This document shows, in pieces, positions 1-64,000 of a stretch of 64,000 nt of DNA; the stretch's first letter is position 1; each line of letters begins with the position of its first letter. The translations under genes were made by a program, and so were the position numbers. Under the pieces are notes generated by a model. The model had not been told where the DNA came from, searched no databases, and saw only the letters and a program-made list of their open reading frames with translations. This stretch comes from a bacterium. GTDB lineage: Bacteria; Eisenbacteria; RBG-16-71-46. Location of the stretch: assembly GCA_043779265.1 (NCBI GenBank), contig JAYWEM010000001.1, forward strand, positions 1 through 64,000, given 5' to 3'.

Positions 1-795
1 ATCATCGGAGCGGGATGCGAGCGCAGCGCGGCCGCGATGCGGACGCTCTACGACGGCGTCGGCGGCGAGTTGATGGTCACCGCGATCCCGACCGCCGAGA
101 TGGTCAAGTATGTGAACAACACGTTCCATGCGTTGAAGGTCGCGTTCGCGAACGAGGTCGGGCGCCTCTGCAAGCGAGAGGGCATCGACAGTCACGAGGT
201 CATGAGCCTCATGTGCCGCGACACCAAACTCAACATCTCGACCGTGTACCTGTCGCCTGGCTTCGCGTTCGGTGGCTCGTGCCTGCCCAAGGACATCCGC
301 GCGATCCACTCGCGCTCGCGCCAGCACGGTCTCGAACTGCCGGTCCTCGGCAATATCATGCGCTCGAACGACCTGCATGTGGAGGAGGCGATCCACCTGA
401 TCGAGCGCTTCCGCAAGCGCAAGCTCGGATTCCTCGGACTGTCGTTCAAGGCGGGCACGGACGACCTGCGGGAGAGCCCCATTCTGCGCGTGATCGGCAC
501 ACTGGTGGGCAAGGGCTATGGCGTGCTGCTGCACGACCCGAACATCGACATGGAGCGCGTGCTCGGCGCCAATCGCCGCTTCGTCGAGGATGAAGTGCCC
601 TACCTGCCGGAACGGCTGCGAGGCGATCTCGACGAGCTGCTCGCCGAGAGCGAGGTGATCGTGGTGGGCAATCGCTCGCGCGAGTATCGCGAGATCGGTC
701 CGCGGCTCCGGTCGGGTCAGATACTCATCGATCTCGTGGCTGCCGTGGACCGCAAGACCGTGACCGCCGGCGAGTACCATGGCCTCGCCTGGTAG
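1..795 (+). CDS. Nucleotide-sugar dehydrogenase (GDP-mannose/UDP-glucose 6-dehydrogenase family), 5'-truncated by window edge
   Basis: Frame open from base 1; motifs AEMVKYVNNTFHALK, FGGSCLPKD (catalytic Cys), GLSFKAGTDDLRESP typical of AlgD/Ugd family. Confidence 0.9.
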   Translation: MIGAGCERSAAAMRTLYDGVGGELMVTAIPTAEMVKYVNNTFHALKVAFANEVGRLCKREGIDSHEVMSLMCRDTKLNISTVYLSPGFAFGGSCLPKDIRAIHSRSRQHGLELPVLGNIMRSNDLHVEEAIHLIERFRKRKLGFLGLSFKAGTDDLRESPILRVIGTLVGKGYGVLLHDPNIDMERVLGANRRFVEDEVPYLPERLRGDLDELLAESEVIVVGNRSREYREIGPRLRSGQILIDLVAAVDRKTVTAGEYHGLAW

Positions 796-1978
796 CATCC
801 TCCATCTCTCCCAGAACCTGACGCTGCCGTTCGACCGGCGCGTCTGGATGGAGTTGAACGCGCTGCGGAACGCCGGCTATCAGGTCTCGGCGATCTGTCC
901 CAAGGGCGACGGCGGCACCGAGGACCATGAGGTTCTCAACGGCATCCACATCTATCGCTACTCCGCCCCACCCGAGGCCTCGGGCTTCCTCAGCTACGTG
1001 TGGGAGTTCCTCTACTGCTGGCTGCACACGGCTCGTCTCTCGGTGACCGTTCTCGCCCGGCAGGGATTCGATGTCATCCATTCGGCCAATCCGCCCGATA
1101 CGTTCTGGGCGATCGCGGCGTTCTACAAGCTGTTCGGGAAGCGGTTCGTGTTCGATCATCACGACCTCTGCCCCGAGCTCTACCTTTCGCGTTTCGGAGA
1201 GTCCAAGTCCGGTTCTGCGGTGCATCGGGCGCTGCAATGGCTGGAGCGCATGCAGTTCGCGACGGCGGACATGGTGATCTCGACCAACGAGTCCTATCGG
1301 CAGGTGGCGCTCTCTCGCGGCCGCAAACGCCCCGAGCGGGTGTTCGTCGTGCGGAGCGGGCCGAGCCACCAGCGATTCGCGACGGTCCGGGACCCCGATC
1401 CCGAACTCCGTCGCGGCAAGCGCTTCCTCGTGGCCTATCTCGGCGTCATGGCCCCGCAGGATGGCGTCGACCATCTCGTACGCGCGGCCCAGGTGATGGT
1501 GCAGCAGCGAGGCCGCGACGACGTGGCATTCACGTTCATCGGCGCCGGCGACTCGTACGAGGACCTGCGCGCCATGGTGCGCGATCTGGGTCTCGAGTCG
1601 TCCTGTCTGTTCACGGGCCGCGTGCCGGATGCCGAGGTCGAGCGGGTGCTGGCGACCGCCGACGTGTGCGTCAGTCCCGATCCGCGCAATCCGCTCAACG
1701 ACGTGAGCACGATGAACAAGGTGCTCGAGTACATGGCGTGCGCCAAGCCCGTCGTCTGCTACGACCTGCGCGAGCATCGCTTCTCGGCGGGTGAGGGGGC
1801 GCTGTACGCCGAGGCGGATCAGGTCGAATCGCTGGCCGACTGCATCGAGCAGTTGCTCGGGGACCCCGAGCTGCGGGCGCGCATGGGCGCCTACAATCGC
1901 GAGCGTTTCCTGACGCAGATGGCATGGGAGCACAACGTCGGCGAGCTGTTGCGCGCGTACGGGACGTTGCTCCCATGA
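779..1978 (+). CDS. Glycosyltransferase family 4
   Basis: PFDRRVW N-terminus, FDHHDLCPE, STMNKVLEYMA GT-B C-terminal motif. Confidence 0.9.
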   Translation: MASPGSILHLSQNLTLPFDRRVWMELNALRNAGYQVSAICPKGDGGTEDHEVLNGIHIYRYSAPPEASGFLSYVWEFLYCWLHTARLSVTVLARQGFDVIHSANPPDTFWAIAAFYKLFGKRFVFDHHDLCPELYLSRFGESKSGSAVHRALQWLERMQFATADMVISTNESYRQVALSRGRKRPERVFVVRSGPSHQRFATVRDPDPELRRGKRFLVAYLGVMAPQDGVDHLVRAAQVMVQQRGRDDVAFTFIGAGDSYEDLRAMVRDLGLESSCLFTGRVPDAEVERVLATADVCVSPDPRNPLNDVSTMNKVLEYMACAKPVVCYDLREHRFSAGEGALYAEADQVESLADCIEQLLGDPELRARMGAYNRERFLTQMAWEHNVGELLRAYGTLLP

Positions 1979-3165
1979 GAGGCGCTCCGGCGCGCCACCG
2001 CGTCCTCCTCATCGAGAGCGGTCGCAGTGTGGGCGGCACCGAGCGTGTGGTCTGGGAGTTGGCGACCCGGTTGCCCCCATCGCGTTTCGACGTGCACCTC
2101 TGGCTATCGCCCGCGCCCGCGCTGGACGAGTTCGCGCAGGCGCTGGAGGCGGCGGGATTCGTCGTGTCGCGCGTCGAGGAGATCGATTCTTGCTGGGACT
2201 GGAAGGGCATGCTCGCCACGTGGCGACTGCTCCGGTCACTCAAGCCCGACCTCGTGCATGTGCATCACGTGTGGCCCGCTGCCGACCGGTACCTCGCCAT
2301 GCTCGTGCGCGCGGCTGGCATCCGCCGATTCGTGGTGACCGAGCACATCGTCGGCTTCGCGCACTCCGACGGGCAACGTGTGCTCAAGCGCAATGAGTTG
2401 GCGCGAGCGGACGCTGTAACCGCGGTGTGCGGCGCGATCGCCGACACGCTCGTGCGCGACTATGGCGTGCCGCGCTCACGCGTTCGCATCGTCCCCAACG
2501 GTGCCGACCTCCCGGATGACGCCGCCGAGGCCGAGCCCGCGAGGGCGTGGCGAGACCGATTCGCGGCGACGCTGATCCGTCCGCTGTGGGTGGTCGTCGG
2601 CCGCCTCGAGGAGCAGAAGGGGCATGCCGTGCTGTTCCAATCGCTGGCGACGCTCCGCCAGCGTGGGCTCGATTTCACACTCGCCGTGGCGGGTGACGGG
2701 AGTCTGCGCACGTCGCTCGAGCAGGAGGCCGAGGCGCTCGGACTCTCGAATCGTGTGCGCTTCGTGGGCGCACTCGACGACGCCGGCTCGCTCCTCGCGG
2801 CCGCGGATGCCGTTGTGCTGCCCTCGCACTGGGAGGGATTGCCGCTCGTGCTGCTCGAGGCGCTGGTGCGCGGCCGGCCGGTGGTCGCCTCCGACGTCGG
2901 TGGGGTCAGCGAGGTGATGGAGCACGAGGTCCATGGCGAGTTGGTCCCGGCGGGCGACGTGACGGCGCTGGCCGATGCGCTCGAGCGATTCCATCATCGA
3001 CCCGATCGTGCGATCCTCTTCGGCCGTGCCGGAGCCGAGCTGGTGCGGCAGTCCTACACGTGGCGTGCCGTCGGCGAGGGTTTCGAGGCGGTGTATGACG
3101 AAGTGCTCGGCCTGGCGACCGTGACCCCGGAGATCGGGGCCGGCGAAGCAGGCGGGCACCGATGA
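1975..3165 (+). CDS. Glycosyltransferase family 4
   Basis: ATGA overlap with previous stop; GGTER, VGRLEEQKGH, PSHWEGLPLVLLEA motifs. Confidence 0.9.
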   Translation: MRGAPARHRVLLIESGRSVGGTERVVWELATRLPPSRFDVHLWLSPAPALDEFAQALEAAGFVVSRVEEIDSCWDWKGMLATWRLLRSLKPDLVHVHHVWPAADRYLAMLVRAAGIRRFVVTEHIVGFAHSDGQRVLKRNELARADAVTAVCGAIADTLVRDYGVPRSRVRIVPNGADLPDDAAEAEPARAWRDRFAATLIRPLWVVVGRLEEQKGHAVLFQSLATLRQRGLDFTLAVAGDGSLRTSLEQEAEALGLSNRVRFVGALDDAGSLLAAADAVVLPSHWEGLPLVLLEALVRGRPVVASDVGGVSEVMEHEVHGELVPAGDVTALADALERFHHRPDRAILFGRAGAELVRQSYTWRAVGEGFEAVYDEVLGLATVTPEIGAGEAGGHR

Positions 3166-4133
3166 CGCTCGGCGTCACGATCCCGTGCTACCGGCAGGAG
3201 CACTTTCTGCCTCGCACGCTCGCGGCACTCGAGTCCGCGCTCACGGGCCGCGACTGGCGAGGCGTCCTGGTTCTCGCCGCGCCCGGGGAGCGCGCCGCAC
3301 TGCCTGCACTCTCGGAGCGCTGGAGCGTTCGTCGCCCCGAGGTCTCGAGGCCTCTCACGCCGGGCGCTGCGCGTAACCTCGGGTTCGAGTCGTGCGGAGG
3401 GGACTGGGTGCTGTTCGTCGATGCCGACGTCGAAGTGGACGCAGCCTGGATCGACCGCGCACTCTCGATCGCCGCATCGCCGGGTGCCCCTGCCGGGCTG
3501 TGGGGCAGGCTCGAGGAATGGTTCATCGACGGCGCCGAGGAGCGGCCCGGAGTCCGCGATCTCTACCGCTTGGGCGACACCGATCATGATTCCGACTACC
3601 TCGCCACGCTCGCGCTCTACCACCGCGAGTCGCTCGAGTCGGCCGGTCGCTACGAGCCGAGGCTCTCGAGTGAGGAGGACTTCGAACTCGGACTGCGCAT
3701 GAGGCAGCGTGGCCACCGCCTGAGGGCCGTGACGCCCTGTGCCGGCCGGCACTGGAGCGCCCCGCGGCCGAGCTTCGGTGAGTTGAGCCGACGATGGAGC
3801 ACAGGACTCTGCTTCGGTCAGGGGCAGGTGCTGCGGCTCTACCTCGGCCGAGCCGGGCTCTCGCAGCATCTGGCGCGGCAGTGGCACTACCTCGGCATGC
3901 TCGCGCTGCTGCTGGCGGCGCCCGTGGCCGTTTTCGCGGCTGGACCTCGTGGCCTGCTCGCATGGGCGCTCGCGCCGCTCGTGCTGTTCGCCGTGATGAC
4001 GCTGCGTAAGAGAAGTCCGAGGCTCGCGCTGCACTCCCTGCTGACCTGGGGGATCAACACGGCGGGCATGGTCGTCGGTTTCATTCGAGGCGGCGTCCCC
4101 GTGACGCTCGCGCGAGAGGAGGCCGCGTGCTGA
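3162..4133 (+). CDS. Glycosyltransferase family 2 with C-terminal membrane helices
   Basis: VTIPCY, GAARNLG, FVDAD (DxD), EEDFELGLR; hydrophobic C-terminus. Confidence 0.85.
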   Translation: MTLGVTIPCYRQEHFLPRTLAALESALTGRDWRGVLVLAAPGERAALPALSERWSVRRPEVSRPLTPGAARNLGFESCGGDWVLFVDADVEVDAAWIDRALSIAASPGAPAGLWGRLEEWFIDGAEERPGVRDLYRLGDTDHDSDYLATLALYHRESLESAGRYEPRLSSEEDFELGLRMRQRGHRLRAVTPCAGRHWSAPRPSFGELSRRWSTGLCFGQGQVLRLYLGRAGLSQHLARQWHYLGMLALLLAAPVAVFAAGPRGLLAWALAPLVLFAVMTLRKRSPRLALHSLLTWGINTAGMVVGFIRGGVPVTLAREEAAC

Positions 4134-5308
4134 TCCAACAAGCGGTCGACGATGACATCCACCCGCCGCGCAGCGGCGGGACACAGCGTGCGTTCGGGCT
4201 CGCGCGAGGTCTGGCGAGCTCCCACGAGGTTCGCGTGCTCTGCATCGTGCCCAACCGGCAGGGTTCGGTGGGGGACGCTCAGGTGGACGGTGTTCACCTG
4301 ATCCGCAGGCGCGCCTGGCACACCAGCCTGGCGTGGCGACTCGATCGCTGGGGGCTGGCGCCGATGTTCACGACCGCGCACGGCCACGCTCGTAACGCCG
4401 CACACTATGCCCGAGCGCTCGGCGCCGAGGCCGATGTGCTGAGTTGCGAACTCCACCTCTCCGGCATGCTCGAGCGCAGCCGAGCGCGGCTCCGGGTGTA
4501 TGCTTCACAGAATGTCGAGGCGGATCGGTTCCTCTCATCGGATTCCCGTTTGATCGCACGTTCGCACTGGGCGGCGAGACTTCGCGCGCTCGAAGGCGGT
4601 GTCGTGGCCCGCGCCGACCTGACCGTGGCTTGCAGCGATGAGGACGCCGCGCGCCTGTGCGCGCTCTACGGTGCGCGCGAAGAGGCGATGGCCGTGATCC
4701 CGAACGGGTTCGACGAACGTGTCAGCCATCCCCCCACCGACTCCGAGCGAACGGCCGCGCGAGCGGCGCTCGACCTGCCCGCGGACGCCTTCGCAGCCGT
4801 GTTCGTGGGTGCGGACTGGGGACCGAATCGAGAGGCCCTCGGTTTCCTGGTCAATCACGTGATGCCGACGCTCGCGGGCACCGGTGTCCGGTTGCTGGTC
4901 GCGGGTTCGGTGTGCAGCGCGATCGCTTCGCGTCGAGAGCCGTGGCTGCGGGCCCTGGGCGTGGTCGAGGATCTCCGCAGCGTGCTGCATGCCGCGGACG
5001 TTGGACTCAACCCGATGGCCGAAGGTGGCGGCAGCAACGTGAAGCTCCCGGGCTATCTCGCGGCCGGCCTCGCCTGCCTGACCACATCGTTCGGGGTGCG
5101 CGGCTATGCCGATCTCGCAACCCACTGCGTGGTGGCGGAGCGGGCGTCGTTCGCCGACGCCTTGCGTGCGAGGCCGCTCGGTTGGGCCGCTCGCCGGGAA
5201 CCTCCACCTGGGCCACTGGCGGGCTACGCGTGGTCGGCGCTGGGTGCGAGGCTCGGACGGATCTACGAGTCCCGCCTGACGCCGCGTGTCGTGGGAGGGG
5301 CCGCCTGA
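4127..5308 (+). CDS. Glycosyltransferase family 4
   Basis: PPRSGGTQR, QNVE, IPNG, GGSNVKLPGYLAAG motifs. Confidence 0.8.
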   Translation: MLIQQAVDDDIHPPRSGGTQRAFGLARGLASSHEVRVLCIVPNRQGSVGDAQVDGVHLIRRRAWHTSLAWRLDRWGLAPMFTTAHGHARNAAHYARALGAEADVLSCELHLSGMLERSRARLRVYASQNVEADRFLSSDSRLIARSHWAARLRALEGGVVARADLTVACSDEDAARLCALYGAREEAMAVIPNGFDERVSHPPTDSERTAARAALDLPADAFAAVFVGADWGPNREALGFLVNHVMPTLAGTGVRLLVAGSVCSAIASRREPWLRALGVVEDLRSVLHAADVGLNPMAEGGGSNVKLPGYLAAGLACLTTSFGVRGYADLATHCVVAERASFADALRARPLGWAARREPPPGPLAGYAWSALGARLGRIYESRLTPRVVGGAA

Positions 5309-6402
5309 TGCGCGTCGCCATGATCGGGCAGAAGGGCATTCCCGCCACCTACGGCGGGATCGAACGGCATGTCGATGAGATCGCGCGGCGACTCGTCCCG
5401 CTCGGCATCGATGTCGATGTGTTCTGCCGCTACTACTACACGCCTCCGGACACGTCGTATCACGGCATCCGGTTGCTGCGGCGCCCGAGCATCCACACCA
5501 AGCATCTGGACACGATCACCCATGTCACGTGGGCGACGATCGAATCGATGATGCGACGCTACGACGTCGTGCACTTCCACGCCCTCGGACCCTCGCTGCT
5601 GGCCGGGCTCCCTCGGCTCGTCGGTTCGCGAACGGTCGTCACCGTGCACGGCCTCGACTGGCAGCGCGAGAAGTGGGGGAAGACGGCGAGTTGGTTCCTC
5701 CGCTCCTGCGAGGGACCGGCTGCGCACTTCCCCGATCGGACGATCGTGGTCTCCAAGACGCTGCGGCAGCACTTCCACCAGCATCATGGGACCGATGCGG
5801 TCTTCATCCCCAACGGAACCAACATCCCGGTCGTGCGTCCTGCCAAGAAGATCCAGCAGCTGGGGCTGACGCCGGGCAAGTACATCCTGTTCGTCGGCCG
5901 CCTCGTGCCCGAGAAGGGCGTGCACTATCTGTGCGAGGCGTTCAGCCAGCTCGATACCGACATGACGCTGGCGCTGGTCGGTGGTCTTTCGTTCTCGAAG
6001 GACTACGTCGAACTGCTCCGACGCTACGAGAGTCCGCGTATCCGGCTGCTCGACTACGTGTTCGGCGAGGGCCTCGAGGAACTCTGGAGTCATGCCTACT
6101 GCGTCGTGCAGCCCTCCACGATGGAGGGCCTGAGCATCGCACTGCTCGAAGCGCTCTCGTATGGGCGCTGCGTTCTGCTCTCGGACATCCCCGAGAATCT
6201 CGAGGTGGCCGAGGACTGCGCGGTCAGCTTCCGCAGCAAGGATGTCGGCGACCTTCGCGACAAGCTCGCCGCTCTGCTCGCCGATCCGGCGCGCGTGCGG
6301 GAGATGGGCGACAAGGCCCGCGAGCACATCCTCGAACACTACTCATGGGACAAGGTCGCCGAGGCGACTGCCGAGGTCTATCGCGGCCTGGCCCAGCCGT
6401 GA
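5308..6402 (+). CDS. Glycosyltransferase family 4
   Basis: TGATG overlap; MRVAMIGQKGIPATYGGIE, FVGRLVPEKG, EGLSIALLEA. Confidence 0.9.
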   Translation: MRVAMIGQKGIPATYGGIERHVDEIARRLVPLGIDVDVFCRYYYTPPDTSYHGIRLLRRPSIHTKHLDTITHVTWATIESMMRRYDVVHFHALGPSLLAGLPRLVGSRTVVTVHGLDWQREKWGKTASWFLRSCEGPAAHFPDRTIVVSKTLRQHFHQHHGTDAVFIPNGTNIPVVRPAKKIQQLGLTPGKYILFVGRLVPEKGVHYLCEAFSQLDTDMTLALVGGLSFSKDYVELLRRYESPRIRLLDYVFGEGLEELWSHAYCVVQPSTMEGLSIALLEALSYGRCVLLSDIPENLEVAEDCAVSFRSKDVGDLRDKLAALLADPARVREMGDKAREHILEHYSWDKVAEATAEVYRGLAQP

Positions 6403-6447
6403 CCGCGTGGACGCTCGCGCGGACGCTGTGCTACCCCTCTGCCTGAC

Positions 6448-7512
6448 ATGAGCCCGACCCCGACTCCGACCGATCGTGGCGTGCTGATCCTGGCAGGAGG
6501 CCGCGGTGAGCGCTTCTGGCCGTGGAGCACGTCCGAGCGCCCCAAGCAGTTGCTGCCGCTGGCATCGGGCGGCCGTACGCTGCTCGCCGCCACGTTCGAT
6601 CGTGCGCGCCGCCTCGTTGCAGCCGACCGCATCGTCATCATGACGTCGCAATCGCTGGTCGAGGCGTGCCGCCGTGAGGCCCCCGGCGCGATCGTCGTCG
6701 GCGAGCCGGTGATGCGCAACACGGCCCCTGCGATCGCGGGAGCCGCGGCCTTCTTCTCGCCGCAGACCGCGTTCGCGGTCCTGCCCTCCGACCATGCGAT
6801 CGATGATGAGGAGGCGTTCAGCGCCGATCTCGATGCCGCATTCACCCGGGCCTCGCGCGACCCGGTGCTCGTCACGTTCGGCATCCGTCCGTCGCACCCC
6901 GAGACGAACTTCGGTTACATCCGACGAGGCGATGCCCTGGCGGATGGCGTGCATCGCGTGGCGCAGTTCACCGAGAAGCCCGATCGCGCGCGTGCCGAGG
7001 AGTGGGTGGCGAGCGGGGACTATGCGTGGAACAGCGGCATGTTCGTGTGGACCCGGGCGACGTTCATGGCCGCGCTCGCCGCAAGCCGTCCCGCGATCGC
7101 AGCAGCCCTCGCCGATCTGTCGTTCGCCCCGCACGAGACGGCCGCGTTCGAACAGGCGCTCGCAAAGCGCTTCCCGGCGATCGAGTCGGTCTCCGTCGAC
7201 TATGCGGTGCTGGAATCGGCCCCCAACACCGTCGTGATCGAGGCGCGATTCGAATGGGACGACCTCGGCTCGTGGTCGGCATGGGCCAGGAGGCAGCCGC
7301 GTGATGACCGCGGCAACGTGCGGTGGGGGGATGCCGTGCCGGTCGAGTGCAACGATTGTATCGTGGTGGGCGACGGCGCGATCGCTGCGCCGCTGCGATT
7401 GGAGGGCATGGTGGTGGTGGCGACCCGGCAGGGGACGCTCGTCTGCGCGACGTCGCAGAGCGAGCACGTGCGCAAAGTGAGCGAAGCGGTGCGGGCGAGG
7501 GCGTCGTCATGA
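6448..7512 (+). CDS. manC: Mannose-1-phosphate guanylyltransferase
   Basis: ILAGGRGERFWPWS..PKQLL, RNTAPAI, PSDH, FTEKPD, WNSGMF, WDDLGSW. Confidence 0.9.
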   Translation: MSPTPTPTDRGVLILAGGRGERFWPWSTSERPKQLLPLASGGRTLLAATFDRARRLVAADRIVIMTSQSLVEACRREAPGAIVVGEPVMRNTAPAIAGAAAFFSPQTAFAVLPSDHAIDDEEAFSADLDAAFTRASRDPVLVTFGIRPSHPETNFGYIRRGDALADGVHRVAQFTEKPDRARAEEWVASGDYAWNSGMFVWTRATFMAALAASRPAIAAALADLSFAPHETAAFEQALAKRFPAIESVSVDYAVLESAPNTVVIEARFEWDDLGSWSAWARRQPRDDRGNVRWGDAVPVECNDCIVVGDGAIAAPLRLEGMVVVATRQGTLVCATSQSEHVRKVSEAVRARASS

Positions 7513-8285
7513 TGCGCCGACTCGCGCTGTGGATGGGTTCGTTTGCGCTGGTCGGGTGCGTCTCGAGCGCTCCGGCCCCCTTGAGCGTGCCGGTTCCTCA
7601 GATGACCACACCGATTCCGGCCCGCTCGACGCCCGATGTGGCACCGAGGCGCACCACGGTGCCTCCTCGTCAGGCGGCCGCCGCAACGCTCGACTCGTTG
7701 CCCTCTCGTGACGCTCTCGAGGTGCTCGCCTCGATCCCCGAGCCCATCGCCGGCTCGACGCCGAGTGGATCCGTGCCCGTGCCGGCGCGCACGTCGGTGA
7801 CTGACCCCACGAGCCCACCGGCGAGTAGTCCGCCCTCGACGCCCGAGCCCATCACACCTCGCGACTCCGTCACCGGTCCGATCCGCGCGATCGATCACAG
7901 CGTGCCGGTGCCGGCGCCGACGAGGCCGATGGGGGACGATCCCGACGTGCCGGTCACGATGCCGAGCGTCGAGCCGCTCCAGTCGCCGCCGCCGCCGAGC
8001 ACGCCGCCGCCGAGCACGCCTGTCGCCCCGGTGATGCCCACCTCGGCTGAAGCCGTGTGGCGTTTACAGGTCGGCGCTCCTTCCGAGCTCGAGAAGGCGG
8101 AGGTCACGCGCCGCGCGGCCGAATCGCAGTTGCTCGTCGCGTTCGTCATCGAGCATGAGGCCGGTCTTCACAAAGTCCGCTCGAGCGGGCGACTCCTCCG
8201 GGAGGTGGCCGAACGCCTGAGGACACGGGCGATCGACTCGGGGTTCGCGGGCGCGTTCCTGCTGCGGCAGCCGGCCAGTCGCTGA
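7509..8285 (+). CDS. Pro-rich lipoprotein with probable C-terminal SPOR domain
   Basis: Lipobox-like LVGC after hydrophobic signal; Pro/Ser/Thr-rich linker; WRLQVGA...HKVR...GFAGAF SPOR-like end. Confidence 0.7.
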   Translation: MMRRLALWMGSFALVGCVSSAPAPLSVPVPQMTTPIPARSTPDVAPRRTTVPPRQAAAATLDSLPSRDALEVLASIPEPIAGSTPSGSVPVPARTSVTDPTSPPASSPPSTPEPITPRDSVTGPIRAIDHSVPVPAPTRPMGDDPDVPVTMPSVEPLQSPPPPSTPPPSTPVAPVMPTSAEAVWRLQVGAPSELEKAEVTRRAAESQLLVAFVIEHEAGLHKVRSSGRLLREVAERLRTRAIDSGFAGAFLLRQPASR

Positions 8286-9523
8286 TGCGCATCATCCTCT
8301 ACGAGGATCGCCATTGGCGGCGCCTGCGCCCGCTGACCGACCTGTTGCCCGTTCATGCGCTCCGCTTCGGCGCGAGTGACCTGACGGCGCGCTGGCTCGC
8401 TTCATCGGGTGCGACGCTCGCGTCGATCGAGGCCCGTGCGGATGCCATGTCGGGCTGGGCGGAGGCTCCGGCGGTGGATCGCACGCCGCTGTCCGACTCC
8501 GAGGTGGTGCTGGTCGTGAATGTGGCGGCGATGCCGGGGCCGTGGTTCGACGAGGCTCGCTCCGGACTCTCGCCTGCACTCTGGGTGGCGGAGGGCCGCG
8601 TGGTCGGCGCGCAGGTCGAGGTGGCGAGGATCCGCGCCGGGCTCGGCCGCGGCGAGGACTTCGAGACCGTTCTGTTGTCGGCCGGGCTCCCGGCGCTCTC
8701 GGTCGAGGCGCGCGTGCTCGACTGGCCCTGGCAGCTCTTCGAGTGGAATGCCGCCGCGATCGCAGCCGATCTCTCGGCGCGAGTGCCGCAGCACAATGGC
8801 CGTGTCCATGCGAGCGCTGTGCTCGAGGGAGCCTCGGAGATCCTGATCGAGGAGGATGCCATGATCGGTGCGCATGCAGTACTCGACTCGAGTGGCGGCC
8901 CGATCCTGGTCGGGCGCGGCGCTCGAATCGCCCCGCACACGGTCGTGCAGGGGCCCTGCGTCATCGGAGCCGGCACGCAACTGCTCGGCGGCTTCGTGTC
9001 CCAGAGTACGTTCGGACCGCAATGCCGAGTGGCCGGCGAGGTCGAGGCGTGCGTGTGGCAGGGCTACGGCAACAAGCGCCACCATGGCTTCGTTGGGCAC
9101 AGCGTGTTCGGGGAGTGGGTCAATCTCGGAGCGCTCACGACCACCAGTGACCTCAAGAACAACTACGGCGAGGTCCGACTGCGGATCGATGGCGCCGAGG
9201 TCGGCAGTGGATCCTCCAAAGTGGGCTCGATCGTGGGCTCGCACGTGAAGACGGGCATCGGAACGCTGCTGCCGACCGGCGCCGTGGTCGGCGTCGCTGC
9301 CAACTTGTTCGGTGGCGGCCGTTTCGCCCCCAAGCACACGCCCGCCTTCGCGTGGTGGGATGGCGATCGATCCGAGACGCACGAGATCGACAAGTGCGTC
9401 GCGACGGCGCGTACGGCGATGGCGAGACGCGATCGCACCCTGCAAGCGGGCGAGGAGGCAGCATTGCGGCGGCTTTTCGACTCCACCGCGGCCGAGCGGA
9501 TGCCGATGACCCGAGTCGGGTGA
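8285..9523 (+). CDS. GlmU-like putative sugar nucleotidyltransferase with hexapeptide repeats
   Basis: LRPLT..LPV..LRFG N-terminus; NKRHHGFVGHS, WVNLGA.TTTSDLKNNYG. Confidence 0.8.
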   Translation: MRIILYEDRHWRRLRPLTDLLPVHALRFGASDLTARWLASSGATLASIEARADAMSGWAEAPAVDRTPLSDSEVVLVVNVAAMPGPWFDEARSGLSPALWVAEGRVVGAQVEVARIRAGLGRGEDFETVLLSAGLPALSVEARVLDWPWQLFEWNAAAIAADLSARVPQHNGRVHASAVLEGASEILIEEDAMIGAHAVLDSSGGPILVGRGARIAPHTVVQGPCVIGAGTQLLGGFVSQSTFGPQCRVAGEVEACVWQGYGNKRHHGFVGHSVFGEWVNLGALTTTSDLKNNYGEVRLRIDGAEVGSGSSKVGSIVGSHVKTGIGTLLPTGAVVGVAANLFGGGRFAPKHTPAFAWWDGDRSETHEIDKCVATARTAMARRDRTLQAGEEAALRRLFDSTAAERMPMTRVG

Positions 9524-9619
9524 CGCGAGGCCCGGAACGCGGCTAGACTCGCGGCTCTGCCTCATTCGAGCGACACCTCTCCTGCGCATGCGCCGGACGC
9601 CACCTGCCGAGGACCATCG

Positions 9620-10642
9620 ATGCCCGAGCTTCGCAAGGACCCCGTGATCGGTCGCTGGGTCATCATCTCCACCGAACGCAGTCGCCGCCCCAGCGCCTAT
9701 GGCGCCGATCTCCGGACTCCTGCTGACACCTTCTCGCCGTTCACGTCGGGCCGCGAGGGCATGACGCCCCCCGAGATCTACGCGGTGCGCCCGGCAGGCG
9801 GCGCACCCAACACGCCCGGTTGGACGGTGCGCGTGGTGCCCAACAAGTTCCCCGCGCTCGAGATCGAGGGCACGCTCGATCGCCGCGGCGAGGGGCTGTA
9901 CGACAAGATGAACGGCGTCGGTGCGCACGAAGTCGTCATCGAGGGCCCCGACCCCGACCAGCAGCTCGCCGACCAGCCGGTCGAGCGCATCCAGCAGGTG
10001 CTGATCGCCTGGTGCGAGCGCATGCGCGACCTGCGCAAGGATCCCCGCCTCCGTTACGCCCAGGTGTTCAAGAACCACGGCGCCGGTGCCGGAGCGACGC
10101 TGCATCACTCGCACAGTCAGATCATCGCGACTCCGATCATCCCGCGCATGGTGCAGGAAGAGCTCGACGGCGCTCGCCGCTACTATGAGTTGAAGGAACG
10201 CTGCGTCTTCGCCGACATCCTCGATCAGGAGATGGCCGAGGAGAACGGCAAGCGCATCATCTCGACGACGGCGCGATTCGTCGCGCTGGCACCGTTCGCG
10301 CCGCGCTTCCCGTTCGAGACCTGGATCCTGCCGCGGCAACGTCGCGCGTCGTATCACATGATCTCCGACCCCGACGAGTTCCTCGATCTGGCGCGTATCC
10401 TCAAGGACACGTTGCAGCGTCTGGACGCCGCCCTGGATCGTCCGCCCTACAACCTCGTGCTGCACACCGCGCCGCTCTCGGATGACGATTTGCCGTATTT
10501 CCATTGGCACCTCGAGATCATGCCCAAGCTGACGCGCGTGGCCGGATTCGAGATCGGGTCGGGCTTCTACATCAATCCGACGCCTCCCGAGGACGCGGCT
10601 CAGTTCCTGCGTAGCATCGAGGTGGCTTCCGCGACAGGATGA
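9620..10642 (+). CDS. galT: Galactose-1-phosphate uridylyltransferase-like (GalT family)
   Basis: MPELRKDP, VRVVPNKFPAL, FKNHG..AGA.L.HSHSQ catalytic HxHxQ, FHWHLEI. Confidence 0.9.
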   Translation: MPELRKDPVIGRWVIISTERSRRPSAYGADLRTPADTFSPFTSGREGMTPPEIYAVRPAGGAPNTPGWTVRVVPNKFPALEIEGTLDRRGEGLYDKMNGVGAHEVVIEGPDPDQQLADQPVERIQQVLIAWCERMRDLRKDPRLRYAQVFKNHGAGAGATLHHSHSQIIATPIIPRMVQEELDGARRYYELKERCVFADILDQEMAEENGKRIISTTARFVALAPFAPRFPFETWILPRQRRASYHMISDPDEFLDLARILKDTLQRLDAALDRPPYNLVLHTAPLSDDDLPYFHWHLEIMPKLTRVAGFEIGSGFYINPTPPEDAAQFLRSIEVASATG

Positions 10643-10649
10643 GTCACCG

Positions 10650-12179
10650 GTGACCGCACGTTCGATCGTCCACCTCGCCAGCGAGATGGCGCCGCTCGCG
10701 AAAGTGGGCGGCCTCGGGGACGTCGTCGCCGCGCTGGCTCGCGAGCAAGTGCGGCGAGGGCATCGCGTGCTCGTGGTGCTGCCGCGCTACCGCGACCTCG
10801 CGCTGCCCGCGAGCTGGAAGGTGAGCGAACTCGGCACGACTCGCGTCCCCTGGGGCGTCGGGCAGGAGCCGGTGCGATTCCAGATCGCCGAGGACGACGC
10901 GAGCGAACTACGCGTGCTCACGATCGAGCACACGGGAGATCGACGCTTCTTCCAGCGAGCCGGGATCTACGATGATCCGGTGACGCGTGAGGGCTACCCG
11001 GACAATGCCGAGCGATTCCTGTTCTTCTCGAGAGCCGCCGTCGAGGCCCTGAAGGGATTCGGCGAGCACTTCGATGTCGTGCACGCGCACGACCAGCAGA
11101 CCGCATGGGTGCCGTGCTTCCTGCGCACGCACGAGAACGACGAGAACGCGTTCGACGGCACGGCCACGGTGTTCACCATCCACAATCTCGGCTACCAGGG
11201 CGTGGTCGATCCGTGGGTGCTCGGACTCGCCGGCTTCTCGCGTGAGGTGTTCTATCCGCAGAGCCCATTCGAGTACCACGGCCGCGTCAACTTCATGAAG
11301 GTCGGCATCCTGTTCGCCGACCTGATCAGCACCGTGAGTCCCACCTACGCGCTCGAGATCCAGTCGAGCGGCGAGTTCGGGTTCGGCCTCGAGGGCGTGT
11401 TGCGTCGTCGCACCGGTGATGTGCGCGGCATCCTGAACGGCATCGACGACGAAGTGTGGGATCCGGCGCGCGACCGCTTCATCGACGCTCATTACGACCG
11501 CGATCGCCTCTTGGGCAAACGCGCCTGCCGTCAGGCGTTGGCGCTCGCCTGCGGATTCCCGCTCGATCCCGACTGGCCGATCATCGGAATGGTGACGCGA
11601 CTGGTCGAACAGAAGGGGCTCGATCTGATCGAGCAGGCCGAGCAGGCGCTGTGCGCGCTTCCCGCGCGCTTCGTCGTGCTCGGGGTGGGGCAGCCGCGTT
11701 ACATGCAGTTCCTCCGCCGGCTCGCCGACGAGCGCCCGTGGCAGTGGCACTTCGAGACGGCGCACGATGAGGCCCTGGCGCATCGCATCGAAGCGGGCTC
11801 CGACCTCTTCCTCATGCCGTCGCGCTACGAACCGTGCGGGCTGAACCAGCTGTACTCGCTGCGCTACGGCACGGTGCCGGTCGCGCGCGCCACCGGCGGC
11901 CTCGCCGACACGGTGCGCGAGTTCGACCCGGTCTCGCGAGAGGGCAACGGTTTCGTCTTCCACGGCTATGCCGCCGACGAGATGGTGATGGCCCTGCGGC
12001 GAGCGCTCGCGGTGCACGCCGAGACCGATCTGTGGCGGGCGCTGCAGCGCCACGGCATGGAGCGCGACTCGAGCTGGCGTTCAGCGGCGAATCACTACGA
12101 TCGCCTGTACGACGAGGCCGTCGATCGCGTCGCGAAGGGACGTGTGCCGACGCTCGAGTCGGTGCGCGACACGTTCTAG
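10650..12179 (+). CDS. glgA: Glycogen synthase
   Basis: SEMAPLAKVGGLGDV, FTIHNLGYQG, MPSRYEPCGLNQLYSLRYGT, TGGLADTV. Confidence 0.95.
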   Translation: MTARSIVHLASEMAPLAKVGGLGDVVAALAREQVRRGHRVLVVLPRYRDLALPASWKVSELGTTRVPWGVGQEPVRFQIAEDDASELRVLTIEHTGDRRFFQRAGIYDDPVTREGYPDNAERFLFFSRAAVEALKGFGEHFDVVHAHDQQTAWVPCFLRTHENDENAFDGTATVFTIHNLGYQGVVDPWVLGLAGFSREVFYPQSPFEYHGRVNFMKVGILFADLISTVSPTYALEIQSSGEFGFGLEGVLRRRTGDVRGILNGIDDEVWDPARDRFIDAHYDRDRLLGKRACRQALALACGFPLDPDWPIIGMVTRLVEQKGLDLIEQAEQALCALPARFVVLGVGQPRYMQFLRRLADERPWQWHFETAHDEALAHRIEAGSDLFLMPSRYEPCGLNQLYSLRYGTVPVARATGGLADTVREFDPVSREGNGFVFHGYAADEMVMALRRALAVHAETDLWRALQRHGMERDSSWRSAANHYDRLYDEAVDRVAKGRVPTLESVRDTF

Positions 12180-12182
12180 GCC

Positions 12183-13364
12183 GTGGACCCCCAGATCTGG
12201 CAGCAGCGCCCGCTGTGGGCGATCGCGAGTCTGGCGCCGGTGCTGTTGGGAGTGGTCTGGATGGCGCTTGCGCGCGAACTCCCGCCTCTGGCCAGGCGAC
12301 CGGCACTGCTGGGCTGGCTGACGTGGACCGCCACGCGTGTCGGCTTCGCTGCACTCGTCTGGGGCGTATTCGGACACTCGGGGATCGATCAGAACGCCTT
12401 CTTCCTGCCGCAGGCTCGGCACGCGCTGGCGGGGGAGTTGCCCTATCGCGATTTCGCGAGCGCCTATGCGCCACTTTTCGCCCCGCTCCTCGCGCTGGCA
12501 CTGCGGCTCGTGGGCGAGGCCGGCCCGTTCATGCTGTTCCTGCTCGCCGACCTGATCGCGTGGCGGGCGATCTCGGCCGCCGAGGGCGAGACGAGCGAGG
12601 CGAGCTGGGCCTATGTCGCGACGCCGCTGACCTGGTACTTCACCGTGCGCTACGGCCAGGATGAGGCGCTCGCAGCGGCGTTCCTGGCGCTCGCGTGGTG
12701 GGCGTTGCGTCGCGGCCGAGGCGGTGTGGCGGGGCTCGTGCTCGGGGCCGGACTCGTCTTCACCAAGCCGCTCTTCGCGCTTCCCGCTCTGGTGCTAGTG
12801 ATCGCCGCGGCTCCCCGCGCCCGCATCGCGCTCATCGCGTGGGCGACCGCATTGAGCGGAGCGGTCTATGGCGCGTTCGTGATGGCGGGCGCCGATGTGC
12901 TGCAACCGCTGCGCCTCGAGGGCGCCAGCTTCGGCGTCGGCCCGACGCTGTGGCGGGTCCCCGTCACGCTGTTCGGCTGGGATGCCGGGCCGATCGGCTG
13001 GTTGCCGTTCGGGCTGCTGGCTCTTGTCGGCATCGTGTTGCTCGCGAAGCGCCACCGTGACGCAGCGGCTCAGGGCGTCTGGCAATACGGAGCGTTCGCG
13101 GCGCTCGCGCCCAAGTGCATGCCGATGTACGTGGCGATGTGGGCACCGCTGCTGGCGGTCTGGGCCGGTCGGGACGCGGATGCCCGCGGTTGGTGGATCG
13201 TTTACGGCGCGCTTCTGCCGCTCGCCTGGGCGCTCGACTCGGGCCCGCTGCAGGGGATGTTCGGCCCGATGTGGCAGGCGACCGCGGTGCTCGGGTTGAC
13301 CGGGATCGCGGCACTCGCACTGTGGCCGCTCGTGCACGAAGCCTCGTCGCGCACCGCAGCCTGA
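12183..13364 (+). CDS. Polytopic membrane protein, possible GT-C (GT87-like) glycosyltransferase
   Basis: Many hydrophobic helices; GELPYRDF..YAP, GQDE and conserved K (FTKP) resemble GT-C enzymes. Confidence 0.6.
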   Translation: MDPQIWQQRPLWAIASLAPVLLGVVWMALARELPPLARRPALLGWLTWTATRVGFAALVWGVFGHSGIDQNAFFLPQARHALAGELPYRDFASAYAPLFAPLLALALRLVGEAGPFMLFLLADLIAWRAISAAEGETSEASWAYVATPLTWYFTVRYGQDEALAAAFLALAWWALRRGRGGVAGLVLGAGLVFTKPLFALPALVLVIAAAPRARIALIAWATALSGAVYGAFVMAGADVLQPLRLEGASFGVGPTLWRVPVTLFGWDAGPIGWLPFGLLALVGIVLLAKRHRDAAAQGVWQYGAFAALAPKCMPMYVAMWAPLLAVWAGRDADARGWWIVYGALLPLAWALDSGPLQGMFGPMWQATAVLGLTGIAALALWPLVHEASSRTAA

Positions 13365-13382
13365 CCCGGCGCGCCACTCGCT

Positions 13383-14588
13383 TCAGTCGGTCTCGAGGAA
13401 GGCGGCGTGCAGCGCCCGCGTGGCGTCCTCACAGCGATCGCCCGGCACGCGCAGGATCATTGCCGAGGGAGCGGTGCGAAGCGCCAGCATCGCGACGCCG
13501 GCCTTCTCCAGCGCTCGCACCGCGCGCGTCGCCTCGGGCGAGCCGAGCCCGAGACCGATCAGCGAGACGAACGCCGCGCCATGTTCGACCCTGATCGTCC
13601 ATTCGCCGCCGGGCCCACGGATCTCGCGGAAGCGCGTCTTCAGCTCCTCGCCGTCCTCGCGGCTGCCGGTCCACACGAGCGCGCCATGCGTCGGCGTGAC
13701 CTGCTCGTGCGCCACCAGGTGCAGCGCGGGGAAGGCCTCGTGCACGCTCTCGACGATGCCGCGCGATTCAGCGACGCCGCCGGCGTTGCCCTCGGCCACC
13801 ACCACGCAGACGTCGGATTGGTGCGCGACGGCCTCGACTCTCGGTTGCTCCATGGTCTCCTCCACGATCTCGGTACCCGGATGGTCGTTGAATGCGCTCC
13901 GGACGGCCAGCGGCACGCGTTCGCGAGCCGCCAGATCGACGCAGCGCGCGTGCAGGACGCGGCCACCCAGGCGAGCGAGTGCAGCACAGGCCGCGAAGGA
14001 TAGGCGCGGGATGACGCGGGCCGCCGGGACGACGGCGGGATCGGCGGTGAACACGCCATCGACATCGGTGTGGATCTCGCAGCGCGCAGGCGCCAGGGCG
14101 GCCGCGAGCGCCACCGCCGTGGTGTCCGAGCCGCCTCGGCCGAGCGTGGTGATCTCCTTGCTGACCGGGCTGACCCCCTGGAAGCCGGCGACGATCACCA
14201 CCTTGCCGCGCTCGAGTGCCGCGCGGATCCTCTCCGGCCGCACCTCGATGATCCGCGCATGCGAGTGCGAGTCGTCGGTCAGGATGCCGCTCTGCGATCC
14301 GGTGAACGAGATCGCCTCGACCGAGAGGTCGTGCAGCGCCATCGCCGTCAGCGCCATCGACACACGCTCGCCGGTCGAGATCAGCATGTCCAGTTCGCGC
14401 CGGGACGGCGAGGGCGAGACCTGTCTGGCCAGCGCGATCAGGTCGTCGGTGGTATCGCCCATGGCCGAGACCACAACCACGATCGAGTGGCCGGCGGCGC
14501 GGGCATCGGCGATGCGGCGGGCGACGGCGCGGATGCGATCGGGACCGTTGACCGAGGTGCCGCCGAACTTCTGGACGAGAGTGGCCAT
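13383..14588 (-). CDS. lysC: Aspartate kinase
   Basis: [50 protein letters not shown]. Confidence 0.95.
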
Positions 14589-14649
14589 GGGGCGCCTTTG
14601 TACACGCTTCGCGCCGCCGGCGCACGTTCGGCGCCTCTCGGTCCGCTGC

Positions 14650-14679
14650 TTGACGCACCCGCGGCCGGCCGACTACATT
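14650..14679 (+). promoter_or_regulatory. sigma70-like promoter for tRNA-Gly
   Basis: TTGACG-N18-TACATT about 20 nt upstream of the tRNA. Confidence 0.55.
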
Positions 14680-14698
14680 CCTCGCCGCTTTCCTGTAT

Positions 14699-14775
14699 GC
14701 GGAAGTAGCTCAGCCCGGTAGAGCATCACCTTGCCAAGGTGAGGGTCGGGGGTTCGAATCCCCTCTTCCGCTCCA
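14699..14775 (+). tRNA. tRNA-Gly (anticodon GCC)
   Basis: GCGGAAG/CTTCCGC acceptor stem, TCACC-TTGCCAA-GGTGA anticodon arm, GGTTCGAATCC T-loop, encoded CCA. Confidence 0.97.
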
Positions 14776-14835
14776 TAATGTGCGGGGTCGGCCCTCCAGT
14801 CGGCCCCGTGCCTTTTTCCCCAAGCGGAGCTCTTC

Positions 14836-15405
14836 ATGGCCCTGCCGCCCGGAGCCGATCGCGCCGCCATCGCCCGAGCCGTCGAGGGCTTGCTGGCCGC
14901 TTGTGGGCTGTCCGCCGCTGACGAGCCCCACCTCGCGCGCACACCCGAACGGGTCGCCGGCCTCTATGCCGAGGTGCTGGCGGGGCATGACCCGGCCACC
15001 GAGCCCGAACTCGCAACCTTCCCGCACGCGGGCGAGGGTGATCTGGTGCTGCTGCGCGACGTGACGTTCCACTCGATCTGCGTCCACCACCTGGTGCCGT
15101 TCTTCGGGCGGGCGCTGATCGCCTACCTGCCGGGCGATCGCATCATCGGACTCTCCGGGATGGCGCGACTGCTCGAACGCTATGCCCGCCGGGTTCAGCT
15201 CCAGGAGCGGCTGGGGCAGCAAGTGGCCGAACATCTCGAGCGTTTGGTCGCACCGCGCGGACTCGCCGTGATCCTCGAGGCGAGGCATCTCTGCATGGAG
15301 ATGCGCGGCATTCGCAAGGCCGGCCTCGTCGAGACGCGGATCGTCCGGGGGGAACTCGCCGAGCCGCGCTGGGCGGAGTCACTTCGCCTCTCGCGCGAGG
15401 GCTGA
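14836..15405 (+). CDS. folE: GTP cyclohydrolase I
   Basis: TPERVA, SICVHHLVPFFG, IIGLSGMAR, QLQERL, HLCMEMRG. Confidence 0.92.
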   Translation: MALPPGADRAAIARAVEGLLAACGLSAADEPHLARTPERVAGLYAEVLAGHDPATEPELATFPHAGEGDLVLLRDVTFHSICVHHLVPFFGRALIAYLPGDRIIGLSGMARLLERYARRVQLQERLGQQVAEHLERLVAPRGLAVILEARHLCMEMRGIRKAGLVETRIVRGELAEPRWAESLRLSREG

Positions 15406-15415
15406 AGTCCACTGC

Positions 15416-16177
15416 ATGAGAGCCGCCCGCGTCAGTGCGATCATCGTGACGTGCGATCGGCCCACCCTCTTGGCGGACGCGCTTCGCTCGGTGGCGGCGC
15501 AGAGCCTGCGGCCGATCGAGGTCCGGTTGGCCGACGACGGCGATGTCCCCGCGCTCGACTCCCTGTCCGACCTGCCCCTGCTCGAACTGACGGCGTGCCT
15601 CGTTCGCGCCGGGCAGGCCGCGGCCGCACGCAACGAGGCTGCGAGCGGGGCGAGCGGCGACGTGCTGGCATTCCTCGATGACGACGATCGCTGGCGCCCG
15701 GATCATCTGGCGGGGCTCGTCCCGGCGTTCGAGGACCCCGAGGTCGGGCTCGCGTGGCGCGACAGCGTCGTGATCCGCGAGCGCATCGACGAGGACGGGA
15801 GCCGCAACGAGATCGAGCGCGCCACGATCGCGCGCGACTGGGATGATGCGCTCATGCGCACCGATGACTACCTGCCGCCTTCGAGCTTCGCCATCCGGCG
15901 CAGCGTGTTCGAGTCGCTCGGAGGATTCGACACCTCGTTTCGCTATAGCGAGGACTGGGACCTCGTGCTGCGCGTCGCGGCCGTCTCCCGCGTGCGGCGC
16001 ATGCCGGGCGTGGGCGCGGAGGTGCGCCTGAGAGAACAGGGCAACGCCTCCGCCACGAGAGATGCCGAGCGTCTCGACTGTCTGGCGCGTCTCTCGGCAC
16101 GGCATGGCCTTCCGACGCTCTCGCCCAAGACGTTCTGGGAGGTGGCGCAGGCCGTGGCCAAGGCGCCGCCCGCATGA
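15416..16177 (+). CDS. Glycosyltransferase family 2
   Basis: VSAIIVT, ARN, FLDDDD.W, GGFD, EDWDLVLR. Confidence 0.88.
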   Translation: MRAARVSAIIVTCDRPTLLADALRSVAAQSLRPIEVRLADDGDVPALDSLSDLPLLELTACLVRAGQAAAARNEAASGASGDVLAFLDDDDRWRPDHLAGLVPAFEDPEVGLAWRDSVVIRERIDEDGSRNEIERATIARDWDDALMRTDDYLPPSSFAIRRSVFESLGGFDTSFRYSEDWDLVLRVAAVSRVRRMPGVGAEVRLREQGNASATRDAERLDCLARLSARHGLPTLSPKTFWEVAQAVAKAPPA

Positions 16178-17100
16178 TCCGGCCCGAGCTGGCGATCATC
16201 GGTGCCGGCCCCGCAGGCGTCTCGGCCGCGCTCTGGGCGCGCGGTCTGTCGCTCAGCGCCCGGCTGATCGAACGAGGCGATGGCCCGGGCGGCCAACTGC
16301 ACATGGTGCACTTCCGTCCGCGCGACGTGGCGGGTGTGATGGGTGTGGATGGTCCCGGACTCGCTCGACGCTACCGCGAGCAGTTGGAGGAAGCGGGTGT
16401 CGATGTGACCTGCGGCGCATCCGCCGTCTCGCTCGAACCGGCGGCGGACGCGACCTCGCTGCCGGCGGTCCGCCTCTCCGATGGCACACGTCTCGAGTCC
16501 GCGGCCGTGCTCATCGCGACCGGAGCCAGGAGGCGACGGCTCGATGCGGTGGGTGCCGAAGCGTACCGGGGGCGCGGGGTCTCGTATTCGGCGACGCGCG
16601 ATCGCGCGCTTCTCGCCGGGCGCGATGTGACGGTGGTGGGCGGGGGGGATGCGGCGTTCGAGAATGCGCTCAATCTCGCGGCGCTCGGTTGCTCGGTGCG
16701 GATCCTCTCGAGAGGCGTTCCTCGCGCCCGCCCGGATTTCCGCAGCCGCGTCGCCTCGGAGCCGAGCATCCAAGTCGAGGAGGGCGTGCGTGTGCTGGAG
16801 GTCTCGGGCAGCGGCCGCGTCGAGCGGCTGCGGATCGCGGACCCTCGGGGCGAGCGCGAGATCGCATGCGAGGCGCTGGTGGTCAAGATCGGCGTCATCC
16901 CCAACAGCGAATGGTGCCGAGAGGCAGTGGCCGTGAATGCGACGGGCACCATCCGGATCGACGCACGGTTCGCCACCTCGGCCGAGCGCATCTGGGCGGC
17001 GGGCGACGTGGCGGGGCCGCTCCTGCCCAGCATCCCGGTGGCGATGGCGCAGGGCGCCCAGGCGGTCGCCGTGATCCGTGAGAGGCTCCACGGTCACTGA
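16174..17100 (+). CDS. Thioredoxin-reductase-like FAD/NAD(P)H oxidoreductase lacking CxxC
   Basis: IIGAGPAG, IATGA, VVGGGDAA, WAAGDV; GVSYSATRD at the site of GVSxCxxCD. Confidence 0.85.
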   Translation: MIRPELAIIGAGPAGVSAALWARGLSLSARLIERGDGPGGQLHMVHFRPRDVAGVMGVDGPGLARRYREQLEEAGVDVTCGASAVSLEPAADATSLPAVRLSDGTRLESAAVLIATGARRRRLDAVGAEAYRGRGVSYSATRDRALLAGRDVTVVGGGDAAFENALNLAALGCSVRILSRGVPRARPDFRSRVASEPSIQVEEGVRVLEVSGSGRVERLRIADPRGEREIACEALVVKIGVIPNSEWCREAVAVNATGTIRIDARFATSAERIWAAGDVAGPLLPSIPVAMAQGAQAVAVIRERLHGH

Positions 17101-17258
17101 GTGTCGGCGCGCGAGCGTCGCCTCATCCCTTATCCCGGATGACGTTCGATCTGGCGTTGCGCCCGCCCCCGCGAACGTGCAGGGCAGTCGCGATCGGGCC
17201 GATGACCCAAGTGGCCCCGGCCACTCCACCGACCTGTCCGCACCCGCCCGGGAGAAGC

Positions 17259-18248
17259 ATGGCGCAAGCCGCATCCATCCCCCCGAACTTCACGCCATCG
17301 CTCGCGCTCATCCGCGTGTGCGGGGTTCTGCTCGTGGCCGCTCCGTTCACAGCCGCGGCGATGGGAGGCCCTGCAGCGATCTGGGTCGCAACGGCGATGA
17401 CGGGCTCGCTGCTGCTCCTGGCGTTCGTGCTCGCCGGTCGTGAGCGATCGAACGCCTCGAGATGGTGCTCTTCGGTCGACCGCCTCGTGTTCGCCGGCAT
17501 CGCGTTGAGCGTGCTGCAGGTGATCGACCGCAACGGCTCCGTGGAATCCTCGGCGTGGTTGCGGCAGATCCTCGCGTGCGGGCTCGGATTCTATTCACTG
17601 CTCGCCTTGGCGCGGCGGACGCCCGGTGCGAGTGACGCCCTGTGGGGTGTCTTCGGGCTCGCCTCGTTCGGATTGGGGCTGCATGCGATGTGGGCGAGCA
17701 CCGGCGGGCTCGATCGACTCGTCGCGTGGTCAGCGGAAGCCGATCGAGCGTGGGCGAGTCAGTTCGGACTCGGCAAGGTGATGCTCGTCACGACGCTCAT
17801 GACGGCCGGCCGCGCGCGCGAACCGGGTGCCAGCGCGGCTTGGCGTGTGGCAGTACTGGCCGGAGGACTCGGCACTCTGCTGCATGCCTCGGTCGGGGGG
17901 CTGGGCCTGGGCTCCCAGGCGCTCGCACTGCTCGAACAACCGCTCTATTTCAGCGTCACGATCGTGGCGCTGCTGCTCATCGCCTCCTTGGCGAAGCGGG
18001 CCTGGACGTTGCGTCGAGAGCGCCACCAGGAGGCCTGGAGATGGCGCGGACTGGGCCTCGCGTTCATGGCGGTCGGCGCGATCGCGGCATTGGGTGGCGC
18101 CTCGGGTGGCGAGTCGCTGCGCATCCTCGTCACGCTGGCCGCGGTCACCACGCTCGTCGCGGCCGAGGAGCCAGTGGCCGAGGCGGCCGCATCGATCGCG
18201 TCGCTCGAGTCGCCCACCGCGAACCCGGAGCAGCGCCGGGCCGCCTGA
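17259..18248 (+). CDS. Hypothetical integral membrane protein
   Basis: Many hydrophobic segments; GGAG before ATG 17259 (ORF open from 17139). Confidence 0.6.
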   Translation: MAQAASIPPNFTPSLALIRVCGVLLVAAPFTAAAMGGPAAIWVATAMTGSLLLLAFVLAGRERSNASRWCSSVDRLVFAGIALSVLQVIDRNGSVESSAWLRQILACGLGFYSLLALARRTPGASDALWGVFGLASFGLGLHAMWASTGGLDRLVAWSAEADRAWASQFGLGKVMLVTTLMTAGRAREPGASAAWRVAVLAGGLGTLLHASVGGLGLGSQALALLEQPLYFSVTIVALLLIASLAKRAWTLRRERHQEAWRWRGLGLAFMAVGAIAALGGASGGESLRILVTLAAVTTLVAAEEPVAEAAASIASLESPTANPEQRRAA

Positions 18249-18261
18249 TCGGGCATGCGAA

Positions 18262-18290
18262 CGGGGCGACGCCTCGTCGGCATCGCCCCG
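18262..18290. terminator. Hairpin between convergent genes
   Basis: CGGGGCGA...TCGCCCCG inverted repeat. Confidence 0.45.
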
Positions 18291-18312
18291 CTGCGATTCG
18301 TACGGTTCTCGC

Positions 18313-19188
18313 CTAGCCGCGCTTGACCGGCAGCACCGCCTTGTCGTCGAGCCCGAGCACGTTGAGGAAGTCCGAGTTGGCCGGAACGACGAACTTGGTC
18401 TGCTGCGCCAGCACGTCGCGCAGCACGTCGAGCCGCTTGCTGACCTCGGCGCGTTCCTGGAAGTGCTTCTCGGCGGCGTTCGAGACCAGCTCGATCGCCG
18501 TCGCCTCGGCCGTGGCGCGCAGCACCTTGGCCTGCGCTTCGCCCTCGGCCCGCAGGATTTCGGACTGCTTGACGCCCTCGGACTGCAGGATCTGCGACTG
18601 CTTGAAACCCTCGGCCTCCAGGATCGAGGCGCGCTTGTCGCGTTCGGCCTTCATCTGGCGCGACATCGCCTCGGTGATGTCGGCGGGCGGATCGATCTTC
18701 TGCACTTCGACACGTGTGATCCTGACACCCCAGCCGTTGGTGGCCTCATCGAGCACCAGGCGCAGGTTCGAGTTGATCAGGTCACGGGCCGTGAGTGTCT
18801 CATCGAGCGCCTTGTCGCCGATCAGGTTACGCAGGTTCGTCTGCGCCAGTGTGGTGGCCGCGTACGCGAAGTCCTGCACCTCGAACGTGGACTTCACCGG
18901 ATCACTGATGCGGTAGTAGATGACCGCATCGACGGTGACCGAGACGTTGTCCTTGGTGATCACCTTCTGGGGCTCGACGTTGATGACACGCTCGCGCATG
19001 TCCACTTTGATCATGTCCTCGATGACCGGCACCAGGAACGTCAGACCGGAATCCACCGTGTTGCGATAGCGCCCGAGTCGCAGCACCAGGCCCTTCTCGT
19101 ACTGGGCCACGATACGGGCGGAACGCGCCAATGAGACCAGCGCGATGAAGATGAGCAGCATCATCAGAACGGACAGCAGACCTTCCAT
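18313..19188 (-). CDS. SPFH/stomatin (band 7) family protein, QmcA-like
   Basis: [41 protein letters not shown]. Confidence 0.92.
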
Positions 19189-19191
19189 GGA

Positions 19192-19635
19192 TCACCTCAC
19201 CTGAAGCGTGACGCCGTCGACACCGGCAATGGAGACCACCACCCCGGGTTCGAACGGACCTTTGGCGTCGGGCGCTGGCGTCGCACGCCACACCTCGTCG
19301 CCGACTTTGACCATTCCCGCCTCATGCTCGCCGATACGGGCCTCGACCATCGCCTGGCGGCCGATCAGGGCGTCCATGTTGCTCGCCGTGTGCTCCGCGG
19401 GCCTCAGATGGTCCCGGAGGTATCGCCGACCGATGACGATGTAGGCGACACAGAGCGCAGCCGTCGTGAGACCGCCGACGACCGGATTGCCCACCAGCAG
19501 GCCGACCGCGCCTCCGGCGACGAATGTGGAACCGACCAGCACGAGATCGAATCCGGCGAAGCCGCCGAGCATCACCTCGAGCAGGATCATGACCGCACCG
19601 AGGATGACCAGTGCCCATCCCCAATCGAAATCCAT
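19192..19635 (-). CDS. NfeD-family membrane protein
   Basis: Hydrophobic N-terminus; LIGRQA...GMVKVGDEVWRA; adjacent to SPFH gene. Confidence 0.88.
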   Translation of the reverse strand: MDFDWGWALVILGAVMILLEVMLGGFAGFDLVLVGSTFVAGGAVGLLVGNPVVGGLTTAALCVAYIVIGRRYLRDHLRPAEHTASNMDALIGRQAMVEARIGEHEAGMVKVGDEVWRATPAPDAKGPFEPGVVVSIAGVDGVTLQVR

Positions 19636-19710
19636 GGCTGCCTCCTGCCGCGGGGGAGAGACCGCAGCGGGGCGACTCTATCAGTCGTGGGCGCAGGCAC
19701 AACCGGGGGC

Positions 19711-19737
19711 TCAAGCTCCGGCGGGAGCCGCCGAGAC
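19711..19737 (+). promoter_or_regulatory. sigma28 (FliA)-like promoter of STAS gene
   Basis: TCAAG-N14-GCCGAGAC. Confidence 0.65.
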
Positions 19738-19842
19738 TTCTGGGGGACCGCAAGCCCGAGCCGGAGCGCTCGGGTCTGCCGCCTTCCGGCGAGTGCCGGT
19801 CGGCAACGCCACCCCCGCACGCCCGCGTGGAGAGCCCATCCG

Positions 19843-20202
19843 ATGCAGATCGAGGATCGTCACGAGGGCCCCGTGCTCATCGTCAAGCCGATGGAGCCGG
19901 CGCTCGACGCCTATGCCGCCGGCAGCTTCCGCGACCACATGGCCGGGCACATCCAGAGCGGAGATCGCCGCATCGTGCTCGACCTGTCGCAGATCCAGTT
20001 CCTCGACAGCACCGGTCTCGGCGCCATCGTGTCGAGCTACAAGCGACTCGAGGGTGACGGCACCGTGGTGATCTGCCACGCCGGCGAGATGGTGATGGAT
20101 GTTTTCCGACTGACGCGCATGGACCGGGTATTCCCGATCGTCCGCAGCGAGACCGAAGCGGTGAGCCAGGCTGGCCGCTACGAGATCCGCCGCGCCGCCT
20201 GA
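19843..20202 (+). CDS. STAS-domain anti-sigma factor antagonist (RsbV/HsbA-like)
   Basis: IVLDLSQIQFLDSTGLGAIV with phosphorylatable Ser; VFRLTRMDRVF. Confidence 0.92.
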   Translation: MQIEDRHEGPVLIVKPMEPALDAYAAGSFRDHMAGHIQSGDRRIVLDLSQIQFLDSTGLGAIVSSYKRLEGDGTVVICHAGEMVMDVFRLTRMDRVFPIVRSETEAVSQAGRYEIRRAA

Positions 20203-20224
20203 CCCACGCTTCCCCCGAAGCCAC

Positions 20225-20261
20225 GAGCGCCCGCGCTCCCGAGAGGGAGGCGCGGGCGCTC
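20225..20261. terminator. Probable intrinsic terminator between convergent genes
   Basis: GAGCGCCCGCG...CGCGGGCGCTC stem with GAGA loop followed by TTCGTT. Confidence 0.65.
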
Positions 20262-20289
20262 TTCGTTGCGATCGGGTGGCTTCGTTCGC

Positions 20290-23200
20290 CTACGGAGTCA
20301 CGACCACCGACCGCGTGGCCGTGAACTCGGAGGCGCGGAGCCGGGCGTAGTAGAGCCCCGAAGCCACGCGCCTGCCGCCCGCTCCGACGCCATCCCACGT
20401 GAACCGGTAGCGTCCTGCGGGCCGCTCCTCTCGAACGATGGTGTGGATGATGCGTCCCTGCGCATCGAGCACCTCGAGCCTGACCTGGCTTGCGCGAGGA
20501 AGATCGACCGCGAACGAGACACGCCCCGATGTGGGATTCGGCAGCGCCGGGCCCATGGCGAACTCACGCGGAAGGTCCGGATGCTCGACTGCGTTCCGCG
20601 ATGAAGCCGTGGTGGTGGTGTTGCTGAAGTGGCCCGCGACCTCGAGGAAGAATCTCCTCGTCAGCCCCTCGACCGGCGCCGGCGCGGCGAACAGTGCACT
20701 CGAAGGACTCTCAGGAGAGAGCACCAGCCCCTCACCATCCTCGGAACCGAGCGCGGCCACGTTCTCGAGCCCATCAGCCTGTAGCGCCTCGAGGAGATGC
20801 GTGGTCGTCGATGGAGCCAGCGAGCTCGCGAGGATGCGATCGAGCCCATGAACTCGTGTGGACTGGTCGGCGACCAGCCGAACGCGATCGCCCGCGATCG
20901 CCCCGATCCCGAAGGTGTCGATCTTCCGTCTCGGATGGATTCGGCGGATCGTCTGCCACGCGCCGCCCTGTCTTGCCTGGATGGCGAGACCATCGCCTGT
21001 TCCGGCCGAGGCGCGCTCGCACCGAAGCGCGAGGCCCCGGGCTTCTGCGGACGCCGGCCAAGCGAACTCGAGTGCCTGCCCCGGTGCCATCAGCACGCCG
21101 TCCTCGGGCGAGCGGAAGAGGTCGCCGAGACTCACTCCCGACTCATCCAGCACGACAGTCGGGGGCTCTGCAGTGCCAGCGAGGATGCCATCGGCTGTGG
21201 CGACCACCAGCACCTCGGCCGGGTGATCCACCACATGGAGTCGCATGGCATCGATCAGCGCACCACCTCGTGCCGAGGTGGTGAGTCGGACGGCGTAGCG
21301 CTCGCCGGTGGCATCGAGCGAGAGATCCGGCAGGCTGGCCAGTTGACGAGCCAGTGTGCCCGGCTCCACACCGTCGAGGAACGTGTTGCGCTCGGTGAGA
21401 TCCGATTGGGACGGCAACATGGAGAGGGCCCCGGCTCCACCGCGCCAGCTCAACGGATCCCACTCGCCACCGCCACCTCCGCAGAATGGCTGGCAGGGCG
21501 GCACACTCTGCTGGATCGTGATCTTCACAACGCGAGTGTCGACGTCGCCGCTCCCATCGGTGGCCCGGATGATCGCGTAGTGCACACCCGCGGCGGGCTG
21601 GGACCAGATGAACTGCCCGTTGTTGATGGCCGAGCCGGCAGGAAGCGAGGAGTGGACGAAGGAGACCACCTCGCCGTCGGCGTCCGAGGCGTTGACCGCG
21701 AACGTGAGGGCGTTGGCGGTCTCTCCCGTTTGGTCGGGGACAGCTAGGACGGGGGCATGATCGTCGTGGATGCGCTCGATCCACAGATCGATGTCGCCGC
21801 TCGACCGATGTCGCCGTTCGTAGGCGAAACGCTGTCCGCTCTTGGACCAGGCCGGCCTGTCCTGGAAATACTGCAGGTGCTGCGCGCGATAGAACGTGTC
21901 CCGAGGGGCGGACAGGGTGTCGAGCATCGCGACTCGCTGGGCGATGGTGCCCGCGGGACAGCCGAGGAGCGGGTTATCGGGCGCAACGGATGCTCGATTG
22001 TTCAACGGTCGTCTGTCGGCGATGAGAATCGGCCCACCTGCAGGATGCGGGTCGAACCCGGTGAGACCGAATCCGATCGCAGGCTCCTCCGTGAACTCGC
22101 CGCCCCAACTCCAGACGCCGTGCAGCCTTCCCCCCTTGCCCTCGAGCGGCATGAGGATCCGGGTCCCGTCGGCGTTCCATCGCGGCTTGGTGAAGGAGAT
22201 ATAGGTTCCGATCGTATCGATCAATCGATCGCCCTGTCCGTCCAGCCCCACCCAGCGAAGGTAGGCGAGTTCGCTGTTCGGGGGGATGTGAACATAGGCG
22301 ACACCCCGCCCGTTGGGCTGGAATGCGGGCATCGTCGCGTGTCCGGGCTGAGTCGAGATCGCATAGGGGCTCGCCGACGTGTCCGTCGTGGACCGTACGT
22401 AGATGGCCCCGGTGGATCCGATCATCGCCTCGAATGCGATCAGGTCGCGAAGCGGGGACCAATCGGGAGCGTACTGCTTGAAGTTGGTCATTCCGGTTCC
22501 GACGAGACGATGGGGCGAACCATCCATCCTTCGCCGATAGACCTTCGGCAGGGGTGATACGGAGAGGTCGGTGGCGCTGTACGCGATCTCATCGGAGTTC
22601 CAGGACCACGCCGGCAGGGCATCCCCGAACCCCGCCACCGCGCTGATGGGACCCGGAGGGGTGTAGGTGGCGCCCTCCGGGAGCAGCCGAACATCCAACC
22701 GATAGGGCACCCGCTCCCCGTATTGGGTCCCGAATTCATTTCCGCCATCGAGGGTCCCCGACTTGCCGTCCGCCAGAGTCAGCGTGAGGAACGCCGCCTT
22801 GTGTGTCGTGCCGAACTCGGGCACCACGATCGAGATCCTGCGACTGTCGAGCGAGTCGGTGCAGATGCTGTCGAGCGCGGTCGCCATGACCGCGGAGTTC
22901 GGGTAGCGGAACAGGTCGGACTCCTCACCCCCTCCATCGATTCGGTCATAGCCCACGACATTCGCGAGAATGCGAGCGTCCTTGTCCAGGAAGGTCCCGC
23001 CCGCGACCACATCGCAGGAGTAGCACTCGGTCGGCGTGATGTTCACGACGAGGGTCCTCGCGGTGCCGATGAGGCCGCTTGATGGCCGGATCACCCAGTG
23101 ATTCGCGGCGTAGGGCGCGAGTGCGAGCGGCATCTCGGCGCCGCGGAAGCTGCGAATTCCCACCAACGTGGTCTCACGGTCGACCTGCGCTGAGCCCAGT

Positions 23201-24537
23201 TCCAGGATCGCCGGGATCGCGACGATGTCGTCCTCGTCGCAGCCGTCGATCGACTGCCAGGCGCGCAGATGTCGTGCGGGCGAGAACCCGCTCCACGCGG
23301 GGTAGCCGAATTGGCTGTCTGCCAGCGCCGCATTGCCTACGAAAGTGGCGACGCGCCAGTTGTGCAGGAGAGCCCCGAGTCGAGCACGTCTCCCCAGCGG
23401 TCCGGCAGGAGTTCTGAAGTAGTCCTTCGATCGGCAGGTCACGCAGCTGTCGTCGGTCAGGAACGTGCCGAGGCCGTCGAGCGAGGCGTATCCAGCGCTT
23501 TTGCGCCACCGGTACATCAGGTCGTCGCGCATGCCGGAGAGCGTGCGAGCAGTGTCCGCGTTGAGGAAGTTGTAGGCGAGATAGGCCATGAAGGACGTGC
23601 GGCCCTGGTAGTTGGAGCGGGACCAGCGATTCGTCCAGCCTGATGATCCGCAGCCGATCGGATTTCCCTGCGAATCACGGAGCACATTGAGGTTGTTGGC
23701 GAGAAGCGGCCAAGTGTAGGGCACCTCCGCCGTCGCGGTGGTGTCGAACACGCCGCCGACCACCTCGGCGCCGGCGGACCATAGTTCGGAGTAGGACCCG
23801 GCGCGTGCCGCTCCGGGGAGGGAGTGCTGGAGTTCGTGGTTCCAGTTCAGGCGGTGGAGCCCGTGGAGCCTGGTCCAGCCCTCGCCGTCCAGGTCGATGG
23901 CGGCCGCCGAATGCGGACCCGTCACCTGCATCGAGTTCGCAGGCCGTACGTCCCCGTTGGCTCGGCCACTCGAGGCATCCTCATCGAGCGTCGTGAAGTC
24001 GGAGGGATAGGTCCCGCCTGTTCCCACGCGAGAGGGATGAACGAGATAGCCGTCGGCATGCGACCGGTCCTCGTTGGTGAACGTGCTCGCGCCGGTGATG
24101 TCCCCGCCATAGCCGACGCGGACCGCGGTGGAATCGCGCGGGTTCGTGGGATTCCAGTCGCTTCCCTGACGACGGAAGTAGTCGTAGACCACCTGGATGT
24201 TCCGAGCGTCAATGGCGATGGGGCTGCCGCCGAGCGCGAGCAGGGCAGCCGTGAACCCGTCAAGCGTGGCCCGGACCTCGAACGAGAGTGTGTCCGGGTA
24301 CATCGAGTCCCAGAGATGCTCGACATCGCGAGCGGTCAGATCGATGCCCTTCTGCCCGGTCCGATGCGGATGGAAGGTCTCGACGCTCGGAACTCCGCCC
24401 GACGTGGTCTGCGTCGAGTCCGGGTTCGCTCCGCACGACTCGACCCCCGAAGCCTCGAGTCGAGCGGGAAGAAACACCAACGTCGCGATGAGCGCTGCGA
24501 ACGCCGCATTCGCCATGATCGAGTGGGTCCGCCACAT
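20290..24537 (-). CDS. Large secreted multidomain protein (HExxH region, TolB/PD40-like repeats, Ig-like domain, C-terminal FlgD-Ig/T9SS-like domain)
   Basis: Signal-like N-terminus after AGGGGG; NHELQH; PAWS/PDWSP/PAFQP/PRWN repeats; PNPTSG...WDG...ASGLYYARL C-terminus. Confidence 0.75.
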   Translation of the reverse strand: MWRTHSIMANAAFAALIATLVFLPARLEASGVESCGANPDSTQTTSGGVPSVETFHPHRTGQKGIDLTARDVEHLWDSMYPDTLSFEVRATLDGFTAALLALGGSPIAIDARNIQVVYDYFRRQGSDWNPTNPRDSTAVRVGYGGDITGASTFTNEDRSHADGYLVHPSRVGTGGTYPSDFTTLDEDASSGRANGDVRPANSMQVTGPHSAAAIDLDGEGWTRLHGLHRLNWNHELQHSLPGAARAGSYSELWSAGAEVVGGVFDTTATAEVPYTWPLLANNLNVLRDSQGNPIGCGSSGWTNRWSRSNYQGRTSFMAYLAYNFLNADTARTLSGMRDDLMYRWRKSAGYASLDGLGTFLTDDSCVTCRSKDYFRTPAGPLGRRARLGALLHNWRVATFVGNAALADSQFGYPAWSGFSPARHLRAWQSIDGCDEDDIVAIPAILELGSAQVDRETTLVGIRSFRGAEMPLALAPYAANHWVIRPSSGLIGTARTLVVNITPTECYSCDVVAGGTFLDKDARILANVVGYDRIDGGGEESDLFRYPNSAVMATALDSICTDSLDSRRISIVVPEFGTTHKAAFLTLTLADGKSGTLDGGNEFGTQYGERVPYRLDVRLLPEGATYTPPGPISAVAGFGDALPAWSWNSDEIAYSATDLSVSPLPKVYRRRMDGSPHRLVGTGMTNFKQYAPDWSPLRDLIAFEAMIGSTGAIYVRSTTDTSASPYAISTQPGHATMPAFQPNGRGVAYVHIPPNSELAYLRWVGLDGQGDRLIDTIGTYISFTKPRWNADGTRILMPLEGKGGRLHGVWSWGGEFTEEPAIGFGLTGFDPHPAGGPILIADRRPLNNRASVAPDNPLLGCPAGTIAQRVAMLDTLSAPRDTFYRAQHLQYFQDRPAWSKSGQRFAYERRHRSSGDIDLWIERIHDDHAPVLAVPDQTGETANALTFAVNASDADGEVVSFVHSSLPAGSAINNGQFIWSQPAAGVHYAIIRATDGSGDVDTRVVKITIQQSVPPCQPFCGGGGGEWDPLSWRGGAGALSMLPSQSDLTERNTFLDGVEPGTLARQLASLPDLSLDATGERYAVRLTTSARGGALIDAMRLHVVDHPAEVLVVATADGILAGTAEPPTVVLDESGVSLGDLFRSPEDGVLMAPGQALEFAWPASAEARGLALRCERASAGTGDGLAIQARQGGAWQTIRRIHPRRKIDTFGIGAIAGDRVRLVADQSTRVHGLDRILASSLAPSTTTHLLEALQADGLENVAALGSEDGEGLVLSPESPSSALFAAPAPVEGLTRRFFLEVAGHFSNTTTTASSRNAVEHPDLPREFAMGPALPNPTSGRVSFAVDLPRASQVRLEVLDAQGRIIHTIVREERPAGRYRFTWDGVGAGGRRVASGLYYARLRASEFTATRSVVVTP

Positions 24538-24667
24538 GTGCACACCCCCTGTGCTTCGGGCTCTCGAGCCCGTGTCCTGCGAACGGCTCCCGTCATCACG
24601 CGGTGATTGCAGGAATGCGAGATGCCGGAACGAGTGAGCTCGTTCGCTAAGACGAAATATGGCTTTC

Positions 24668-24678
24668 GGGGGGGGGGG
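24668..24678. repeat. G11 homopolymer in divergent intergenic region
   Basis: 11 consecutive G directly visible. Confidence 0.9.
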
Positions 24679-24701
24679 CAAGGTCAAGTAACATCTCGAA
24701 C

Positions 24702-26444
24702 ATGTGGTGTCTGGGCGTTGGACTCTCGACGGGGCGGCGCTCGCGGCGAATCGCGCGGCTGGTGCTGACCGCTGTGCTGGCAGGTTCGGCACTCTCGCCT
24801 TCGGGAGCCGACGCGCTCCCCAGTGGCAGGGCATGGACACCGATCGACACGCTTCGGATCCATGGCCATCCGTACATGGCGGCAGAGAGGCTCGATACCG
24901 ACTCCGCGGATGACCTGCGACTGATCGTCACCGGACAGTACGGGCCGGGTGATGGCGCCTACGGGATGAAGTGGGCGGACAGCGCTTGGGTCGAGACGTG
25001 GTCGGGCATCCTGGACAACTACATCATGTGGCCGACGTCATCACCGCGCGACGAGCGAATGCTCGTCTGGAAGACCACGGTGCCTCCGGTGGGGCGGCGG
25101 AGTCACCTCGTGACGGCAACGGCCTTCGGCGACTCCATCTCGGCGCCCGATACGGTGGCGGTGTGCGATGTCGAAGCCTTCATGTACACGGGCGCGGTCT
25201 GGGGCGACACGCGGTGGGTCGCGGTGCGGGACCTGGACAACACGACGCTTGGCTTTCCCTTTCATCTGCGAGTGTATCGCTCTCGAGCCTCAGAGCCGTG
25301 GACGCTCGTTCGCGACGAACACCTGGGCTTCTTCGGGGTCCGGGGCATCGCGATGAGAGCGCTGGACTCCACCCGTGTCCTGATCGTGACCGCGAATCCG
25401 GACTTTCGAGTCCACTGGGGGGTGCTAGCGGACACGAACTGGAGCGTCTCGAACTCGGCCTTGAGCGCCCAGGCGCTGGTGAACTCTCCTCAGTTCAGGG
25501 CGAATCCGGATCGAAGCGACTGGCTTGTCTGGGCACAAGGCGATCGTGGGATCTACGCGAACCGCCTGAGTGGAGAGGCCTGGGTCCAGACGGACACCCT
25601 ACTCTCCGCCTTTCCCGACGGCTTGCGCTGGAACTTCTTTCAGCCCTACGTGAGCAAAGACTCCCATCCGTATCCCGCCGTTGCCTGGCACGGATTCAGC
25701 GACGCGAAACTCATCGACCACGTCTGGGTCGCGTTCCCGAACGACTCGGGCTTCGGTATCGGTGAGAAGCTCGATGGCACGGCGTTCGGCTACTTGCCGC
25801 AGGTGGCTCGCGACGAGAACGGCGACGTATGGGTGGCATTCTCGCGTGATCTGGCGGGGGCGTTCTGGCTGCACACCCATGCGACCGCGACGACGAGCGT
25901 GCCGGAGGTGGTGGAACTCGGTGGCCGGCCGCTCGTGCGCTGGTCGCTCAGCGTGCCGAGCCCCGAGACATGGTGGGCGGTCGAGCGAGCCGTGGGGTCT
26001 GGCGAGTTCGAGGTGGCGGCGCGCGTGCGAGCCACGGACGAGCAGGCGATGCAGTGGCATGACACGACGGGGCCAATGGATCAGCCGCTGCGCTATCGCA
26101 TCCGCCGCGAGAGCAAGGACGTGCGGTATCGGTGGTGGAGCGAGGAGGCGGCCTGGGAGGTGCGCGGGCCGGTGCTGCGATTGAGCCGGGCGGGTGCCCA
26201 TCCGGCGACCGAGGCGATCGAGTTCGAGGTCACGGGAGCCGCCGCGGGCGCGCTCACCATGCGGCTGCACGACCTGCAAGGGCGGCTGGTGCTGACCCGG
26301 CCGATCGTCGCCGCGGGCACGGCACACGACATCGTGCGCGTGCCCTTGGCGGGCACGTCGCTGCGGCCGGGGCTCTACCTGCTCAGTGTGCGGGGTGGCG
26401 ACGGACGCAAGTCGGCCGGCCTGAAGGTCGCGGTGGTTCGCTGA
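24702..26444 (+). CDS. Secreted hypothetical protein, Trp-rich beta-repeat body with C-terminal sorting-like domain
   Basis: Signal-like N-terminus (…SGADA); C-terminal HPA...LHDLQGRLV...LRPGLYLLSV motif. Confidence 0.7.
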   Translation: MWCLGVGLSTGRRSRRIARLVLTAVLAGSALSPSGADALPSGRAWTPIDTLRIHGHPYMAAERLDTDSADDLRLIVTGQYGPGDGAYGMKWADSAWVETWSGILDNYIMWPTSSPRDERMLVWKTTVPPVGRRSHLVTATAFGDSISAPDTVAVCDVEAFMYTGAVWGDTRWVAVRDLDNTTLGFPFHLRVYRSRASEPWTLVRDEHLGFFGVRGIAMRALDSTRVLIVTANPDFRVHWGVLADTNWSVSNSALSAQALVNSPQFRANPDRSDWLVWAQGDRGIYANRLSGEAWVQTDTLLSAFPDGLRWNFFQPYVSKDSHPYPAVAWHGFSDAKLIDHVWVAFPNDSGFGIGEKLDGTAFGYLPQVARDENGDVWVAFSRDLAGAFWLHTHATATTSVPEVVELGGRPLVRWSLSVPSPETWWAVERAVGSGEFEVAARVRATDEQAMQWHDTTGPMDQPLRYRIRRESKDVRYRWWSEEAAWEVRGPVLRLSRAGAHPATEAIEFEVTGAAAGALTMRLHDLQGRLVLTRPIVAAGTAHDIVRVPLAGTSLRPGLYLLSVRGGDGRKSAGLKVAVVR

Positions 26445-26447
26445 TCT

Positions 26448-26885
26448 CTACGCCGCCAGGCGCTTGGTCATCGCCAGGGTGTTGCGGCCGGCGGCGGAGC
26501 GATACTCCACGTGATCCATGATCGAATGGATCAGATGCAGTCCCATGCCGCCCTCGGGCAGGTTCGCGGTGTCCGCCGGGTCGAACTCGAATCGCGGCCG
26601 CTGCGGCCCGCGATTGGGAGCGCCCGCATCGCACACTTCCACATTCAGTTCGTCTCCCTGATGCACGAACGACACCATCACCACGTGCCCGGGTTCGAGG
26701 CGATAGGCGTGGCGGATCACGTTGTTGATGGCCTCGACCAGCGCCAGTTCGACGAGCGCCGAGGCGCGCTGCTCGAGGCCCGCCTCGATGCACAGCGCCT
26801 TCAGCGCGCGTGCCGCGAACTGGACCTGGTCGAGCCGACTGTCGAGTCTCAGCTCGATCCGCCGCGGCCGGGGGGCGTTGCTCAT
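26448..26885 (-). CDS. Anti-sigma factor / Ser kinase (RsbW-like HATPase)
   Basis: ELALVEAINNVIRHAY, VCDAG, EGGMGLHLI; ATGA overlap with upstream gene. Confidence 0.9.
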   Translation of the reverse strand: MSNAPRPRRIELRLDSRLDQVQFAARALKALCIEAGLEQRASALVELALVEAINNVIRHAYRLEPGHVVMVSFVHQGDELNVEVCDAGAPNRGPQRPRFEFDPADTANLPEGGMGLHLIHSIMDHVEYRSAAGRNTLAMTKRLAA

Positions 26886-28057
26886 GCCGCCCTCCGCTCG
26901 AGCCCGAGCAGCGTGACGTCGTCGGGGAAGTGGTCGCTCGCGCTCCAGGCGCGCAGATCGTGCTCGATCGCCGAGACCGTGGCGTCGAGCGAGTGCGAGC
27001 AGCCCTCGCGCACGGCCTGCTCGAGCCGATCGATCAGGAACGGCCTGCGCTCGGCGTTCGGACACTCGGTGACGCCGTCGGAGTAGAGGAACAGCCGATC
27101 GCCGGGGGCGAACGGGTGCGTCTCCTCCTCGAACGTGAGTCCCGGCAGCATGCCGATCGGGAATCCCGATTCGCCGATCCGCTTGAGCTCGCCGCCTCGC
27201 GCCAACACCGGCGAGGGATGTCCGCCCTGCGCGATCGTGAGTTGGTCGGTCTCGGCGTCGATCAGCCCATAGAGGATCGTGAAGTACTTCATCGAGTCGA
27301 CGTCCGCCTGGAAGCGGTCGTTCAGTTCGGCGAGCACCTGCGCCGGCGGCAACGGCAGCATGCGCCCCTTGGCGGTACTTCTCAGCAGCAGGCCCTCGGG
27401 CGACAGCATCTTGCTCAGGGAGAACGACAGCATGGCCGAGGAGACGCCGTGGCCGGCGACATCGAGCAGGTAGAAGGCGGTGAATCGCGCGCCCAGCGCG
27501 TGCACGCCGAATACGTCGCCTGCGACCATGTTGGCCGGATGCAATCGCCACGAGGATCGGACCGCCGGCCACTCCTGTCCTGGAGGGGGTAGCAACGTGC
27601 GCTGCAGACTGGCGGCGGCCTCGAGATCGGCGCGCGAGGACTCGAGCGCTTCGCCGAGACGGCGGCCGCGCTCGGCGAGATCGCTCTCGAGTTTCAGGAC
27701 GCGCTCGCCGGCTCGCACCCGGGCTCGCAGTTCCTCGGCTTGGAACGGCTTCTCCATGAAGTCATCGGCGCCGGCATCCATTCCCTCGACCAGCGCGGCG
27801 ACACCGCTGCGCCCGGTCAACAGCACCACGTACGTGTAGCCCGAGCACTGGCCGGCGCGGATACGGCGCGTCAGTTCGATGCCGTCGACGCCGGGCATCA
27901 TCCAGTCGCTGATGACCATCCGGAACGGCTCGCTCTGGTAGAGCGCCCAGGCCTCCTCGCCGTCTCGCGCGACCACGACCTCGTGACCCCATTGCGTGAG
28001 GGTGCGGGTGAGGATGAGCCGGATGACGGATTCATCGTCCGCGACCAGGATGCGCAC
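26882..28057 (-). CDS. Response regulator receiver + SpoIIE/PP2C phosphatase (RsbU-like)
   Basis: ILVADDE, ISDWMMPG, GADDFMEKPF; AGDVF, LDVAGHGV, LYSDGVTE, DDVT; GTG start inferred. Confidence 0.92.
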   Translation of the reverse strand: MRILVADDESVIRLILTRTLTQWGHEVVVARDGEEAWALYQSEPFRMVISDWMMPGVDGIELTRRIRAGQCSGYTYVVLLTGRSGVAALVEGMDAGADDFMEKPFQAEELRARVRAGERVLKLESDLAERGRRLGEALESSRADLEAAASLQRTLLPPPGQEWPAVRSSWRLHPANMVAGDVFGVHALGARFTAFYLLDVAGHGVSSAMLSFSLSKMLSPEGLLLRSTAKGRMLPLPPAQVLAELNDRFQADVDSMKYFTILYGLIDAETDQLTIAQGGHPSPVLARGGELKRIGESGFPIGMLPGLTFEEETHPFAPGDRLFLYSDGVTECPNAERRPFLIDRLEQAVREGCSHSLDATVSAIEHDLRAWSASDHFPDDVTLLGLERRAA

Positions 28058-28140
28058 GCTCGGGCCTCGCTTGCCCAAAGCTGGGCGGCGGGATAGGGAT
28101 AGGGGGCGCCTCGTGGCCGGTGGGACCGGCCCTCTTCTGA

Positions 28141-28168
28141 TTCTCGGTCGATTCGGCGCGCGGCTTGA
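28141..28168 (-). promoter_or_regulatory. sigma28-like promoter of REC-PP2C/RsbW operon
   Basis: Minus strand TCAAG-N15-ACCGAGAA. Confidence 0.6.
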
Positions 28169-28196
28169 GGCTTCGAGAACCTTGCAGGGAGGGCAC

Positions 28197-29750
28197 TTGG
28201 CGGCTGAGACACGGGATTTCACCGAAGCGGACCGGGCCCAACTGGCCGAGCGGGGCATCTCCGAGCCCGAAGCGGCCCGTCAACTCGGGCTGCTCGCGAC
28301 TCCGCCGCCCCAGGCGGTACTCGTCCGTCCGTGCACGTTGGGCGATGGCGTACGACAGATCGAGCTCGCCGAGCGCGCTGAACTGATCGCCGCCCACGCC
28401 GAGGCCGCCTCCGCCGGGCGCATCCGTTCGTTCATCCCCGCATCGGGCGCGGCCTCGCGCATGTTCAAGGACCTGCTCGCGGCCCAGGCGCTTCCGACGT
28501 CGATCACGCCAGCCGAGGTCCGGGCTCTGGCGGCCGAGGGCCGTTCCGATGCCGCATCGCTCGCGCAACTCGCCGAGTTGCTGCCGCGCTTCGCATTCGC
28601 CGAGCGCCTCGCCGAGCAGTTGCGCTCACGTGGACTCGATCCCACGAAGGTGTCGAGCGATGGGCCGTGGCAGGCACTGCTCTCGGCGTTGCTCGATACC
28701 GACGGCCTCGACTACGCGAACGCCCCCAAGGGCCTCCTGCCGTTCCACCGCAACCATGGCGTCACGCGCACGGCGTTCGAGGAACATCTGAGAGAGGTGC
28801 CCGAAGTCGCGAGCGACAAGGCCGGGCGGGCGCGGATCCACTTCACCGTCTCGAGCGAGCATCGCGAGCGCTTCGAACGGGCGTTCGCCCGCAGTCGAGG
28901 TGCGCTCGACTTCGGCGCCAGTGTCCAGGATGTGAGCTTCTCCGAGCAACTCCCGGCGACTGACACATTGGCGGGAGCAGTCGGGGGTGGAGCATTCCGC
29001 GACGATGCGGGGCGGCTCGTGTTCCGGCCTGCGGGACATGGCGCGCTGCTCGCCAACCTCCATGCGCTCTCGGCCGACCTCGTGTTCATCAAGAACATCG
29101 ACAACGTCGCGGTGCAGGCGCTGAGAGGCGAGGGCGTGATCTGGGCCAAGCTCCTGCTGGGGTTGGTGGCGCGCTATCACGCCCGAGGCGGGGCGCTCGC
29201 TGCGAGGCTCCGCGCGGGTGATGCCTCGGCGGCGAGCGACGCGGCAGCGTTCCTCGCGGAGACCACGGGTGAAGCGCTCCCCTCGGACGCGGACGTGAAC
29301 GCCTGGTTGCTGGCACGGTTTGCGCGGCCGTGGCGCGTGGCGGGCATGGTGCCCAATACGGGCGAACCGGGCGGCGGACCCTTCTGGGTGCGCGGCGAGG
29401 GCGGCGCCGTGACGGCGCAGATCGTCGAGAGCGCCCAGGTCGACATGGGGAACCCGCAGCAAGGGGACAGATTCCGCCACGGCACGCACTTCAATCCCGT
29501 GTTCATCGCCTGCGCCCTTCGCGGTACCGACGGACAGAGCGTGACACTCGATCGCTTCGTCGATGACGCAGCCGTCATCGTGACGCGCAAATCGCATGGC
29601 GGTCGCGACCTGCTGGCGCTCGAGCGGCCGGGTCTGTGGAACGGCGCCATGGCGAGATGGAACACGGTGTTCGTCGAAGTGCCGCTCGCTGTGTTCACGC
29701 CGGTCAAGACGGTGTTCGACTTGCTGCGGCCGGAGCATCAGGGCGACTGA
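28197..29750 (+). CDS. DUF4301 family protein
   Basis: FIPASGAASRMFK, PKGLLPFH, FRPAGHGALL.NL, FIKNIDNV, GEPGGGPFW, THFNPV, LERPGLWNGAM; GGAGG before TTG start. Confidence 0.88.
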   Translation: MAAETRDFTEADRAQLAERGISEPEAARQLGLLATPPPQAVLVRPCTLGDGVRQIELAERAELIAAHAEAASAGRIRSFIPASGAASRMFKDLLAAQALPTSITPAEVRALAAEGRSDAASLAQLAELLPRFAFAERLAEQLRSRGLDPTKVSSDGPWQALLSALLDTDGLDYANAPKGLLPFHRNHGVTRTAFEEHLREVPEVASDKAGRARIHFTVSSEHRERFERAFARSRGALDFGASVQDVSFSEQLPATDTLAGAVGGGAFRDDAGRLVFRPAGHGALLANLHALSADLVFIKNIDNVAVQALRGEGVIWAKLLLGLVARYHARGGALAARLRAGDASAASDAAAFLAETTGEALPSDADVNAWLLARFARPWRVAGMVPNTGEPGGGPFWVRGEGGAVTAQIVESAQVDMGNPQQGDRFRHGTHFNPVFIACALRGTDGQSVTLDRFVDDAAVIVTRKSHGGRDLLALERPGLWNGAMARWNTVFVEVPLAVFTPVKTVFDLLRPEHQGD

Positions 29751-29769
29751 GGGGGGCTTCAGCCCGCCA

Positions 29770-31794
29770 TCAGCCGCCCATCAGTAGCACCGCACTGAGC
29801 GGCCCGGCCTCGTAGTGCGTGAGTCCCTCGAGCGGGCTGGCATCCTCGGGATCCGTCCAATCGAGGGGCGAGGCGAGTGAGGTGTCGGCGAGCCGCTTCC
29901 AACCCTCGCCCGCGTCGGGCGAGGGCAGTTCGAAGCGGCCGGCCTCGCCCGCTCCATTGAGGATCAGCAGCAGGTCGCGTTCGCCTTCGAGCCCGACCAA
30001 CTGCATGACGAGCTGCCTCGAGTGATCCGACCAGTCGGCGTGCATCGCGCGCTCGCCGTGCCACATGACCGAGCCCGGGCCGGCGTGCGAGTGATCGAAC
30101 CAGTCGCGTCGCCTCAGGCTGGGCGTGGCGCGGCGCAGCCGCATCAGCCCCCGCACGAAGCGATGGAACGCGTCACGCTCGCGGCTCGGGCTCCAGTCGA
30201 ACCAGAAGCCGGGGGAGTCCTGGCAGTAGGGATTGTTGTTGCCCTGCTGGGTGCGAAGCCGGTCGTCGCCGTAGAGCCAGAGGACCGAGCCCTGCGAGCA
30301 CAATTGCGTGATGGCGAGATTGCGCGCCCGCCTCAGTCGCACCTGCCGGATGTGCGCGTCCGCGGTCGGGCCCTCGTGCCCGGAGTTCCAACTCATGTGG
30401 TCGTCCGTGCCGTCGCGGTTGTCCTCGCCATTGGCCATGTTGTGCTTGCGCTCGTAGCTGACCAGGTCGGCGAGCGTGTAGCCATCGTGCGAGGTGAGGA
30501 AGTTGGTGCTGTGCCCCGGGCGTCTCGCTCCGGCGTACAGGTCACTCGATCCGGTGAGTCGCGTGCCGAGAGGTCCCACATGCCCGATGCCCGTCCAGAA
30601 GCGCCGCACGTCGTCGCGGAATCGACCGTTCAACTCGGCCCAGCGACCGTGGTGCGGGAAGCGCCCGACCTGATAGGCGCCGATGTCCCAGGCTTCCGCG
30701 ATCAGCTTGCAGTGCGCCAGCCGCGGATCCTCCGAGATGCGGCGGATCAGTGGCGGATCGCTCAGCTCGCGGCCCTCGGTGTCCCGCGTCAGCGTCGTCG
30801 CGAGATCGAACCGGAAGCCATCCACTCGCAGCACGTTCGCCCAGTGGACGAGCGCTTCGACGATCTGGTCCTGCATCACGTCGCTCTGGCAGGCCACGGT
30901 GTGGCCGCAGCCCGTCGTGTCACGGTCGCGGCCCTCGCCATCGACCAGGTAGTAGCCCGGTCGATCGAAGCCCTTCCAGCTCAGCGCCGGCTGCGCCCGG
31001 CTGCCCTCGCCCGTGTGATTGAACACCACATCGAGCAGCACCTCGATCGAGGCGGTGTGGCAGGCGCGCACCAGCGTGCGGAACTCATCGAGGGCGCCCT
31101 GCGCGGTTCCCGCCGCGCTGTAGCCGGTCTTGAGTGCGAAGAACGACAGCGGATCGTAGCCCCACACATTGAGCAGTCGCTCGCCCGTCAGGGGATTCGT
31201 TCGGCTGATGGCGGTCTCATCGAACTCGGCGACCGGCATCAACTGGATCGCCGTCACGCCGAGATCGATCAATCGCGGCAGCACCTCGATCAGTCCGAGG
31301 TAGGTGCCGGGGTGCGCGACGCCGCTCGAGGGGTGCCGCGTGAACGATCGCACGTGCGTCTCGTGGATGATCGTGTCGGCGAGCGGCGTGTCCGGATGTC
31401 GATCGCCCTGCCAGTCGAACGCCAGCTCCGCGATCTGCGAGCGGAGCGAACGGCCCGAGGGCTCCCGCTGCCCCCACGACTCGCCACCCGCGACGAGAAG
31501 GCCGCAGGGATCGAGCAGCAGGGCGCTCGGGTCGAATCCCTCGCGAGGGCCCGCAGGACCCGCGAGTCGCCAGCCGTACTGTTGGCCGACCGTCGCTCCG
31601 GGCACGTGCACCTGCCACAGTCCGGACACGCTGCGGTGCGAGTCCTCGAGCGCGATCTCGCGGTCGGGGTTGCCGGAGCGATCGAACAGCTGCAGTCGCA
31701 CCGAGGTGGCATTCGGCGCATGCACGCGGAAGTGCACGCCATCTGGAGTCCGCTCGCTTCCCGGTCGAGTCACGTGCGTGAGCCTAGCGGCCAC
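29770..31794 (-). CDS. glgX: Glycogen debranching enzyme (isoamylase, GH13)
   Basis: NVWGYDP, DVVFNHTGEG, DGFRFDLA, LIAEAWD, SHDGYTLADLV, QQGNNNPYCQD. Confidence 0.92.
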   Translation of the reverse strand: MAARLTHVTRPGSERTPDGVHFRVHAPNATSVRLQLFDRSGNPDREIALEDSHRSVSGLWQVHVPGATVGQQYGWRLAGPAGPREGFDPSALLLDPCGLLVAGGESWGQREPSGRSLRSQIAELAFDWQGDRHPDTPLADTIIHETHVRSFTRHPSSGVAHPGTYLGLIEVLPRLIDLGVTAIQLMPVAEFDETAISRTNPLTGERLLNVWGYDPLSFFALKTGYSAAGTAQGALDEFRTLVRACHTASIEVLLDVVFNHTGEGSRAQPALSWKGFDRPGYYLVDGEGRDRDTTGCGHTVACQSDVMQDQIVEALVHWANVLRVDGFRFDLATTLTRDTEGRELSDPPLIRRISEDPRLAHCKLIAEAWDIGAYQVGRFPHHGRWAELNGRFRDDVRRFWTGIGHVGPLGTRLTGSSDLYAGARRPGHSTNFLTSHDGYTLADLVSYERKHNMANGEDNRDGTDDHMSWNSGHEGPTADAHIRQVRLRRARNLAITQLCSQGSVLWLYGDDRLRTQQGNNNPYCQDSPGFWFDWSPSRERDAFHRFVRGLMRLRRATPSLRRRDWFDHSHAGPGSVMWHGERAMHADWSDHSRQLVMQLVGLEGERDLLLILNGAGEAGRFELPSPDAGEGWKRLADTSLASPLDWTDPEDASPLEGLTHYEAGPLSAVLLMGG

Positions 31795-31827
31795 GTGCGG
31801 GAGGTGCCAACGGGCAAGTCCGGTGCT

Positions 31828-34338
31828 TCAGCGGAGTCGCGCGATGCGCGTCGAGCGCACGCCCGTCTCCGTCACGAGCCTCGCCAGATAGAGGCCCGGC
31901 GCGAGCAGGCGGCCATCCGCGCCACGCCCATCCCAGCGCACGAGATGCTCGCCCGGGGCATGAACGCCGCGGGCGAGTGAGGCGACTTCGCGACCGGCCA
32001 GATCATGCACGCTCAGCGAAGCCGCGCCCGCTCGCGCCAGCGAGAAGCGCAGCGTCGTCTCGCCCGATGCTGGATTCGGCCACGGCGCCGAGAGTCGGAG
32101 CGAGCGATCCGACAAGGCGGACGGCGCATCCACCAGCGCGGCGGGGCCCAGCACCAGCAGGCCCATCGCGGGCAGCGCGACCTCGATCGACTGATTGAAG
32201 CCGTCCCACGAGATCGGTTCGGTCGAGAGCAGTCCTGGGTTCACGGGGCCGGCTCCCATGTAGGCCGGGGCCTGGCTGTTCACCAACTCGCTCCATCCGC
32301 CCGCGATCGGCATGCCGACTCGCACCGTGAGCGGGCTGTTGGCGAACGAGGCGATCACCATGACCGACTGGCCGCTGCCATCGAAGCGGCGGAAGGCGAT
32401 CCAGTTGGCGCCCTCATCGACCCGCGACACGTAGATGCTGCTGGAGGCGCGCAGCGGCGCGATCGATCGCCGAAGCTGCATCAGCTGCTGGTGATAGGCG
32501 AAGATGCCCGCGTAGGTCGTCTTCTTGCCCCAGTCGATGCGGTTGCCGGGATCCGTGCCGAAGTCAGCGCTCTCGAGCCACTCGTCACCCTGCAGCAGCG
32601 CCGGGACGCCGGGAGCGGTGAGCAGGAGTCCGGTCGCGAGCTTCATGCGGCCCTTGGCGTACTGGTCGTCGTGCGGGGCCGTGGTGTCGATGGTCTTCAC
32701 CAGCCGCTGTCCGCCACTCGTCGGCCAGGCCTCGTCGTGGAGCTGGAAGTAGTTGAGCGCCTTGCGCCCGCTGATCGCCGCGCCGCTGCCCAACAGCGCC
32801 GAGCGGATCGAGTTCATGTTCGGGTCGCCAAGGCCCGCCGCGAGGATCGCTCCCCGCACCGCGTCACGGAACTGCATGTGGTACTGCGCATCGAACCCGG
32901 CACCGCCGCCCGACGTGGGCGAGGAGGTGGCGGCATTGTTCGGCAACTGCTCCGCGACGACGAACGCCTCGCCGCGGCGGCGGTCGATCTCATCATTCAT
33001 CCGCTGCATCAGCGACCAGCCGGCGGCCGACTGCGCGCCGATCGTCATGTACGACGTGGCGTCCATGCGGAAGCCGTCCAGCCGGTACTCCTCCAACCAC
33101 AGCAGCGCACTGTCCGCGAAGTAGTCGCGCACCGCGGCGCGATCGAAGTCCGCCTGGGCACCCCACGGCGTGTCGATGTGCGGCGTGTCGAAGTACTGTT
33201 GCGAGCCGTCGTAGTTCCACAGCCAGTTGCTGTCGACCGTGAAGTGGTTCCACACGATGTCGAGCGTGACCGCGATGCCGTTCGCGTGGAAGCGGTCCAC
33301 CATGTACTTGAGGTCATCCGGCGTCCCGTACTTCCACTCGGCGGCCCACTGGGTGATCGGGTTGTAGCCCGCCGAGAGGTCGCCGGGGAACTCGGTGATG
33401 GGACACAGCTGCACGCAGTTGATGCCGAGCGCCGCCAACTGGGGGGCGCGATCGCCCGCCGCCCGGTAGCCGCTCGGATGCGCGACGCCGCCCTGGGGAT
33501 CGTTGAGGCCCGAGAACGTGCCCAAGTGGAGCTGATAGACGATGAGCGATTCGGCATCCGGGGTCACGAATGAATCGCTCGTCCACACATAGCGCAGCGG
33601 ATCCTCGATGTGCGTGTTGCGATCGCTCTGCGCGTTCAGCGAGCGGCCGCGTGCGTCCATGTTCCACGTCAGGTTGTTGAAGAAGTACTTGTACTCCGAA
33701 CGATCCGCGACGCCCGCGGCACGCACCACGAAGTGCTCGCCCTGTTTGATCATCGGGGTGCCGAGTCCCCACGCGTTGAAAGCGCCTCGGACATGGGCTG
33801 TCGTGCTGGTGGGCGCCCAGACCTTGAAGACCGCGCCGCTTCCGCTCACCCGCGTCGCTCCGACCGGAGCGTGCGACAGCGTCGCGAAGTCGACGACGAA
33901 GTCGCTCCCGACCGGCACGCCGTCGGTGACGCCTGCGAACGAGAGGTAGTCGAGGTCGCCGCCGTCCTGGAGCTCGACGTGATACGTCACGAGTGCGGTC
34001 GGCAGCGTCGCCGGCACGTTCGCCGACCAGATGTCGTAGAACCCGCGCGTGCCCACCTTGGCCGCCTCGATCACCACCGGCGCCCCGGCCACGGTGGCGC
34101 GGACCCGGGCCGAGCTCAGGTCATTGCGGTAGGCCTGGAATCGGACCGCGAAGGATTCGCCATCGACCGGGCAGAGCGGGCGGCGATCGAGACGCTCGAT
34201 ATGCGAGAGCCCATTCCACTCGATGTTCCCGTCATTGCCGGCCGCGTGCGCCGCCTGCATTCCAGCCGGCAGAAGGGCCAGCCCCGCGATCAGCAGGGGC
34301 AGGGCGAGCGAAGCGTCTCGAGCGCGCGGTCGGGGCAT
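31828..34338 (-). CDS. Secreted GH13 alpha-glucan-active enzyme with CBM48-like module and C-terminal FlgD-Ig/T9SS-like domain
   Basis: Signal peptide (…AAHA); FKVWAP; DIVWNH, DGFRMDA, VAEQ, LHDE catalytic regions; PNPASG...WDGR...PGLYLARL. Confidence 0.85.
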   Translation of the reverse strand: MPRPRARDASLALPLLIAGLALLPAGMQAAHAAGNDGNIEWNGLSHIERLDRRPLCPVDGESFAVRFQAYRNDLSSARVRATVAGAPVVIEAAKVGTRGFYDIWSANVPATLPTALVTYHVELQDGGDLDYLSFAGVTDGVPVGSDFVVDFATLSHAPVGATRVSGSGAVFKVWAPTSTTAHVRGAFNAWGLGTPMIKQGEHFVVRAAGVADRSEYKYFFNNLTWNMDARGRSLNAQSDRNTHIEDPLRYVWTSDSFVTPDAESLIVYQLHLGTFSGLNDPQGGVAHPSGYRAAGDRAPQLAALGINCVQLCPITEFPGDLSAGYNPITQWAAEWKYGTPDDLKYMVDRFHANGIAVTLDIVWNHFTVDSNWLWNYDGSQQYFDTPHIDTPWGAQADFDRAAVRDYFADSALLWLEEYRLDGFRMDATSYMTIGAQSAAGWSLMQRMNDEIDRRRGEAFVVAEQLPNNAATSSPTSGGGAGFDAQYHMQFRDAVRGAILAAGLGDPNMNSIRSALLGSGAAISGRKALNYFQLHDEAWPTSGGQRLVKTIDTTAPHDDQYAKGRMKLATGLLLTAPGVPALLQGDEWLESADFGTDPGNRIDWGKKTTYAGIFAYHQQLMQLRRSIAPLRASSSIYVSRVDEGANWIAFRRFDGSGQSVMVIASFANSPLTVRVGMPIAGGWSELVNSQAPAYMGAGPVNPGLLSTEPISWDGFNQSIEVALPAMGLLVLGPAALVDAPSALSDRSLRLSAPWPNPASGETTLRFSLARAGAASLSVHDLAGREVASLARGVHAPGEHLVRWDGRGADGRLLAPGLYLARLVTETGVRSTRIARLR

Positions 34339-34461
34339 GGGCAGGTCCTCAGCGAAGGTGGATGCAGCCGCGTTGGGGGGGTGAGTCTGACAGAACGACG
34401 GAACCCCGGTCCAGAAGGACCGGGGCCCGTGTGTGTCCGTTCCACCACTAGAGGGCCGCAC

Positions 34462-34998
34462 TCACATGGACGGAACGAACGACAGCGAAGCGGAGTTGAT
34501 GCAATAGCGCAGACCGGTGGGATCTGGTCCGTCATCGAAAACGTGGCCCAGGTGGCCCTCGCAGCGAGCGCATTCGACTTCGATGGCCATCCCACCGAAG
34601 TGGGCATCGGGTTTCTCGATCACGTGCGCGGCGGCGATGGGTTTCCAGAAGCTCGGCCAGCCGGTCCGTGAGTCGAACTTGGTCTTCGAGCTGAACAGTC
34701 GGAGTCCACACCCGGCGCAACGGAACATGCCGGAGCGGTACTCCTTCCAATAGGCACCCGTGAAAGCGTGTTCGGTGCCCTCCTCGCGGAGGACGCGGAA
34801 CTGCTCGTCGTCCAGCCGCGCCCTCCATTGCTCCGGCGTGAGCTGCAATTGCCCCACGGCGGAGTCACGCTTCGCGGACACCGAGGCGCGCTCACCCTTA
34901 CCGGCGGTCGCCTTCGATGCCGCGTGGACGCTGAAACCCAACGCCAGCGCGATCAGCGCGGCGGCGGTCAGCAGTCCCATCGAGAATCGGATCTTCAA
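34462..34998 (-). CDS. msrB: Peptide-methionine (R)-S-oxide reductase with N-terminal signal/anchor (start uncertain; 35013 also possible)
   Basis: GTE.AF, KFDS.TGWPSF, GHLGHVFDDGP.PTGLRYCINS; AAGGAG before TTG. Confidence 0.92.
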   Translation of the reverse strand: MKIRFSMGLLTAAALIALALGFSVHAASKATAGKGERASVSAKRDSAVGQLQLTPEQWRARLDDEQFRVLREEGTEHAFTGAYWKEYRSGMFRCAGCGLRLFSSKTKFDSRTGWPSFWKPIAAAHVIEKPDAHFGGMAIEVECARCEGHLGHVFDDGPDPTGLRYCINSASLSFVPSM

Positions 34999-35169
34999 GG
35001 TCGTCTCCTTCATTCGCGGGGCGGGGTGCTTCTCGCCCTCGTTCACTCTACGAAGAAGTGTGACGATTGAGATGCGCCAGTCGCTTCAGGATTGTCCCGG
35101 CCGGGTGAAATCCGCCCGAAGTTCAGGCAGCGTGAACCGGGAGCGGGCGACTCGCTGCCATCCGGTGAC

Positions 35170-35811
35170 TCAGGCGGCGGAGGCCAGGTCGTTGCGACGC
35201 ACGTAGAGATCCATCTCATCGCGCGTGAATTCCTCCCACAGGCGGCCACTGTCGTGCAGCTGCACGAACGCATTGACCACATCGGGGAAGAACTGGGTGC
35301 CGGCGTGGCGCTTGAGTTCGTCGCATGCGGCACGAGGCGAGAGTCCCCGGCGGTAGGGGCGGTCCTCGGTCATGGCGTCATAAGCGGCACACGCCATCAC
35401 GATGCGCGCTCCGACCGGGATGCGATCGGCCGACAGCTTCGAAGGATACCCGGCGCCATCCGGTCGCTCGTGATGAGCGAGCACGATCTCGGCGGCGACC
35501 TCGAGACCCGGGATGTCCTTGAGCATCTCCCAGCCGATCGTCGGGTGGGTCTGCACCATCGCGCGCTCGGCCGGATCCAAGGCCCTCGGGCGAAGCAGAA
35601 CGTCGTTGAGGATCGCGTTGCGACCGAGGTCGTGGAGCATGGCACCCAGCTCGATGTCGAGCAGCTCATCGCCGGGGACGCCCAACTCGCGCGCCACTCG
35701 AACGGAGTACCGCGCCATGCGCAGCGAGCGACCGCGGGTGGTGGACTCGCTGGCGTCGATGACCGACGTCAGGGCGCGGACGGTGAGCGAGAGGGGTGTG
35801 CGCGGGTCCAT
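35170..35811 (-). CDS. Stand-alone HD-GYP domain protein
   Basis: LHDLGR, HHERPDGAGYP, YDAMTEDRPYR, GTQFFP; GGAGG RBS. Confidence 0.9.
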   Translation of the reverse strand: MDPRTPLSLTVRALTSVIDASESTTRGRSLRMARYSVRVARELGVPGDELLDIELGAMLHDLGRNAILNDVLLRPRALDPAERAMVQTHPTIGWEMLKDIPGLEVAAEIVLAHHERPDGAGYPSKLSADRIPVGARIVMACAAYDAMTEDRPYRRGLSPRAACDELKRHAGTQFFPDVVNAFVQLHDSGRLWEEFTRDEMDLYVRRNDLASAA

Positions 35812-35869
35812 GGGTCCTCCGGGCGAGGCGGGCCGAGAAACGGACCGCGTCTCAGTGGGTTCCCACGCG

Positions 35870-35897
35870 GTATCGGCCACGTCGGCACCGGACTTCA
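35870..35897 (-). promoter_or_regulatory. sigma28-like promoter of HD-GYP gene
   Basis: Minus strand TGAAG-N15-GCCGATAC. Confidence 0.6.
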
Positions 35898-35936
35898 GCC
35901 CCCTCGAAGGAGGGGCGCACCGGCGCATGGAATCAC

Positions 35937-35964
35937 TCAAGCCATTCCGCTCAAGTGCCGATTT
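35937..35964 (+). promoter_or_regulatory. sigma28-like promoter of GAF-HD-GYP gene
   Basis: TCAAG-N15-GCCGATTT, ending 10 nt before ATG 35975. Confidence 0.6.
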
Positions 35965-35974
35965 CACCGGCATC

Positions 35975-37216
35975 ATGGCCCAGCCCCAGCCCCCAGATCC
36001 CCTGCGTCCGGATCGCCTCTCGCCTCAGGCCGAGGAGGCGGCGGATCACACCATCCTCGCGGCGCGTCCCATCTCCGAATGGGTCGACGTGCAGGGGAAG
36101 GTGGTGCGCTCGGATGCCCGCATCGCCGAGCTGATGCTGGGACTGGTGAGCGAGACCTCCGCGGCCCGCACGGACGAGCGTCGGCTGCTCGAGGTCATCG
36201 CCGACTTCGCCTTCCGTGCCTTTCCCAATGCGACGCATCATCTGCTGATCGCGCTCGAGGACGATGCCGTGCTGCGTCCCCTGCTCGCGCGTACGCGAGG
36301 TGGTGGGCCGGCGCCGGCCACGATCAGCCGGACGCTCGTCCAGCGCGTGCTGGCCGATCGCCAGGCGATGCTGGTGGCGCATGGGCAGGGAGCCTTCGAT
36401 CCGACGCAGAGCATGGTGCTGTCCCAGATGGAGACCGCCATCGCGGCGCCGCTGCTTGGCAGCCGGCTGCCGCTGGGTGTCATCCAGATGGACATCCGCC
36501 GTCCGGGTAAAGGCCGTTTCGGTCGCGAGGACCTGGACCTCCTGTCGGTCTTCGCCAGCCAGGCCGCGCTGGCGCTGGAACATCTTCGGATGCATCAGCA
36601 GCAGCGGCGCGCGTTCCAGAGCACGATCGGTGCGCTGGTGCACTCCCTCACGCTCAAGGACCCGGATGCGGCGCTCCACAGCGAGCGCGTCCAGGCCGTC
36701 GCCGTCGCGATCGGACAGCACCTCGGACTGACCGGGGACTCACTGCAGATCCTCTCGGTGGCCGCGCTGTTGCACGATCTCGGCAAGCAGGGTGTCCGCG
36801 ATGAGGTGCTGTTCAAGGCGGGCCGGCTCACCGAGAACGAGCGCGCCGAGATGGATCATCACGCCGCTTACACGCAGACCATCCTCGACAAGATCGAGTA
36901 CCCCGAGGAGCTTCGCGATGTGCCGCGGATCGCCGCCTACCATCACGAGAAGCTCGACGGCACCGGTCCCTTCGGGGTGGCGGGCGAGGACATCCCGATG
37001 GCGGCGCGCATCATCTCCGTCGCCGATGTGTTCGACGCGCTGATCTCGCCTCGCGTCTACAAGCAGCCGCTCGCTCCGGCCGCGGTGCTCGACGTGCTCG
37101 AGCGCGGACGCGACGTGGACTGGGACGGCAGCATCATCGATGCCCTGCGCAGCGTCGTGCTGAACGTGCTCGAGGAGACGTACGGCATGGACGAGGACGG
37201 GCAGCTGGCCGCCTGA
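35975..37216 (+). CDS. GAF + HD-GYP domain protein (start may be 35927)
   Basis: AIAAPL...GVIQMD...F..EDLDLL..FASQAA GAF; HSERV, LHDLGK, HHEKLDGTG, ADVFDAL.SPRVYK. Confidence 0.9.
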   Translation: MAQPQPPDPLRPDRLSPQAEEAADHTILAARPISEWVDVQGKVVRSDARIAELMLGLVSETSAARTDERRLLEVIADFAFRAFPNATHHLLIALEDDAVLRPLLARTRGGGPAPATISRTLVQRVLADRQAMLVAHGQGAFDPTQSMVLSQMETAIAAPLLGSRLPLGVIQMDIRRPGKGRFGREDLDLLSVFASQAALALEHLRMHQQQRRAFQSTIGALVHSLTLKDPDAALHSERVQAVAVAIGQHLGLTGDSLQILSVAALLHDLGKQGVRDEVLFKAGRLTENERAEMDHHAAYTQTILDKIEYPEELRDVPRIAAYHHEKLDGTGPFGVAGEDIPMAARIISVADVFDALISPRVYKQPLAPAAVLDVLERGRDVDWDGSIIDALRSVVLNVLEETYGMDEDGQLAA

Positions 37217-37269
37217 GGCTGTGGGGGCAGTGCTGAATCGGGGCTTCCGAAGATGGAAGCGCGCGGCGC

Positions 37270-38343
37270 TCAGGCGGCCTGTTCGGTCCCGTTGATGTGA
37301 CGCTCGAACCGGGTCCGATCGACGGAGTGCTCGTAGGCTTCCTCGCCGGTGATCAACTCACGGCGGACCATGTCCTCGAGCTGCGCGTCGAGCGACTGCA
37401 TGCCGACGCGGCCACCCGCCTGGATCGCGGACGGCAGCTTGTGCGTGTTGCCCTGGCGGATCATGGCGCTGACCGCGGTCGTGTTGACCAGCACCTCGGC
37501 CGCCACCATCCGGCCCGTCTGGTCGGTCTTGCGCACGAGCTGCTGCGCCACGACGAGTCGCAGCGAATCGGACAGCATGGTGCGGATCTGATCCTGCCGA
37601 CGGGGCGGGAACACGTTGATGATGCGGTCCACCGATCGCACGGCGCCGTTGGTGTGCAGCGTGCCGAGCACGAAAATGCCGGTCTCGGCGGCGGTGAGCG
37701 CCAGGCTCATCGTCTCGAGATCGCGCATCTCACCCACGAGGATGACATCGGGGTCTTCGCGAACGGAGGCGCGCAGCGCCTCGGCGAAACTCGGGGCGTC
37801 GCGACCGATCTCGCGCTGCGTGATCACCGACTGCTGGAACTCGTGCACGTACTCGATCGGGTCCTCGATCGTGAGGATGTGGCCACGACGCGTGCGGTTG
37901 AGATGGTCGATCATGCCGGCGAGTGTGGTCGACTTGCCGGATCCGGTCGGGCCGGTCACCAGCACGAGGCCCTTGCCGACGGCCAGGACCTGCTGCACGA
38001 CCGCGGGCAACCCGAGCGTCTCGAGCGGCGGGACCTGGCTCGAGATCCGGCGCATCGCCGCAGCGATGCCGCCGGTATGCAGGTAGACATTGACGCGGAA
38101 GCGTCCGGCGGTCTCGCACTCGTAGGCGAAGTCGACCGCGCATCGCTCGTCCAACTGTCGGCGATGATCGTCGGTCATGAACTCGTTGAGGAAATCGCGG
38201 ACGTCCTGCTCGGAGAGCTCGCGGAACCGCACGGGCTGGAGATTGCCGTGGATGCGGATGCGCGGCGCCTGTCCCGAGACCAAGTGGAGGTCGGAGCCGC
38301 CTTGATTCACCGCGAGCTCGAGGAATGCGTCGATCCGGTTCAT
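37270..38343 (-). CDS. pilT: PilT/PilU-family retraction ATPase
   Basis: SDLHL, GRFRVN, GPTGSGKSTTLA, TIEDPIE, REDPDVILVGEMRD, GTLH. Confidence 0.92.
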   Translation of the reverse strand: MNRIDAFLELAVNQGGSDLHLVSGQAPRIRIHGNLQPVRFRELSEQDVRDFLNEFMTDDHRRQLDERCAVDFAYECETAGRFRVNVYLHTGGIAAAMRRISSQVPPLETLGLPAVVQQVLAVGKGLVLVTGPTGSGKSTTLAGMIDHLNRTRRGHILTIEDPIEYVHEFQQSVITQREIGRDAPSFAEALRASVREDPDVILVGEMRDLETMSLALTAAETGIFVLGTLHTNGAVRSVDRIINVFPPRRQDQIRTMLSDSLRLVVAQQLVRKTDQTGRMVAAEVLVNTTAVSAMIRQGNTHKLPSAIQAGGRVGMQSLDAQLEDMVRRELITGEEAYEHSVDRTRFERHINGTEQAA

Positions 38344-39443
38344 GCCGCGGACCTCGAATCGCCGGTCATCATCGCGAGGAGTTCGGGTCGCGTGACATAG
38401 GCGGCGAAGCCCCACTTCTCCTCGGCCTTGAGGAACGCCTCATCCGGATCGATCTCGCCGGCCCGCACGAGTGCGAGCAGCGACTGGTCCATGAGCTGCA
38501 TGCCGAGGCGCTTGCCCATCGTGATCGAGCCCGGGATCTGGAACGTCTTGCCGTCGCGGATCAACTGCTGCACCGCCGGCGTCACGACCAGGATCTCGAC
38601 CGCGGCGCGGCGGCCACGACCGTCGGCGGCCCGGATGAGCTCCTGACTGACGACCGCCTTCAAGTTGTCCGCGAGCGAATGGCGAACCTGCGCCTGATTG
38701 TCGCTTGGATGCGCATCGACGATGCGATCGATGGTCTGGGCCGCGCCCCGGGTGTGGAGTGTGCCGAGTACCAAGTGGCCCGTCTCAGCGGCTTCGAGCG
38801 CCAGTGTCACGGTGTCGGCGTCGCGAAGCTCGCCGACCAGGATGACGTCGGGGTCCTGACGAAGTGCGGAGCGCAGACCTTCGCGGAAGCTCGGGACATG
38901 CGTGCCGAGCTCGCGCTGGACGACTTGCGCCTTGGCGCCCTTGTGCACGAACTCGACCGGGTCCTCGAGCGTCACGATGGTGAGCATGGAGGTGCGGTTG
39001 ATCTCGCCGATCATCGCCGCGAGCGTCGTCGACTTGCCCGTTCCGGTGGAGCCGGTGACGAGCACGAGTCCCGATCGCAGCCGCGTGAATTGCTGGATCA
39101 CTTTGGGCAAACTGAGATCCGCCAGGTCGGGAGTCCGATCGGGGACCGCGCGGCAGATCGCGCTCAGCCCGCGGCTATGGCGAACGACGTTGACGCGGAA
39201 TCGACCGACTCCGGGAGCGGTGTACGCCAGGTCCACCGAGCCGCGCTCCTTCAGCTGGAGTTCGAGGTTCTCGTCGAGGAGCTCGCGCACGAAGCCCTCG
39301 GTCTCCTCCATCGAGAGTGCGCGGTACTTGACCGGCGTCAGCTCGCCATCGAGACGCACGAGCGGCGGCAGTCCGACCACGAAATGGATATCGGAACCGC
39401 CTTGCTGCTTGCCGATCTCGAGGAACGCGTCGATGCGGGCCAT
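38340..39443 (-). CDS. pilT: PilT/PilU-family retraction ATPase
   Basis: SDIHF, GRFRVN, GSTGTGKSTTLA, LEDPVE, RQDPDVILVGELRD, ETGHLVLGTLH. Confidence 0.92.
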   Translation of the reverse strand: MARIDAFLEIGKQQGGSDIHFVVGLPPLVRLDGELTPVKYRALSMEETEGFVRELLDENLELQLKERGSVDLAYTAPGVGRFRVNVVRHSRGLSAICRAVPDRTPDLADLSLPKVIQQFTRLRSGLVLVTGSTGTGKSTTLAAMIGEINRTSMLTIVTLEDPVEFVHKGAKAQVVQRELGTHVPSFREGLRSALRQDPDVILVGELRDADTVTLALEAAETGHLVLGTLHTRGAAQTIDRIVDAHPSDNQAQVRHSLADNLKAVVSQELIRAADGRGRRAAVEILVVTPAVQQLIRDGKTFQIPGSITMGKRLGMQLMDQSLLALVRAGEIDPDEAFLKAEEKWGFAAYVTRPELLAMMTGDSRSAA

Positions 39444-39456
39444 GGGTTCTCGTCCC

Positions 39457-41790
39457 CTAGCCCGAGTGCCGAAGCATCTCGAGCATCGCAGCGGCCGTCT
39501 GGGGACGGTCGTCCGCGAAGCGCGACATGGAACGCATGACGATCTCGTTGACCCCGGCCGGGATGCCAGCGGCGACCTGGTCGAGCGCCGGGACATCGGC
39601 CTCGAGGTGCTGGAACAGCACGTTCACGGCGTTCGCGCCGGCGAATGGCTGCTTCCCCGACAACATCTCGTAGAGCACGATTCCGAGCGAGTAGAGATCC
39701 GAACGCGCATCGATCTCGTGGCCGGTGATCTGCTCGGGTGAGATGTACTCGGGCGTGCCCACCAGGATGCCGCTCTGGGTCAGGCGCGAGCGCGAACTCT
39801 GCGAGACGGCTGCGAGGCCGAAGTCGACGATCTTGGCCGTGTCGAGCTTGTCGATGAGCAGGTTGGCGGGCTTGATGTCGCGATGGATGATCCCCAGCGC
39901 GTGCGCCGCGGTCAGTCCCTCGAGCACCTGGTCGGCGATGTGCAGCACGCGCGCCACCGGCATGGGCCCGTCCTGCCGCAGTGCGGTGCCCAGATCGCGT
40001 CCATCGAAGTGCTCCATCGAGATCGCGTGCGCGCCGCGCAGATCGAGCAGGTCGTGGATGCGGATGACGTTGGAGTGCGTGATGCGCCGCGTCAGTTTCA
40101 GTTCCTGCACGAAGCGCTTGATCATCGCCTCGTCCATCGACAGCTGCGGGCTGAGGATCTTGAGCACCAGTTCCTCGCGCACCACGGTGTCCTCGACGAG
40201 GTACACGGTTCCGAATCCACCGCCGCCGATCCGCTGCAGCACTCGGAAGCGCTCGATGAGCACGGTACCCGGCTCGAGGCGCTGGAAGTGGAGCGTGCGA
40301 TGCGAATCCTGATGGACGCCTTCGACACCGGCGCTCGGTGTTCCGCGCTTGGAGCCCGAGTCGGATCGACCGGTGTCCGGCCCGTAACTGCCGCGGACTT
40401 CCAGCGGCATCGGGTTGCTGCCACTGCCCCCGGCACCGGCCTCCCGCAGCGTGTCGAGCAGCGTGGTGCGCTCGCTGTCCGGCAGTTCCATCTTCGACAT
40501 GCTCGACAGCGCGTGCAGCGCCTCGCGTCGGATCTCGCTGCTATCGGATCGCGCCAGCTGGCAGATGGGCTCGACCGCGCGGACGTCCGCGAGCTTCGCC
40601 AGGGCACGGATGCAGAGCGGAATGGCGCGCGTGTCACGGTGCAGCAGGTGGAGCAGTGGCTCGACGGCACGGTTGTCGCCCGTCTTGGCCAGAGCGTCGA
40701 TGGCGCGCTCGCGCACCCACCAGTCGGGATCTTGGAGCGCGTCGATCAGCGCCGGGACCGCGCGCTTGTCCGGCACGGTGTTGAGGATCTCGACGGCGTA
40801 GCGCCGAACGAAATCATCGCCGTCGCGCACCAGCCCGATCACGGCCTCCACGACGCGCGTGCCGCCCAGGGTGCCCAGGGCATCGGCGGCGCGAACGCGC
40901 ACCCACCAGTCCTGGTCGCGCAGGGCCGAGACGAGGTCCTTGATGGCATCGACGGTGACGACCTGATTGAGCACCTCGACCGCGCTGCGGCGCACGTATT
41001 CCGAGTCATCCTTCAGGGCATCGAGCAGGTGGGGCACGGCGTTGACGTCGCCGACCGCGATCAACGTCTCGATGCTGGCGTTCTGCACCTTCATGTCGGA
41101 GTCACGCAGCATGCCACACAGGGCCGGGACGGCTGACGTGGCCTTGAGCTGCCCGAGCGCCTTGACCGCCTCGAGCCGCACCGCCGCCGTGGGGTCGGTG
41201 AGTCGTCCCGTCAGCGCCTGGATCGACTCGGGCGTGTCGAATCGGCCGAGCAGCCGCGAGAGATGCAGCCGCAGCCACCAGTCGTCGTTCGAGAGATAGG
41301 CTGCGGCATCGCGAACGATGGTGGCGTCGGCGCTGCGCTCGATCAAGCGGAAGACGCTGCCACGGGCATCCTTCGTCAGCTCGGGCAGGAGGCGGAGCAG
41401 CGTGGACGTCTGCACGCGCGGCAGCTGCTCCTGAAGAACCGCTTCGAGACGCGCCTTGCTGACGCGCGAATCGGCGAACAGCGGCAGCAGCTCCGTCGGC
41501 TCGTAGTGCTCACCCGCTGCGAGGGCGCGGGTCGCGGCCTCGGCGACCGGAGCGCTCTGGGAGCGTAGCGCCTCGACGTAGTGCGACAGCGTCTCCTTCG
41601 TCAGCAGCCGGCCGAGGACGAACTGCAGCGAGTCCAAGCTGGCACCACCCTGAGCCGCGTCGAACAGCGACTTGATCGCGGATCCGCCCAGCGTCAACAG
41701 GTGCTCCTCCGCCGCTCGCGCCTCCGACTCATCCGTCGAGGCGAGGCGGCGAACGAGGTGTCCGGCCTGGAAGCGCTTGAGGAGGTCCAT
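39457..41790 (-). CDS. HEAT-repeat protein with C-terminal Hanks-type Ser/Thr kinase
   Basis: Repeated L.D.DWWVR..A..ALG HEAT units; GGGGFGTVY, HRDIKPAN, DFG, GTPEYISPE. Confidence 0.92.
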   Translation of the reverse strand: MDLLKRFQAGHLVRRLASTDESEARAAEEHLLTLGGSAIKSLFDAAQGGASLDSLQFVLGRLLTKETLSHYVEALRSQSAPVAEAATRALAAGEHYEPTELLPLFADSRVSKARLEAVLQEQLPRVQTSTLLRLLPELTKDARGSVFRLIERSADATIVRDAAAYLSNDDWWLRLHLSRLLGRFDTPESIQALTGRLTDPTAAVRLEAVKALGQLKATSAVPALCGMLRDSDMKVQNASIETLIAVGDVNAVPHLLDALKDDSEYVRRSAVEVLNQVVTVDAIKDLVSALRDQDWWVRVRAADALGTLGGTRVVEAVIGLVRDGDDFVRRYAVEILNTVPDKRAVPALIDALQDPDWWVRERAIDALAKTGDNRAVEPLLHLLHRDTRAIPLCIRALAKLADVRAVEPICQLARSDSSEIRREALHALSSMSKMELPDSERTTLLDTLREAGAGGSGSNPMPLEVRGSYGPDTGRSDSGSKRGTPSAGVEGVHQDSHRTLHFQRLEPGTVLIERFRVLQRIGGGGFGTVYLVEDTVVREELVLKILSPQLSMDEAMIKRFVQELKLTRRITHSNVIRIHDLLDLRGAHAISMEHFDGRDLGTALRQDGPMPVARVLHIADQVLEGLTAAHALGIIHRDIKPANLLIDKLDTAKIVDFGLAAVSQSSRSRLTQSGILVGTPEYISPEQITGHEIDARSDLYSLGIVLYEMLSGKQPFAGANAVNVLFQHLEADVPALDQVAAGIPAGVNEIVMRSMSRFADDRPQTAAAMLEMLRHSG

Positions 41791-41820
41791 CGAGTGGTCA
41801 TCCCCTCCCTGGGGGTCGGC

Positions 41821-42438
41821 TCAGCGGGGAAGCAGCAGGTACATGGCTCCAGCGCCCAGTAAGGCGCCGAGCAGGAAGGTCACGACCAACGTGGAAGTCG
41901 AGCTCGACGCGGACGGCGCCGCCGATGTCGAGACCGAACCCGAACCCGAACCCATGGCCGATGTTGCGGTGGGAGCCTGAGCCGTCGAGGCGATCGGCAG
42001 CGGCGGGGGTGGGGAGCTCTCCTTCTCGCGCTGCGTCTCGAGCAGATGCCCGAGCTCGGTGCGCGACAGGATGACCGTGTGCTGCTCGGCGTCCGACGGG
42101 CGGCGCGCATCCGCGGCCAGTGTCCGGCGATCGATCTCATAGCCGACCCACAGCGTGTACTTGCCGAAACGGACCACGTCGTTGTTGCGGACCACGGCCG
42201 TGTTGACCGCCTGGTCGTTCACGAACGTGCCGTTGGCGCTGCCCAGATCGACGACCTGGTAGTCGCCATTGGACGTGCGCTCCATGCGGAAGTGGTCACG
42301 CGAGATGCCGGGATTGTCGACGAACACGTCGGCCGCGGGATCGCGTCCCACGCTGACGACCTGCTTGTCGAACGTGAAGTTGCGCACGGGGCGCCCCATC
42401 AGGGACAGGCGCAACTTGAGGAGCTGGGGTTCGGACAT
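41821..42438 (-). CDS. FHA-domain protein with C-terminal membrane helix
   Basis: VGR...ISRDH...DLGSANGTFVN FHA motifs; hydrophobic C-terminus; GGAGG RBS. Confidence 0.9.
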   Translation of the reverse strand: MSEPQLLKLRLSLMGRPVRNFTFDKQVVSVGRDPAADVFVDNPGISRDHFRMERTSNGDYQVVDLGSANGTFVNDQAVNTAVVRNNDVVRFGKYTLWVGYEIDRRTLAADARRPSDAEQHTVILSRTELGHLLETQREKESSPPPPLPIASTAQAPTATSAMGSGSGSVSTSAAPSASSSTSTLVVTFLLGALLGAGAMYLLLPR

Positions 42439-42512
42439 GGCGTCCTCCGACACGGGTTTCCGAGAGGCCGCCCGTCATCAAGAGCGAGACGGGGCGGTCC
42501 TGTTCCTTGGGC

Positions 42513-42540
42513 TCATCGGCGCATCGAGAGTTCGACTTGA
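42513..42540 (-). promoter_or_regulatory. sigma28-like promoter of FHA-kinase-pilT-pilT operon
   Basis: Minus strand TCAAG-N15-GCCGATGA. Confidence 0.65.
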
Positions 42541-42709
42541 CTGCGATTTGCACGCTTGAGCGGATGGGCCGGGAAGCGGGAGGTGCGCGCCGGTGCGCCC
42601 GGGTCGGGCGTCGGTCGGCCTGTGGGCCCCGGTGGTTCGGCCGCTCCGGCACCTCGTGCTAGCGTCGCCCGACCTCAGTGCCGAGATCCCCAACCGCGTC
42701 GGAGGCCTC

Positions 42710-45190
42710 ATGCCGTCCAAGTCGTTCCTGCGGTGCATCCTCGCTGGCTCGCTCCTGATCCTCGTGCCGGTCGCCTCGGCCGATCCGCGGCCGCCCGCGG
42801 CGCTCGACGCCTCGCAGATGCGTCTGGCGCTCCAGCGACTCCAGGTCGCGGGCAGTGCGCTCTACGTGGCCGCCCACCCGGATGACGAGAACACCTCGGT
42901 CATCACGTGGTTGGTGCAGGGGCGCAAGGTCCGGACCGGCTATCTGTCGATGACGCGCGGGGACGGTGGACAGAATCTCATCGGATCCGAACTGGGCGAC
43001 GGGCTCGGCGTGATCCGGACCCAGGAACTCCTGGCCGCGCGGCGTGTCGACGGTGGTGAGCAGTTGTTCACGCGGGCGGTCGACTTCGGGTTCTCCAAGA
43101 ACTCGGAGGAGACCATGGAGATGTGGGGCCATGAGGCGCTTCTGTCCGACGTGGTCTGGGCCATCCGTCGATTCCGTCCGGATGTGCTCATCACCCGATT
43201 CCCACCCGATTCGAATGCGGGCCACGGGCACCACAGCGCGAGCGCGCAGCTCGCCGAGGAGGCGTTCTTGGCGGCGGCGGACCCCAAGCGCTTCCCGGAG
43301 CAACTGGCGCATGTGAAGCCCTGGCAGGCGAAACGCCTCGTGTGGAATGCCTTTGTGCGCGGTAGCACCGTGCTCGATCCGAGTTGGCTGCGGATCGATG
43401 TCGGCGCCTACGATCCGTTGCTCGGCCGCTCGTTCAGCGAGTTCGCCGGCGTCAGCCGCAGCTTCCATAAGAGTCAGGGTTTCGGCGCGCCCGAGCGCCG
43501 CGGCGTTCTGCCCAACTACTTCGCTCACAAGTTGGGCGAAGCGGCCAGCGCTGATCTGTTCGATGGGGTGGACCTGACGTGGCGGCGATTCCCGGGCGGC
43601 GAGCGCGTGCAGGCGGCGCTCGCCGAGGCCGAGAAGCGCTACGATCCGACGCGGCCGCAGGCGATCCTCCCGTTCCTCGCCAAGGCGCACACCGCGCTCG
43701 CCTCACTTCCGGCCGGTGACCCGCTGGTCGAGGCTCGATGCGCCGAACTGGAGCACGTCATGGCCAGCTGCGCCGGGCTGTGGGTCGAGGCCATCGCGCT
43801 TCATGGCACGGCGATCCCCGGGTCGCCGCTTCGGGTCATGACCTCGGTGCTGCAGCGCGTCGAGACCCCGGTGGTCGTCGAGTCGGTCGAACTCGCGGGG
43901 AAGAAGATCCCCGCTGCGCGAACGCTGAGTCCCGGCCTCGCCTTGAATGACACGCTGCAGATCCGCGTTCCCGTGGACCAGGCGCCGAGTCAGCCCTACT
44001 GGTTGGCACGGCCCTACCGAGGCGGCCGCTTCGATGTGGAGCCTCCGCTGTCGATCGGGCTGGCCGAGAATCCTGCGGCGCTGACCGCGCGCATCCGCGT
44101 GAGGCTCGGCGAGGTCTCCTTCACGATCGAGCGAGGGGTCGCCTTCCGCTGGGTCGATCCGGTGCTGGGGGAGCGCTGGCGCGCGCTCGACGTGGCTCCG
44201 CCGGCGACGCTCGCACTCGACGAGGAGGCCTATCTGTTCCCCGATCGGGCCGCGCGCAATGTCGCAGTGACCGTGACGGCGCAGCGGGCCGGAGTCTCCG
44301 GAACGCTCGGGCTCAGCCTGCCCGAGGGTTGGACCAGTGTTCCCGCAACGGTTCCCGTCTCGATCGCGAAGGAGGCCGGCGAATCGCGCTTCGTGTTCCA
44401 GGTGACGCCGGCCGCCTCGGCGAGCGCCTCGCGGATCGTGGCCGCGATCGAGGTCGACGGCCGCAGCTGGTCGCACTCCCGCGTCACGATCGACCACCCG
44501 CACATCCCGCGGCAGACGCTCTTCCCGCCGGCGGATGCCCCGGCCGTGCGCACGGATCTCGTTCGCCGCGGCGAGCGGATCGGCTACGTCATGGGCTCGG
44601 GCGACGTCGGCCCCATGGCACTGCGCCAAATGGGCTATCAGGTCACGCTGCTCTCCGATGCCGACTTGGAGAGCGCGGATCTCAGCCGCTTCGATGCGAT
44701 CGTCACCGGCGTGCGCGCGCTCAACACGCGCTCGCGGTTGCGGGCACTGCAGCCGCGTCTGCTCGACTATGCTGAACAGGGCGGCACGTTGGTCGTGCAG
44801 TACGTGACCACGTCCGATGGTCCGGTCGAGAATCTCGGACCCTTCCCGTTCCGTGTCTCGCGTGATCGCGTCACGGTCGAAGCGGCCCCGGTTCGCTTCG
44901 CGCGCCCGGGCCACGCGCTGCTGAGCGGACCGAACGTCCTCGGCGCGGCCGACTTCGAGGGCTGGGTGCAGGAGCGCGGGCTCTACTTCGCCAATCCCTG
45001 GGACCCGCGCTACGACGCGGTGCTGTCCTCGAACGATCCCCATGAACCCGCGCGTGACGGTGGACTGCTCTATGCGCGGCACGGCAAGGGGCAGTTCATC
45101 TACTGCGGCTATGCGCTCTTCCGTCAGTTGCCCGCAGGCGTCCCCGGAGCCTGGCGACTGTTCGCGAATCTCGTGAGCCCACGGCCGTGA
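42710..45190 (+). CDS. Secreted PIG-L/LmbE-family deacetylase with C-terminal Ig-like and glutamine-amidotransferase-like domains
   Basis: Signal peptide; AAHPDDE, TRGDGGQN.IG, RTQELLAAR, HGHH; GYVMGSGD, WVQERGLYF. Confidence 0.88.
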   Translation: MPSKSFLRCILAGSLLILVPVASADPRPPAALDASQMRLALQRLQVAGSALYVAAHPDDENTSVITWLVQGRKVRTGYLSMTRGDGGQNLIGSELGDGLGVIRTQELLAARRVDGGEQLFTRAVDFGFSKNSEETMEMWGHEALLSDVVWAIRRFRPDVLITRFPPDSNAGHGHHSASAQLAEEAFLAAADPKRFPEQLAHVKPWQAKRLVWNAFVRGSTVLDPSWLRIDVGAYDPLLGRSFSEFAGVSRSFHKSQGFGAPERRGVLPNYFAHKLGEAASADLFDGVDLTWRRFPGGERVQAALAEAEKRYDPTRPQAILPFLAKAHTALASLPAGDPLVEARCAELEHVMASCAGLWVEAIALHGTAIPGSPLRVMTSVLQRVETPVVVESVELAGKKIPAARTLSPGLALNDTLQIRVPVDQAPSQPYWLARPYRGGRFDVEPPLSIGLAENPAALTARIRVRLGEVSFTIERGVAFRWVDPVLGERWRALDVAPPATLALDEEAYLFPDRAARNVAVTVTAQRAGVSGTLGLSLPEGWTSVPATVPVSIAKEAGESRFVFQVTPAASASASRIVAAIEVDGRSWSHSRVTIDHPHIPRQTLFPPADAPAVRTDLVRRGERIGYVMGSGDVGPMALRQMGYQVTLLSDADLESADLSRFDAIVTGVRALNTRSRLRALQPRLLDYAEQGGTLVVQYVTTSDGPVENLGPFPFRVSRDRVTVEAAPVRFARPGHALLSGPNVLGAADFEGWVQERGLYFANPWDPRYDAVLSSNDPHEPARDGGLLYARHGKGQFIYCGYALFRQLPAGVPGAWRLFANLVSPRP

Positions 45191-45333
45191 GCGAGCGGAG
45201 CCGTGAGGAGGCGGCCGAGGTCGATCCGCCACCGCCCATCCTGGGGCGCTGGAGTCGCCTCTACGCCGTGGTGCTTGCGGTGCTCGCCGCGACGATCGTG
45301 CTGATGGGTTGGGTGACGGAGCGCTTCCGATGA
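45187..45333 (+). CDS. 48-aa single-pass membrane protein (absent from ORF track)
   Basis: GTGA overlap with upstream stop and ATGA overlap with symporter; MSERSREEAAEVDPPPPILGRWSRLYAVVLAVLAATIVLMGWVTERFR. Confidence 0.75.
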   Translation: MSERSREEAAEVDPPPPILGRWSRLYAVVLAVLAATIVLMGWVTERFR

Positions 45334-47030
45334 ACGCGCTCGACTGGGGCGTGCTGGTCACGACGCTCGCTCTGTTCGTCGGCTACGGTGTGTGGCGCAG
45401 TCGCGAGACCCGCGATCTCACCGGCTATCTCGTGGCCGGCCGGCAGATGCCGTGGCCGATGGTGCTCCTGTCGGTGATGGCGACTCAGGCGAGCGCGGTC
45501 ACGTTCCTCGCCACGCCGGGCCAGGGCTATGTCGCGGGACTGTCGTTCCTGCAATTCTATCTCGGACTGCCGATCGCGATGGTCGTGTTGTCCGCGACGC
45601 TCGTGCCGCTCTATCAGCGACTTCGCGTCAAGACCGCCTACGAGTTCCTGGAGATGCGTTTCGACGGCAAGACGCGCACGCTGGCCACCGCTCTGTTCCT
45701 GACCCAGCGCGGACTCGCCGCCGGCATCACGCTCTATGCGCCGGCGTTGCTGTTCAGCGTCGTGCTCGGCTGGGACATCCGGTGGACATGCATCGCGATG
45801 GGCGTACTGGTCGCGACTTATACCGCCATCGGTGGCTCGCGCGCCGTCGGTCACACGCATGCACTCCAGTTCTGCATCATCATGGCGACGCTGGGCGTCG
45901 CATTCGCGCTCGTGATGCAGGGCCTGCCGGGTGGCCTCGGATTCGGTGACGCGCTCGCGGTGGCAGGGCGCGAGGGCAAGCTCAATGCGCTCGACTTCGA
46001 GTTCGACCCCACCAGTCGCTACAACGTGTGGGCCGGGCTCATCGGCGGATTCTTCCTGCAGATGAGCTACTTCGGCACCGACCAGTCGCAGGTCGGACGC
46101 CTCCTGACCGCGAAGTCCTCACGCGAGAGTCGCCTCGGGCTGCTGGCGAACGGGCTGCTCAAGGTGCCGATGCAGGCGTTCATCCTCCTCCTGGGAGTGA
46201 TGGTCTACGTCGGCCACCAGTTCACGCCCGCCCCGATGTTCGCCAATCCCGCCGAGGTCACCAAGGTGAGCCAGGGCGCTCACGCGGAGCGCTGGCACGA
46301 GGCGGAGCGACAGCACGCCGCGGCCGATGTCGCTCACGGTGCAGCGCTGCAGGACTGGCTCGAGGCGCGACGCCAGGGGGATGCGCAGGCCGAGCAGAGT
46401 GCCGAGGCGGCGCGCGTCCGCACCCGTGCCGATCGCGAGGCTGCGAGGACCTCCGCGCTCGGGGCGCTCAAGGACACGGACCCCGCCGCCAACACGAACG
46501 ACACCAACCATCGCTTCCTCGTGTTCGTGCTCGGGGCGTTCCCGGCGGGCCTGATCGGGCTGATGCTGGCTGCGGTCTTCGCTGCGGCGATGAACGCCAC
46601 CTCGAGCGAGATCCACGCGCTCACGAGCACGACCATCGTCGATGTGGTCTCGCGCATCCCCGGCCTGCCGAAGAGCGAGGAGGCCCTGCTGACCTGGTCG
46701 AAGTTCGCCGCGCTGTTCTGGGTCGGCTTCGCCGTGCTGTTCGCCGAGAATGCCGGGCGGGCGGGTTCGCTGGTCGAGGTCGTGAACATCCTCGGCTCGC
46801 TGTTCTACGGCACCATCCTCGGCATCTTCCTGAGTGGGTTCTTCCTGCGCCGAGTCACCGGGACGCACGTCTTCATCGGCGCGATCGTCGCCGAGGTGAC
46901 GGTCCTCCTGTGCTGGAAGCTCACCCCCATCTCGTTCCTCTGGTACAACCTCGTCGGTTGCGTCCTGACGATGGGTGTCGCCGCGCTGCTCGCGGCAAGA
47001 CGCGAGAGTCCGACGCCCGCGTCCGTCTGA
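45330..47030 (+). CDS. Sodium:solute symporter family transporter
   Basis: SVMATQASAVTF..PG, TAYEFLEMRF, SYFGTDQSQV.R, many TM helices. Confidence 0.92.
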   Translation: MNALDWGVLVTTLALFVGYGVWRSRETRDLTGYLVAGRQMPWPMVLLSVMATQASAVTFLATPGQGYVAGLSFLQFYLGLPIAMVVLSATLVPLYQRLRVKTAYEFLEMRFDGKTRTLATALFLTQRGLAAGITLYAPALLFSVVLGWDIRWTCIAMGVLVATYTAIGGSRAVGHTHALQFCIIMATLGVAFALVMQGLPGGLGFGDALAVAGREGKLNALDFEFDPTSRYNVWAGLIGGFFLQMSYFGTDQSQVGRLLTAKSSRESRLGLLANGLLKVPMQAFILLLGVMVYVGHQFTPAPMFANPAEVTKVSQGAHAERWHEAERQHAAADVAHGAALQDWLEARRQGDAQAEQSAEAARVRTRADREAARTSALGALKDTDPAANTNDTNHRFLVFVLGAFPAGLIGLMLAAVFAAAMNATSSEIHALTSTTIVDVVSRIPGLPKSEEALLTWSKFAALFWVGFAVLFAENAGRAGSLVEVVNILGSLFYGTILGIFLSGFFLRRVTGTHVFIGAIVAEVTVLLCWKLTPISFLWYNLVGCVLTMGVAALLAARRESPTPASV

Positions 47031-47054
47031 GCGGAGTCGTACGAAGCGAAACGA

Positions 47055-47088
47055 AACGGCCGCGGCTCCCGAAAGGGCCGCGGCCGTT
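47055..47088 (-). terminator. Intrinsic terminator
   Basis: AACGGCCGCGGC/GCCGCGGCCGTT stem; T-rich tail on minus strand. Confidence 0.7.
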
Positions 47089-47108
47089 CGCCAGGTGTAC
47101 CGGTGCCG

Positions 47109-47975
47109 CTACTTCTTCTTCGTCGTCCAGCTCGACAGGTCCTTCTCGTAGGTGGCGAGCAGGTCCTTGTTGAACTTGGGGTCGGCCTTGGCGATCGAGA
47201 CCGCCTTGGTCATGTGCGCGACGGCATCCTTGGCGCGCCCGGTCTTGTTGGCCACGCGCGCGGAGACGGCCAGCGTGCGCGGGTTCTCCTCGGCCTTGAC
47301 GGCCGTGGCAGCCCATGCGGTCGCCTCGTCCATCGCCACGTCGGCATCCATGCACCACGCGGCCGCACCCATCGGCGTGCGCCAGTCGTCGGCCTTGGCC
47401 GCAGCGATGGCCTCACGTGCGGACTTCAGCACCATGCCGTTCACGTCCACCGCGATCGGCACCGAGACGCGCAGCTTCTCCCAGTGGATCGCGAGCTCGG
47501 CGCCCGAGGCGGTCGTGGGGTCGAGCGTGATGGCCATCCACTCCATGTGCGGAGCCGCGGCCGGGACGACATCGACACGCAGCTGGTCCTCCTCCGGCTT
47601 ATAGCCGAACGCGCCCCACAGCTCCTTCTGCTTCGAGAACACGACCACCCACTTGTCCTTGGCCGGAAGCGTCACGATCGCGTAGGTGCCGGCCGGCAGT
47701 GTCTGCCCCGCCACCTGGATGTCGGTGCTGGTCACGAACTGCGTGGCCTCATTGGCGCCGGTGCGCCACGCCTCGCCGTACGGCACGAGCGTTCCCCAGA
47801 TGGCGCGGTCCTTCACGCCGGGGCGGTGGTAGGTCACGGACAGCTCGGTGATGCCGATGGTCTGGCTGACCACGTTCTTCTGGCTGGCGCGCGGCAGCTG
47901 GAGCTGGGCGTGGGCCGGCGGGACGACACAGGCCAAGGCGAGCGCGACGATTGCGAGTCGGTGCATGGGGTGCAT
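47109..47975 (-). CDS. DUF2911 family secreted protein
   Basis: PRAS...Q.IG, YHRPGVK.R.IWG.LVPYG..WRTGANEAT, LPAGTY; GAGGAG RBS. Confidence 0.88.
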   Translation of the reverse strand: MHPMHRLAIVALALACVVPPAHAQLQLPRASQKNVVSQTIGITELSVTYHRPGVKDRAIWGTLVPYGEAWRTGANEATQFVTSTDIQVAGQTLPAGTYAIVTLPAKDKWVVVFSKQKELWGAFGYKPEEDQLRVDVVPAAAPHMEWMAITLDPTTASGAELAIHWEKLRVSVPIAVDVNGMVLKSAREAIAAAKADDWRTPMGAAAWCMDADVAMDEATAWAATAVKAEENPRTLAVSARVANKTGRAKDAVAHMTKAVSIAKADPKFNKDLLATYEKDLSSWTTKKK

Positions 47976-48177
47976 GGGACTCCTCATCCGATTGAGTGCG
48001 GGCAAAGGGACAGCGCGGGGCACGCGACGTGCATCCACGATCGAAAGACCCCGCTGAAGCCCTCACGCTAGCAGAAGGTGCACGGTCGAGGGCGGGAACG
48101 CGTTGCATTTTGCATGCCCGTGACCCCCGCGGGAGCATTCGCCCACGGGGCCGCACCTCGCTTCTCTCGCTGGAGGC

Positions 48178-48612
48178 ATGAACATGCTGACCTGGACACT
48201 CCTTCTCTGTGGAGCGCTCGGCTCCGACCAGGGAGCGCAGCCGATGCCGCTGCAGCCAGCGCCCGCCGGCGCGCGTTGCGTCGTGGGCGCTCGCCCGCTC
48301 GCCTGGAGCCCATACACGAGCCGAACGGAGTCGGGTATGACGATCGACCTCGATCCCGAGGCACGCGTCGCCTCGCCCGAGCGCGCATCCAGCCTGTACT
48401 CGCAGCAGGAGTTCGAATCGCTCGGCGACCTTCGCTCCGATGTGATGGCCGACGGCTCGCTTCGTCTGGTGCTGGGCGACCGACTCCAGAGCTACAGCGT
48501 GCTGCGCGTGGATGGTGCCGGGAAGTTGCGTCTCGACTGCGCTCACAGCGAACACGAGGCCGATCGGATGAGCCGCACCCCGGCACCGGCACGTGCGAGG
48601 GAGGACCGATGA
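48178..48612 (+). CDS. Small secreted protein coupled to downstream peptidase
   Basis: GGAGG RBS, signal-like N-terminus, DGSLRLVLGDRLQSYSVLRVDGAGKLRLDC; ATGA overlap with next gene. Confidence 0.65.
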   Translation: MNMLTWTLLLCGALGSDQGAQPMPLQPAPAGARCVVGARPLAWSPYTSRTESGMTIDLDPEARVASPERASSLYSQQEFESLGDLRSDVMADGSLRLVLGDRLQSYSVLRVDGAGKLRLDCAHSEHEADRMSRTPAPARAREDR

Positions 48613-50276
48613 GAGCGCGGCATCTTCTCGCGAGCTTGTCGATAACGGCGCTCACGATGGGCCCGGTCGCCTTCTCGCAAGCGGCCACCATCGTCATCAT
48701 CAACAATGACGGTGCCGGAGAGGGGTTCAACGATCCGACGCCTGTTGCACCCATCGGCGGCAATTCCGGGACCACGCTGGGGCAGCAGCGGCTCAATCTG
48801 TTCAACCATGCGGCGAGCCTGTGGGGCGCCATGCTCGACAGTCCGGTCACGATCCAGGTGCGGGCGCAGATGAATCCACAGACCTGCACGCCGACCAGTG
48901 CCGTACTCGGGAGCGCGGGGCCGGTCACGGTCCACGCCAGCTTCCCAGGCGCGATCGTCACCGGGGCCTGGTACCACCAGGCGCTCGCGAACAAGCTCAC
49001 GGGATCGGACCTGGATGGTGTGAATCCCGACATCAACACGACGTTCAACTCGGATGTCGACAACCCCACGTGCCTGGGGACCCGCAACTGGTATTACGGG
49101 TTCGATCACAACGAGGGCATCCACATCGACTTCCTGCCCGTGTTGATGCACGAGCTGGGACACGGTCTCGGCTTCAGCACGACGACCAGCAGCTCGACGG
49201 GCAACTTCATCTCCGGACTGCCCGCGATCTGGGACCATTACCTGATGGACAAGACCTCGGGACTGTTGTGGAAGGACATGTCCGCGGTGCAGCGCCAGGC
49301 CTCCGCGATCAACACCGGCAACCTGGTGTGGACGGGGCCGGCGGTGCGCTTCAAGGCCCCGCTCGTGCTCGTACGTGCGGCGCAGTTGTCGGTGTCCGCA
49401 CCGGGCGGGATCGCCGGAACCTATGAGGCCGGGCTCGCCAGCTTCGGTGCGGCGCTGACCGACGCGGGGCTTTCGGGTCAGGTCGTGCTCGTGGACGATG
49501 GCTTGGTGCCGACCGGCGAGGGCTGCGAGTCGCCGTTCGTCAATGCCGGTGCCGTCGCCGGCAACATCGCGCTGATCGACCGCGGCACGTGCGCTTTCAC
49601 GCTCAAGGTGCTCAATGCCCAGAATGCTGGCGCGATCGGTGTGATCATCGCCAACAACACGTCGGGCGCTGCAGCGCCGACGGGTACCGACCCCGCGATC
49701 ACGATCCCCGTGCTCGGCATCTCGCAGGCCGACGGCAACCTGCTCAAGGCGAATCTCGGCGCCGGCGTGCAGGCCACGCTGCGGCTCCACCCGAGCCAGC
49801 GTGCGGGAACGCACCCGGATGGTGAGATGCGCATGTTCTCGCCCAACCCGGTGCAGAGCGGCTCGAGTGTGTCGCACTTCGATGTGACCTCGACACCGAA
49901 CCTGCTCATGGAGCCCTCGATCAACGCCGATCTGACGGCCGCGATCGACCTGACCCGCGAGCTGTTCGAGGACATCGGCTGGTATCCGGCCACGACGGGT
50001 GTGCCCACGACGGCACCGGGCACGATCGCGCTGGCGGCGGGCCCCAACCCGGCCGGCCGCGACGTCACGGTCCGATTCGCACTCGATCGCGATGCGACCG
50101 TGGAGGTCAGCGTGCTGGACGTGGCGGGGCGCGAGGTCGCGAAGTTGCACCGCGGTCGCCTCGGTGCCGGCCCGCATGTGATGGCGTGGGATGCGCGGGT
50201 CGCCCCCGGCGTCTACCGCGTCCGCCTGCGTGCGGATCGGGCGGTCAGCACGCGCAGCATCGTCCGAGTCGACTGA
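48609..50276 (+). CDS. Secreted Zn-metallopeptidase with PA domain and C-terminal FlgD-Ig/T9SS-like domain
   Basis: Signal peptide; GEGFNDPTP..P.GGN.GTTLG, HELGHGLGF, IALIDRGTC.F..KV.NAQ.AGA, SSVSHFD; GPNP...LDVAGREV...PGVY. Confidence 0.88.
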   Translation: MRARHLLASLSITALTMGPVAFSQAATIVIINNDGAGEGFNDPTPVAPIGGNSGTTLGQQRLNLFNHAASLWGAMLDSPVTIQVRAQMNPQTCTPTSAVLGSAGPVTVHASFPGAIVTGAWYHQALANKLTGSDLDGVNPDINTTFNSDVDNPTCLGTRNWYYGFDHNEGIHIDFLPVLMHELGHGLGFSTTTSSSTGNFISGLPAIWDHYLMDKTSGLLWKDMSAVQRQASAINTGNLVWTGPAVRFKAPLVLVRAAQLSVSAPGGIAGTYEAGLASFGAALTDAGLSGQVVLVDDGLVPTGEGCESPFVNAGAVAGNIALIDRGTCAFTLKVLNAQNAGAIGVIIANNTSGAAAPTGTDPAITIPVLGISQADGNLLKANLGAGVQATLRLHPSQRAGTHPDGEMRMFSPNPVQSGSSVSHFDVTSTPNLLMEPSINADLTAAIDLTRELFEDIGWYPATTGVPTTAPGTIALAAGPNPAGRDVTVRFALDRDATVEVSVLDVAGREVAKLHRGRLGAGPHVMAWDARVAPGVYRVRLRADRAVSTRSIVRVD

Positions 50277-50292
50277 CCCGAGGCGCGGAGAC

Positions 50293-50333
50293 GACCGAGG
50301 CCCCGCAGCGCTCAGCGCCGCGGGGCCTCGGTC
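50293..50333. terminator. Hairpin between convergent genes
   Basis: GACCGAGGCCCCGC/GCGGGGCCTCGGTC 14-bp stem. Confidence 0.6.
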
Positions 50334-50348
50334 ATGATGGAATCGGCG

Positions 50349-50762
50349 TCAACCGTCGGTGCCGGTCGCAGCCTCGGGGGGCGCATCGGCCGCCGGGCGC
50401 GCGGCGTTCATCAGTTCCTGGATCTTGCGGGTCAGGATGTCGGGCGTGAACGGCTTGACCACGAAGCCGCTGACGCCGGCGCGCGTCGCCTCGGACATGT
50501 CGTCCTTGATGTGGCGGGCGGTGACGAGCAGGACGGGGATGTGGACCAGGGCCGGATCCTGGCGGATCTTGCGGACCAGATCGACGCCGGACATGCCCGG
50601 CATGTTCCAGTCGGTCATGATCAACGCGAGATCCGCAGTGCATTGGGTGATCGCGGCTTCGGCGTCGGCAGCCTCGAGCACGGTCTCGAACCCCATCTGC
50701 TTGAGACTGTTGACGAGGATGCGCCTCGTCAGCGACGAGTCATCCACGACCAGGCACTTCAT
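50349..50762 (-). CDS. cheY: CheY-like single-domain response regulator
   Basis: LVVDDS, TDWNMPGMSG, VT, VVKPF; in flagellar locus. Confidence 0.8.
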   Translation of the reverse strand: MKCLVVDDSSLTRRILVNSLKQMGFETVLEAADAEAAITQCTADLALIMTDWNMPGMSGVDLVRKIRQDPALVHIPVLLVTARHIKDDMSEATRAGVSGFVVKPFTPDILTRKIQELMNAARPAADAPPEAATGTDG

Positions 50763-50790
50763 CGCGCCATCCCCCTCGATCGAACCGGAC

Positions 50791-51099
50791 TCAGATGTCG
50801 CTCGCGATGCGGAGGAGCACTTCGTCGATGACTTCGGGCTTGTCGTAGTCGCCTCGGGCGATCCGCTCGGAGATGCCGTGGAGACGTCCCTCGTCCAACT
50901 CGCCGTGCGGAATGCTCTCGGGTCCCGCGTGCGTCTGCAGCAGACGAGCGGGGGTCGAGATCTGCACCTCGTCGTTGCGAGTCGGGGCTCCGCTGGCGCC
51001 TGCGGTGCGCTCCGGCTTGGAGCCGGTGCGCGTGGGAACGTCCTCGCGCGTGCGGTCGATGCGCGAGGAAGGTCCGGGCGTAGTGGGTCGGATGGTCAT
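50791..51099 (-). CDS. flgM: Flagellar anti-sigma28 factor
   Basis: 102 aa; DEVQIS..AR and RL..ISERIARGDY motifs; own sigma28-like promoter. Confidence 0.75.
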   Translation of the reverse strand: MTIRPTTPGPSSRIDRTREDVPTRTGSKPERTAGASGAPTRNDEVQISTPARLLQTHAGPESIPHGELDEGRLHGISERIARGDYDKPEVIDEVLLRIASDI

Positions 51100-51191
51100 G
51101 ATCCCCTCGTTGCGTGGTCCCGGCTGGAGGGCGGAGCGCCACTCGGTTCGCCGGATGCCGTGGGGGACGAATCCCCCTCGGCTCGCTTCCA

Positions 51192-51219
51192 GTATCGGAA
51201 GGTCCTTGCGCCGACTTGA
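51192..51219 (-). promoter_or_regulatory. sigma28-like promoter of flgM-cheY
   Basis: Minus strand TCAAG-N15-TCCGATAC. Confidence 0.7.
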
Positions 51220-51253
51220 GTGTGTCCCTTGCAGAATGCGCTCCGGCGGGGGC

Positions 51254-51658
51254 TCACGCGGCCGCTTCCGAGCTCGCCGGCTCGGAGCTGCGCGTGGACA
51301 GCCCGTCGGCGAGCTGGCGATTGATGCCGACCAGGGCCTGGATCCCCTCGCGATTCGGCTCGGACAACAACGCGAACGTCCGCCGGTCGACGAATCGCGA
51401 GAGCTGCAGCAGATTGACGCGCAAGGAGCGGGGCAGCGAGCACTCGGGCGATACCCACTCGCCCTGGAAGAACGTCCACAGGCGCTGATTGTGCCGCAGC
51501 GCCTGGGATAACTGCTCCTCGCAGCCGGGCTCACCCCAGATGCGCTGGCAGTCCTCCAACTGGCGCGCCGCCCGGCTCAGGGCAGCCGCTTCGAGTTCCC
51601 TCCCGGACGAAGCCGTGCGGGACCCGGAGTCATACGCGCGGCGTGGGCCGTTGAACAT
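51254..51658 (-). CDS. flaF: Flagellar biosynthesis regulator/flagellin chaperone FlaF
   Basis: RELEAAALSRAA, AL.HNQRLWT, LP.SLR.NL..L..FV, L..INR.LA.GL. Confidence 0.88.
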   Translation of the reverse strand: MFNGPRRAYDSGSRTASSGRELEAAALSRAARQLEDCQRIWGEPGCEEQLSQALRHNQRLWTFFQGEWVSPECSLPRSLRVNLLQLSRFVDRRTFALLSEPNREGIQALVGINRQLADGLSTRSSEPASSEAAA

Positions 51659-52037
51659 GCTCGAGAAGCTCCTTCTCGTGGGCCATCAGGTCGCGGCCCA
51701 GTTTGAGCGCGTGGTAGTAGCGTCCCTCTTCGACGCACTTGTCGATCGGTTCGAGGTATCGGCGAGAGCTGGGGCTGGCATCCAGCACATCTTCGACCAA
51801 CAGCCGGTAGCTGCGCTCGTGGGACTCGCGCCGCTGCGGGTCGACGTACATCAACTGGATGGAGAGCACGATGTGCTCGCACGGGCTCTGCACCGCCGCA
51901 GGACTGAGGATGTCACTCCCGCGCAGCACCGGGACCTCGGTCTCCACGAAGAGCTCGGCCCGGTTGCGACCGTTGGTGAGGACCGCACCGCCGATGATCG
52001 CGCGTTCCTGCGGTTTGAGTGTGAGACGGAGCGCCAT
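51630..52037 (-). CDS. flbT: Flagellar biosynthesis repressor FlbT
   Basis: MALRLTLKP.ER.IIGGAVL.NG, SPC..I...IQLMY, G.YY.ALK..R.L...E. Confidence 0.9.
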   Translation of the reverse strand: MALRLTLKPQERAIIGGAVLTNGRNRAELFVETEVPVLRGSDILSPAAVQSPCEHIVLSIQLMYVDPQRRESHERSYRLLVEDVLDASPSSRRYLEPIDKCVEEGRYYHALKLGRDLMAHEKELLEHVQRPTPRV

Positions 52038-52101
52038 GGGGTTCCTGTCGTCAGACGTCGGTGTCTTTGTCCCGGATGCGTCATGCATCCTTCGGCGGGC
52101 A

Positions 52102-52139
52102 CCGGTGGCGGGGGAGGCTTCTGGTCCCCCGTTCACCGG
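52102..52139. terminator. Hairpin downstream of flagellin
   Basis: CCGGTG-GCGGGGGA...TCCCCCGT-T-CACCGG imperfect inverted repeat. Confidence 0.45.
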
Positions 52140-52218
52140 CCCGCGTTTTCTTACGTTTCAAGGCCAGCCTGCGCCGGAGTCGGTTCCGCCGATCCGGACG
52201 CCTGCGGGCCCGCCTCGG

Positions 52219-53034
52219 CTAGAAAAGCCGGAGAACGGACTGCTGCGCCTGCGATGAGAGCTGCAGAGCGACGACGCCAAGCTGCTGACGCGTCTGCAGG
52301 GCGAGCATGTTCGCACCCTCTTCGTTCGAGTCCGCCGCCGTGAGCATGTCCGCGCCCTCGGTCAGCGTGTTGATCATCTCGGTGGTGAACTCCTGACGCG
52401 TGGTCACGACGCCGTTGCTGGACGACAGCGTCTTGGCCTGTGTACGGAGCTCGGTCAGTGCGGCGTCGAGGTCCGAGACGGCACCGTCGACATCCGCGTC
52501 CGCAGCCCAGGAGTTGGCAGCTGCGTCGATCGCCAGATCGCCGGCGACCGTGGCATCGAAGCCCGAGATCGTCAGCGCCGAGGATCCGTCCTCGTTGAAC
52601 TCCACCGTCAGGTCGTCGCCGTCCAGGAAGTTCGTGCCCTTGTAGCCGGAGTCGGTCGCAAGGTTGTCGATCTGGGTGCGCAGCGCGTCGAACTGGGTCG
52701 CGAGCGTCGCACGGTCGGCAGTCGACGCCGAACGGGCGGAAGCTGCGAGACCCTTCATCTGCTCGACGATCTTGGTGATCGCCTCGATACCCTTGAGCGA
52801 CGCCTTCACCGTCTGGATCGCCTCACCCATCGTGTCCTTGCGGGCCGCGAGGTCCTGGGCACGGTTGGTGTGGTTCTGGGCGGCGAAGTAGGCCGCCGCG
52901 TCATCGACGGCGGAGTTGACGCGCTTGCCGGTGGCCAGACGCGTCGTCGTGCGGCCCTGCAGGGCTGCCGTCATCTGCAGCTGGATCAGGTTGCCACGCA
53001 TTCCGCCCGACAGGTTGATGTCATTGATCGCCAT
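52219..53034 (-). CDS. fliC: Flagellin (short, alphaproteobacterial-type), copy 1
   Basis: RLATGKRVNSAVDD N-domain; AD.NEEGANMLALQTRQQL...SVLRLF C-domain; 271 aa. Confidence 0.93.
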   Translation of the reverse strand: MAINDINLSGGMRGNLIQLQMTAALQGRTTTRLATGKRVNSAVDDAAAYFAAQNHTNRAQDLAARKDTMGEAIQTVKASLKGIEAITKIVEQMKGLAASARSASTADRATLATQFDALRTQIDNLATDSGYKGTNFLDGDDLTVEFNEDGSSALTISGFDATVAGDLAIDAAANSWAADADVDGAVSDLDAALTELRTQAKTLSSSNGVVTTRQEFTTEMINTLTEGADMLTAADSNEEGANMLALQTRQQLGVVALQLSSQAQQSVLRLF

Positions 53035-53117
53035 GGTGAAACGGTCCCCTTCTCGGGATCTGGAGGTTGTCATCCCGGCTTCTGCCTGGCGGTCGACGCT
53101 TCGGCCGACAGACAGGA

Positions 53118-53144
53118 GTCTCGGCTGACCATTCCCCGGCTTGA
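53118..53144 (-). promoter_or_regulatory. sigma28-like promoter of flagellin copy 1
   Basis: Minus strand TCAAG-N14-GCCGAGAC. Confidence 0.7.
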
Positions 53145-53340
53145 GACCACGCCAAGCGAGATTCGCTGGCCTGGGTGCGATGCCCCACGCTTCGGCGGCC
53201 GAGTCGGGAGCGGATCGGGACGACAACAGACCAGCGGGCGGGTGCATGCCGCACCCGGCCCGCTGGCCGTGACCTCCGTGTCGCTCCGATGGCGGCGGGC
53301 GGATCCTCCGCCCTCGTCGCCTCCGGTTCCCGGTGTTCGA

Positions 53341-54156
53341 CTAGAAGAGTCGGAGCACCGACTGCTGCGCCTGCGAGGAGAGCTGCAGGGCGACGACGCC
53401 GAGCTGCTGACGCGTCTGCAGGGCGAGCATGTTGGCGCCCTCCTCGTTCGAATCCGCCGCCGTGAGCATGTCGGCGCCCTCGGTCAACGTGTTGATCATC
53501 TCGGTCGTGAACTCCTGCCGTGTCGTCACGACGCCATTGCTCGAGGAGAGCGTCTTGGCCTGCGTGCGCAGCTCGGTCAAAGCGGCATCCATCTCACCGA
53601 TGGCGACGTCGACATCGGTGTCCGCCACCCATGCGTTGGCGGCTCCGGCGATGGCGAGATCGCCGCCGACCGTGGCATCGAAGCCCGAGATCGTCAGCGC
53701 CGAGGTTCCATCCTCGTTGAACTCCACCGTCAGAGTGTCCGCGCTCAGGAAGTTCGTGCCCTTGTAACCGGAATCGGCCGCCAGGTTGTCGATCTGCTCG
53801 CGCAGCGCATCGAACTGGGTCGCCAGCGTGGCGCGGTCGTTCGCGGTGGCCGAGCGTGCGGAGGCCGCGAGGCCCTTCATCTGCTCGATCAGGCGCGAGA
53901 TGCCCTCGATGCCCTTGAGCGAGGCCTTCACGGTCTGGATCGCCTCGCCCATCGAGTCCTTGCGGGCGGCCAGATCACTGGCGCGGTTCTGGTGGTTCTG
54001 GGCGGCGAAGTACGCCGACGCATCGTCCACCGCGGAGTTCACGCGCTTGCCCGTCGCGAGGCGGGTCGTGGTGCGGCCCTGCAGTGCGGCCACCATCTGC
54101 AGCTGGATCAGGTTGCCACGCATGCCGCCGGACAGGGTGATGTCGTTGATCGCCAT
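53341..54156 (-). CDS. fliC: Flagellin (short, alphaproteobacterial-type), copy 2
   Basis: Same motifs and same length (271 aa) as copy 1. Confidence 0.93.
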   Translation of the reverse strand: MAINDITLSGGMRGNLIQLQMVAALQGRTTTRLATGKRVNSAVDDASAYFAAQNHQNRASDLAARKDSMGEAIQTVKASLKGIEGISRLIEQMKGLAASARSATANDRATLATQFDALREQIDNLAADSGYKGTNFLSADTLTVEFNEDGTSALTISGFDATVGGDLAIAGAANAWVADTDVDVAIGEMDAALTELRTQAKTLSSSNGVVTTRQEFTTEMINTLTEGADMLTAADSNEEGANMLALQTRQQLGVVALQLSSQAQQSVLRLF

Positions 54157-54233
54157 GACTCGAACTCCCTTCTGGAGTGCTGTTCTCGCCCTCGGCATTC
54201 TGCCGGGGCGCGTGTTTCACACGCTGGGCCCTA

Positions 54234-54260
54234 CTCTCGGCAGAGTGGGGCCGGGCTGAA
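54234..54260 (-). promoter_or_regulatory. sigma28-like promoter of flagellin copy 2
   Basis: Minus strand TTCAG-N14-GCCGAGAG (degenerate -35). Confidence 0.55.
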
Positions 54261-54387
54261 GGGGGGGATGTGCTGGATCGCGCGATGGCTCGTGCGGATC
54301 GCGGACGGCACCCGCAAATGGCGGCAAGTGCGTCGTGCGGCTCGGCGCGATGCATGGCGCTGAGCGGGACGAGCAGGGATAGGCGAA

Positions 54388-54418
54388 GCGCCGCGACCCC
54401 TTTCGGGAGCCGCGGCGC
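54388..54418 (-). terminator. Probable terminator after flgL
   Basis: GCGCCGCG/CGCGGCGC stem. Confidence 0.55.
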
Positions 54419-54441
54419 CTGATGCCTGCCTCAGCCGTGGA

Positions 54442-55308
54442 TCAGCGCAGGTATTCGGTCAGTGTCGCCTGCATGACACGACCGATGGTGGCATAGGCTC
54501 GCTCGAGCGCCGCCTGCTCCTGCTGCAGGCGCACGATGGCCTCCGCCGGATCGACGCTCACCAAGGCGTCCCGCCGCTCGAGCAGGAAGGACTGGATGCG
54601 GGCCAACCGAAGTCCACCATCCTGGATCTCCTTCAGGCGCGAGCCGGTCTCGGCCTGTGCCCGCATCACGGTCTGGGTCGAACTCTCGAGGTCGACCGAG
54701 ACAGTTCGGATGTCCGCCTGAGTGCCGCTCTGGAGCGCGGTGATCAGGTCGTCCATCGCCGCCATCGCACCGCCGAACAGGGCGCCGCCCTCGTGGTTGA
54801 CCGTCACGCCGACGCCATCGCCCACGGTGACGCTGCGCGAGGCGCTGTCCCCGACGTACGTTCCGTCCGCCCGGAAGGGCGGCGTGGTCGTCTGCGCCCC
54901 TCCGAAGAGGTACTCGTTCCCGACCCGGGTGTTGCCGAGCGAGACCAGTTGGGCCTTGAGTTGTTGGACGGCCGAGAGCGCCGCCAATCGCTGCGGGTCG
55001 GTGGGGTCGTTGCCGGTCGTCGTCGCCGCCAGATTCTTGGCTTCCCGGAGGGCGGCGAGGACACTGGAGAGCGAGATGTCCTCGGCCGATAACCGCGTCG
55101 TCGCGAAAGTTCCGTTGCGGCGGTATTGTTCGATGTCCCGGGCCTGTGCCTCCAGGCGCATCATCTGGGAAGCGTCGATCGGATCGTCGGAGATCGAACG
55201 GACTCGGCGTCCTGTTGCAGCTTCGGAAGCAGCACGTTCCAGCGCTTGAAGCCGGCCGCGAAGGCCGGAGGTCAGACTGCGCTGGATCATCTGATTGGTG
55301 ATCCGCAT
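54442..55308 (-). CDS. flgL: Flagellar hook-associated protein 3
   Basis: MRITNQM, ATGRRV..ISDDP, GN....EYLFGG..T...PF, VD.AEA...L......LE.AY. Confidence 0.88.
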   Translation of the reverse strand: MRITNQMIQRSLTSGLRGRLQALERAASEAATGRRVRSISDDPIDASQMMRLEAQARDIEQYRRNGTFATTRLSAEDISLSSVLAALREAKNLAATTTGNDPTDPQRLAALSAVQQLKAQLVSLGNTRVGNEYLFGGAQTTTPPFRADGTYVGDSASRSVTVGDGVGVTVNHEGGALFGGAMAAMDDLITALQSGTQADIRTVSVDLESSTQTVMRAQAETGSRLKEIQDGGLRLARIQSFLLERRDALVSVDPAEAIVRLQQEQAALERAYATIGRVMQATLTEYLR

Positions 55309-55340
55309 GGAACCCCCTCGTCGGTGCGGGTCTGAGAGCA

Positions 55341-55368
55341 GTATCGGAAACGCATGGAAGCGGCTTGA
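55341..55368 (-). promoter_or_regulatory. sigma28-like promoter of flgL
   Basis: Minus strand TCAAG-N15-TCCGATAC. Confidence 0.7.
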
Positions 55369-55444
55369 GCTTCGACTGCCCGACCGGGCGGCGAGCTCGG
55401 GCTTCACGGTCCCTCCCCGCTCGCGGGAGGTCCGACGAGGGGAC

Positions 55445-56806
55445 ATGTCCAACATCCTGTGCATTGACGACGAACCATCGGTCGGCGTGGTGCTGGAACA
55501 CCACCTGGCTGAGATCGGGCACACGCCGGTTCTCGCCACTTCAGTCGCCGAGGCCCTAGAAGCGCTCGCGCGGCAGTCCTTCGACCTCATCATCTCGGAC
55601 TACCGCATGCCGCAGGCGAGTGGACTCGACCTGCTCGAGACGCTCCGCCAGCAGGGCATCGATGTTCCGGTGATCATCATGACGGGCTATTCCAGCGTCG
55701 AGCACGCCGTGCTCTCGATGCGCCATGGGGCGGTGGACTACCTCACCAAGCCGCTGCGCCAGGAGGCCGTGCGACTGGCGGTCAAGAACGCCATCGAGAT
55801 GGCCCGGCTCAAGCGCGAGAACGACCAGTTCCGCCGTGAGATCGTCTCCCTGCGCGGGCGGCGCACGATCGTCGGGAGCTCCGCCGCGCTGCGATCGGTC
55901 CTCGACATGGTCGCCGCGGTCGCGCCGACTCGAGCCGCCGTCCTTCTGGAAGGCGAGTCGGGGACGGGCAAGGAGTTGATCGCCCGAGCCGTGCACGAGC
56001 AGAGCCCGCGCCGCGAACAGCCGTTCGTCACGGTCAACTGCGCCGCGCTTCCCGAGGGCCTGGTCGAGAGCACGCTGTTCGGCCACGAGCGAGGAGCGTT
56101 CACGGGCGCGACCCAGCGTCAGGCGGGCGCGTTCGAGCGAGCGCATCGCGGCACGCTGCTTCTGGACGAAGTCTCCGAGATGCGCCTCGATCTGCAGGCG
56201 AAACTGCTGCGGGCGCTCCAGGAGCAGGAGTTCGAGCGCGTCGGCGGGGGCACCACCGTCCGAGTGGATGTCCGTGTCGTGGCCACCACCAACCGCGACC
56301 TCGCTGCCGAGGTCGCCGCCGGACGTTTCCGCCAGGACCTCTACTATCGGTTGAATGTGATGCCGATCCGGACGCCGCCGCTGCGCGATCGTCCCGAGGA
56401 CCTGCCGGTGCTGGTGCAGCATTTCGTCGAGACGTTCTCCGCCGAACTGGGAGTGAAGGCCCCGGTGGTGCCCGACGCGACGATGAAGTCGATCTCGGAA
56501 CGGAAGTGGCCGGGCAACGTGCGCGAGCTGGCCAATGCCATCGAGCGCGCGATCATCCTCTCGCGCGGAGGCCCGCTCGTCCCCTCGCTGGTCGGCGTGA
56601 TGACGGCGATGCGCCCGGAGCCCACCGTGACCGCCGCGTCGCCGGCGGCCCTCCCAGCCCTGGATCTCGGCGAACTCGAGCGCATCGCCATCGAACAGGC
56701 CCTCGCCCATACCGGTGGCCACCGTACCCGAGCGGCCGAACTGCTCGGCATCAGCGAGCGGACCCTGCGCAACAAGCTGAACGCGCCTCCGGCCGCCGTC
56801 GCCTGA
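55445..56806 (+). CDS. sigma54-dependent response regulator (REC-AAA+-Fis HTH), probable flagellar activator
   Basis: IDDE, SDYRMP, GESGTGKE, GAFTGA, DLYYRL, WPGNVREL, AAELLGISERTL. Confidence 0.93.
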   Translation: MSNILCIDDEPSVGVVLEHHLAEIGHTPVLATSVAEALEALARQSFDLIISDYRMPQASGLDLLETLRQQGIDVPVIIMTGYSSVEHAVLSMRHGAVDYLTKPLRQEAVRLAVKNAIEMARLKRENDQFRREIVSLRGRRTIVGSSAALRSVLDMVAAVAPTRAAVLLEGESGTGKELIARAVHEQSPRREQPFVTVNCAALPEGLVESTLFGHERGAFTGATQRQAGAFERAHRGTLLLDEVSEMRLDLQAKLLRALQEQEFERVGGGTTVRVDVRVVATTNRDLAAEVAAGRFRQDLYYRLNVMPIRTPPLRDRPEDLPVLVQHFVETFSAELGVKAPVVPDATMKSISERKWPGNVRELANAIERAIILSRGGPLVPSLVGVMTAMRPEPTVTAASPAALPALDLGELERIAIEQALAHTGGHRTRAAELLGISERTLRNKLNAPPAAVA

Positions 56807-56858
56807 TCCTCGGACATGCCGGATCGTCTCCTCTGCCGCGCTCGGTCTTCCGCCGGGC

Positions 56859-56888
56859 GCGGCAGAGTCTTCCGGAAGGACCTGCCGC
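56859..56888. promoter_or_regulatory. Palindrome, candidate enhancer-binding-protein site
   Basis: GCGGCAGAGTCTTCC/GGAAGGACCTGCCGC about 130-160 bp upstream of the sigma54 -24 element. Confidence 0.4.
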
Positions 56889-57017
56889 TCGTGAGCCGTT
56901 GCGGCACCGAGGCGAGGCTGTCGATCCGCTGAGGCGGTGAACCGCGGATCCCCCAACCGCCGCACTCGCGCGCATTTCGCAGCTTGCTCGGCACTCGCGC
57001 GAAACTCCGCGGGGATA

Positions 57018-57033
57018 CGGCATCGGCCTTGCA
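57018..57033 (+). promoter_or_regulatory. sigma54 -24/-12 promoter of flgB operon
   Basis: CGGCATCGGCCTTGCA, GG-N10-GC spacing. Confidence 0.75.
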
Positions 57034-57066
57034 GAGGCCCCTCCGGCCATCTTCGAGGGGGGAGCC

Positions 57067-57366
57067 ATGATCAAGGGTCTGTTCGGAGCGGGAAGTCTGA
57101 GTTCGATGCTGCGGGGAGGTCTCGAGGAGACCACTGCGACGCATCGCACGATCGCCGCCAGGGTCTCGGGCGCGCTGGCGTCCAGCACCAGCACCGATTT
57201 CGCGTCGGCACTCGATGCCCAGACGTCGCAACAGCGCTTGAGCGAAGTCGACCTCGAGCGCGAGATGGTGGCGCTCGCCGATACGCAGCTCCGATTCGAA
57301 GCCGATGCCAAGCTGCTCACCGAGGCCTACTCGCGCCTCCGCACGGCGATCCGCGACCGTGGCTGA
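57067..57366 (+). CDS. flgB: Flagellar basal-body rod protein FlgB (short, divergent)
   Basis: VDLEREMVALA..QLRFEA..KLL; first gene before flgC. Confidence 0.8.
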   Translation: MIKGLFGAGSLSSMLRGGLEETTATHRTIAARVSGALASSTSTDFASALDAQTSQQRLSEVDLEREMVALADTQLRFEADAKLLTEAYSRLRTAIRDRG

Positions 57367-57781
57367 GCCGATCGGACGATTCACCCAGTGGCCGCGGCCG
57401 GTGCGGCAGTTGATGCGCCCGCTCGGCATGTCGGCCGACGGTATGGCCGTCCAGCAACGATTCCTCGAGGTCATCTCACGCAACCTCGCCAACGCCGAGG
57501 TGACGCGCACCGCCGAGGGCGGGCCGTTCAAGCGCCAGGTGGCGTCGCTCCAGGGGGGCGGCGAGGGCGCACGGCTCGAGGTCAGCCAGGATCCGCGGCC
57601 GGGCCGCATGCAGTACGACCCGAGTCATCCGGACGCGAACACCGATGGGTTCGTCGAGTACCCGAACGTCGACGTCAATCGCGAACTCGTGGACCTCATG
57701 CTCGCCCGTCGCGTGCACGAGGCGAACGTGAGCGTCTTCCAGGCCGCGAAGAGCATGCTCCGCCGCGCACTCGAGATCTGA
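57359..57781 (+). CDS. flgC: Flagellar basal-body rod protein FlgC
   Basis: ISRNLANAEVTRT..GGP, YDPSHPDA...GFVEYPNV, EANV; GTG start inferred. Confidence 0.92.
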   Translation: MAEPIGRFTQWPRPVRQLMRPLGMSADGMAVQQRFLEVISRNLANAEVTRTAEGGPFKRQVASLQGGGEGARLEVSQDPRPGRMQYDPSHPDANTDGFVEYPNVDVNRELVDLMLARRVHEANVSVFQAAKSMLRRALEI

Positions 57782-57791
57782 GGGAGAACGC

Positions 57792-58052
57792 ATGAGCATC
57801 CAAGGTCCGTCAGCCGCACCGAGTCGATTCCCGGAACTCCGTCCCGGCCGCCCGGGGCCTCCCGCGCAGGCTGCGGATCCCGCTCCGTCCGCCGCGAAGG
57901 CGCGCGAGGCTTCTCTATGGGAGACGCTGACCGACGACGAGCGCGCGTTCTTCGACCAGCAGGCCGCGCTCGGACCGCTCACGTACGGCAAGCAGCGTGC
58001 GGCCTCTGCTCCCGCGGCGCCGACCGGCCAGCGGCTCGATGTGAGGGCTTGA
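57792..58052 (+). CDS. Small hypothetical protein within flagellar operon
   Basis: GGGAG RBS; fills the flgC-fliE gap; LWETLTDDERAFF...GPLTYG...GQRLDVRA. Confidence 0.7.
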   Translation: MSIQGPSAAPSRFPELRPGRPGPPAQAADPAPSAAKAREASLWETLTDDERAFFDQQAALGPLTYGKQRAASAPAAPTGQRLDVRA

Positions 58053-58055
58053 GCG

Positions 58056-58358
58056 ATGTCCGATCTGCGGATCGAGAGCGCACTGCGCGGGGCCTTCGAG
58101 CGGCCCGAGGTGGGCGGGGCGCCCGAGGCGGCCCCGAGCGGCTCGTCGTTCGCGGACCTGTTCTCACGCGCGGTCAATGACACCAGCGGCATGCAGGAGA
58201 ACGCACAGGACATGATCGCCGCCTTTCTGCGCGGCGAGCCGGTCGAGCTGCACCAGGTCATGGCAGCGAGCGAGGAAGCCGCGATCTCGCTCGAGCTGCT
58301 CGTGGAGATCCGCAACAAGCTCACGGATGCGTATCGCACCGTGATGAACCTCAGCTAG
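58056..58358 (+). CDS. fliE: Flagellar hook-basal body protein FliE
   Basis: SFADL, LHQVM...EEA..SL.LLVEIRNKL.DAY. Confidence 0.93.
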   Translation: MSDLRIESALRGAFERPEVGGAPEAAPSGSSFADLFSRAVNDTSGMQENAQDMIAAFLRGEPVELHQVMAASEEAAISLELLVEIRNKLTDAYRTVMNLS

Positions 58359-58364
58359 GAGCCC

Positions 58365-59852
58365 ATGGCCGACTCCCCGCAGCCCCTCACCGAGATGTTC
58401 CGTGGCATGGATGCCACTCGCCGATTCGCCTTGGCGGGGGCACTGGTCGCCCTCGTGGTCGGGGTCGGCCTGGTCGGACGGTGGGCTTCCACGCCGACGT
58501 ACGTGACGCTGTTCTCCGACCTCGAACTCAAAGAGTCCGGCGAGATCGCGGATCGGCTCGCCAAGGCGAACATCCCCAACCGCCTCGAGGGCGGCGGGAC
58601 GCTCATCCAGGTGCCGTCTGCGGATGCCGCACGAGCACGTGTCGCGCTCGCCAAGGATGGACTGCCTTCATCGGGTCGCCCCGGCCTCGAACTGTTCGAC
58701 AAGCCCTCGTGGGGCATGACCGATTTCACGCAGCGCGTCACGTACCAGCGCGCGCTCGAAGGCGAACTCGCTCGGACGATCGGGCAGATCAAGGGTATCG
58801 AGCGCGCCGAGGTCCACCTGCTGATGCCCAACACCGACGGGCTCCGGCGCCGCAATCGCGATGCCGCGGCATCGGTCGTCCTGACGCTGCGTGGCGGTAC
58901 GCCGCCGCAGGGCGAGACGGTGCAGGGCATCGCGTACATCGTGGCCAACAGTGTCGAGGGTCTGGCGGCGGACAACGTGGCGATCATGGATGACGCTGGC
59001 CGCGTGCTGTCGCTGCCGGCGCAGGGACTGGGCGGCGTCGGTCTGACCGGACGCCAGCAGGAGGTCTCGCGCGGGCTGGAGCAGCGCACGATCGAGAAGA
59101 TCGAATCGCTGGTGGGGACGGTCGTCGGAGTCGGCCGCGTGCGTGCGCAGGTCTCGGCCATGGTCAGTTTCGATCAGGTCGATGCGACCATCGAGACGTT
59201 CGACCCGGATCGCCAGGTGCTGCAGAACGAGCAGCGCAGCGAGGGTGGGTCGTCGGATGGCACTGGGCAGCAGACCATCATCGCGAACCAGTATCAGAAC
59301 TCGCGCCGTCTCGAGAAGAGCACCAGCCTTGCTGGTCGCCTGACCAAGCTGACGGTCGCGGTGCTCGTCGACGAGCGCGCCATGCGGCCGGGCGAGAAGG
59401 AGCGTCAGCTCGGCGACATCGCCGTCATGGTGCGCAACGCCGTGGGTGTCGATTCGACGCGCGGTGATCGCCTCGACGTGCTGGCCCTGCCGTTCGAGCC
59501 GGTGCAGAGCGCGGATTCGACCGCCCTGGCCAAGCCCGGAGTCGATCCGCTCGCGATGGTCGAGCGCGTGAGTCACCCGTTGATCGGCGTGATCGCGATC
59601 CTCGTCATGGTGTTCCTCGCCTTCCAGCTGCGATCGGTCCTGATGCCGCCGCGGCCGCGAGCGCTCGCCGCCGCCCGCGCCGGTGGGGGAGTGGAGGTGC
59701 TCTCGGCAGCGGGTCCGTCCGAGCCCGAGTTGTCGCCGGAGGCGCAGGAGATCCACCGCCTGAAGAGCAAGCTCCAGCAGGATTCGACGGACCGTCCTGA
59801 TGTGACGGCCCAGGTCGTCAAGGCGTGGTTGACCGAGAGCCGCGGATCATGA
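58365..59852 (+). CDS. fliF: Flagellar M-ring protein FliF
   Basis: GLELFD...GMTDF.Q.V.YQRALEGELARTI, ASV.L, RGD; two TM helices. Confidence 0.93.
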   Translation: MADSPQPLTEMFRGMDATRRFALAGALVALVVGVGLVGRWASTPTYVTLFSDLELKESGEIADRLAKANIPNRLEGGGTLIQVPSADAARARVALAKDGLPSSGRPGLELFDKPSWGMTDFTQRVTYQRALEGELARTIGQIKGIERAEVHLLMPNTDGLRRRNRDAAASVVLTLRGGTPPQGETVQGIAYIVANSVEGLAADNVAIMDDAGRVLSLPAQGLGGVGLTGRQQEVSRGLEQRTIEKIESLVGTVVGVGRVRAQVSAMVSFDQVDATIETFDPDRQVLQNEQRSEGGSSDGTGQQTIIANQYQNSRRLEKSTSLAGRLTKLTVAVLVDERAMRPGEKERQLGDIAVMVRNAVGVDSTRGDRLDVLALPFEPVQSADSTALAKPGVDPLAMVERVSHPLIGVIAILVMVFLAFQLRSVLMPPRPRALAAARAGGGVEVLSAAGPSEPELSPEAQEIHRLKSKLQQDSTDRPDVTAQVVKAWLTESRGS

Positions 59853-60889
59853 AGCCGGCGACGGGACGTCAGCGCCTCGCCGAGGACACGCCGCTCTCCG
59901 GAGCACAGAAGAGCGCGGTGCTCTGCATGGCGCTCGGACCGGATCGGTCCGCCCGCATCCTGCAGATGCTCACCTCGCGTGAAGTCGAGGTCGTCTCACG
60001 CGAGATCGCCGCCATGCCGATCGTCGCTGCCGATCGACTGACCGGGGTCATCACCGAGTTCCAGCAGGTGTCGAGGGCAGTCGAGTCAGTGGCCCGAGGC
60101 GGCATCGACTATGCGCAGCAGATCCTCGAGCAGGCGCTCGGGCCCCAGAAGGCGCAGGTCGTGTTCGAGCGCATCCAGGAGCAGCTCATCGACACCGGTC
60201 TCAAGCGGCTCCGCAACGCCGAGCCCGATGTGCTCGCCGGCATCCTGCGAGGCGAGCATCCCCAGACCATCGCCCTGATCCTCGCGCATCTCGAGGTGCG
60301 TCTCGCCTCGGGTGTGGTCCAGCACATGGACAGCGAGCTGGCGGCCGAAGTGCTCTACCGCGTGGCTCGGATGGACAAGATCGCGCCGGAGATGCTGATG
60401 CTGGTCGAGGCCGGACTGTCCAGCAAGACCGACCTGTCGCTGTCCGAGGAGATGACGCTCTCCGGCGGACCTGAAACGGTGGCCAAGATGCTCAACCTGA
60501 CCGGCGGAACGCTCGAGAAGCAGTTGCTCGAGACGATCGGCACGCGGAGCCAGGAAATCGCCGGTCAGATCAAGGCGCTGATGTTCGTCTTCGAGGATCT
60601 GTTGCTCGTCGATGGCCGTGGGATCCAGCGGGTGCTGCGCGACGTGGATACCAAGGACCTCGCTCTGGCTCTGAAGGCGGCGAGCGCCGAACTGAAGCAG
60701 CACATCATGAGCAACATGTCCGAACGTGCCGGTCAGGCGCTCACCGAGGAGATCGAGATGATGGGCCCGGTGCGAGTCAAGGACGTCGAGGAGGCGCATG
60801 CCCGCATCGTCGAGGCGGTGCGCGCCCTGGCGGACTCCGGCGAGATCATGATCAGCGGTCGTGGAGGGGCGGATGACATCATCGCCTGA
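59849..60889 (+). CDS. fliG: Flagellar motor switch protein FliG
   Basis: LSGAQKSAVL, GGIDYA, EHPQTIALILAHL, MFVFEDL, NMSERA, GPVRVKDVEEA. Confidence 0.95.
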   Translation: MKPATGRQRLAEDTPLSGAQKSAVLCMALGPDRSARILQMLTSREVEVVSREIAAMPIVAADRLTGVITEFQQVSRAVESVARGGIDYAQQILEQALGPQKAQVVFERIQEQLIDTGLKRLRNAEPDVLAGILRGEHPQTIALILAHLEVRLASGVVQHMDSELAAEVLYRVARMDKIAPEMLMLVEAGLSSKTDLSLSEEMTLSGGPETVAKMLNLTGGTLEKQLLETIGTRSQEIAGQIKALMFVFEDLLLVDGRGIQRVLRDVDTKDLALALKAASAELKQHIMSNMSERAGQALTEEIEMMGPVRVKDVEEAHARIVEAVRALADSGEIMISGRGGADDIIA

Positions 60890-61523
60890 GCGCTCGAACT
60901 GGCAGCCCTTCGCGCTCGCGATCGCCGAGCACGACGGGGGCATGAGGCTGGTGACGGCCACTCCTGCGTCCGCGAATCCGATTCCCGACTGGCCTCCCGC
61001 GCTGAGGGCGCCGAGCGAGGAGATCGCGGCGCAGGCGCACGATCACTCCTTCCGATCGGGATACGAGTCCGCGCTCGATGAGGAGCGCGGACGACTCGAG
61101 GGCGAGGCGCGCGTCGCCCTCGGGGTCGTCGCCCGCGTTGCCGAGCAGTTGGTGACGCTGCAGACGGACTTCGCTCGCGACCGTGAACGCGACCTGCACA
61201 CCCTGGCGGTCGCGATCGCCCGGCAGGTGGTGCAGCACGAACTGACGATCTCGCCCGAGCGACTGACATCGCTGATCCAGGCGGCGATCGAGTTGTTGCC
61301 GCATGACCCGCGCATCGAAGTGCACCTGCACCCGAGCGATCTCGCCGCTCTCGGCGACGCACTGGCGGGCCTCGTTCCCTCGGGTCGCGGACTCGATCTG
61401 GTGTGGACGCCCGACTCCACGATGGAGCGAGGCGGGTTCCTGCTCGAGACGCCACAGCGGATCATCGATGGCCGCGCCGACGTCGCCTTGCGTGAACTCT
61501 GGGAGCGACTGGGCCATGACTGA
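60873..61523 (+). CDS. fliH: Flagellar assembly protein FliH
   Basis: LA.AIARQVV..EL, VHLHPSDL, ERGGFLLET....IDG; between fliG and fliI. Confidence 0.85.
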   Translation: MTSSPERSNWQPFALAIAEHDGGMRLVTATPASANPIPDWPPALRAPSEEIAAQAHDHSFRSGYESALDEERGRLEGEARVALGVVARVAEQLVTLQTDFARDRERDLHTLAVAIARQVVQHELTISPERLTSLIQAAIELLPHDPRIEVHLHPSDLAALGDALAGLVPSGRGLDLVWTPDSTMERGGFLLETPQRIIDGRADVALRELWERLGHD

Positions 61524-62862
61524 CACGATCCACGGGATGAGTGCCGCGCTCGAGCGCATCGCCGGCGAGCCTCGGTTCCGCGTGTTCGGTCGCGTGACGC
61601 GCGTGATCGGCCAGGTCGTCGAGACCAGCTCGCTCCCGGTCGCCGTTGGCGACGTGTGTCGGATCGCGCCCGATGCGGAGCGCGGCATCCTCGCGCAGGT
61701 CGCCGGCTTCCATGATCGCGGCGTCATGCTCATGCCGCTGGGTGAACTCGAGGGCGTGCAGCCAGGGGCCACGGTGATCCCGCTCGGCCGGGCGTTCCAT
61801 GCTCGCGCCAGCGAGTCGCTTATCGGGCGTGTCCTCGACGGACTCGGCCGTCCCATGGACGGCGGCCGGCCGCTGGGACCGTCCCGCGACATCCCACTCT
61901 CGGCCGAGCCTCCGAATCCTCTCGAGCGTCCGCGCATCCGCGAACCGCTCACCACCGGCGTGCGCGCGATCGACGGGCTGCTCACACTCGGCCGCGGCCA
62001 GCGCGTCGGCATCCTGGCGGGCTCGGGCGTGGGCAAGAGCGTGCTGCTGGGCATGATCGCGCGCCACACGAATGCCGACATCAACGTCATCGCACTGCTC
62101 GGGGAGCGAGGTCGTGAGGTCCGCGAGTTCATCGAGCGAGACCTGGGTCCCGAGGGCCTGGCGCGCTCGGTCGTGATCGTCGCCACCAGCGATCAGTCGG
62201 CGGTGGTCCGCGCGACGGGCGCCCTGGTCGCGACCGCGATCGCCGAGTACTTCCGGGACACCGGTCGCGATGTGCTGCTGATGATGGACTCCGTCACCCG
62301 CGTCGCGATGGCGTGGCGCGAGATGGGGCTGGCCGTCGGAGAACCGCCCACCACCAAAGGCTACCCGCCTTCGGCGTTCGCGCAGTTGCCTCGGCTTCTC
62401 GAGCGAGCGGGCACGTCGTCGAAGGGGAGCATCACCGGGCTGTACACGGTGTTGGTCGAGGGCGACGACTTCAACGAGCCGATCGCCGATGCGGCCCGCT
62501 CGATCCTCGACGGCCACATCGTGCTCAGTCGCCGTCTGGCGAGTGCCAAGCACTTTCCCGCGATCGACGTGCTCGAGAGCGTGAGCCGCGTTCGCGACGA
62601 AGTAACGCCGCCCGAGGCGCTGGAGGCAGCCGACTCGTTCCTCAAGCTCGAGTCCGCCTATCGGTCGCATGAGGACCTGATCGCTGTTGGAGCCTACAAG
62701 GGCGGTGCGGACCCGCAGGTGGACGCCGCCATCGCATCGCGCGCGCGGATGCTGACTTTCCTCCGCCAGTCCCCGGTGGATGCCACGAAGCTGAGCGAGA
62801 CGCGGAGCCGCCTGACCGAGTTGCGCGCCCTCGCCGAACGCCCGCGCATGGAGGTGTCATGA
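61516..62862 (+). CDS. fliI: Flagellum-specific export ATPase FliI
   Basis: GQRVGILAGSGVGKS, GERGREV, LMMDSVTR, GEPPTTKGYPPS, ILDGHIVL. Confidence 0.95.
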   Translation: MTDTIHGMSAALERIAGEPRFRVFGRVTRVIGQVVETSSLPVAVGDVCRIAPDAERGILAQVAGFHDRGVMLMPLGELEGVQPGATVIPLGRAFHARASESLIGRVLDGLGRPMDGGRPLGPSRDIPLSAEPPNPLERPRIREPLTTGVRAIDGLLTLGRGQRVGILAGSGVGKSVLLGMIARHTNADINVIALLGERGREVREFIERDLGPEGLARSVVIVATSDQSAVVRATGALVATAIAEYFRDTGRDVLLMMDSVTRVAMAWREMGLAVGEPPTTKGYPPSAFAQLPRLLERAGTSSKGSITGLYTVLVEGDDFNEPIADAARSILDGHIVLSRRLASAKHFPAIDVLESVSRVRDEVTPPEALEAADSFLKLESAYRSHEDLIAVGAYKGGADPQVDAAIASRARMLTFLRQSPVDATKLSETRSRLTELRALAERPRMEVS

Positions 62863-63311
62863 AGCGATTCCAGTTCCGGCTCGACCGCCTGCTCTGGCTG
62901 AGGGAGAAGGCCGAGCAGCAGGAAGCGGCGGCTCTGGGCACGGCGATGAGCGACGAGCGTCGAGAGCGGGATCGGCTCGCGCGTGCAGACGCGATGGAGA
63001 CGAAAGCGGCCGAGCAGGCGGCGGCGACCAGTTCCTCGGGAACGGTCATCGCGGGGGCGCGCGCGCATCTCGATCTGGCGCGCGAAGCGGCGGCGCGGAT
63101 GGCGGAGGGCGCGAGCGAGGACGTGGCTGCCGCTACGGCTCGCACCGAGGCGGCGCGTGAGTTGTTCGGAGAGAAGCGCAAGGACCGGCGCGCAGTCGAG
63201 CGCCTGAAGGAACAGCGTCAAACGGCGTGGCACGAGGAGTTCGGCCGCGAGGACCGCAAGACCATGGACGACGTGGCCCAGAGGCTGCGCACGACGGAAG
63301 GGAACCGATGA
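62859..63311 (+). CDS. fliJ: Flagellar export protein FliJ
   Basis: MKRFQFRLDRLL.LRE; coiled-coil; E.K.MDD C-terminus; follows fliI. Confidence 0.85.
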   Translation: MKRFQFRLDRLLWLREKAEQQEAAALGTAMSDERRERDRLARADAMETKAAEQAAATSSSGTVIAGARAHLDLAREAAARMAEGASEDVAAATARTEAARELFGEKRKDRRAVERLKEQRQTAWHEEFGREDRKTMDDVAQRLRTTEGNR

Positions 63312-63946
63312 AACTCGTGATCTTCGGCGCGGTCGCTCTGGTGGTGGGACTGGCGGGCGGCACGGGGGCGCGTGTGTTCACGTCGCCCGCACTGCCTGCT
63401 GGCGCGGACTCGCTCATCGCAGTGGCGGACTCGCTCTACAAGTGGAAGGCGGCGAACGGCGGAGCGGGGCACGACGCCCATGGAGCCACCGCGAATGCCG
63501 ACGCTCACGCCGACGCTCACGCCGATGCTCATGCCGTCGGGCACGGCGGTGAGGCGCACGGCGCCGTGCCGGCGGCGATCGCGCAAGGCGCAGGGGATCC
63601 GCATGCCGTCGCAGCGGCCGCCGCAGCGCACGGTTCGGACTCGCGCCCGGACACCGTGGCCGCAGCCGTCAAGCCGCCCGCTCCCGTCCATGAACAGCCG
63701 GCTCCACCCAAGGTGGCCGAGGGTCCTGGACCCGAACGCTACAAGCGGGTGGGCAGCATCCTGCTCAGCATGAAGCCCGCCGAGGCGGCCGAGGTCATCA
63801 CCTATCTCGACAACCAGCAGGTCCAGGGACTGCTTGAGGCCATGGGGCCGAGGCAGGCTGCCCAGATCCTGTCGCAGCTTCCGGCCGAGCGAGCCGCCGC
63901 TCTCTCCAAGCGGCTACTCGCATCGCCTCATCCGGAGCCGCGGTGA
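63308..63946 (+). CDS. MotE/FlbB-like flagellar membrane-anchored protein with His/Ala-rich linker
   Basis: N-terminal TM helix; SMKPAEAA.V...L...M.PRQAA.ILSQL..ERAA helical repeats; follows fliJ. Confidence 0.7.
   Translation: MKLVIFGAVALVVGLAGGTGARVFTSPALPAGADSLIAVADSLYKWKAANGGAGHDAHGATANADAHADAHADAHAVGHGGEAHGAVPAAIAQGAGDPHAVAAAAAAHGSDSRPDTVAAAVKPPAPVHEQPAPPKVAEGPGPERYKRVGSILLSMKPAEAAEVITYLDNQQVQGLLEAMGPRQAAQILSQLPAERAAALSKRLLASPHPEPR
63497..63532 (+). repeat. 12-bp tandem repeat x3 encoding ADAH
   Basis: GCCGACGCTCAC-GCCGACGCTCAC-GCCGATGCTCAT. Confidence 0.85.
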
Positions 63947-64000
63947 GCAGCGCACTGCCTCCCATCGTGCCGGCCGAGCCGCCGGCGCATCGCGCCGCCG
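63943..64000 (+). CDS. Start of next gene (possibly fliK by gene order), truncated
   Basis: GTGA overlap with previous stop, open Pro/Ala-rich frame to the window edge; identity inferred from synteny only. Confidence 0.3.
   Translation, partial: MSSALPPIVPAEPPAHRAA

Follow-up and report, generated by a model that had tools for sequence, protein, structure and literature searches.

Two sigma-28 factors with probably distinct promoter preferences and a likely divided regulon in Eisenbacteria

Nine intergenic sites in the stretch of Eisenbacteria DNA analyzed here (64,000 nt, hereafter the window) are likely sigma-28 promoters that are divided between two sigma-28 paralogues with different preferences. 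The older paralogue, sigma-U, appears to have been retained after an earlier loss of a flagellum, and most likely activates pilus-motor and signalling genes even where flagella are lacking. The assignment of sigma factor to promoter is comparative and goes by co-occurrence. Under it, the partner-switch genes are probably expressed along with the filament, and the older programme would cover c-di-GMP turnover, the Ser/Thr kinase, and PilT.

The initial annotation had described the sites by the pattern T(C/G)AAG-N14/15-(G/T/A)CCGA(T/G), and their existence is well supported. Eight exact matches are present in the window (plus strand, 19711 and 35937; minus strand, 28168-28143, 35897-35872, 42540-42515, 51219-51194, 53144-53120, and 55368-55343), compared to a mean of 0.96 and a maximum of 4 in 200 dinucleotide shuffles of the window and a genome-wide average of 3.4 per 64 kb; the ninth site (minus strand, 54260-54233) is degenerate, reading TTCAG...GCCGAGAG. 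All nine are intergenic and oriented toward the genes named for them, whose domains were confirmed. The site at 35937 would be intragenic if the ATG at 35927 were the start codon; the ATG at 35975, downstream of the site, is conserved in 5/5 aligned genomes. Across 1517 upstream regions of the genome that holds the window (G000), with genes called by a simple purpose-made caller, the pattern's two spacers of 14 and 15 yielded 14 and 19 matches (shuffles, 0.5-0.8), and 13 other spacers yielded 0-3 matches each. The bipartite form, i.e., a TAAA/TCAAG-like -35 and a GCCGATAA-like -10 at fixed spacing, is a feature of the sigma-28 promoter class, and the promoter is carried by flagellin, flgM, flgL, and motA. 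No matches to a sigma-70 promoter or a terminator were found in 49500-57200. The bare pattern is noisy, with 122 of its 180 genome matches in coding DNA. Of the others, 42 are intergenic and correctly oriented, 11 are intergenic and wrongly oriented, and 5 lie at the ends of contigs; the orientation bias is significant (p=3.5e-5), with densities of 76 vs 17-26 per Mb. The regulon does reach far beyond flagellar genes, as had been proposed, with signalling genes making up 15/53 of its targets vs 45/1465 of the background.

The sites fall into two types that share the -35 TCAAG and the CCGA element. The F type has a 15-nt spacer followed by CCGA-NNN-T and precedes both flagellins, STAS, and REC-PP2C/RsbW; the U type has a 16-nt spacer followed by GCCGAT and precedes both HD-GYP genes and the FHA-kinase-pilT-pilT operon; the flgM and flgL promoters are hybrids of both signatures. 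Scoring matrices derived from other genomes, after exclusion of all orthologues of non-flagellar targets and with 6 sites behind the F matrix, assign the nine sites in the same way. Among 38 intergenic sites in G000, spacer and -10 base covary (12/3/3/20, Fisher p=8.6e-5). Flagellin promoters of the F system have the 15-nt spacer and -7T in 14/14 cases and -10T in 0/14, and FHA promoters have -10T in 17/19 and -7T in 0/19.

The F-type promoter at 19711..19738 (+, TCAAG-15-CCGAGACT) precedes a STAS anti-anti-sigma protein (19843..20202, +; PF01740, TIGR00377 over cut-off). This gene was found in just 5/41 genomes, all flagellated, and the 4/4 orthologues found carry the same promoter type, each from a flagellated genome. 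The promoter at 28140..28168 (-, TCAAG-16-CCGAGAAT; F 16.1 vs U 13.5 bits) leans toward F, in G000 by only 2.6 bits, and reads CCGAGACT in G001, G002, and G003. It precedes a REC-PP2C (SpoIIE-type) phosphatase (26882..28057, -; PF00072 and PF07228) and an RsbW-like HATPase_c_2 anti-sigma/kinase (26448..26885, -; PF13581, under the RsbW equivalog cut-offs). Flagellin 1 (52219..53034, -; PF00669/PF00700) lies behind an F-type promoter at 53117..53144 (-, TCAAG-15-CCGAGACT), and flagellin 2 (53341..54156, -; by domain search) lies behind another at 54233..54260 (-, TTCAG-15-CCGAGAGT; F 16.2 vs U -3.2). Elsewhere (G003, G011), the genes behind F sites include an MCP, CheW-CZB, flgL, and six HDOD proteins. 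One pilus-type MshEN-ATPase gene also carries an F site, and the two classes thus do not separate neatly by gene function.

The U-type promoter at 35869..35897 (-, TGAAG-16-CCGATACC; U 23.9 vs F 9.1) precedes an HD-GYP protein (35170..35811, -; PF13487) in which the HD dyad and the HHExxDGxGYP motif are both intact. A second, at 35937..35965 (+, TCAAG-16-CCGATTTC; U 19.2 vs F 1.9), precedes a GAF-HD-GYP protein (35975..37216, +; PF13487 and GAF) whose GYP motif is degenerate (GTGPFG); position -7 lies 9 nt from the start codon, which would make this transcript nearly leaderless. Both HD-GYP proteins are putative phosphodiesterases. The third, at 42512..42540 (-, TCAAG-16-CCGATGAG; U 22.8 vs F 8.2), precedes an FHA-domain protein (41821..42438, -; PF00498) that leads an operon with a HEAT-repeat Ser/Thr kinase (39457..41790, -; PF13646 and PF00069, catalytic motifs present) and two PilT/PilU-family ATPases (37270..39443, -, i.e., 38340-39443 and 37270-38343; both over the TIGR01420 cut-off).

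The hybrid promoter at 51191..51219 (-, TCAAG-16-CCGATACT, with both -10T and -7T; U 21.8, F 18.2) precedes flgM (50791-51099, -), which is annotated from synteny and a weak PF04316 match (E 0.08 in G000; E 5e-4 for the G002 orthologue), and a CheY-like receiver (50349-50762, -; PF00072). The other, at 55340..55368 (-, TCAAG-16-CCGATACT; U 21.8, F 15.3), precedes flgL, which stands alone (54442..55308, -; TIGR02550 over cut-off). In both of these classic flagellar targets, the U score exceeds the F score. Nearby lie a block of flbT and flaF (51254..52037, -; flbT 51630-52037, PF07378; flaF 51254-51658, PF07309) and a REC-sigma54 activator of the flagellar cluster (55445..56806, +; PF00072/PF00158/PF02954). 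Before flgB is a site (57018..57033, +) that we take to be of the sigma-54 -24/-12 type, found in 4/4 F-system loci examined; flgB heads the operon run that ends, beyond the window, in fliA-F. We did not find flgK in G000, and as its contig ends right after the gene that in G003 and G022 comes before flgK, this is probably an assembly gap.

The initial annotation had presupposed a FliA, and G000 has two sigma-28 factors over the TIGR02479 cut-off, 38% identical to each other: sigma-U (G000:C18:8543-9415) and sigma-F, the product of fliA-F (G000:C1:77664-78446), in the window's own flagellar cluster, which is unrelated to that of sigma-U. At least one sigma-28 is present in 39/41 relatives and 146/153 genomes of the phylum; FliG_C was found in 12/41 relatives. 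On sequence comparison, sigma-U is the phylum's resident copy, and its relationships mirror the division of the genomes into families. The f2 version is the FliA of the flagellum, encoded by the last gene of the flagellar operon, and it is syntenic with a native flagellum in G025 and G027. In families f1 and f3 its locus has no flagellar structural genes and keeps a relic order: csrA, a short FlgM-like gene, a kinase, a sigma-54 activator, a receiver, a MinD/FlhG-like ATPase, and sigma-U. In G000, too, sigma-U lies in such a relic locus. The locus is collapsed in G024, G026, G028, G038, and G039, and sigma-U is flanked by one FlgM-like and one GGDEF gene. Sigma-F occurs only where there is a flagellar cluster of the kind seen in the window. 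It is not sister to sigma-U, the AU test rejecting a joint clade (p=3.7e-7) on quick and FastTree trees whose other rows were chosen by likeness to sigma-F. A plasmid search for its relatives retrieved only 34-41% matches, and its few named relatives are Eisenbacteria, Gemmatimonadales, and some bins that are probably mislabelled. The second flagellum was probably acquired later, perhaps from a Gemmatimonadota-like lineage.

Each sigma factor has a FlgM-like gene of its own. The full-length G025 orthologue scores 28.8 against the PF04316 cut-off of 25 bits, and the short forms after csrA score 14.8-17.2 or not at all. A predicted complex of sigma-U with the short FlgM-like protein has a model score of 0.73 (best control, 0.00; the mark is reached by 116/157 solved pairs and 2/215 mismatched pairs), with contacts that agree by 88% and lie on folded-chain residues 172-230 and a partner pLDDT of 69-70. 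Since FliA-FlgM complexes have already been solved, the model shows likeness only. The short protein is probably a truncated, non-exported candidate binder of sigma-U. As for the sigma factors, the positions equivalent to Y76, R80, D87, and R97 of Pseudomonas aeruginosa sigma-28 are kept in both, and the W433-equivalent position is W in 31/31 sigma-U and P in 8/8 sigma-F. A sigma-70-like -7T pocket in sigma-F was considered and dropped, because according to the accessible part of the P. aeruginosa study, such a pocket requires region 1.2, which group 3 factors lack (PMC12784957).

The distribution of the two classes among relatives follows the two sigma factors. An exact F pattern, fixed beforehand and counted in 60 family genomes, gave 149 matches in 20 two-sigma genomes and 27 in the 40 others, with at least 4 copies in 15/20 and 0/40, respectively (within-genus permutation, 18 of 20000), in relatives that are not independent, given their kinship. 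The contrast was reversed in two of six mixed genera (g19 and g34); follow-up identified the single copy of G104 as F-type and the second copy of G099 as not F-type; G119 has an F copy yet only 1 F site. In five genomes (among them G007, G020, and G022), a looser F pattern was no more frequent than its controls, so expansion of the F regulon is not the rule. Sites of the U pattern are as common without flagella as with them (12-18 copies in 5/5 genomes; controls, 0-2). Relatives where flagellin, FliG, and a flagellar FliA were not found still have the HD-GYP and FHA-kinase-pilT promoters: the GCCGAT box precedes the FHA gene in 10/11 orthologous loci of relatives without flagella, the HD-GYP promoter at 35869..35897 is retained in the non-flagellated G024, and the csrA promoter scores U of at least 14 in 43/46 loci. 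Conservation before orthologues was thus as anticipated, but the single FliA programme co-induced with the filament was not upheld, given a second sigma-28 and U sites that outlast sigma-F and flagella. Of the non-flagellar targets assigned to that programme, STAS and REC-PP2C/RsbW do group with the flagellins, whereas HD-GYP and FHA-kinase-pilT differ from the flagellin promoters in -10 and spacer, making one regulon unlikely. The further suggestion of a swarmer state is unsupported; no chemoreceptor was found in G000, an assembly 92% complete.

We would expect the sigma-54 activator to drive transcription of the basal-body genes and fliA-F; upon FlgM export, sigma-F would read the 15-nt-spacer CCGA-NNN-T promoters, which serve the flagellins, motA, genes of the HDOD/EAL and chemosensory kinds, and those for partner switching (STAS and PP2C/RsbW). 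Sigma-U would be held by the truncated FlgM, itself made from sigma-U's csrA promoter, and would read the 16-nt-spacer GCCGAT promoters of HD-GYP, FHA-kinase-pilT-pilT, and csrA, along with those of several hybrid kinases. Such a regulon looks like an older surface-motility/c-di-GMP programme independent of the flagellum, and flgM and flgL, bearing both signatures, are the likely point of cross-talk.

It is nevertheless conceivable, if rather unlikely, that there is one effective programme, with sigma-F reading both classes or both sigmas firing together, so that all nine promoters are co-induced. The shared TCAAG and CCGA core and the mutual complementation of actinobacterial WhiG1 and WhiG2 on overexpression (PMC13595943) do make cross-reading likely, and the hybrid flgM/flgL promoters, the alignment of the base-reading P. 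aeruginosa residues with conserved ones in both sigmas, and U-type operons adjoining the flagellar cluster in G000, G002, G003, and G023 all agree with a single programme. However, the FHA promoters of F-bearing genomes are not shifted toward F (-7T in 0/7), G024 retains U sites in the same neighbourhood without flagella, and each sigma has a separate FlgM-like gene.

We hold it improbable that sigma-U reads everything, with the F class being a weak, activator-dependent sigma-U promoter or that of another factor of the flagellar cluster, and sigma-F a minor player. F sites increase with sigma-F inside genera g2, g3, and g23, the genome whose F copy is interrupted by a stop (G121) has zero F sites, and the native flagellin promoter of G027 has -10T, unlike the 14 F-system flagellin promoters. 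What this reading would explain is the flgN-flgK promoter of G025, which has a 15-nt spacer and GCCGATACT though the only sigma-28 found there is sigma-U, and the 0-3 F-pattern sites in genomes without sigma-F. Finally, chance matches in 68% GC DNA, for which the coding majority of raw matches speaks, are a very poor account of the non-flagellar sites, contradicted by enrichment specific to spacer and orientation and by conserved positions before orthologues. Division between two paralogues thus remains our preferred reading.

More tentatively, and with some doubt on our part, the regulators of the lost flagellum could have become a phylum-wide sigma-28 state switch, made up of sigma-U, a FlgM reduced to its sigma-binding end, CsrA, and the FlhG-like ATPase, with pilus-motor and c-di-GMP output. 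One family would later have gained a foreign flagellum with a near-orthogonal sigma-28 code (15-nt spacer, free -10, required -7T), and the two regulons would be insulated save at the hybrid flgM/flgL promoters, where the old switch would gate the new flagellum. A literature search, in which subscription journals were thinly covered, found no study of Eisenbacteria sigma-28 or a regulatory map of the phylum, and no report of promoter codes that differ between sigma-28s of the same cell. The two-regulon reading would be a first regulatory map of an uncultured phylum, drawn from sequence alone, and would provide a naturally occurring pair of sigma-28 factors in one cell whose difference in promoter preference can be read.

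Among known systems, WhiG1 and WhiG2 are two sigma-28 clades within one phylum, of which just one is linked to the flagellar cluster; c-di-GMP enzymes, type IV pili, chemotaxis genes, and response regulators are among their predicted targets, and the consensus is XT(C/A)AX...GCCGA (PMC13595943). The Eisenbacteria pair is similar in having one flagellum-tied member, c-di-GMP and pilus targets, and a GCCGA consensus, and it bears on whether co-occurring paralogues share regulons, which the accessible part of that study leaves open. WhiG1 and WhiG2, however, are described there as sister clades that arose by duplication and have similar promoters, WhiG2 being held by RsiG/c-di-GMP, whereas sigma-U and sigma-F are not sisters, have a FlgM-like gene each, and differ in promoter spacer and -10/-7. 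Non-flagellated Legionella keep fliA, flgM, fleN, and fleQ, and there, as here, flagellar regulators and the FliA regulon outlast the structural genes; as far as the review consulted goes, this concerns a few species of one genus, without a second flagellum bringing its own FliA (PMC5655016), whereas the Eisenbacteria relic includes csrA and spans nearly all sampled genomes of the phylum. The attack-phase regulon of Bdellovibrio FliA, with TTAAG-N16-CCGATA at 92/140 mapped promoters, mostly non-flagellar, has the geometry of the U class, but Bdellovibrio has one FliA, is flagellated, and has mapped start sites (PMC3627812), while G000 has two sigmas known from sequence. Plesiomonas also has two sigma-28 factors per cell, the polar FliA and lateral FliAL, with regulons of 515 and 37 genes, both serving working flagella (PMC11242183), whereas one Eisenbacteria sigma is without its flagellum. 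In the P. aeruginosa sigma-28 open complex, with its GCCGATAA box and flipped -11A, -7 is described as lacking conservation, and the tryptophan equivalent to W433 as missing (PMC12784957). The Eisenbacteria paralogues resemble it at the four positions noted above and differ in the -7T of 14/14 F promoters and the tryptophan of sigma-U, and one sigma-28 favouring -7T beside another with the supposedly absent tryptophan would sharpen the structural picture of how group-3 factors melt promoters.

The nine sigma-28-like promoters described in the initial annotation proved to be a real feature of this DNA. Exact matches to T(C/G)AAG-N14/15-(G/T/A)CCGA(T/G) occur eight times in the window, where that annotation had placed them (19711, 28141, 35870, 35937, 42513, 51192, 53118, and 55341), and the ninth site, before flagellin 2 (54234), is a degenerate copy beginning TTCAG; 200 shuffles of the window gave a mean of 0.96 matches and a maximum of 4. 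Domain profile and motif checks returned the same downstream genes as had been named: STAS, REC-PP2C/RsbW, HD-GYP, GAF-HD-GYP, the FHA-kinase-pilT-pilT operon, flgM-cheY, the two flagellins, and flgL. Across the 1517 upstream regions of G000, the genome that holds the window, the pattern is enriched only at spacers of 14 (14 matches) and 15 (19 matches), with 0.5-0.8 matches in shuffles and 0-3 at other spacers. Trained on the four flagellar sites alone and run on G000 at 18 bits, a matrix retrieved 17 right-oriented intergenic sites, together with 1 wrong-oriented, 4 coding, and 1 contig-end site, and four control spacer pairs yielded 0-1 right-oriented sites each. Used on its own, the pattern is noisy, with 122 of its 180 matches in the genome lying in coding DNA.

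The sites fall into two classes, here called F type and U type after sigma-F and sigma-U, two FliA/WhiG paralogues of G000. With the spacer counted as the bases from TCAAG to CCGA (15 or 16), and with the A of CCGA numbered -11 after PMC12784957, the 38 right-oriented intergenic matches of G000 divide into 15-nt spacers with -10G (12/15) and 16-nt spacers with -10T (20/23; Fisher p=8.6e-5). The F-system flagellin promoters, drawn from 10 genomes, show the 15-nt spacer and -7T in 14/14 cases and -10T in 0/14, and FHA-operon promoters have -10T in 17/19 and -7T in 0/19. We scored the window with a U matrix of 33 sites from four flagellum-less genomes (HD-GYP1 and FHA orthologues excluded, and five more loci dropped as doubtful or orthologous) and an F matrix of five flagellin promoters and one motA promoter from genomes other than G000. 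The STAS and flagellin 1 promoters each score U 13.8 / F 22.4 bits, REC-PP2C 13.5 / 16.1, flagellin 2 -3.2 / 16.2, HD-GYP 23.9 / 9.1, GAF-HD-GYP 19.2 / 1.9, and FHA 22.8 / 8.2. Two weaker sites absent from the initial list lie before the 9620 gene (9482-9510, + strand; U 15.3 bits) and before an aspartokinase-like gene (14624-14653, - strand; F 12.7 bits). At 35937-35977 (+), the GAF-HD-GYP start codon lies 9 nt past -7, at a constant distance from the -10 box in 5/5 genomes, and no Shine-Dalgarno sequence was found for this start; judging from sequence, its sigma-28-type transcript is probably nearly leaderless.

As for fliA, which the initial annotation had left to be located, two FliA/WhiG sigmas of G000 exceed the cut-off, and they are 38% identical. 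The sigma-F gene (C1:77664-78446), located 14 kb past the window, is the last of the export operon in the window's flagellar cluster; flhA, flhF, flhG, and flgN outside the window were labeled from sequence and gene order rather than by family scan. The sigma-U gene (C18:8543-9415) sits amid csrA, a 68-residue gene, a histidine kinase, a sigma-54 activator, a receiver, and a MinD-family ATPase, followed by GGDEF and kinase genes. Because the single-contig genome G022 has both sigmas on one contig, the pair is not a binning artifact. Among 41 genomes, 39 have a sigma-28, 13 a flagellin, and 12 FliG_C; phylum-wide, at least one sigma-28 occurs in 146/153 genomes, copies having been typed only in selected genome sets. 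Within region 2 the two sigmas show fixed differences, one of them at the W433-equivalent position (W in 31/31 sigma-U, P in 8/8 sigma-F). According to PMC12784957, on P. aeruginosa sigma-28, this tryptophan is absent, adding one gives no gain, and the -7 base is not conserved, so we do not assign the region 2 difference as the structural cause of the class split.

Several smaller features accompany these sigma genes. Two small genes (G000:C18:7169-7638) separate the receiver from the FlhG-like gene: one, for a 79-residue sigma-70 region-4-like protein, was found in 50/80 sigma-U loci, and the other, for a 77-residue protein of unknown type, in 63/80; they are possible extra regulators of sigma-U. 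In G038, a sigma-28-like fragment directly upstream of sigma-U (L316:8502-8873) lies where the small region-4 gene is otherwise located. A third kind of sigma-28 (G099:C70:10405-11067), 37% identical to sigma-F and with the top TIGR02479 score in the phylum search, has an F-pattern site 11 kb off.

The promoter classes co-occur with the sigmas. An exact F pattern, TYMAG-N15/16-CCGARACT, was fixed before the count was made. Over 60 genomes of the family, sorted by their number of sigma-28 copies, it matches 149 times in the 20 that have two copies (median 6; at least 4 in 15 genomes) and 27 times in the other 40 (median 0, maximum 3). Permutation within six mixed genera gave 18/20000, with four genera agreeing and two not; two-copy genomes have 2-20 matches vs 0 and 0 in the others in genus g2, and 4-6 vs 0-2 in genus g23. 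FliG presence agreed with copy number in 5/5 checked genomes. Outliers re-examined post hoc included three with a mis-typed or interrupted sigma-F, and G119 stays an exception; a loosened F pattern gave no excess over controls in G007, G020, and G022. The U pattern has 12-18 copies in each of five genomes, of which three carry one sigma-28 and two carry a pair. Conservation before orthologues, which the initial annotation had proposed as a check, was found for both classes: the FHA-operon GCCGAT box is kept in 10/11 loci from genomes without a detected flagellum (53-100% complete), the STAS gene occurs in 5/41 genomes, all five flagellated and all with the F site, and csrA promoters reach U>=14 in 43/46 loci.

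The reading we favor is that sigma-F would read the F class and sigma-U the U class, with FlgM presumably controlling the sigmas. The main rival, which we consider unlikely, has sigma-F reading both classes, or both sigmas firing together; it would rescue, in flagellated cells, the single motility regulon co-induced with filament assembly proposed in the initial annotation. The flgM (U 21.8 / F 18.2 bits) and flgL (U 21.8 / F 15.3 bits) promoters score on both matrices, and the two systems may cross-talk there. In G024 (99% complete), where flagellin, FliG, and flgK were looked for and none found, the window neighborhood is syntenic, STAS and REC-PP2C/RsbW are missing, and U sites are kept before HD-GYP and FHA. 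In G027, where the flagellar sigma is sigma-U, the flagellin promoter has -10T. As for a candidate FlgM-like partner of sigma-U, the G025 FlgM passes Pfam (28.8 bits), and the short FlgM forms retain the C-terminal part alone. A structure model of sigma-U with the short part scored 0.73 vs 0.00 for the best control (contact agreement 88%, partner pLDDT 69-70), the mark for such models being reached by 116/157 solved and 2/215 mismatched pairs; since FliA-FlgM complexes are already solved, we regard the model as likeness, not proof.

With the threshold set at 18 bits, about 38 predicted targets in G000 lean to U and 15 to F. By home-made HMMs, signaling or pilus-ATPase domains occur in 10/38 and 5/15 of these, respectively, and in about 3.5% of background genes, an excess significant also outside contig C1. 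On the U side, the predicted targets are, among others, four histidine kinases, a third HD-GYP and a third PilT gene, a single receiver, csrA, and many envelope or unknown genes, with prepilin-like and REC-GGDEF genes slightly below threshold; for at least six of the G024 sites, the G000 orthologue is preceded by a U site. Predicted F targets include motA (16.9 bits), REC-HDOD, REC-CheX-like, H-NOX, and MshEN-ATPase genes. Behind 29 F sites of G003 and G011, the scan covered 27 genes: six HDOD, four histidine kinases, one MCP, one CheW-CZB, and one flgL, the remainder being varied or unnamed. Putative sigma-54-type sites precede flgB in 4/4 and flgF in 7/7 F-system loci, which fits a cascade in which sigma-54 would act before sigma-F. 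A search of the whole G000 assembly found no MCP (G003, G022, G024, and G025 have 2-7 matches); either the gene is unassembled or the flagellum works without chemoreceptors.

In trees, sigma-U forms a clade matching the family grouping of the genomes, and in family f2 (G025, G027) the order flhB-flhA-flhF-flhG-fliA ends in sigma-U. The native G025 cluster runs flgK-flgL, csrA, flagellin, flgM, kinase, sigma-54 activator, receiver, basal-body genes, flhG, sigma-U, kinase; minus its structural genes, this is the order at G000 C18, G024, G026, and G028, and partly at G038 and G039. Sigma-F falls in a separate group (99-100% support) with other proteins, one cluster of which has Gemmatimonadales members, and flagellin 1 is 72% identical to a Gemmatimonadales-labeled flagellin and 26-29% to f2 flagellins. 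An AU test on 37 of 142 rows, picked after earlier trees were seen, rejected U and F as a single clade (p-AU 3.7e-7). On the simplest reading of these sequences, the second flagellum may have been gained later. In G121, which lacks an exact F site, sigma-F (C76:40079-40846, L386) has one in-frame TGA, which may mean either that the second system is decaying or that the sequence is in error.

Other features of the window and its neighborhood were also seen. In 12/14 loci, the flagellin leaders (in the window, 53035-53110 and 54157-54225, -) share a GGCAGAA motif and a stretch resembling a hairpin, which may serve as an FlbT or CsrA site. FlaF, FlbT, and short flagellins (51254-54156, -; best NCBIfam PRK12688/PRK14708) co-occur with FliA and FlgM; FlaF/FlbT are known from Caulobacter (PMC13277936). 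Caulobacter, used as a control in the sigma-28 profile search, gave no match. The HD-GYP orthologue in families f2/f3 (L083-L090) forms the final part of a membrane protein of 650-780 residues encoded immediately after pilT, unlike in genus g1, where the domain stands alone and has a U promoter of its own. Three secreted-looking proteins (20290-24543, 31828-34338, and 48657-50276) have a FlgD-Ig domain at their end, and they have no relation to flagellar flgD or the promoters.

Our literature search found neither this arrangement in Eisenbacteria nor a readable promoter-code split between co-resident sigma-28s. Parts of the arrangement are already known elsewhere: a broad FliA regulon in Bdellovibrio (PMC3627812), FliA/FlgM retained without flagella in Legionella (PMC5655016), paired flagellar and non-flagellar sigma-28s in WhiG1/WhiG2 (PMC13595943), and a dual-flagellum sigma-28 pair in Plesiomonas (PMC11242183).
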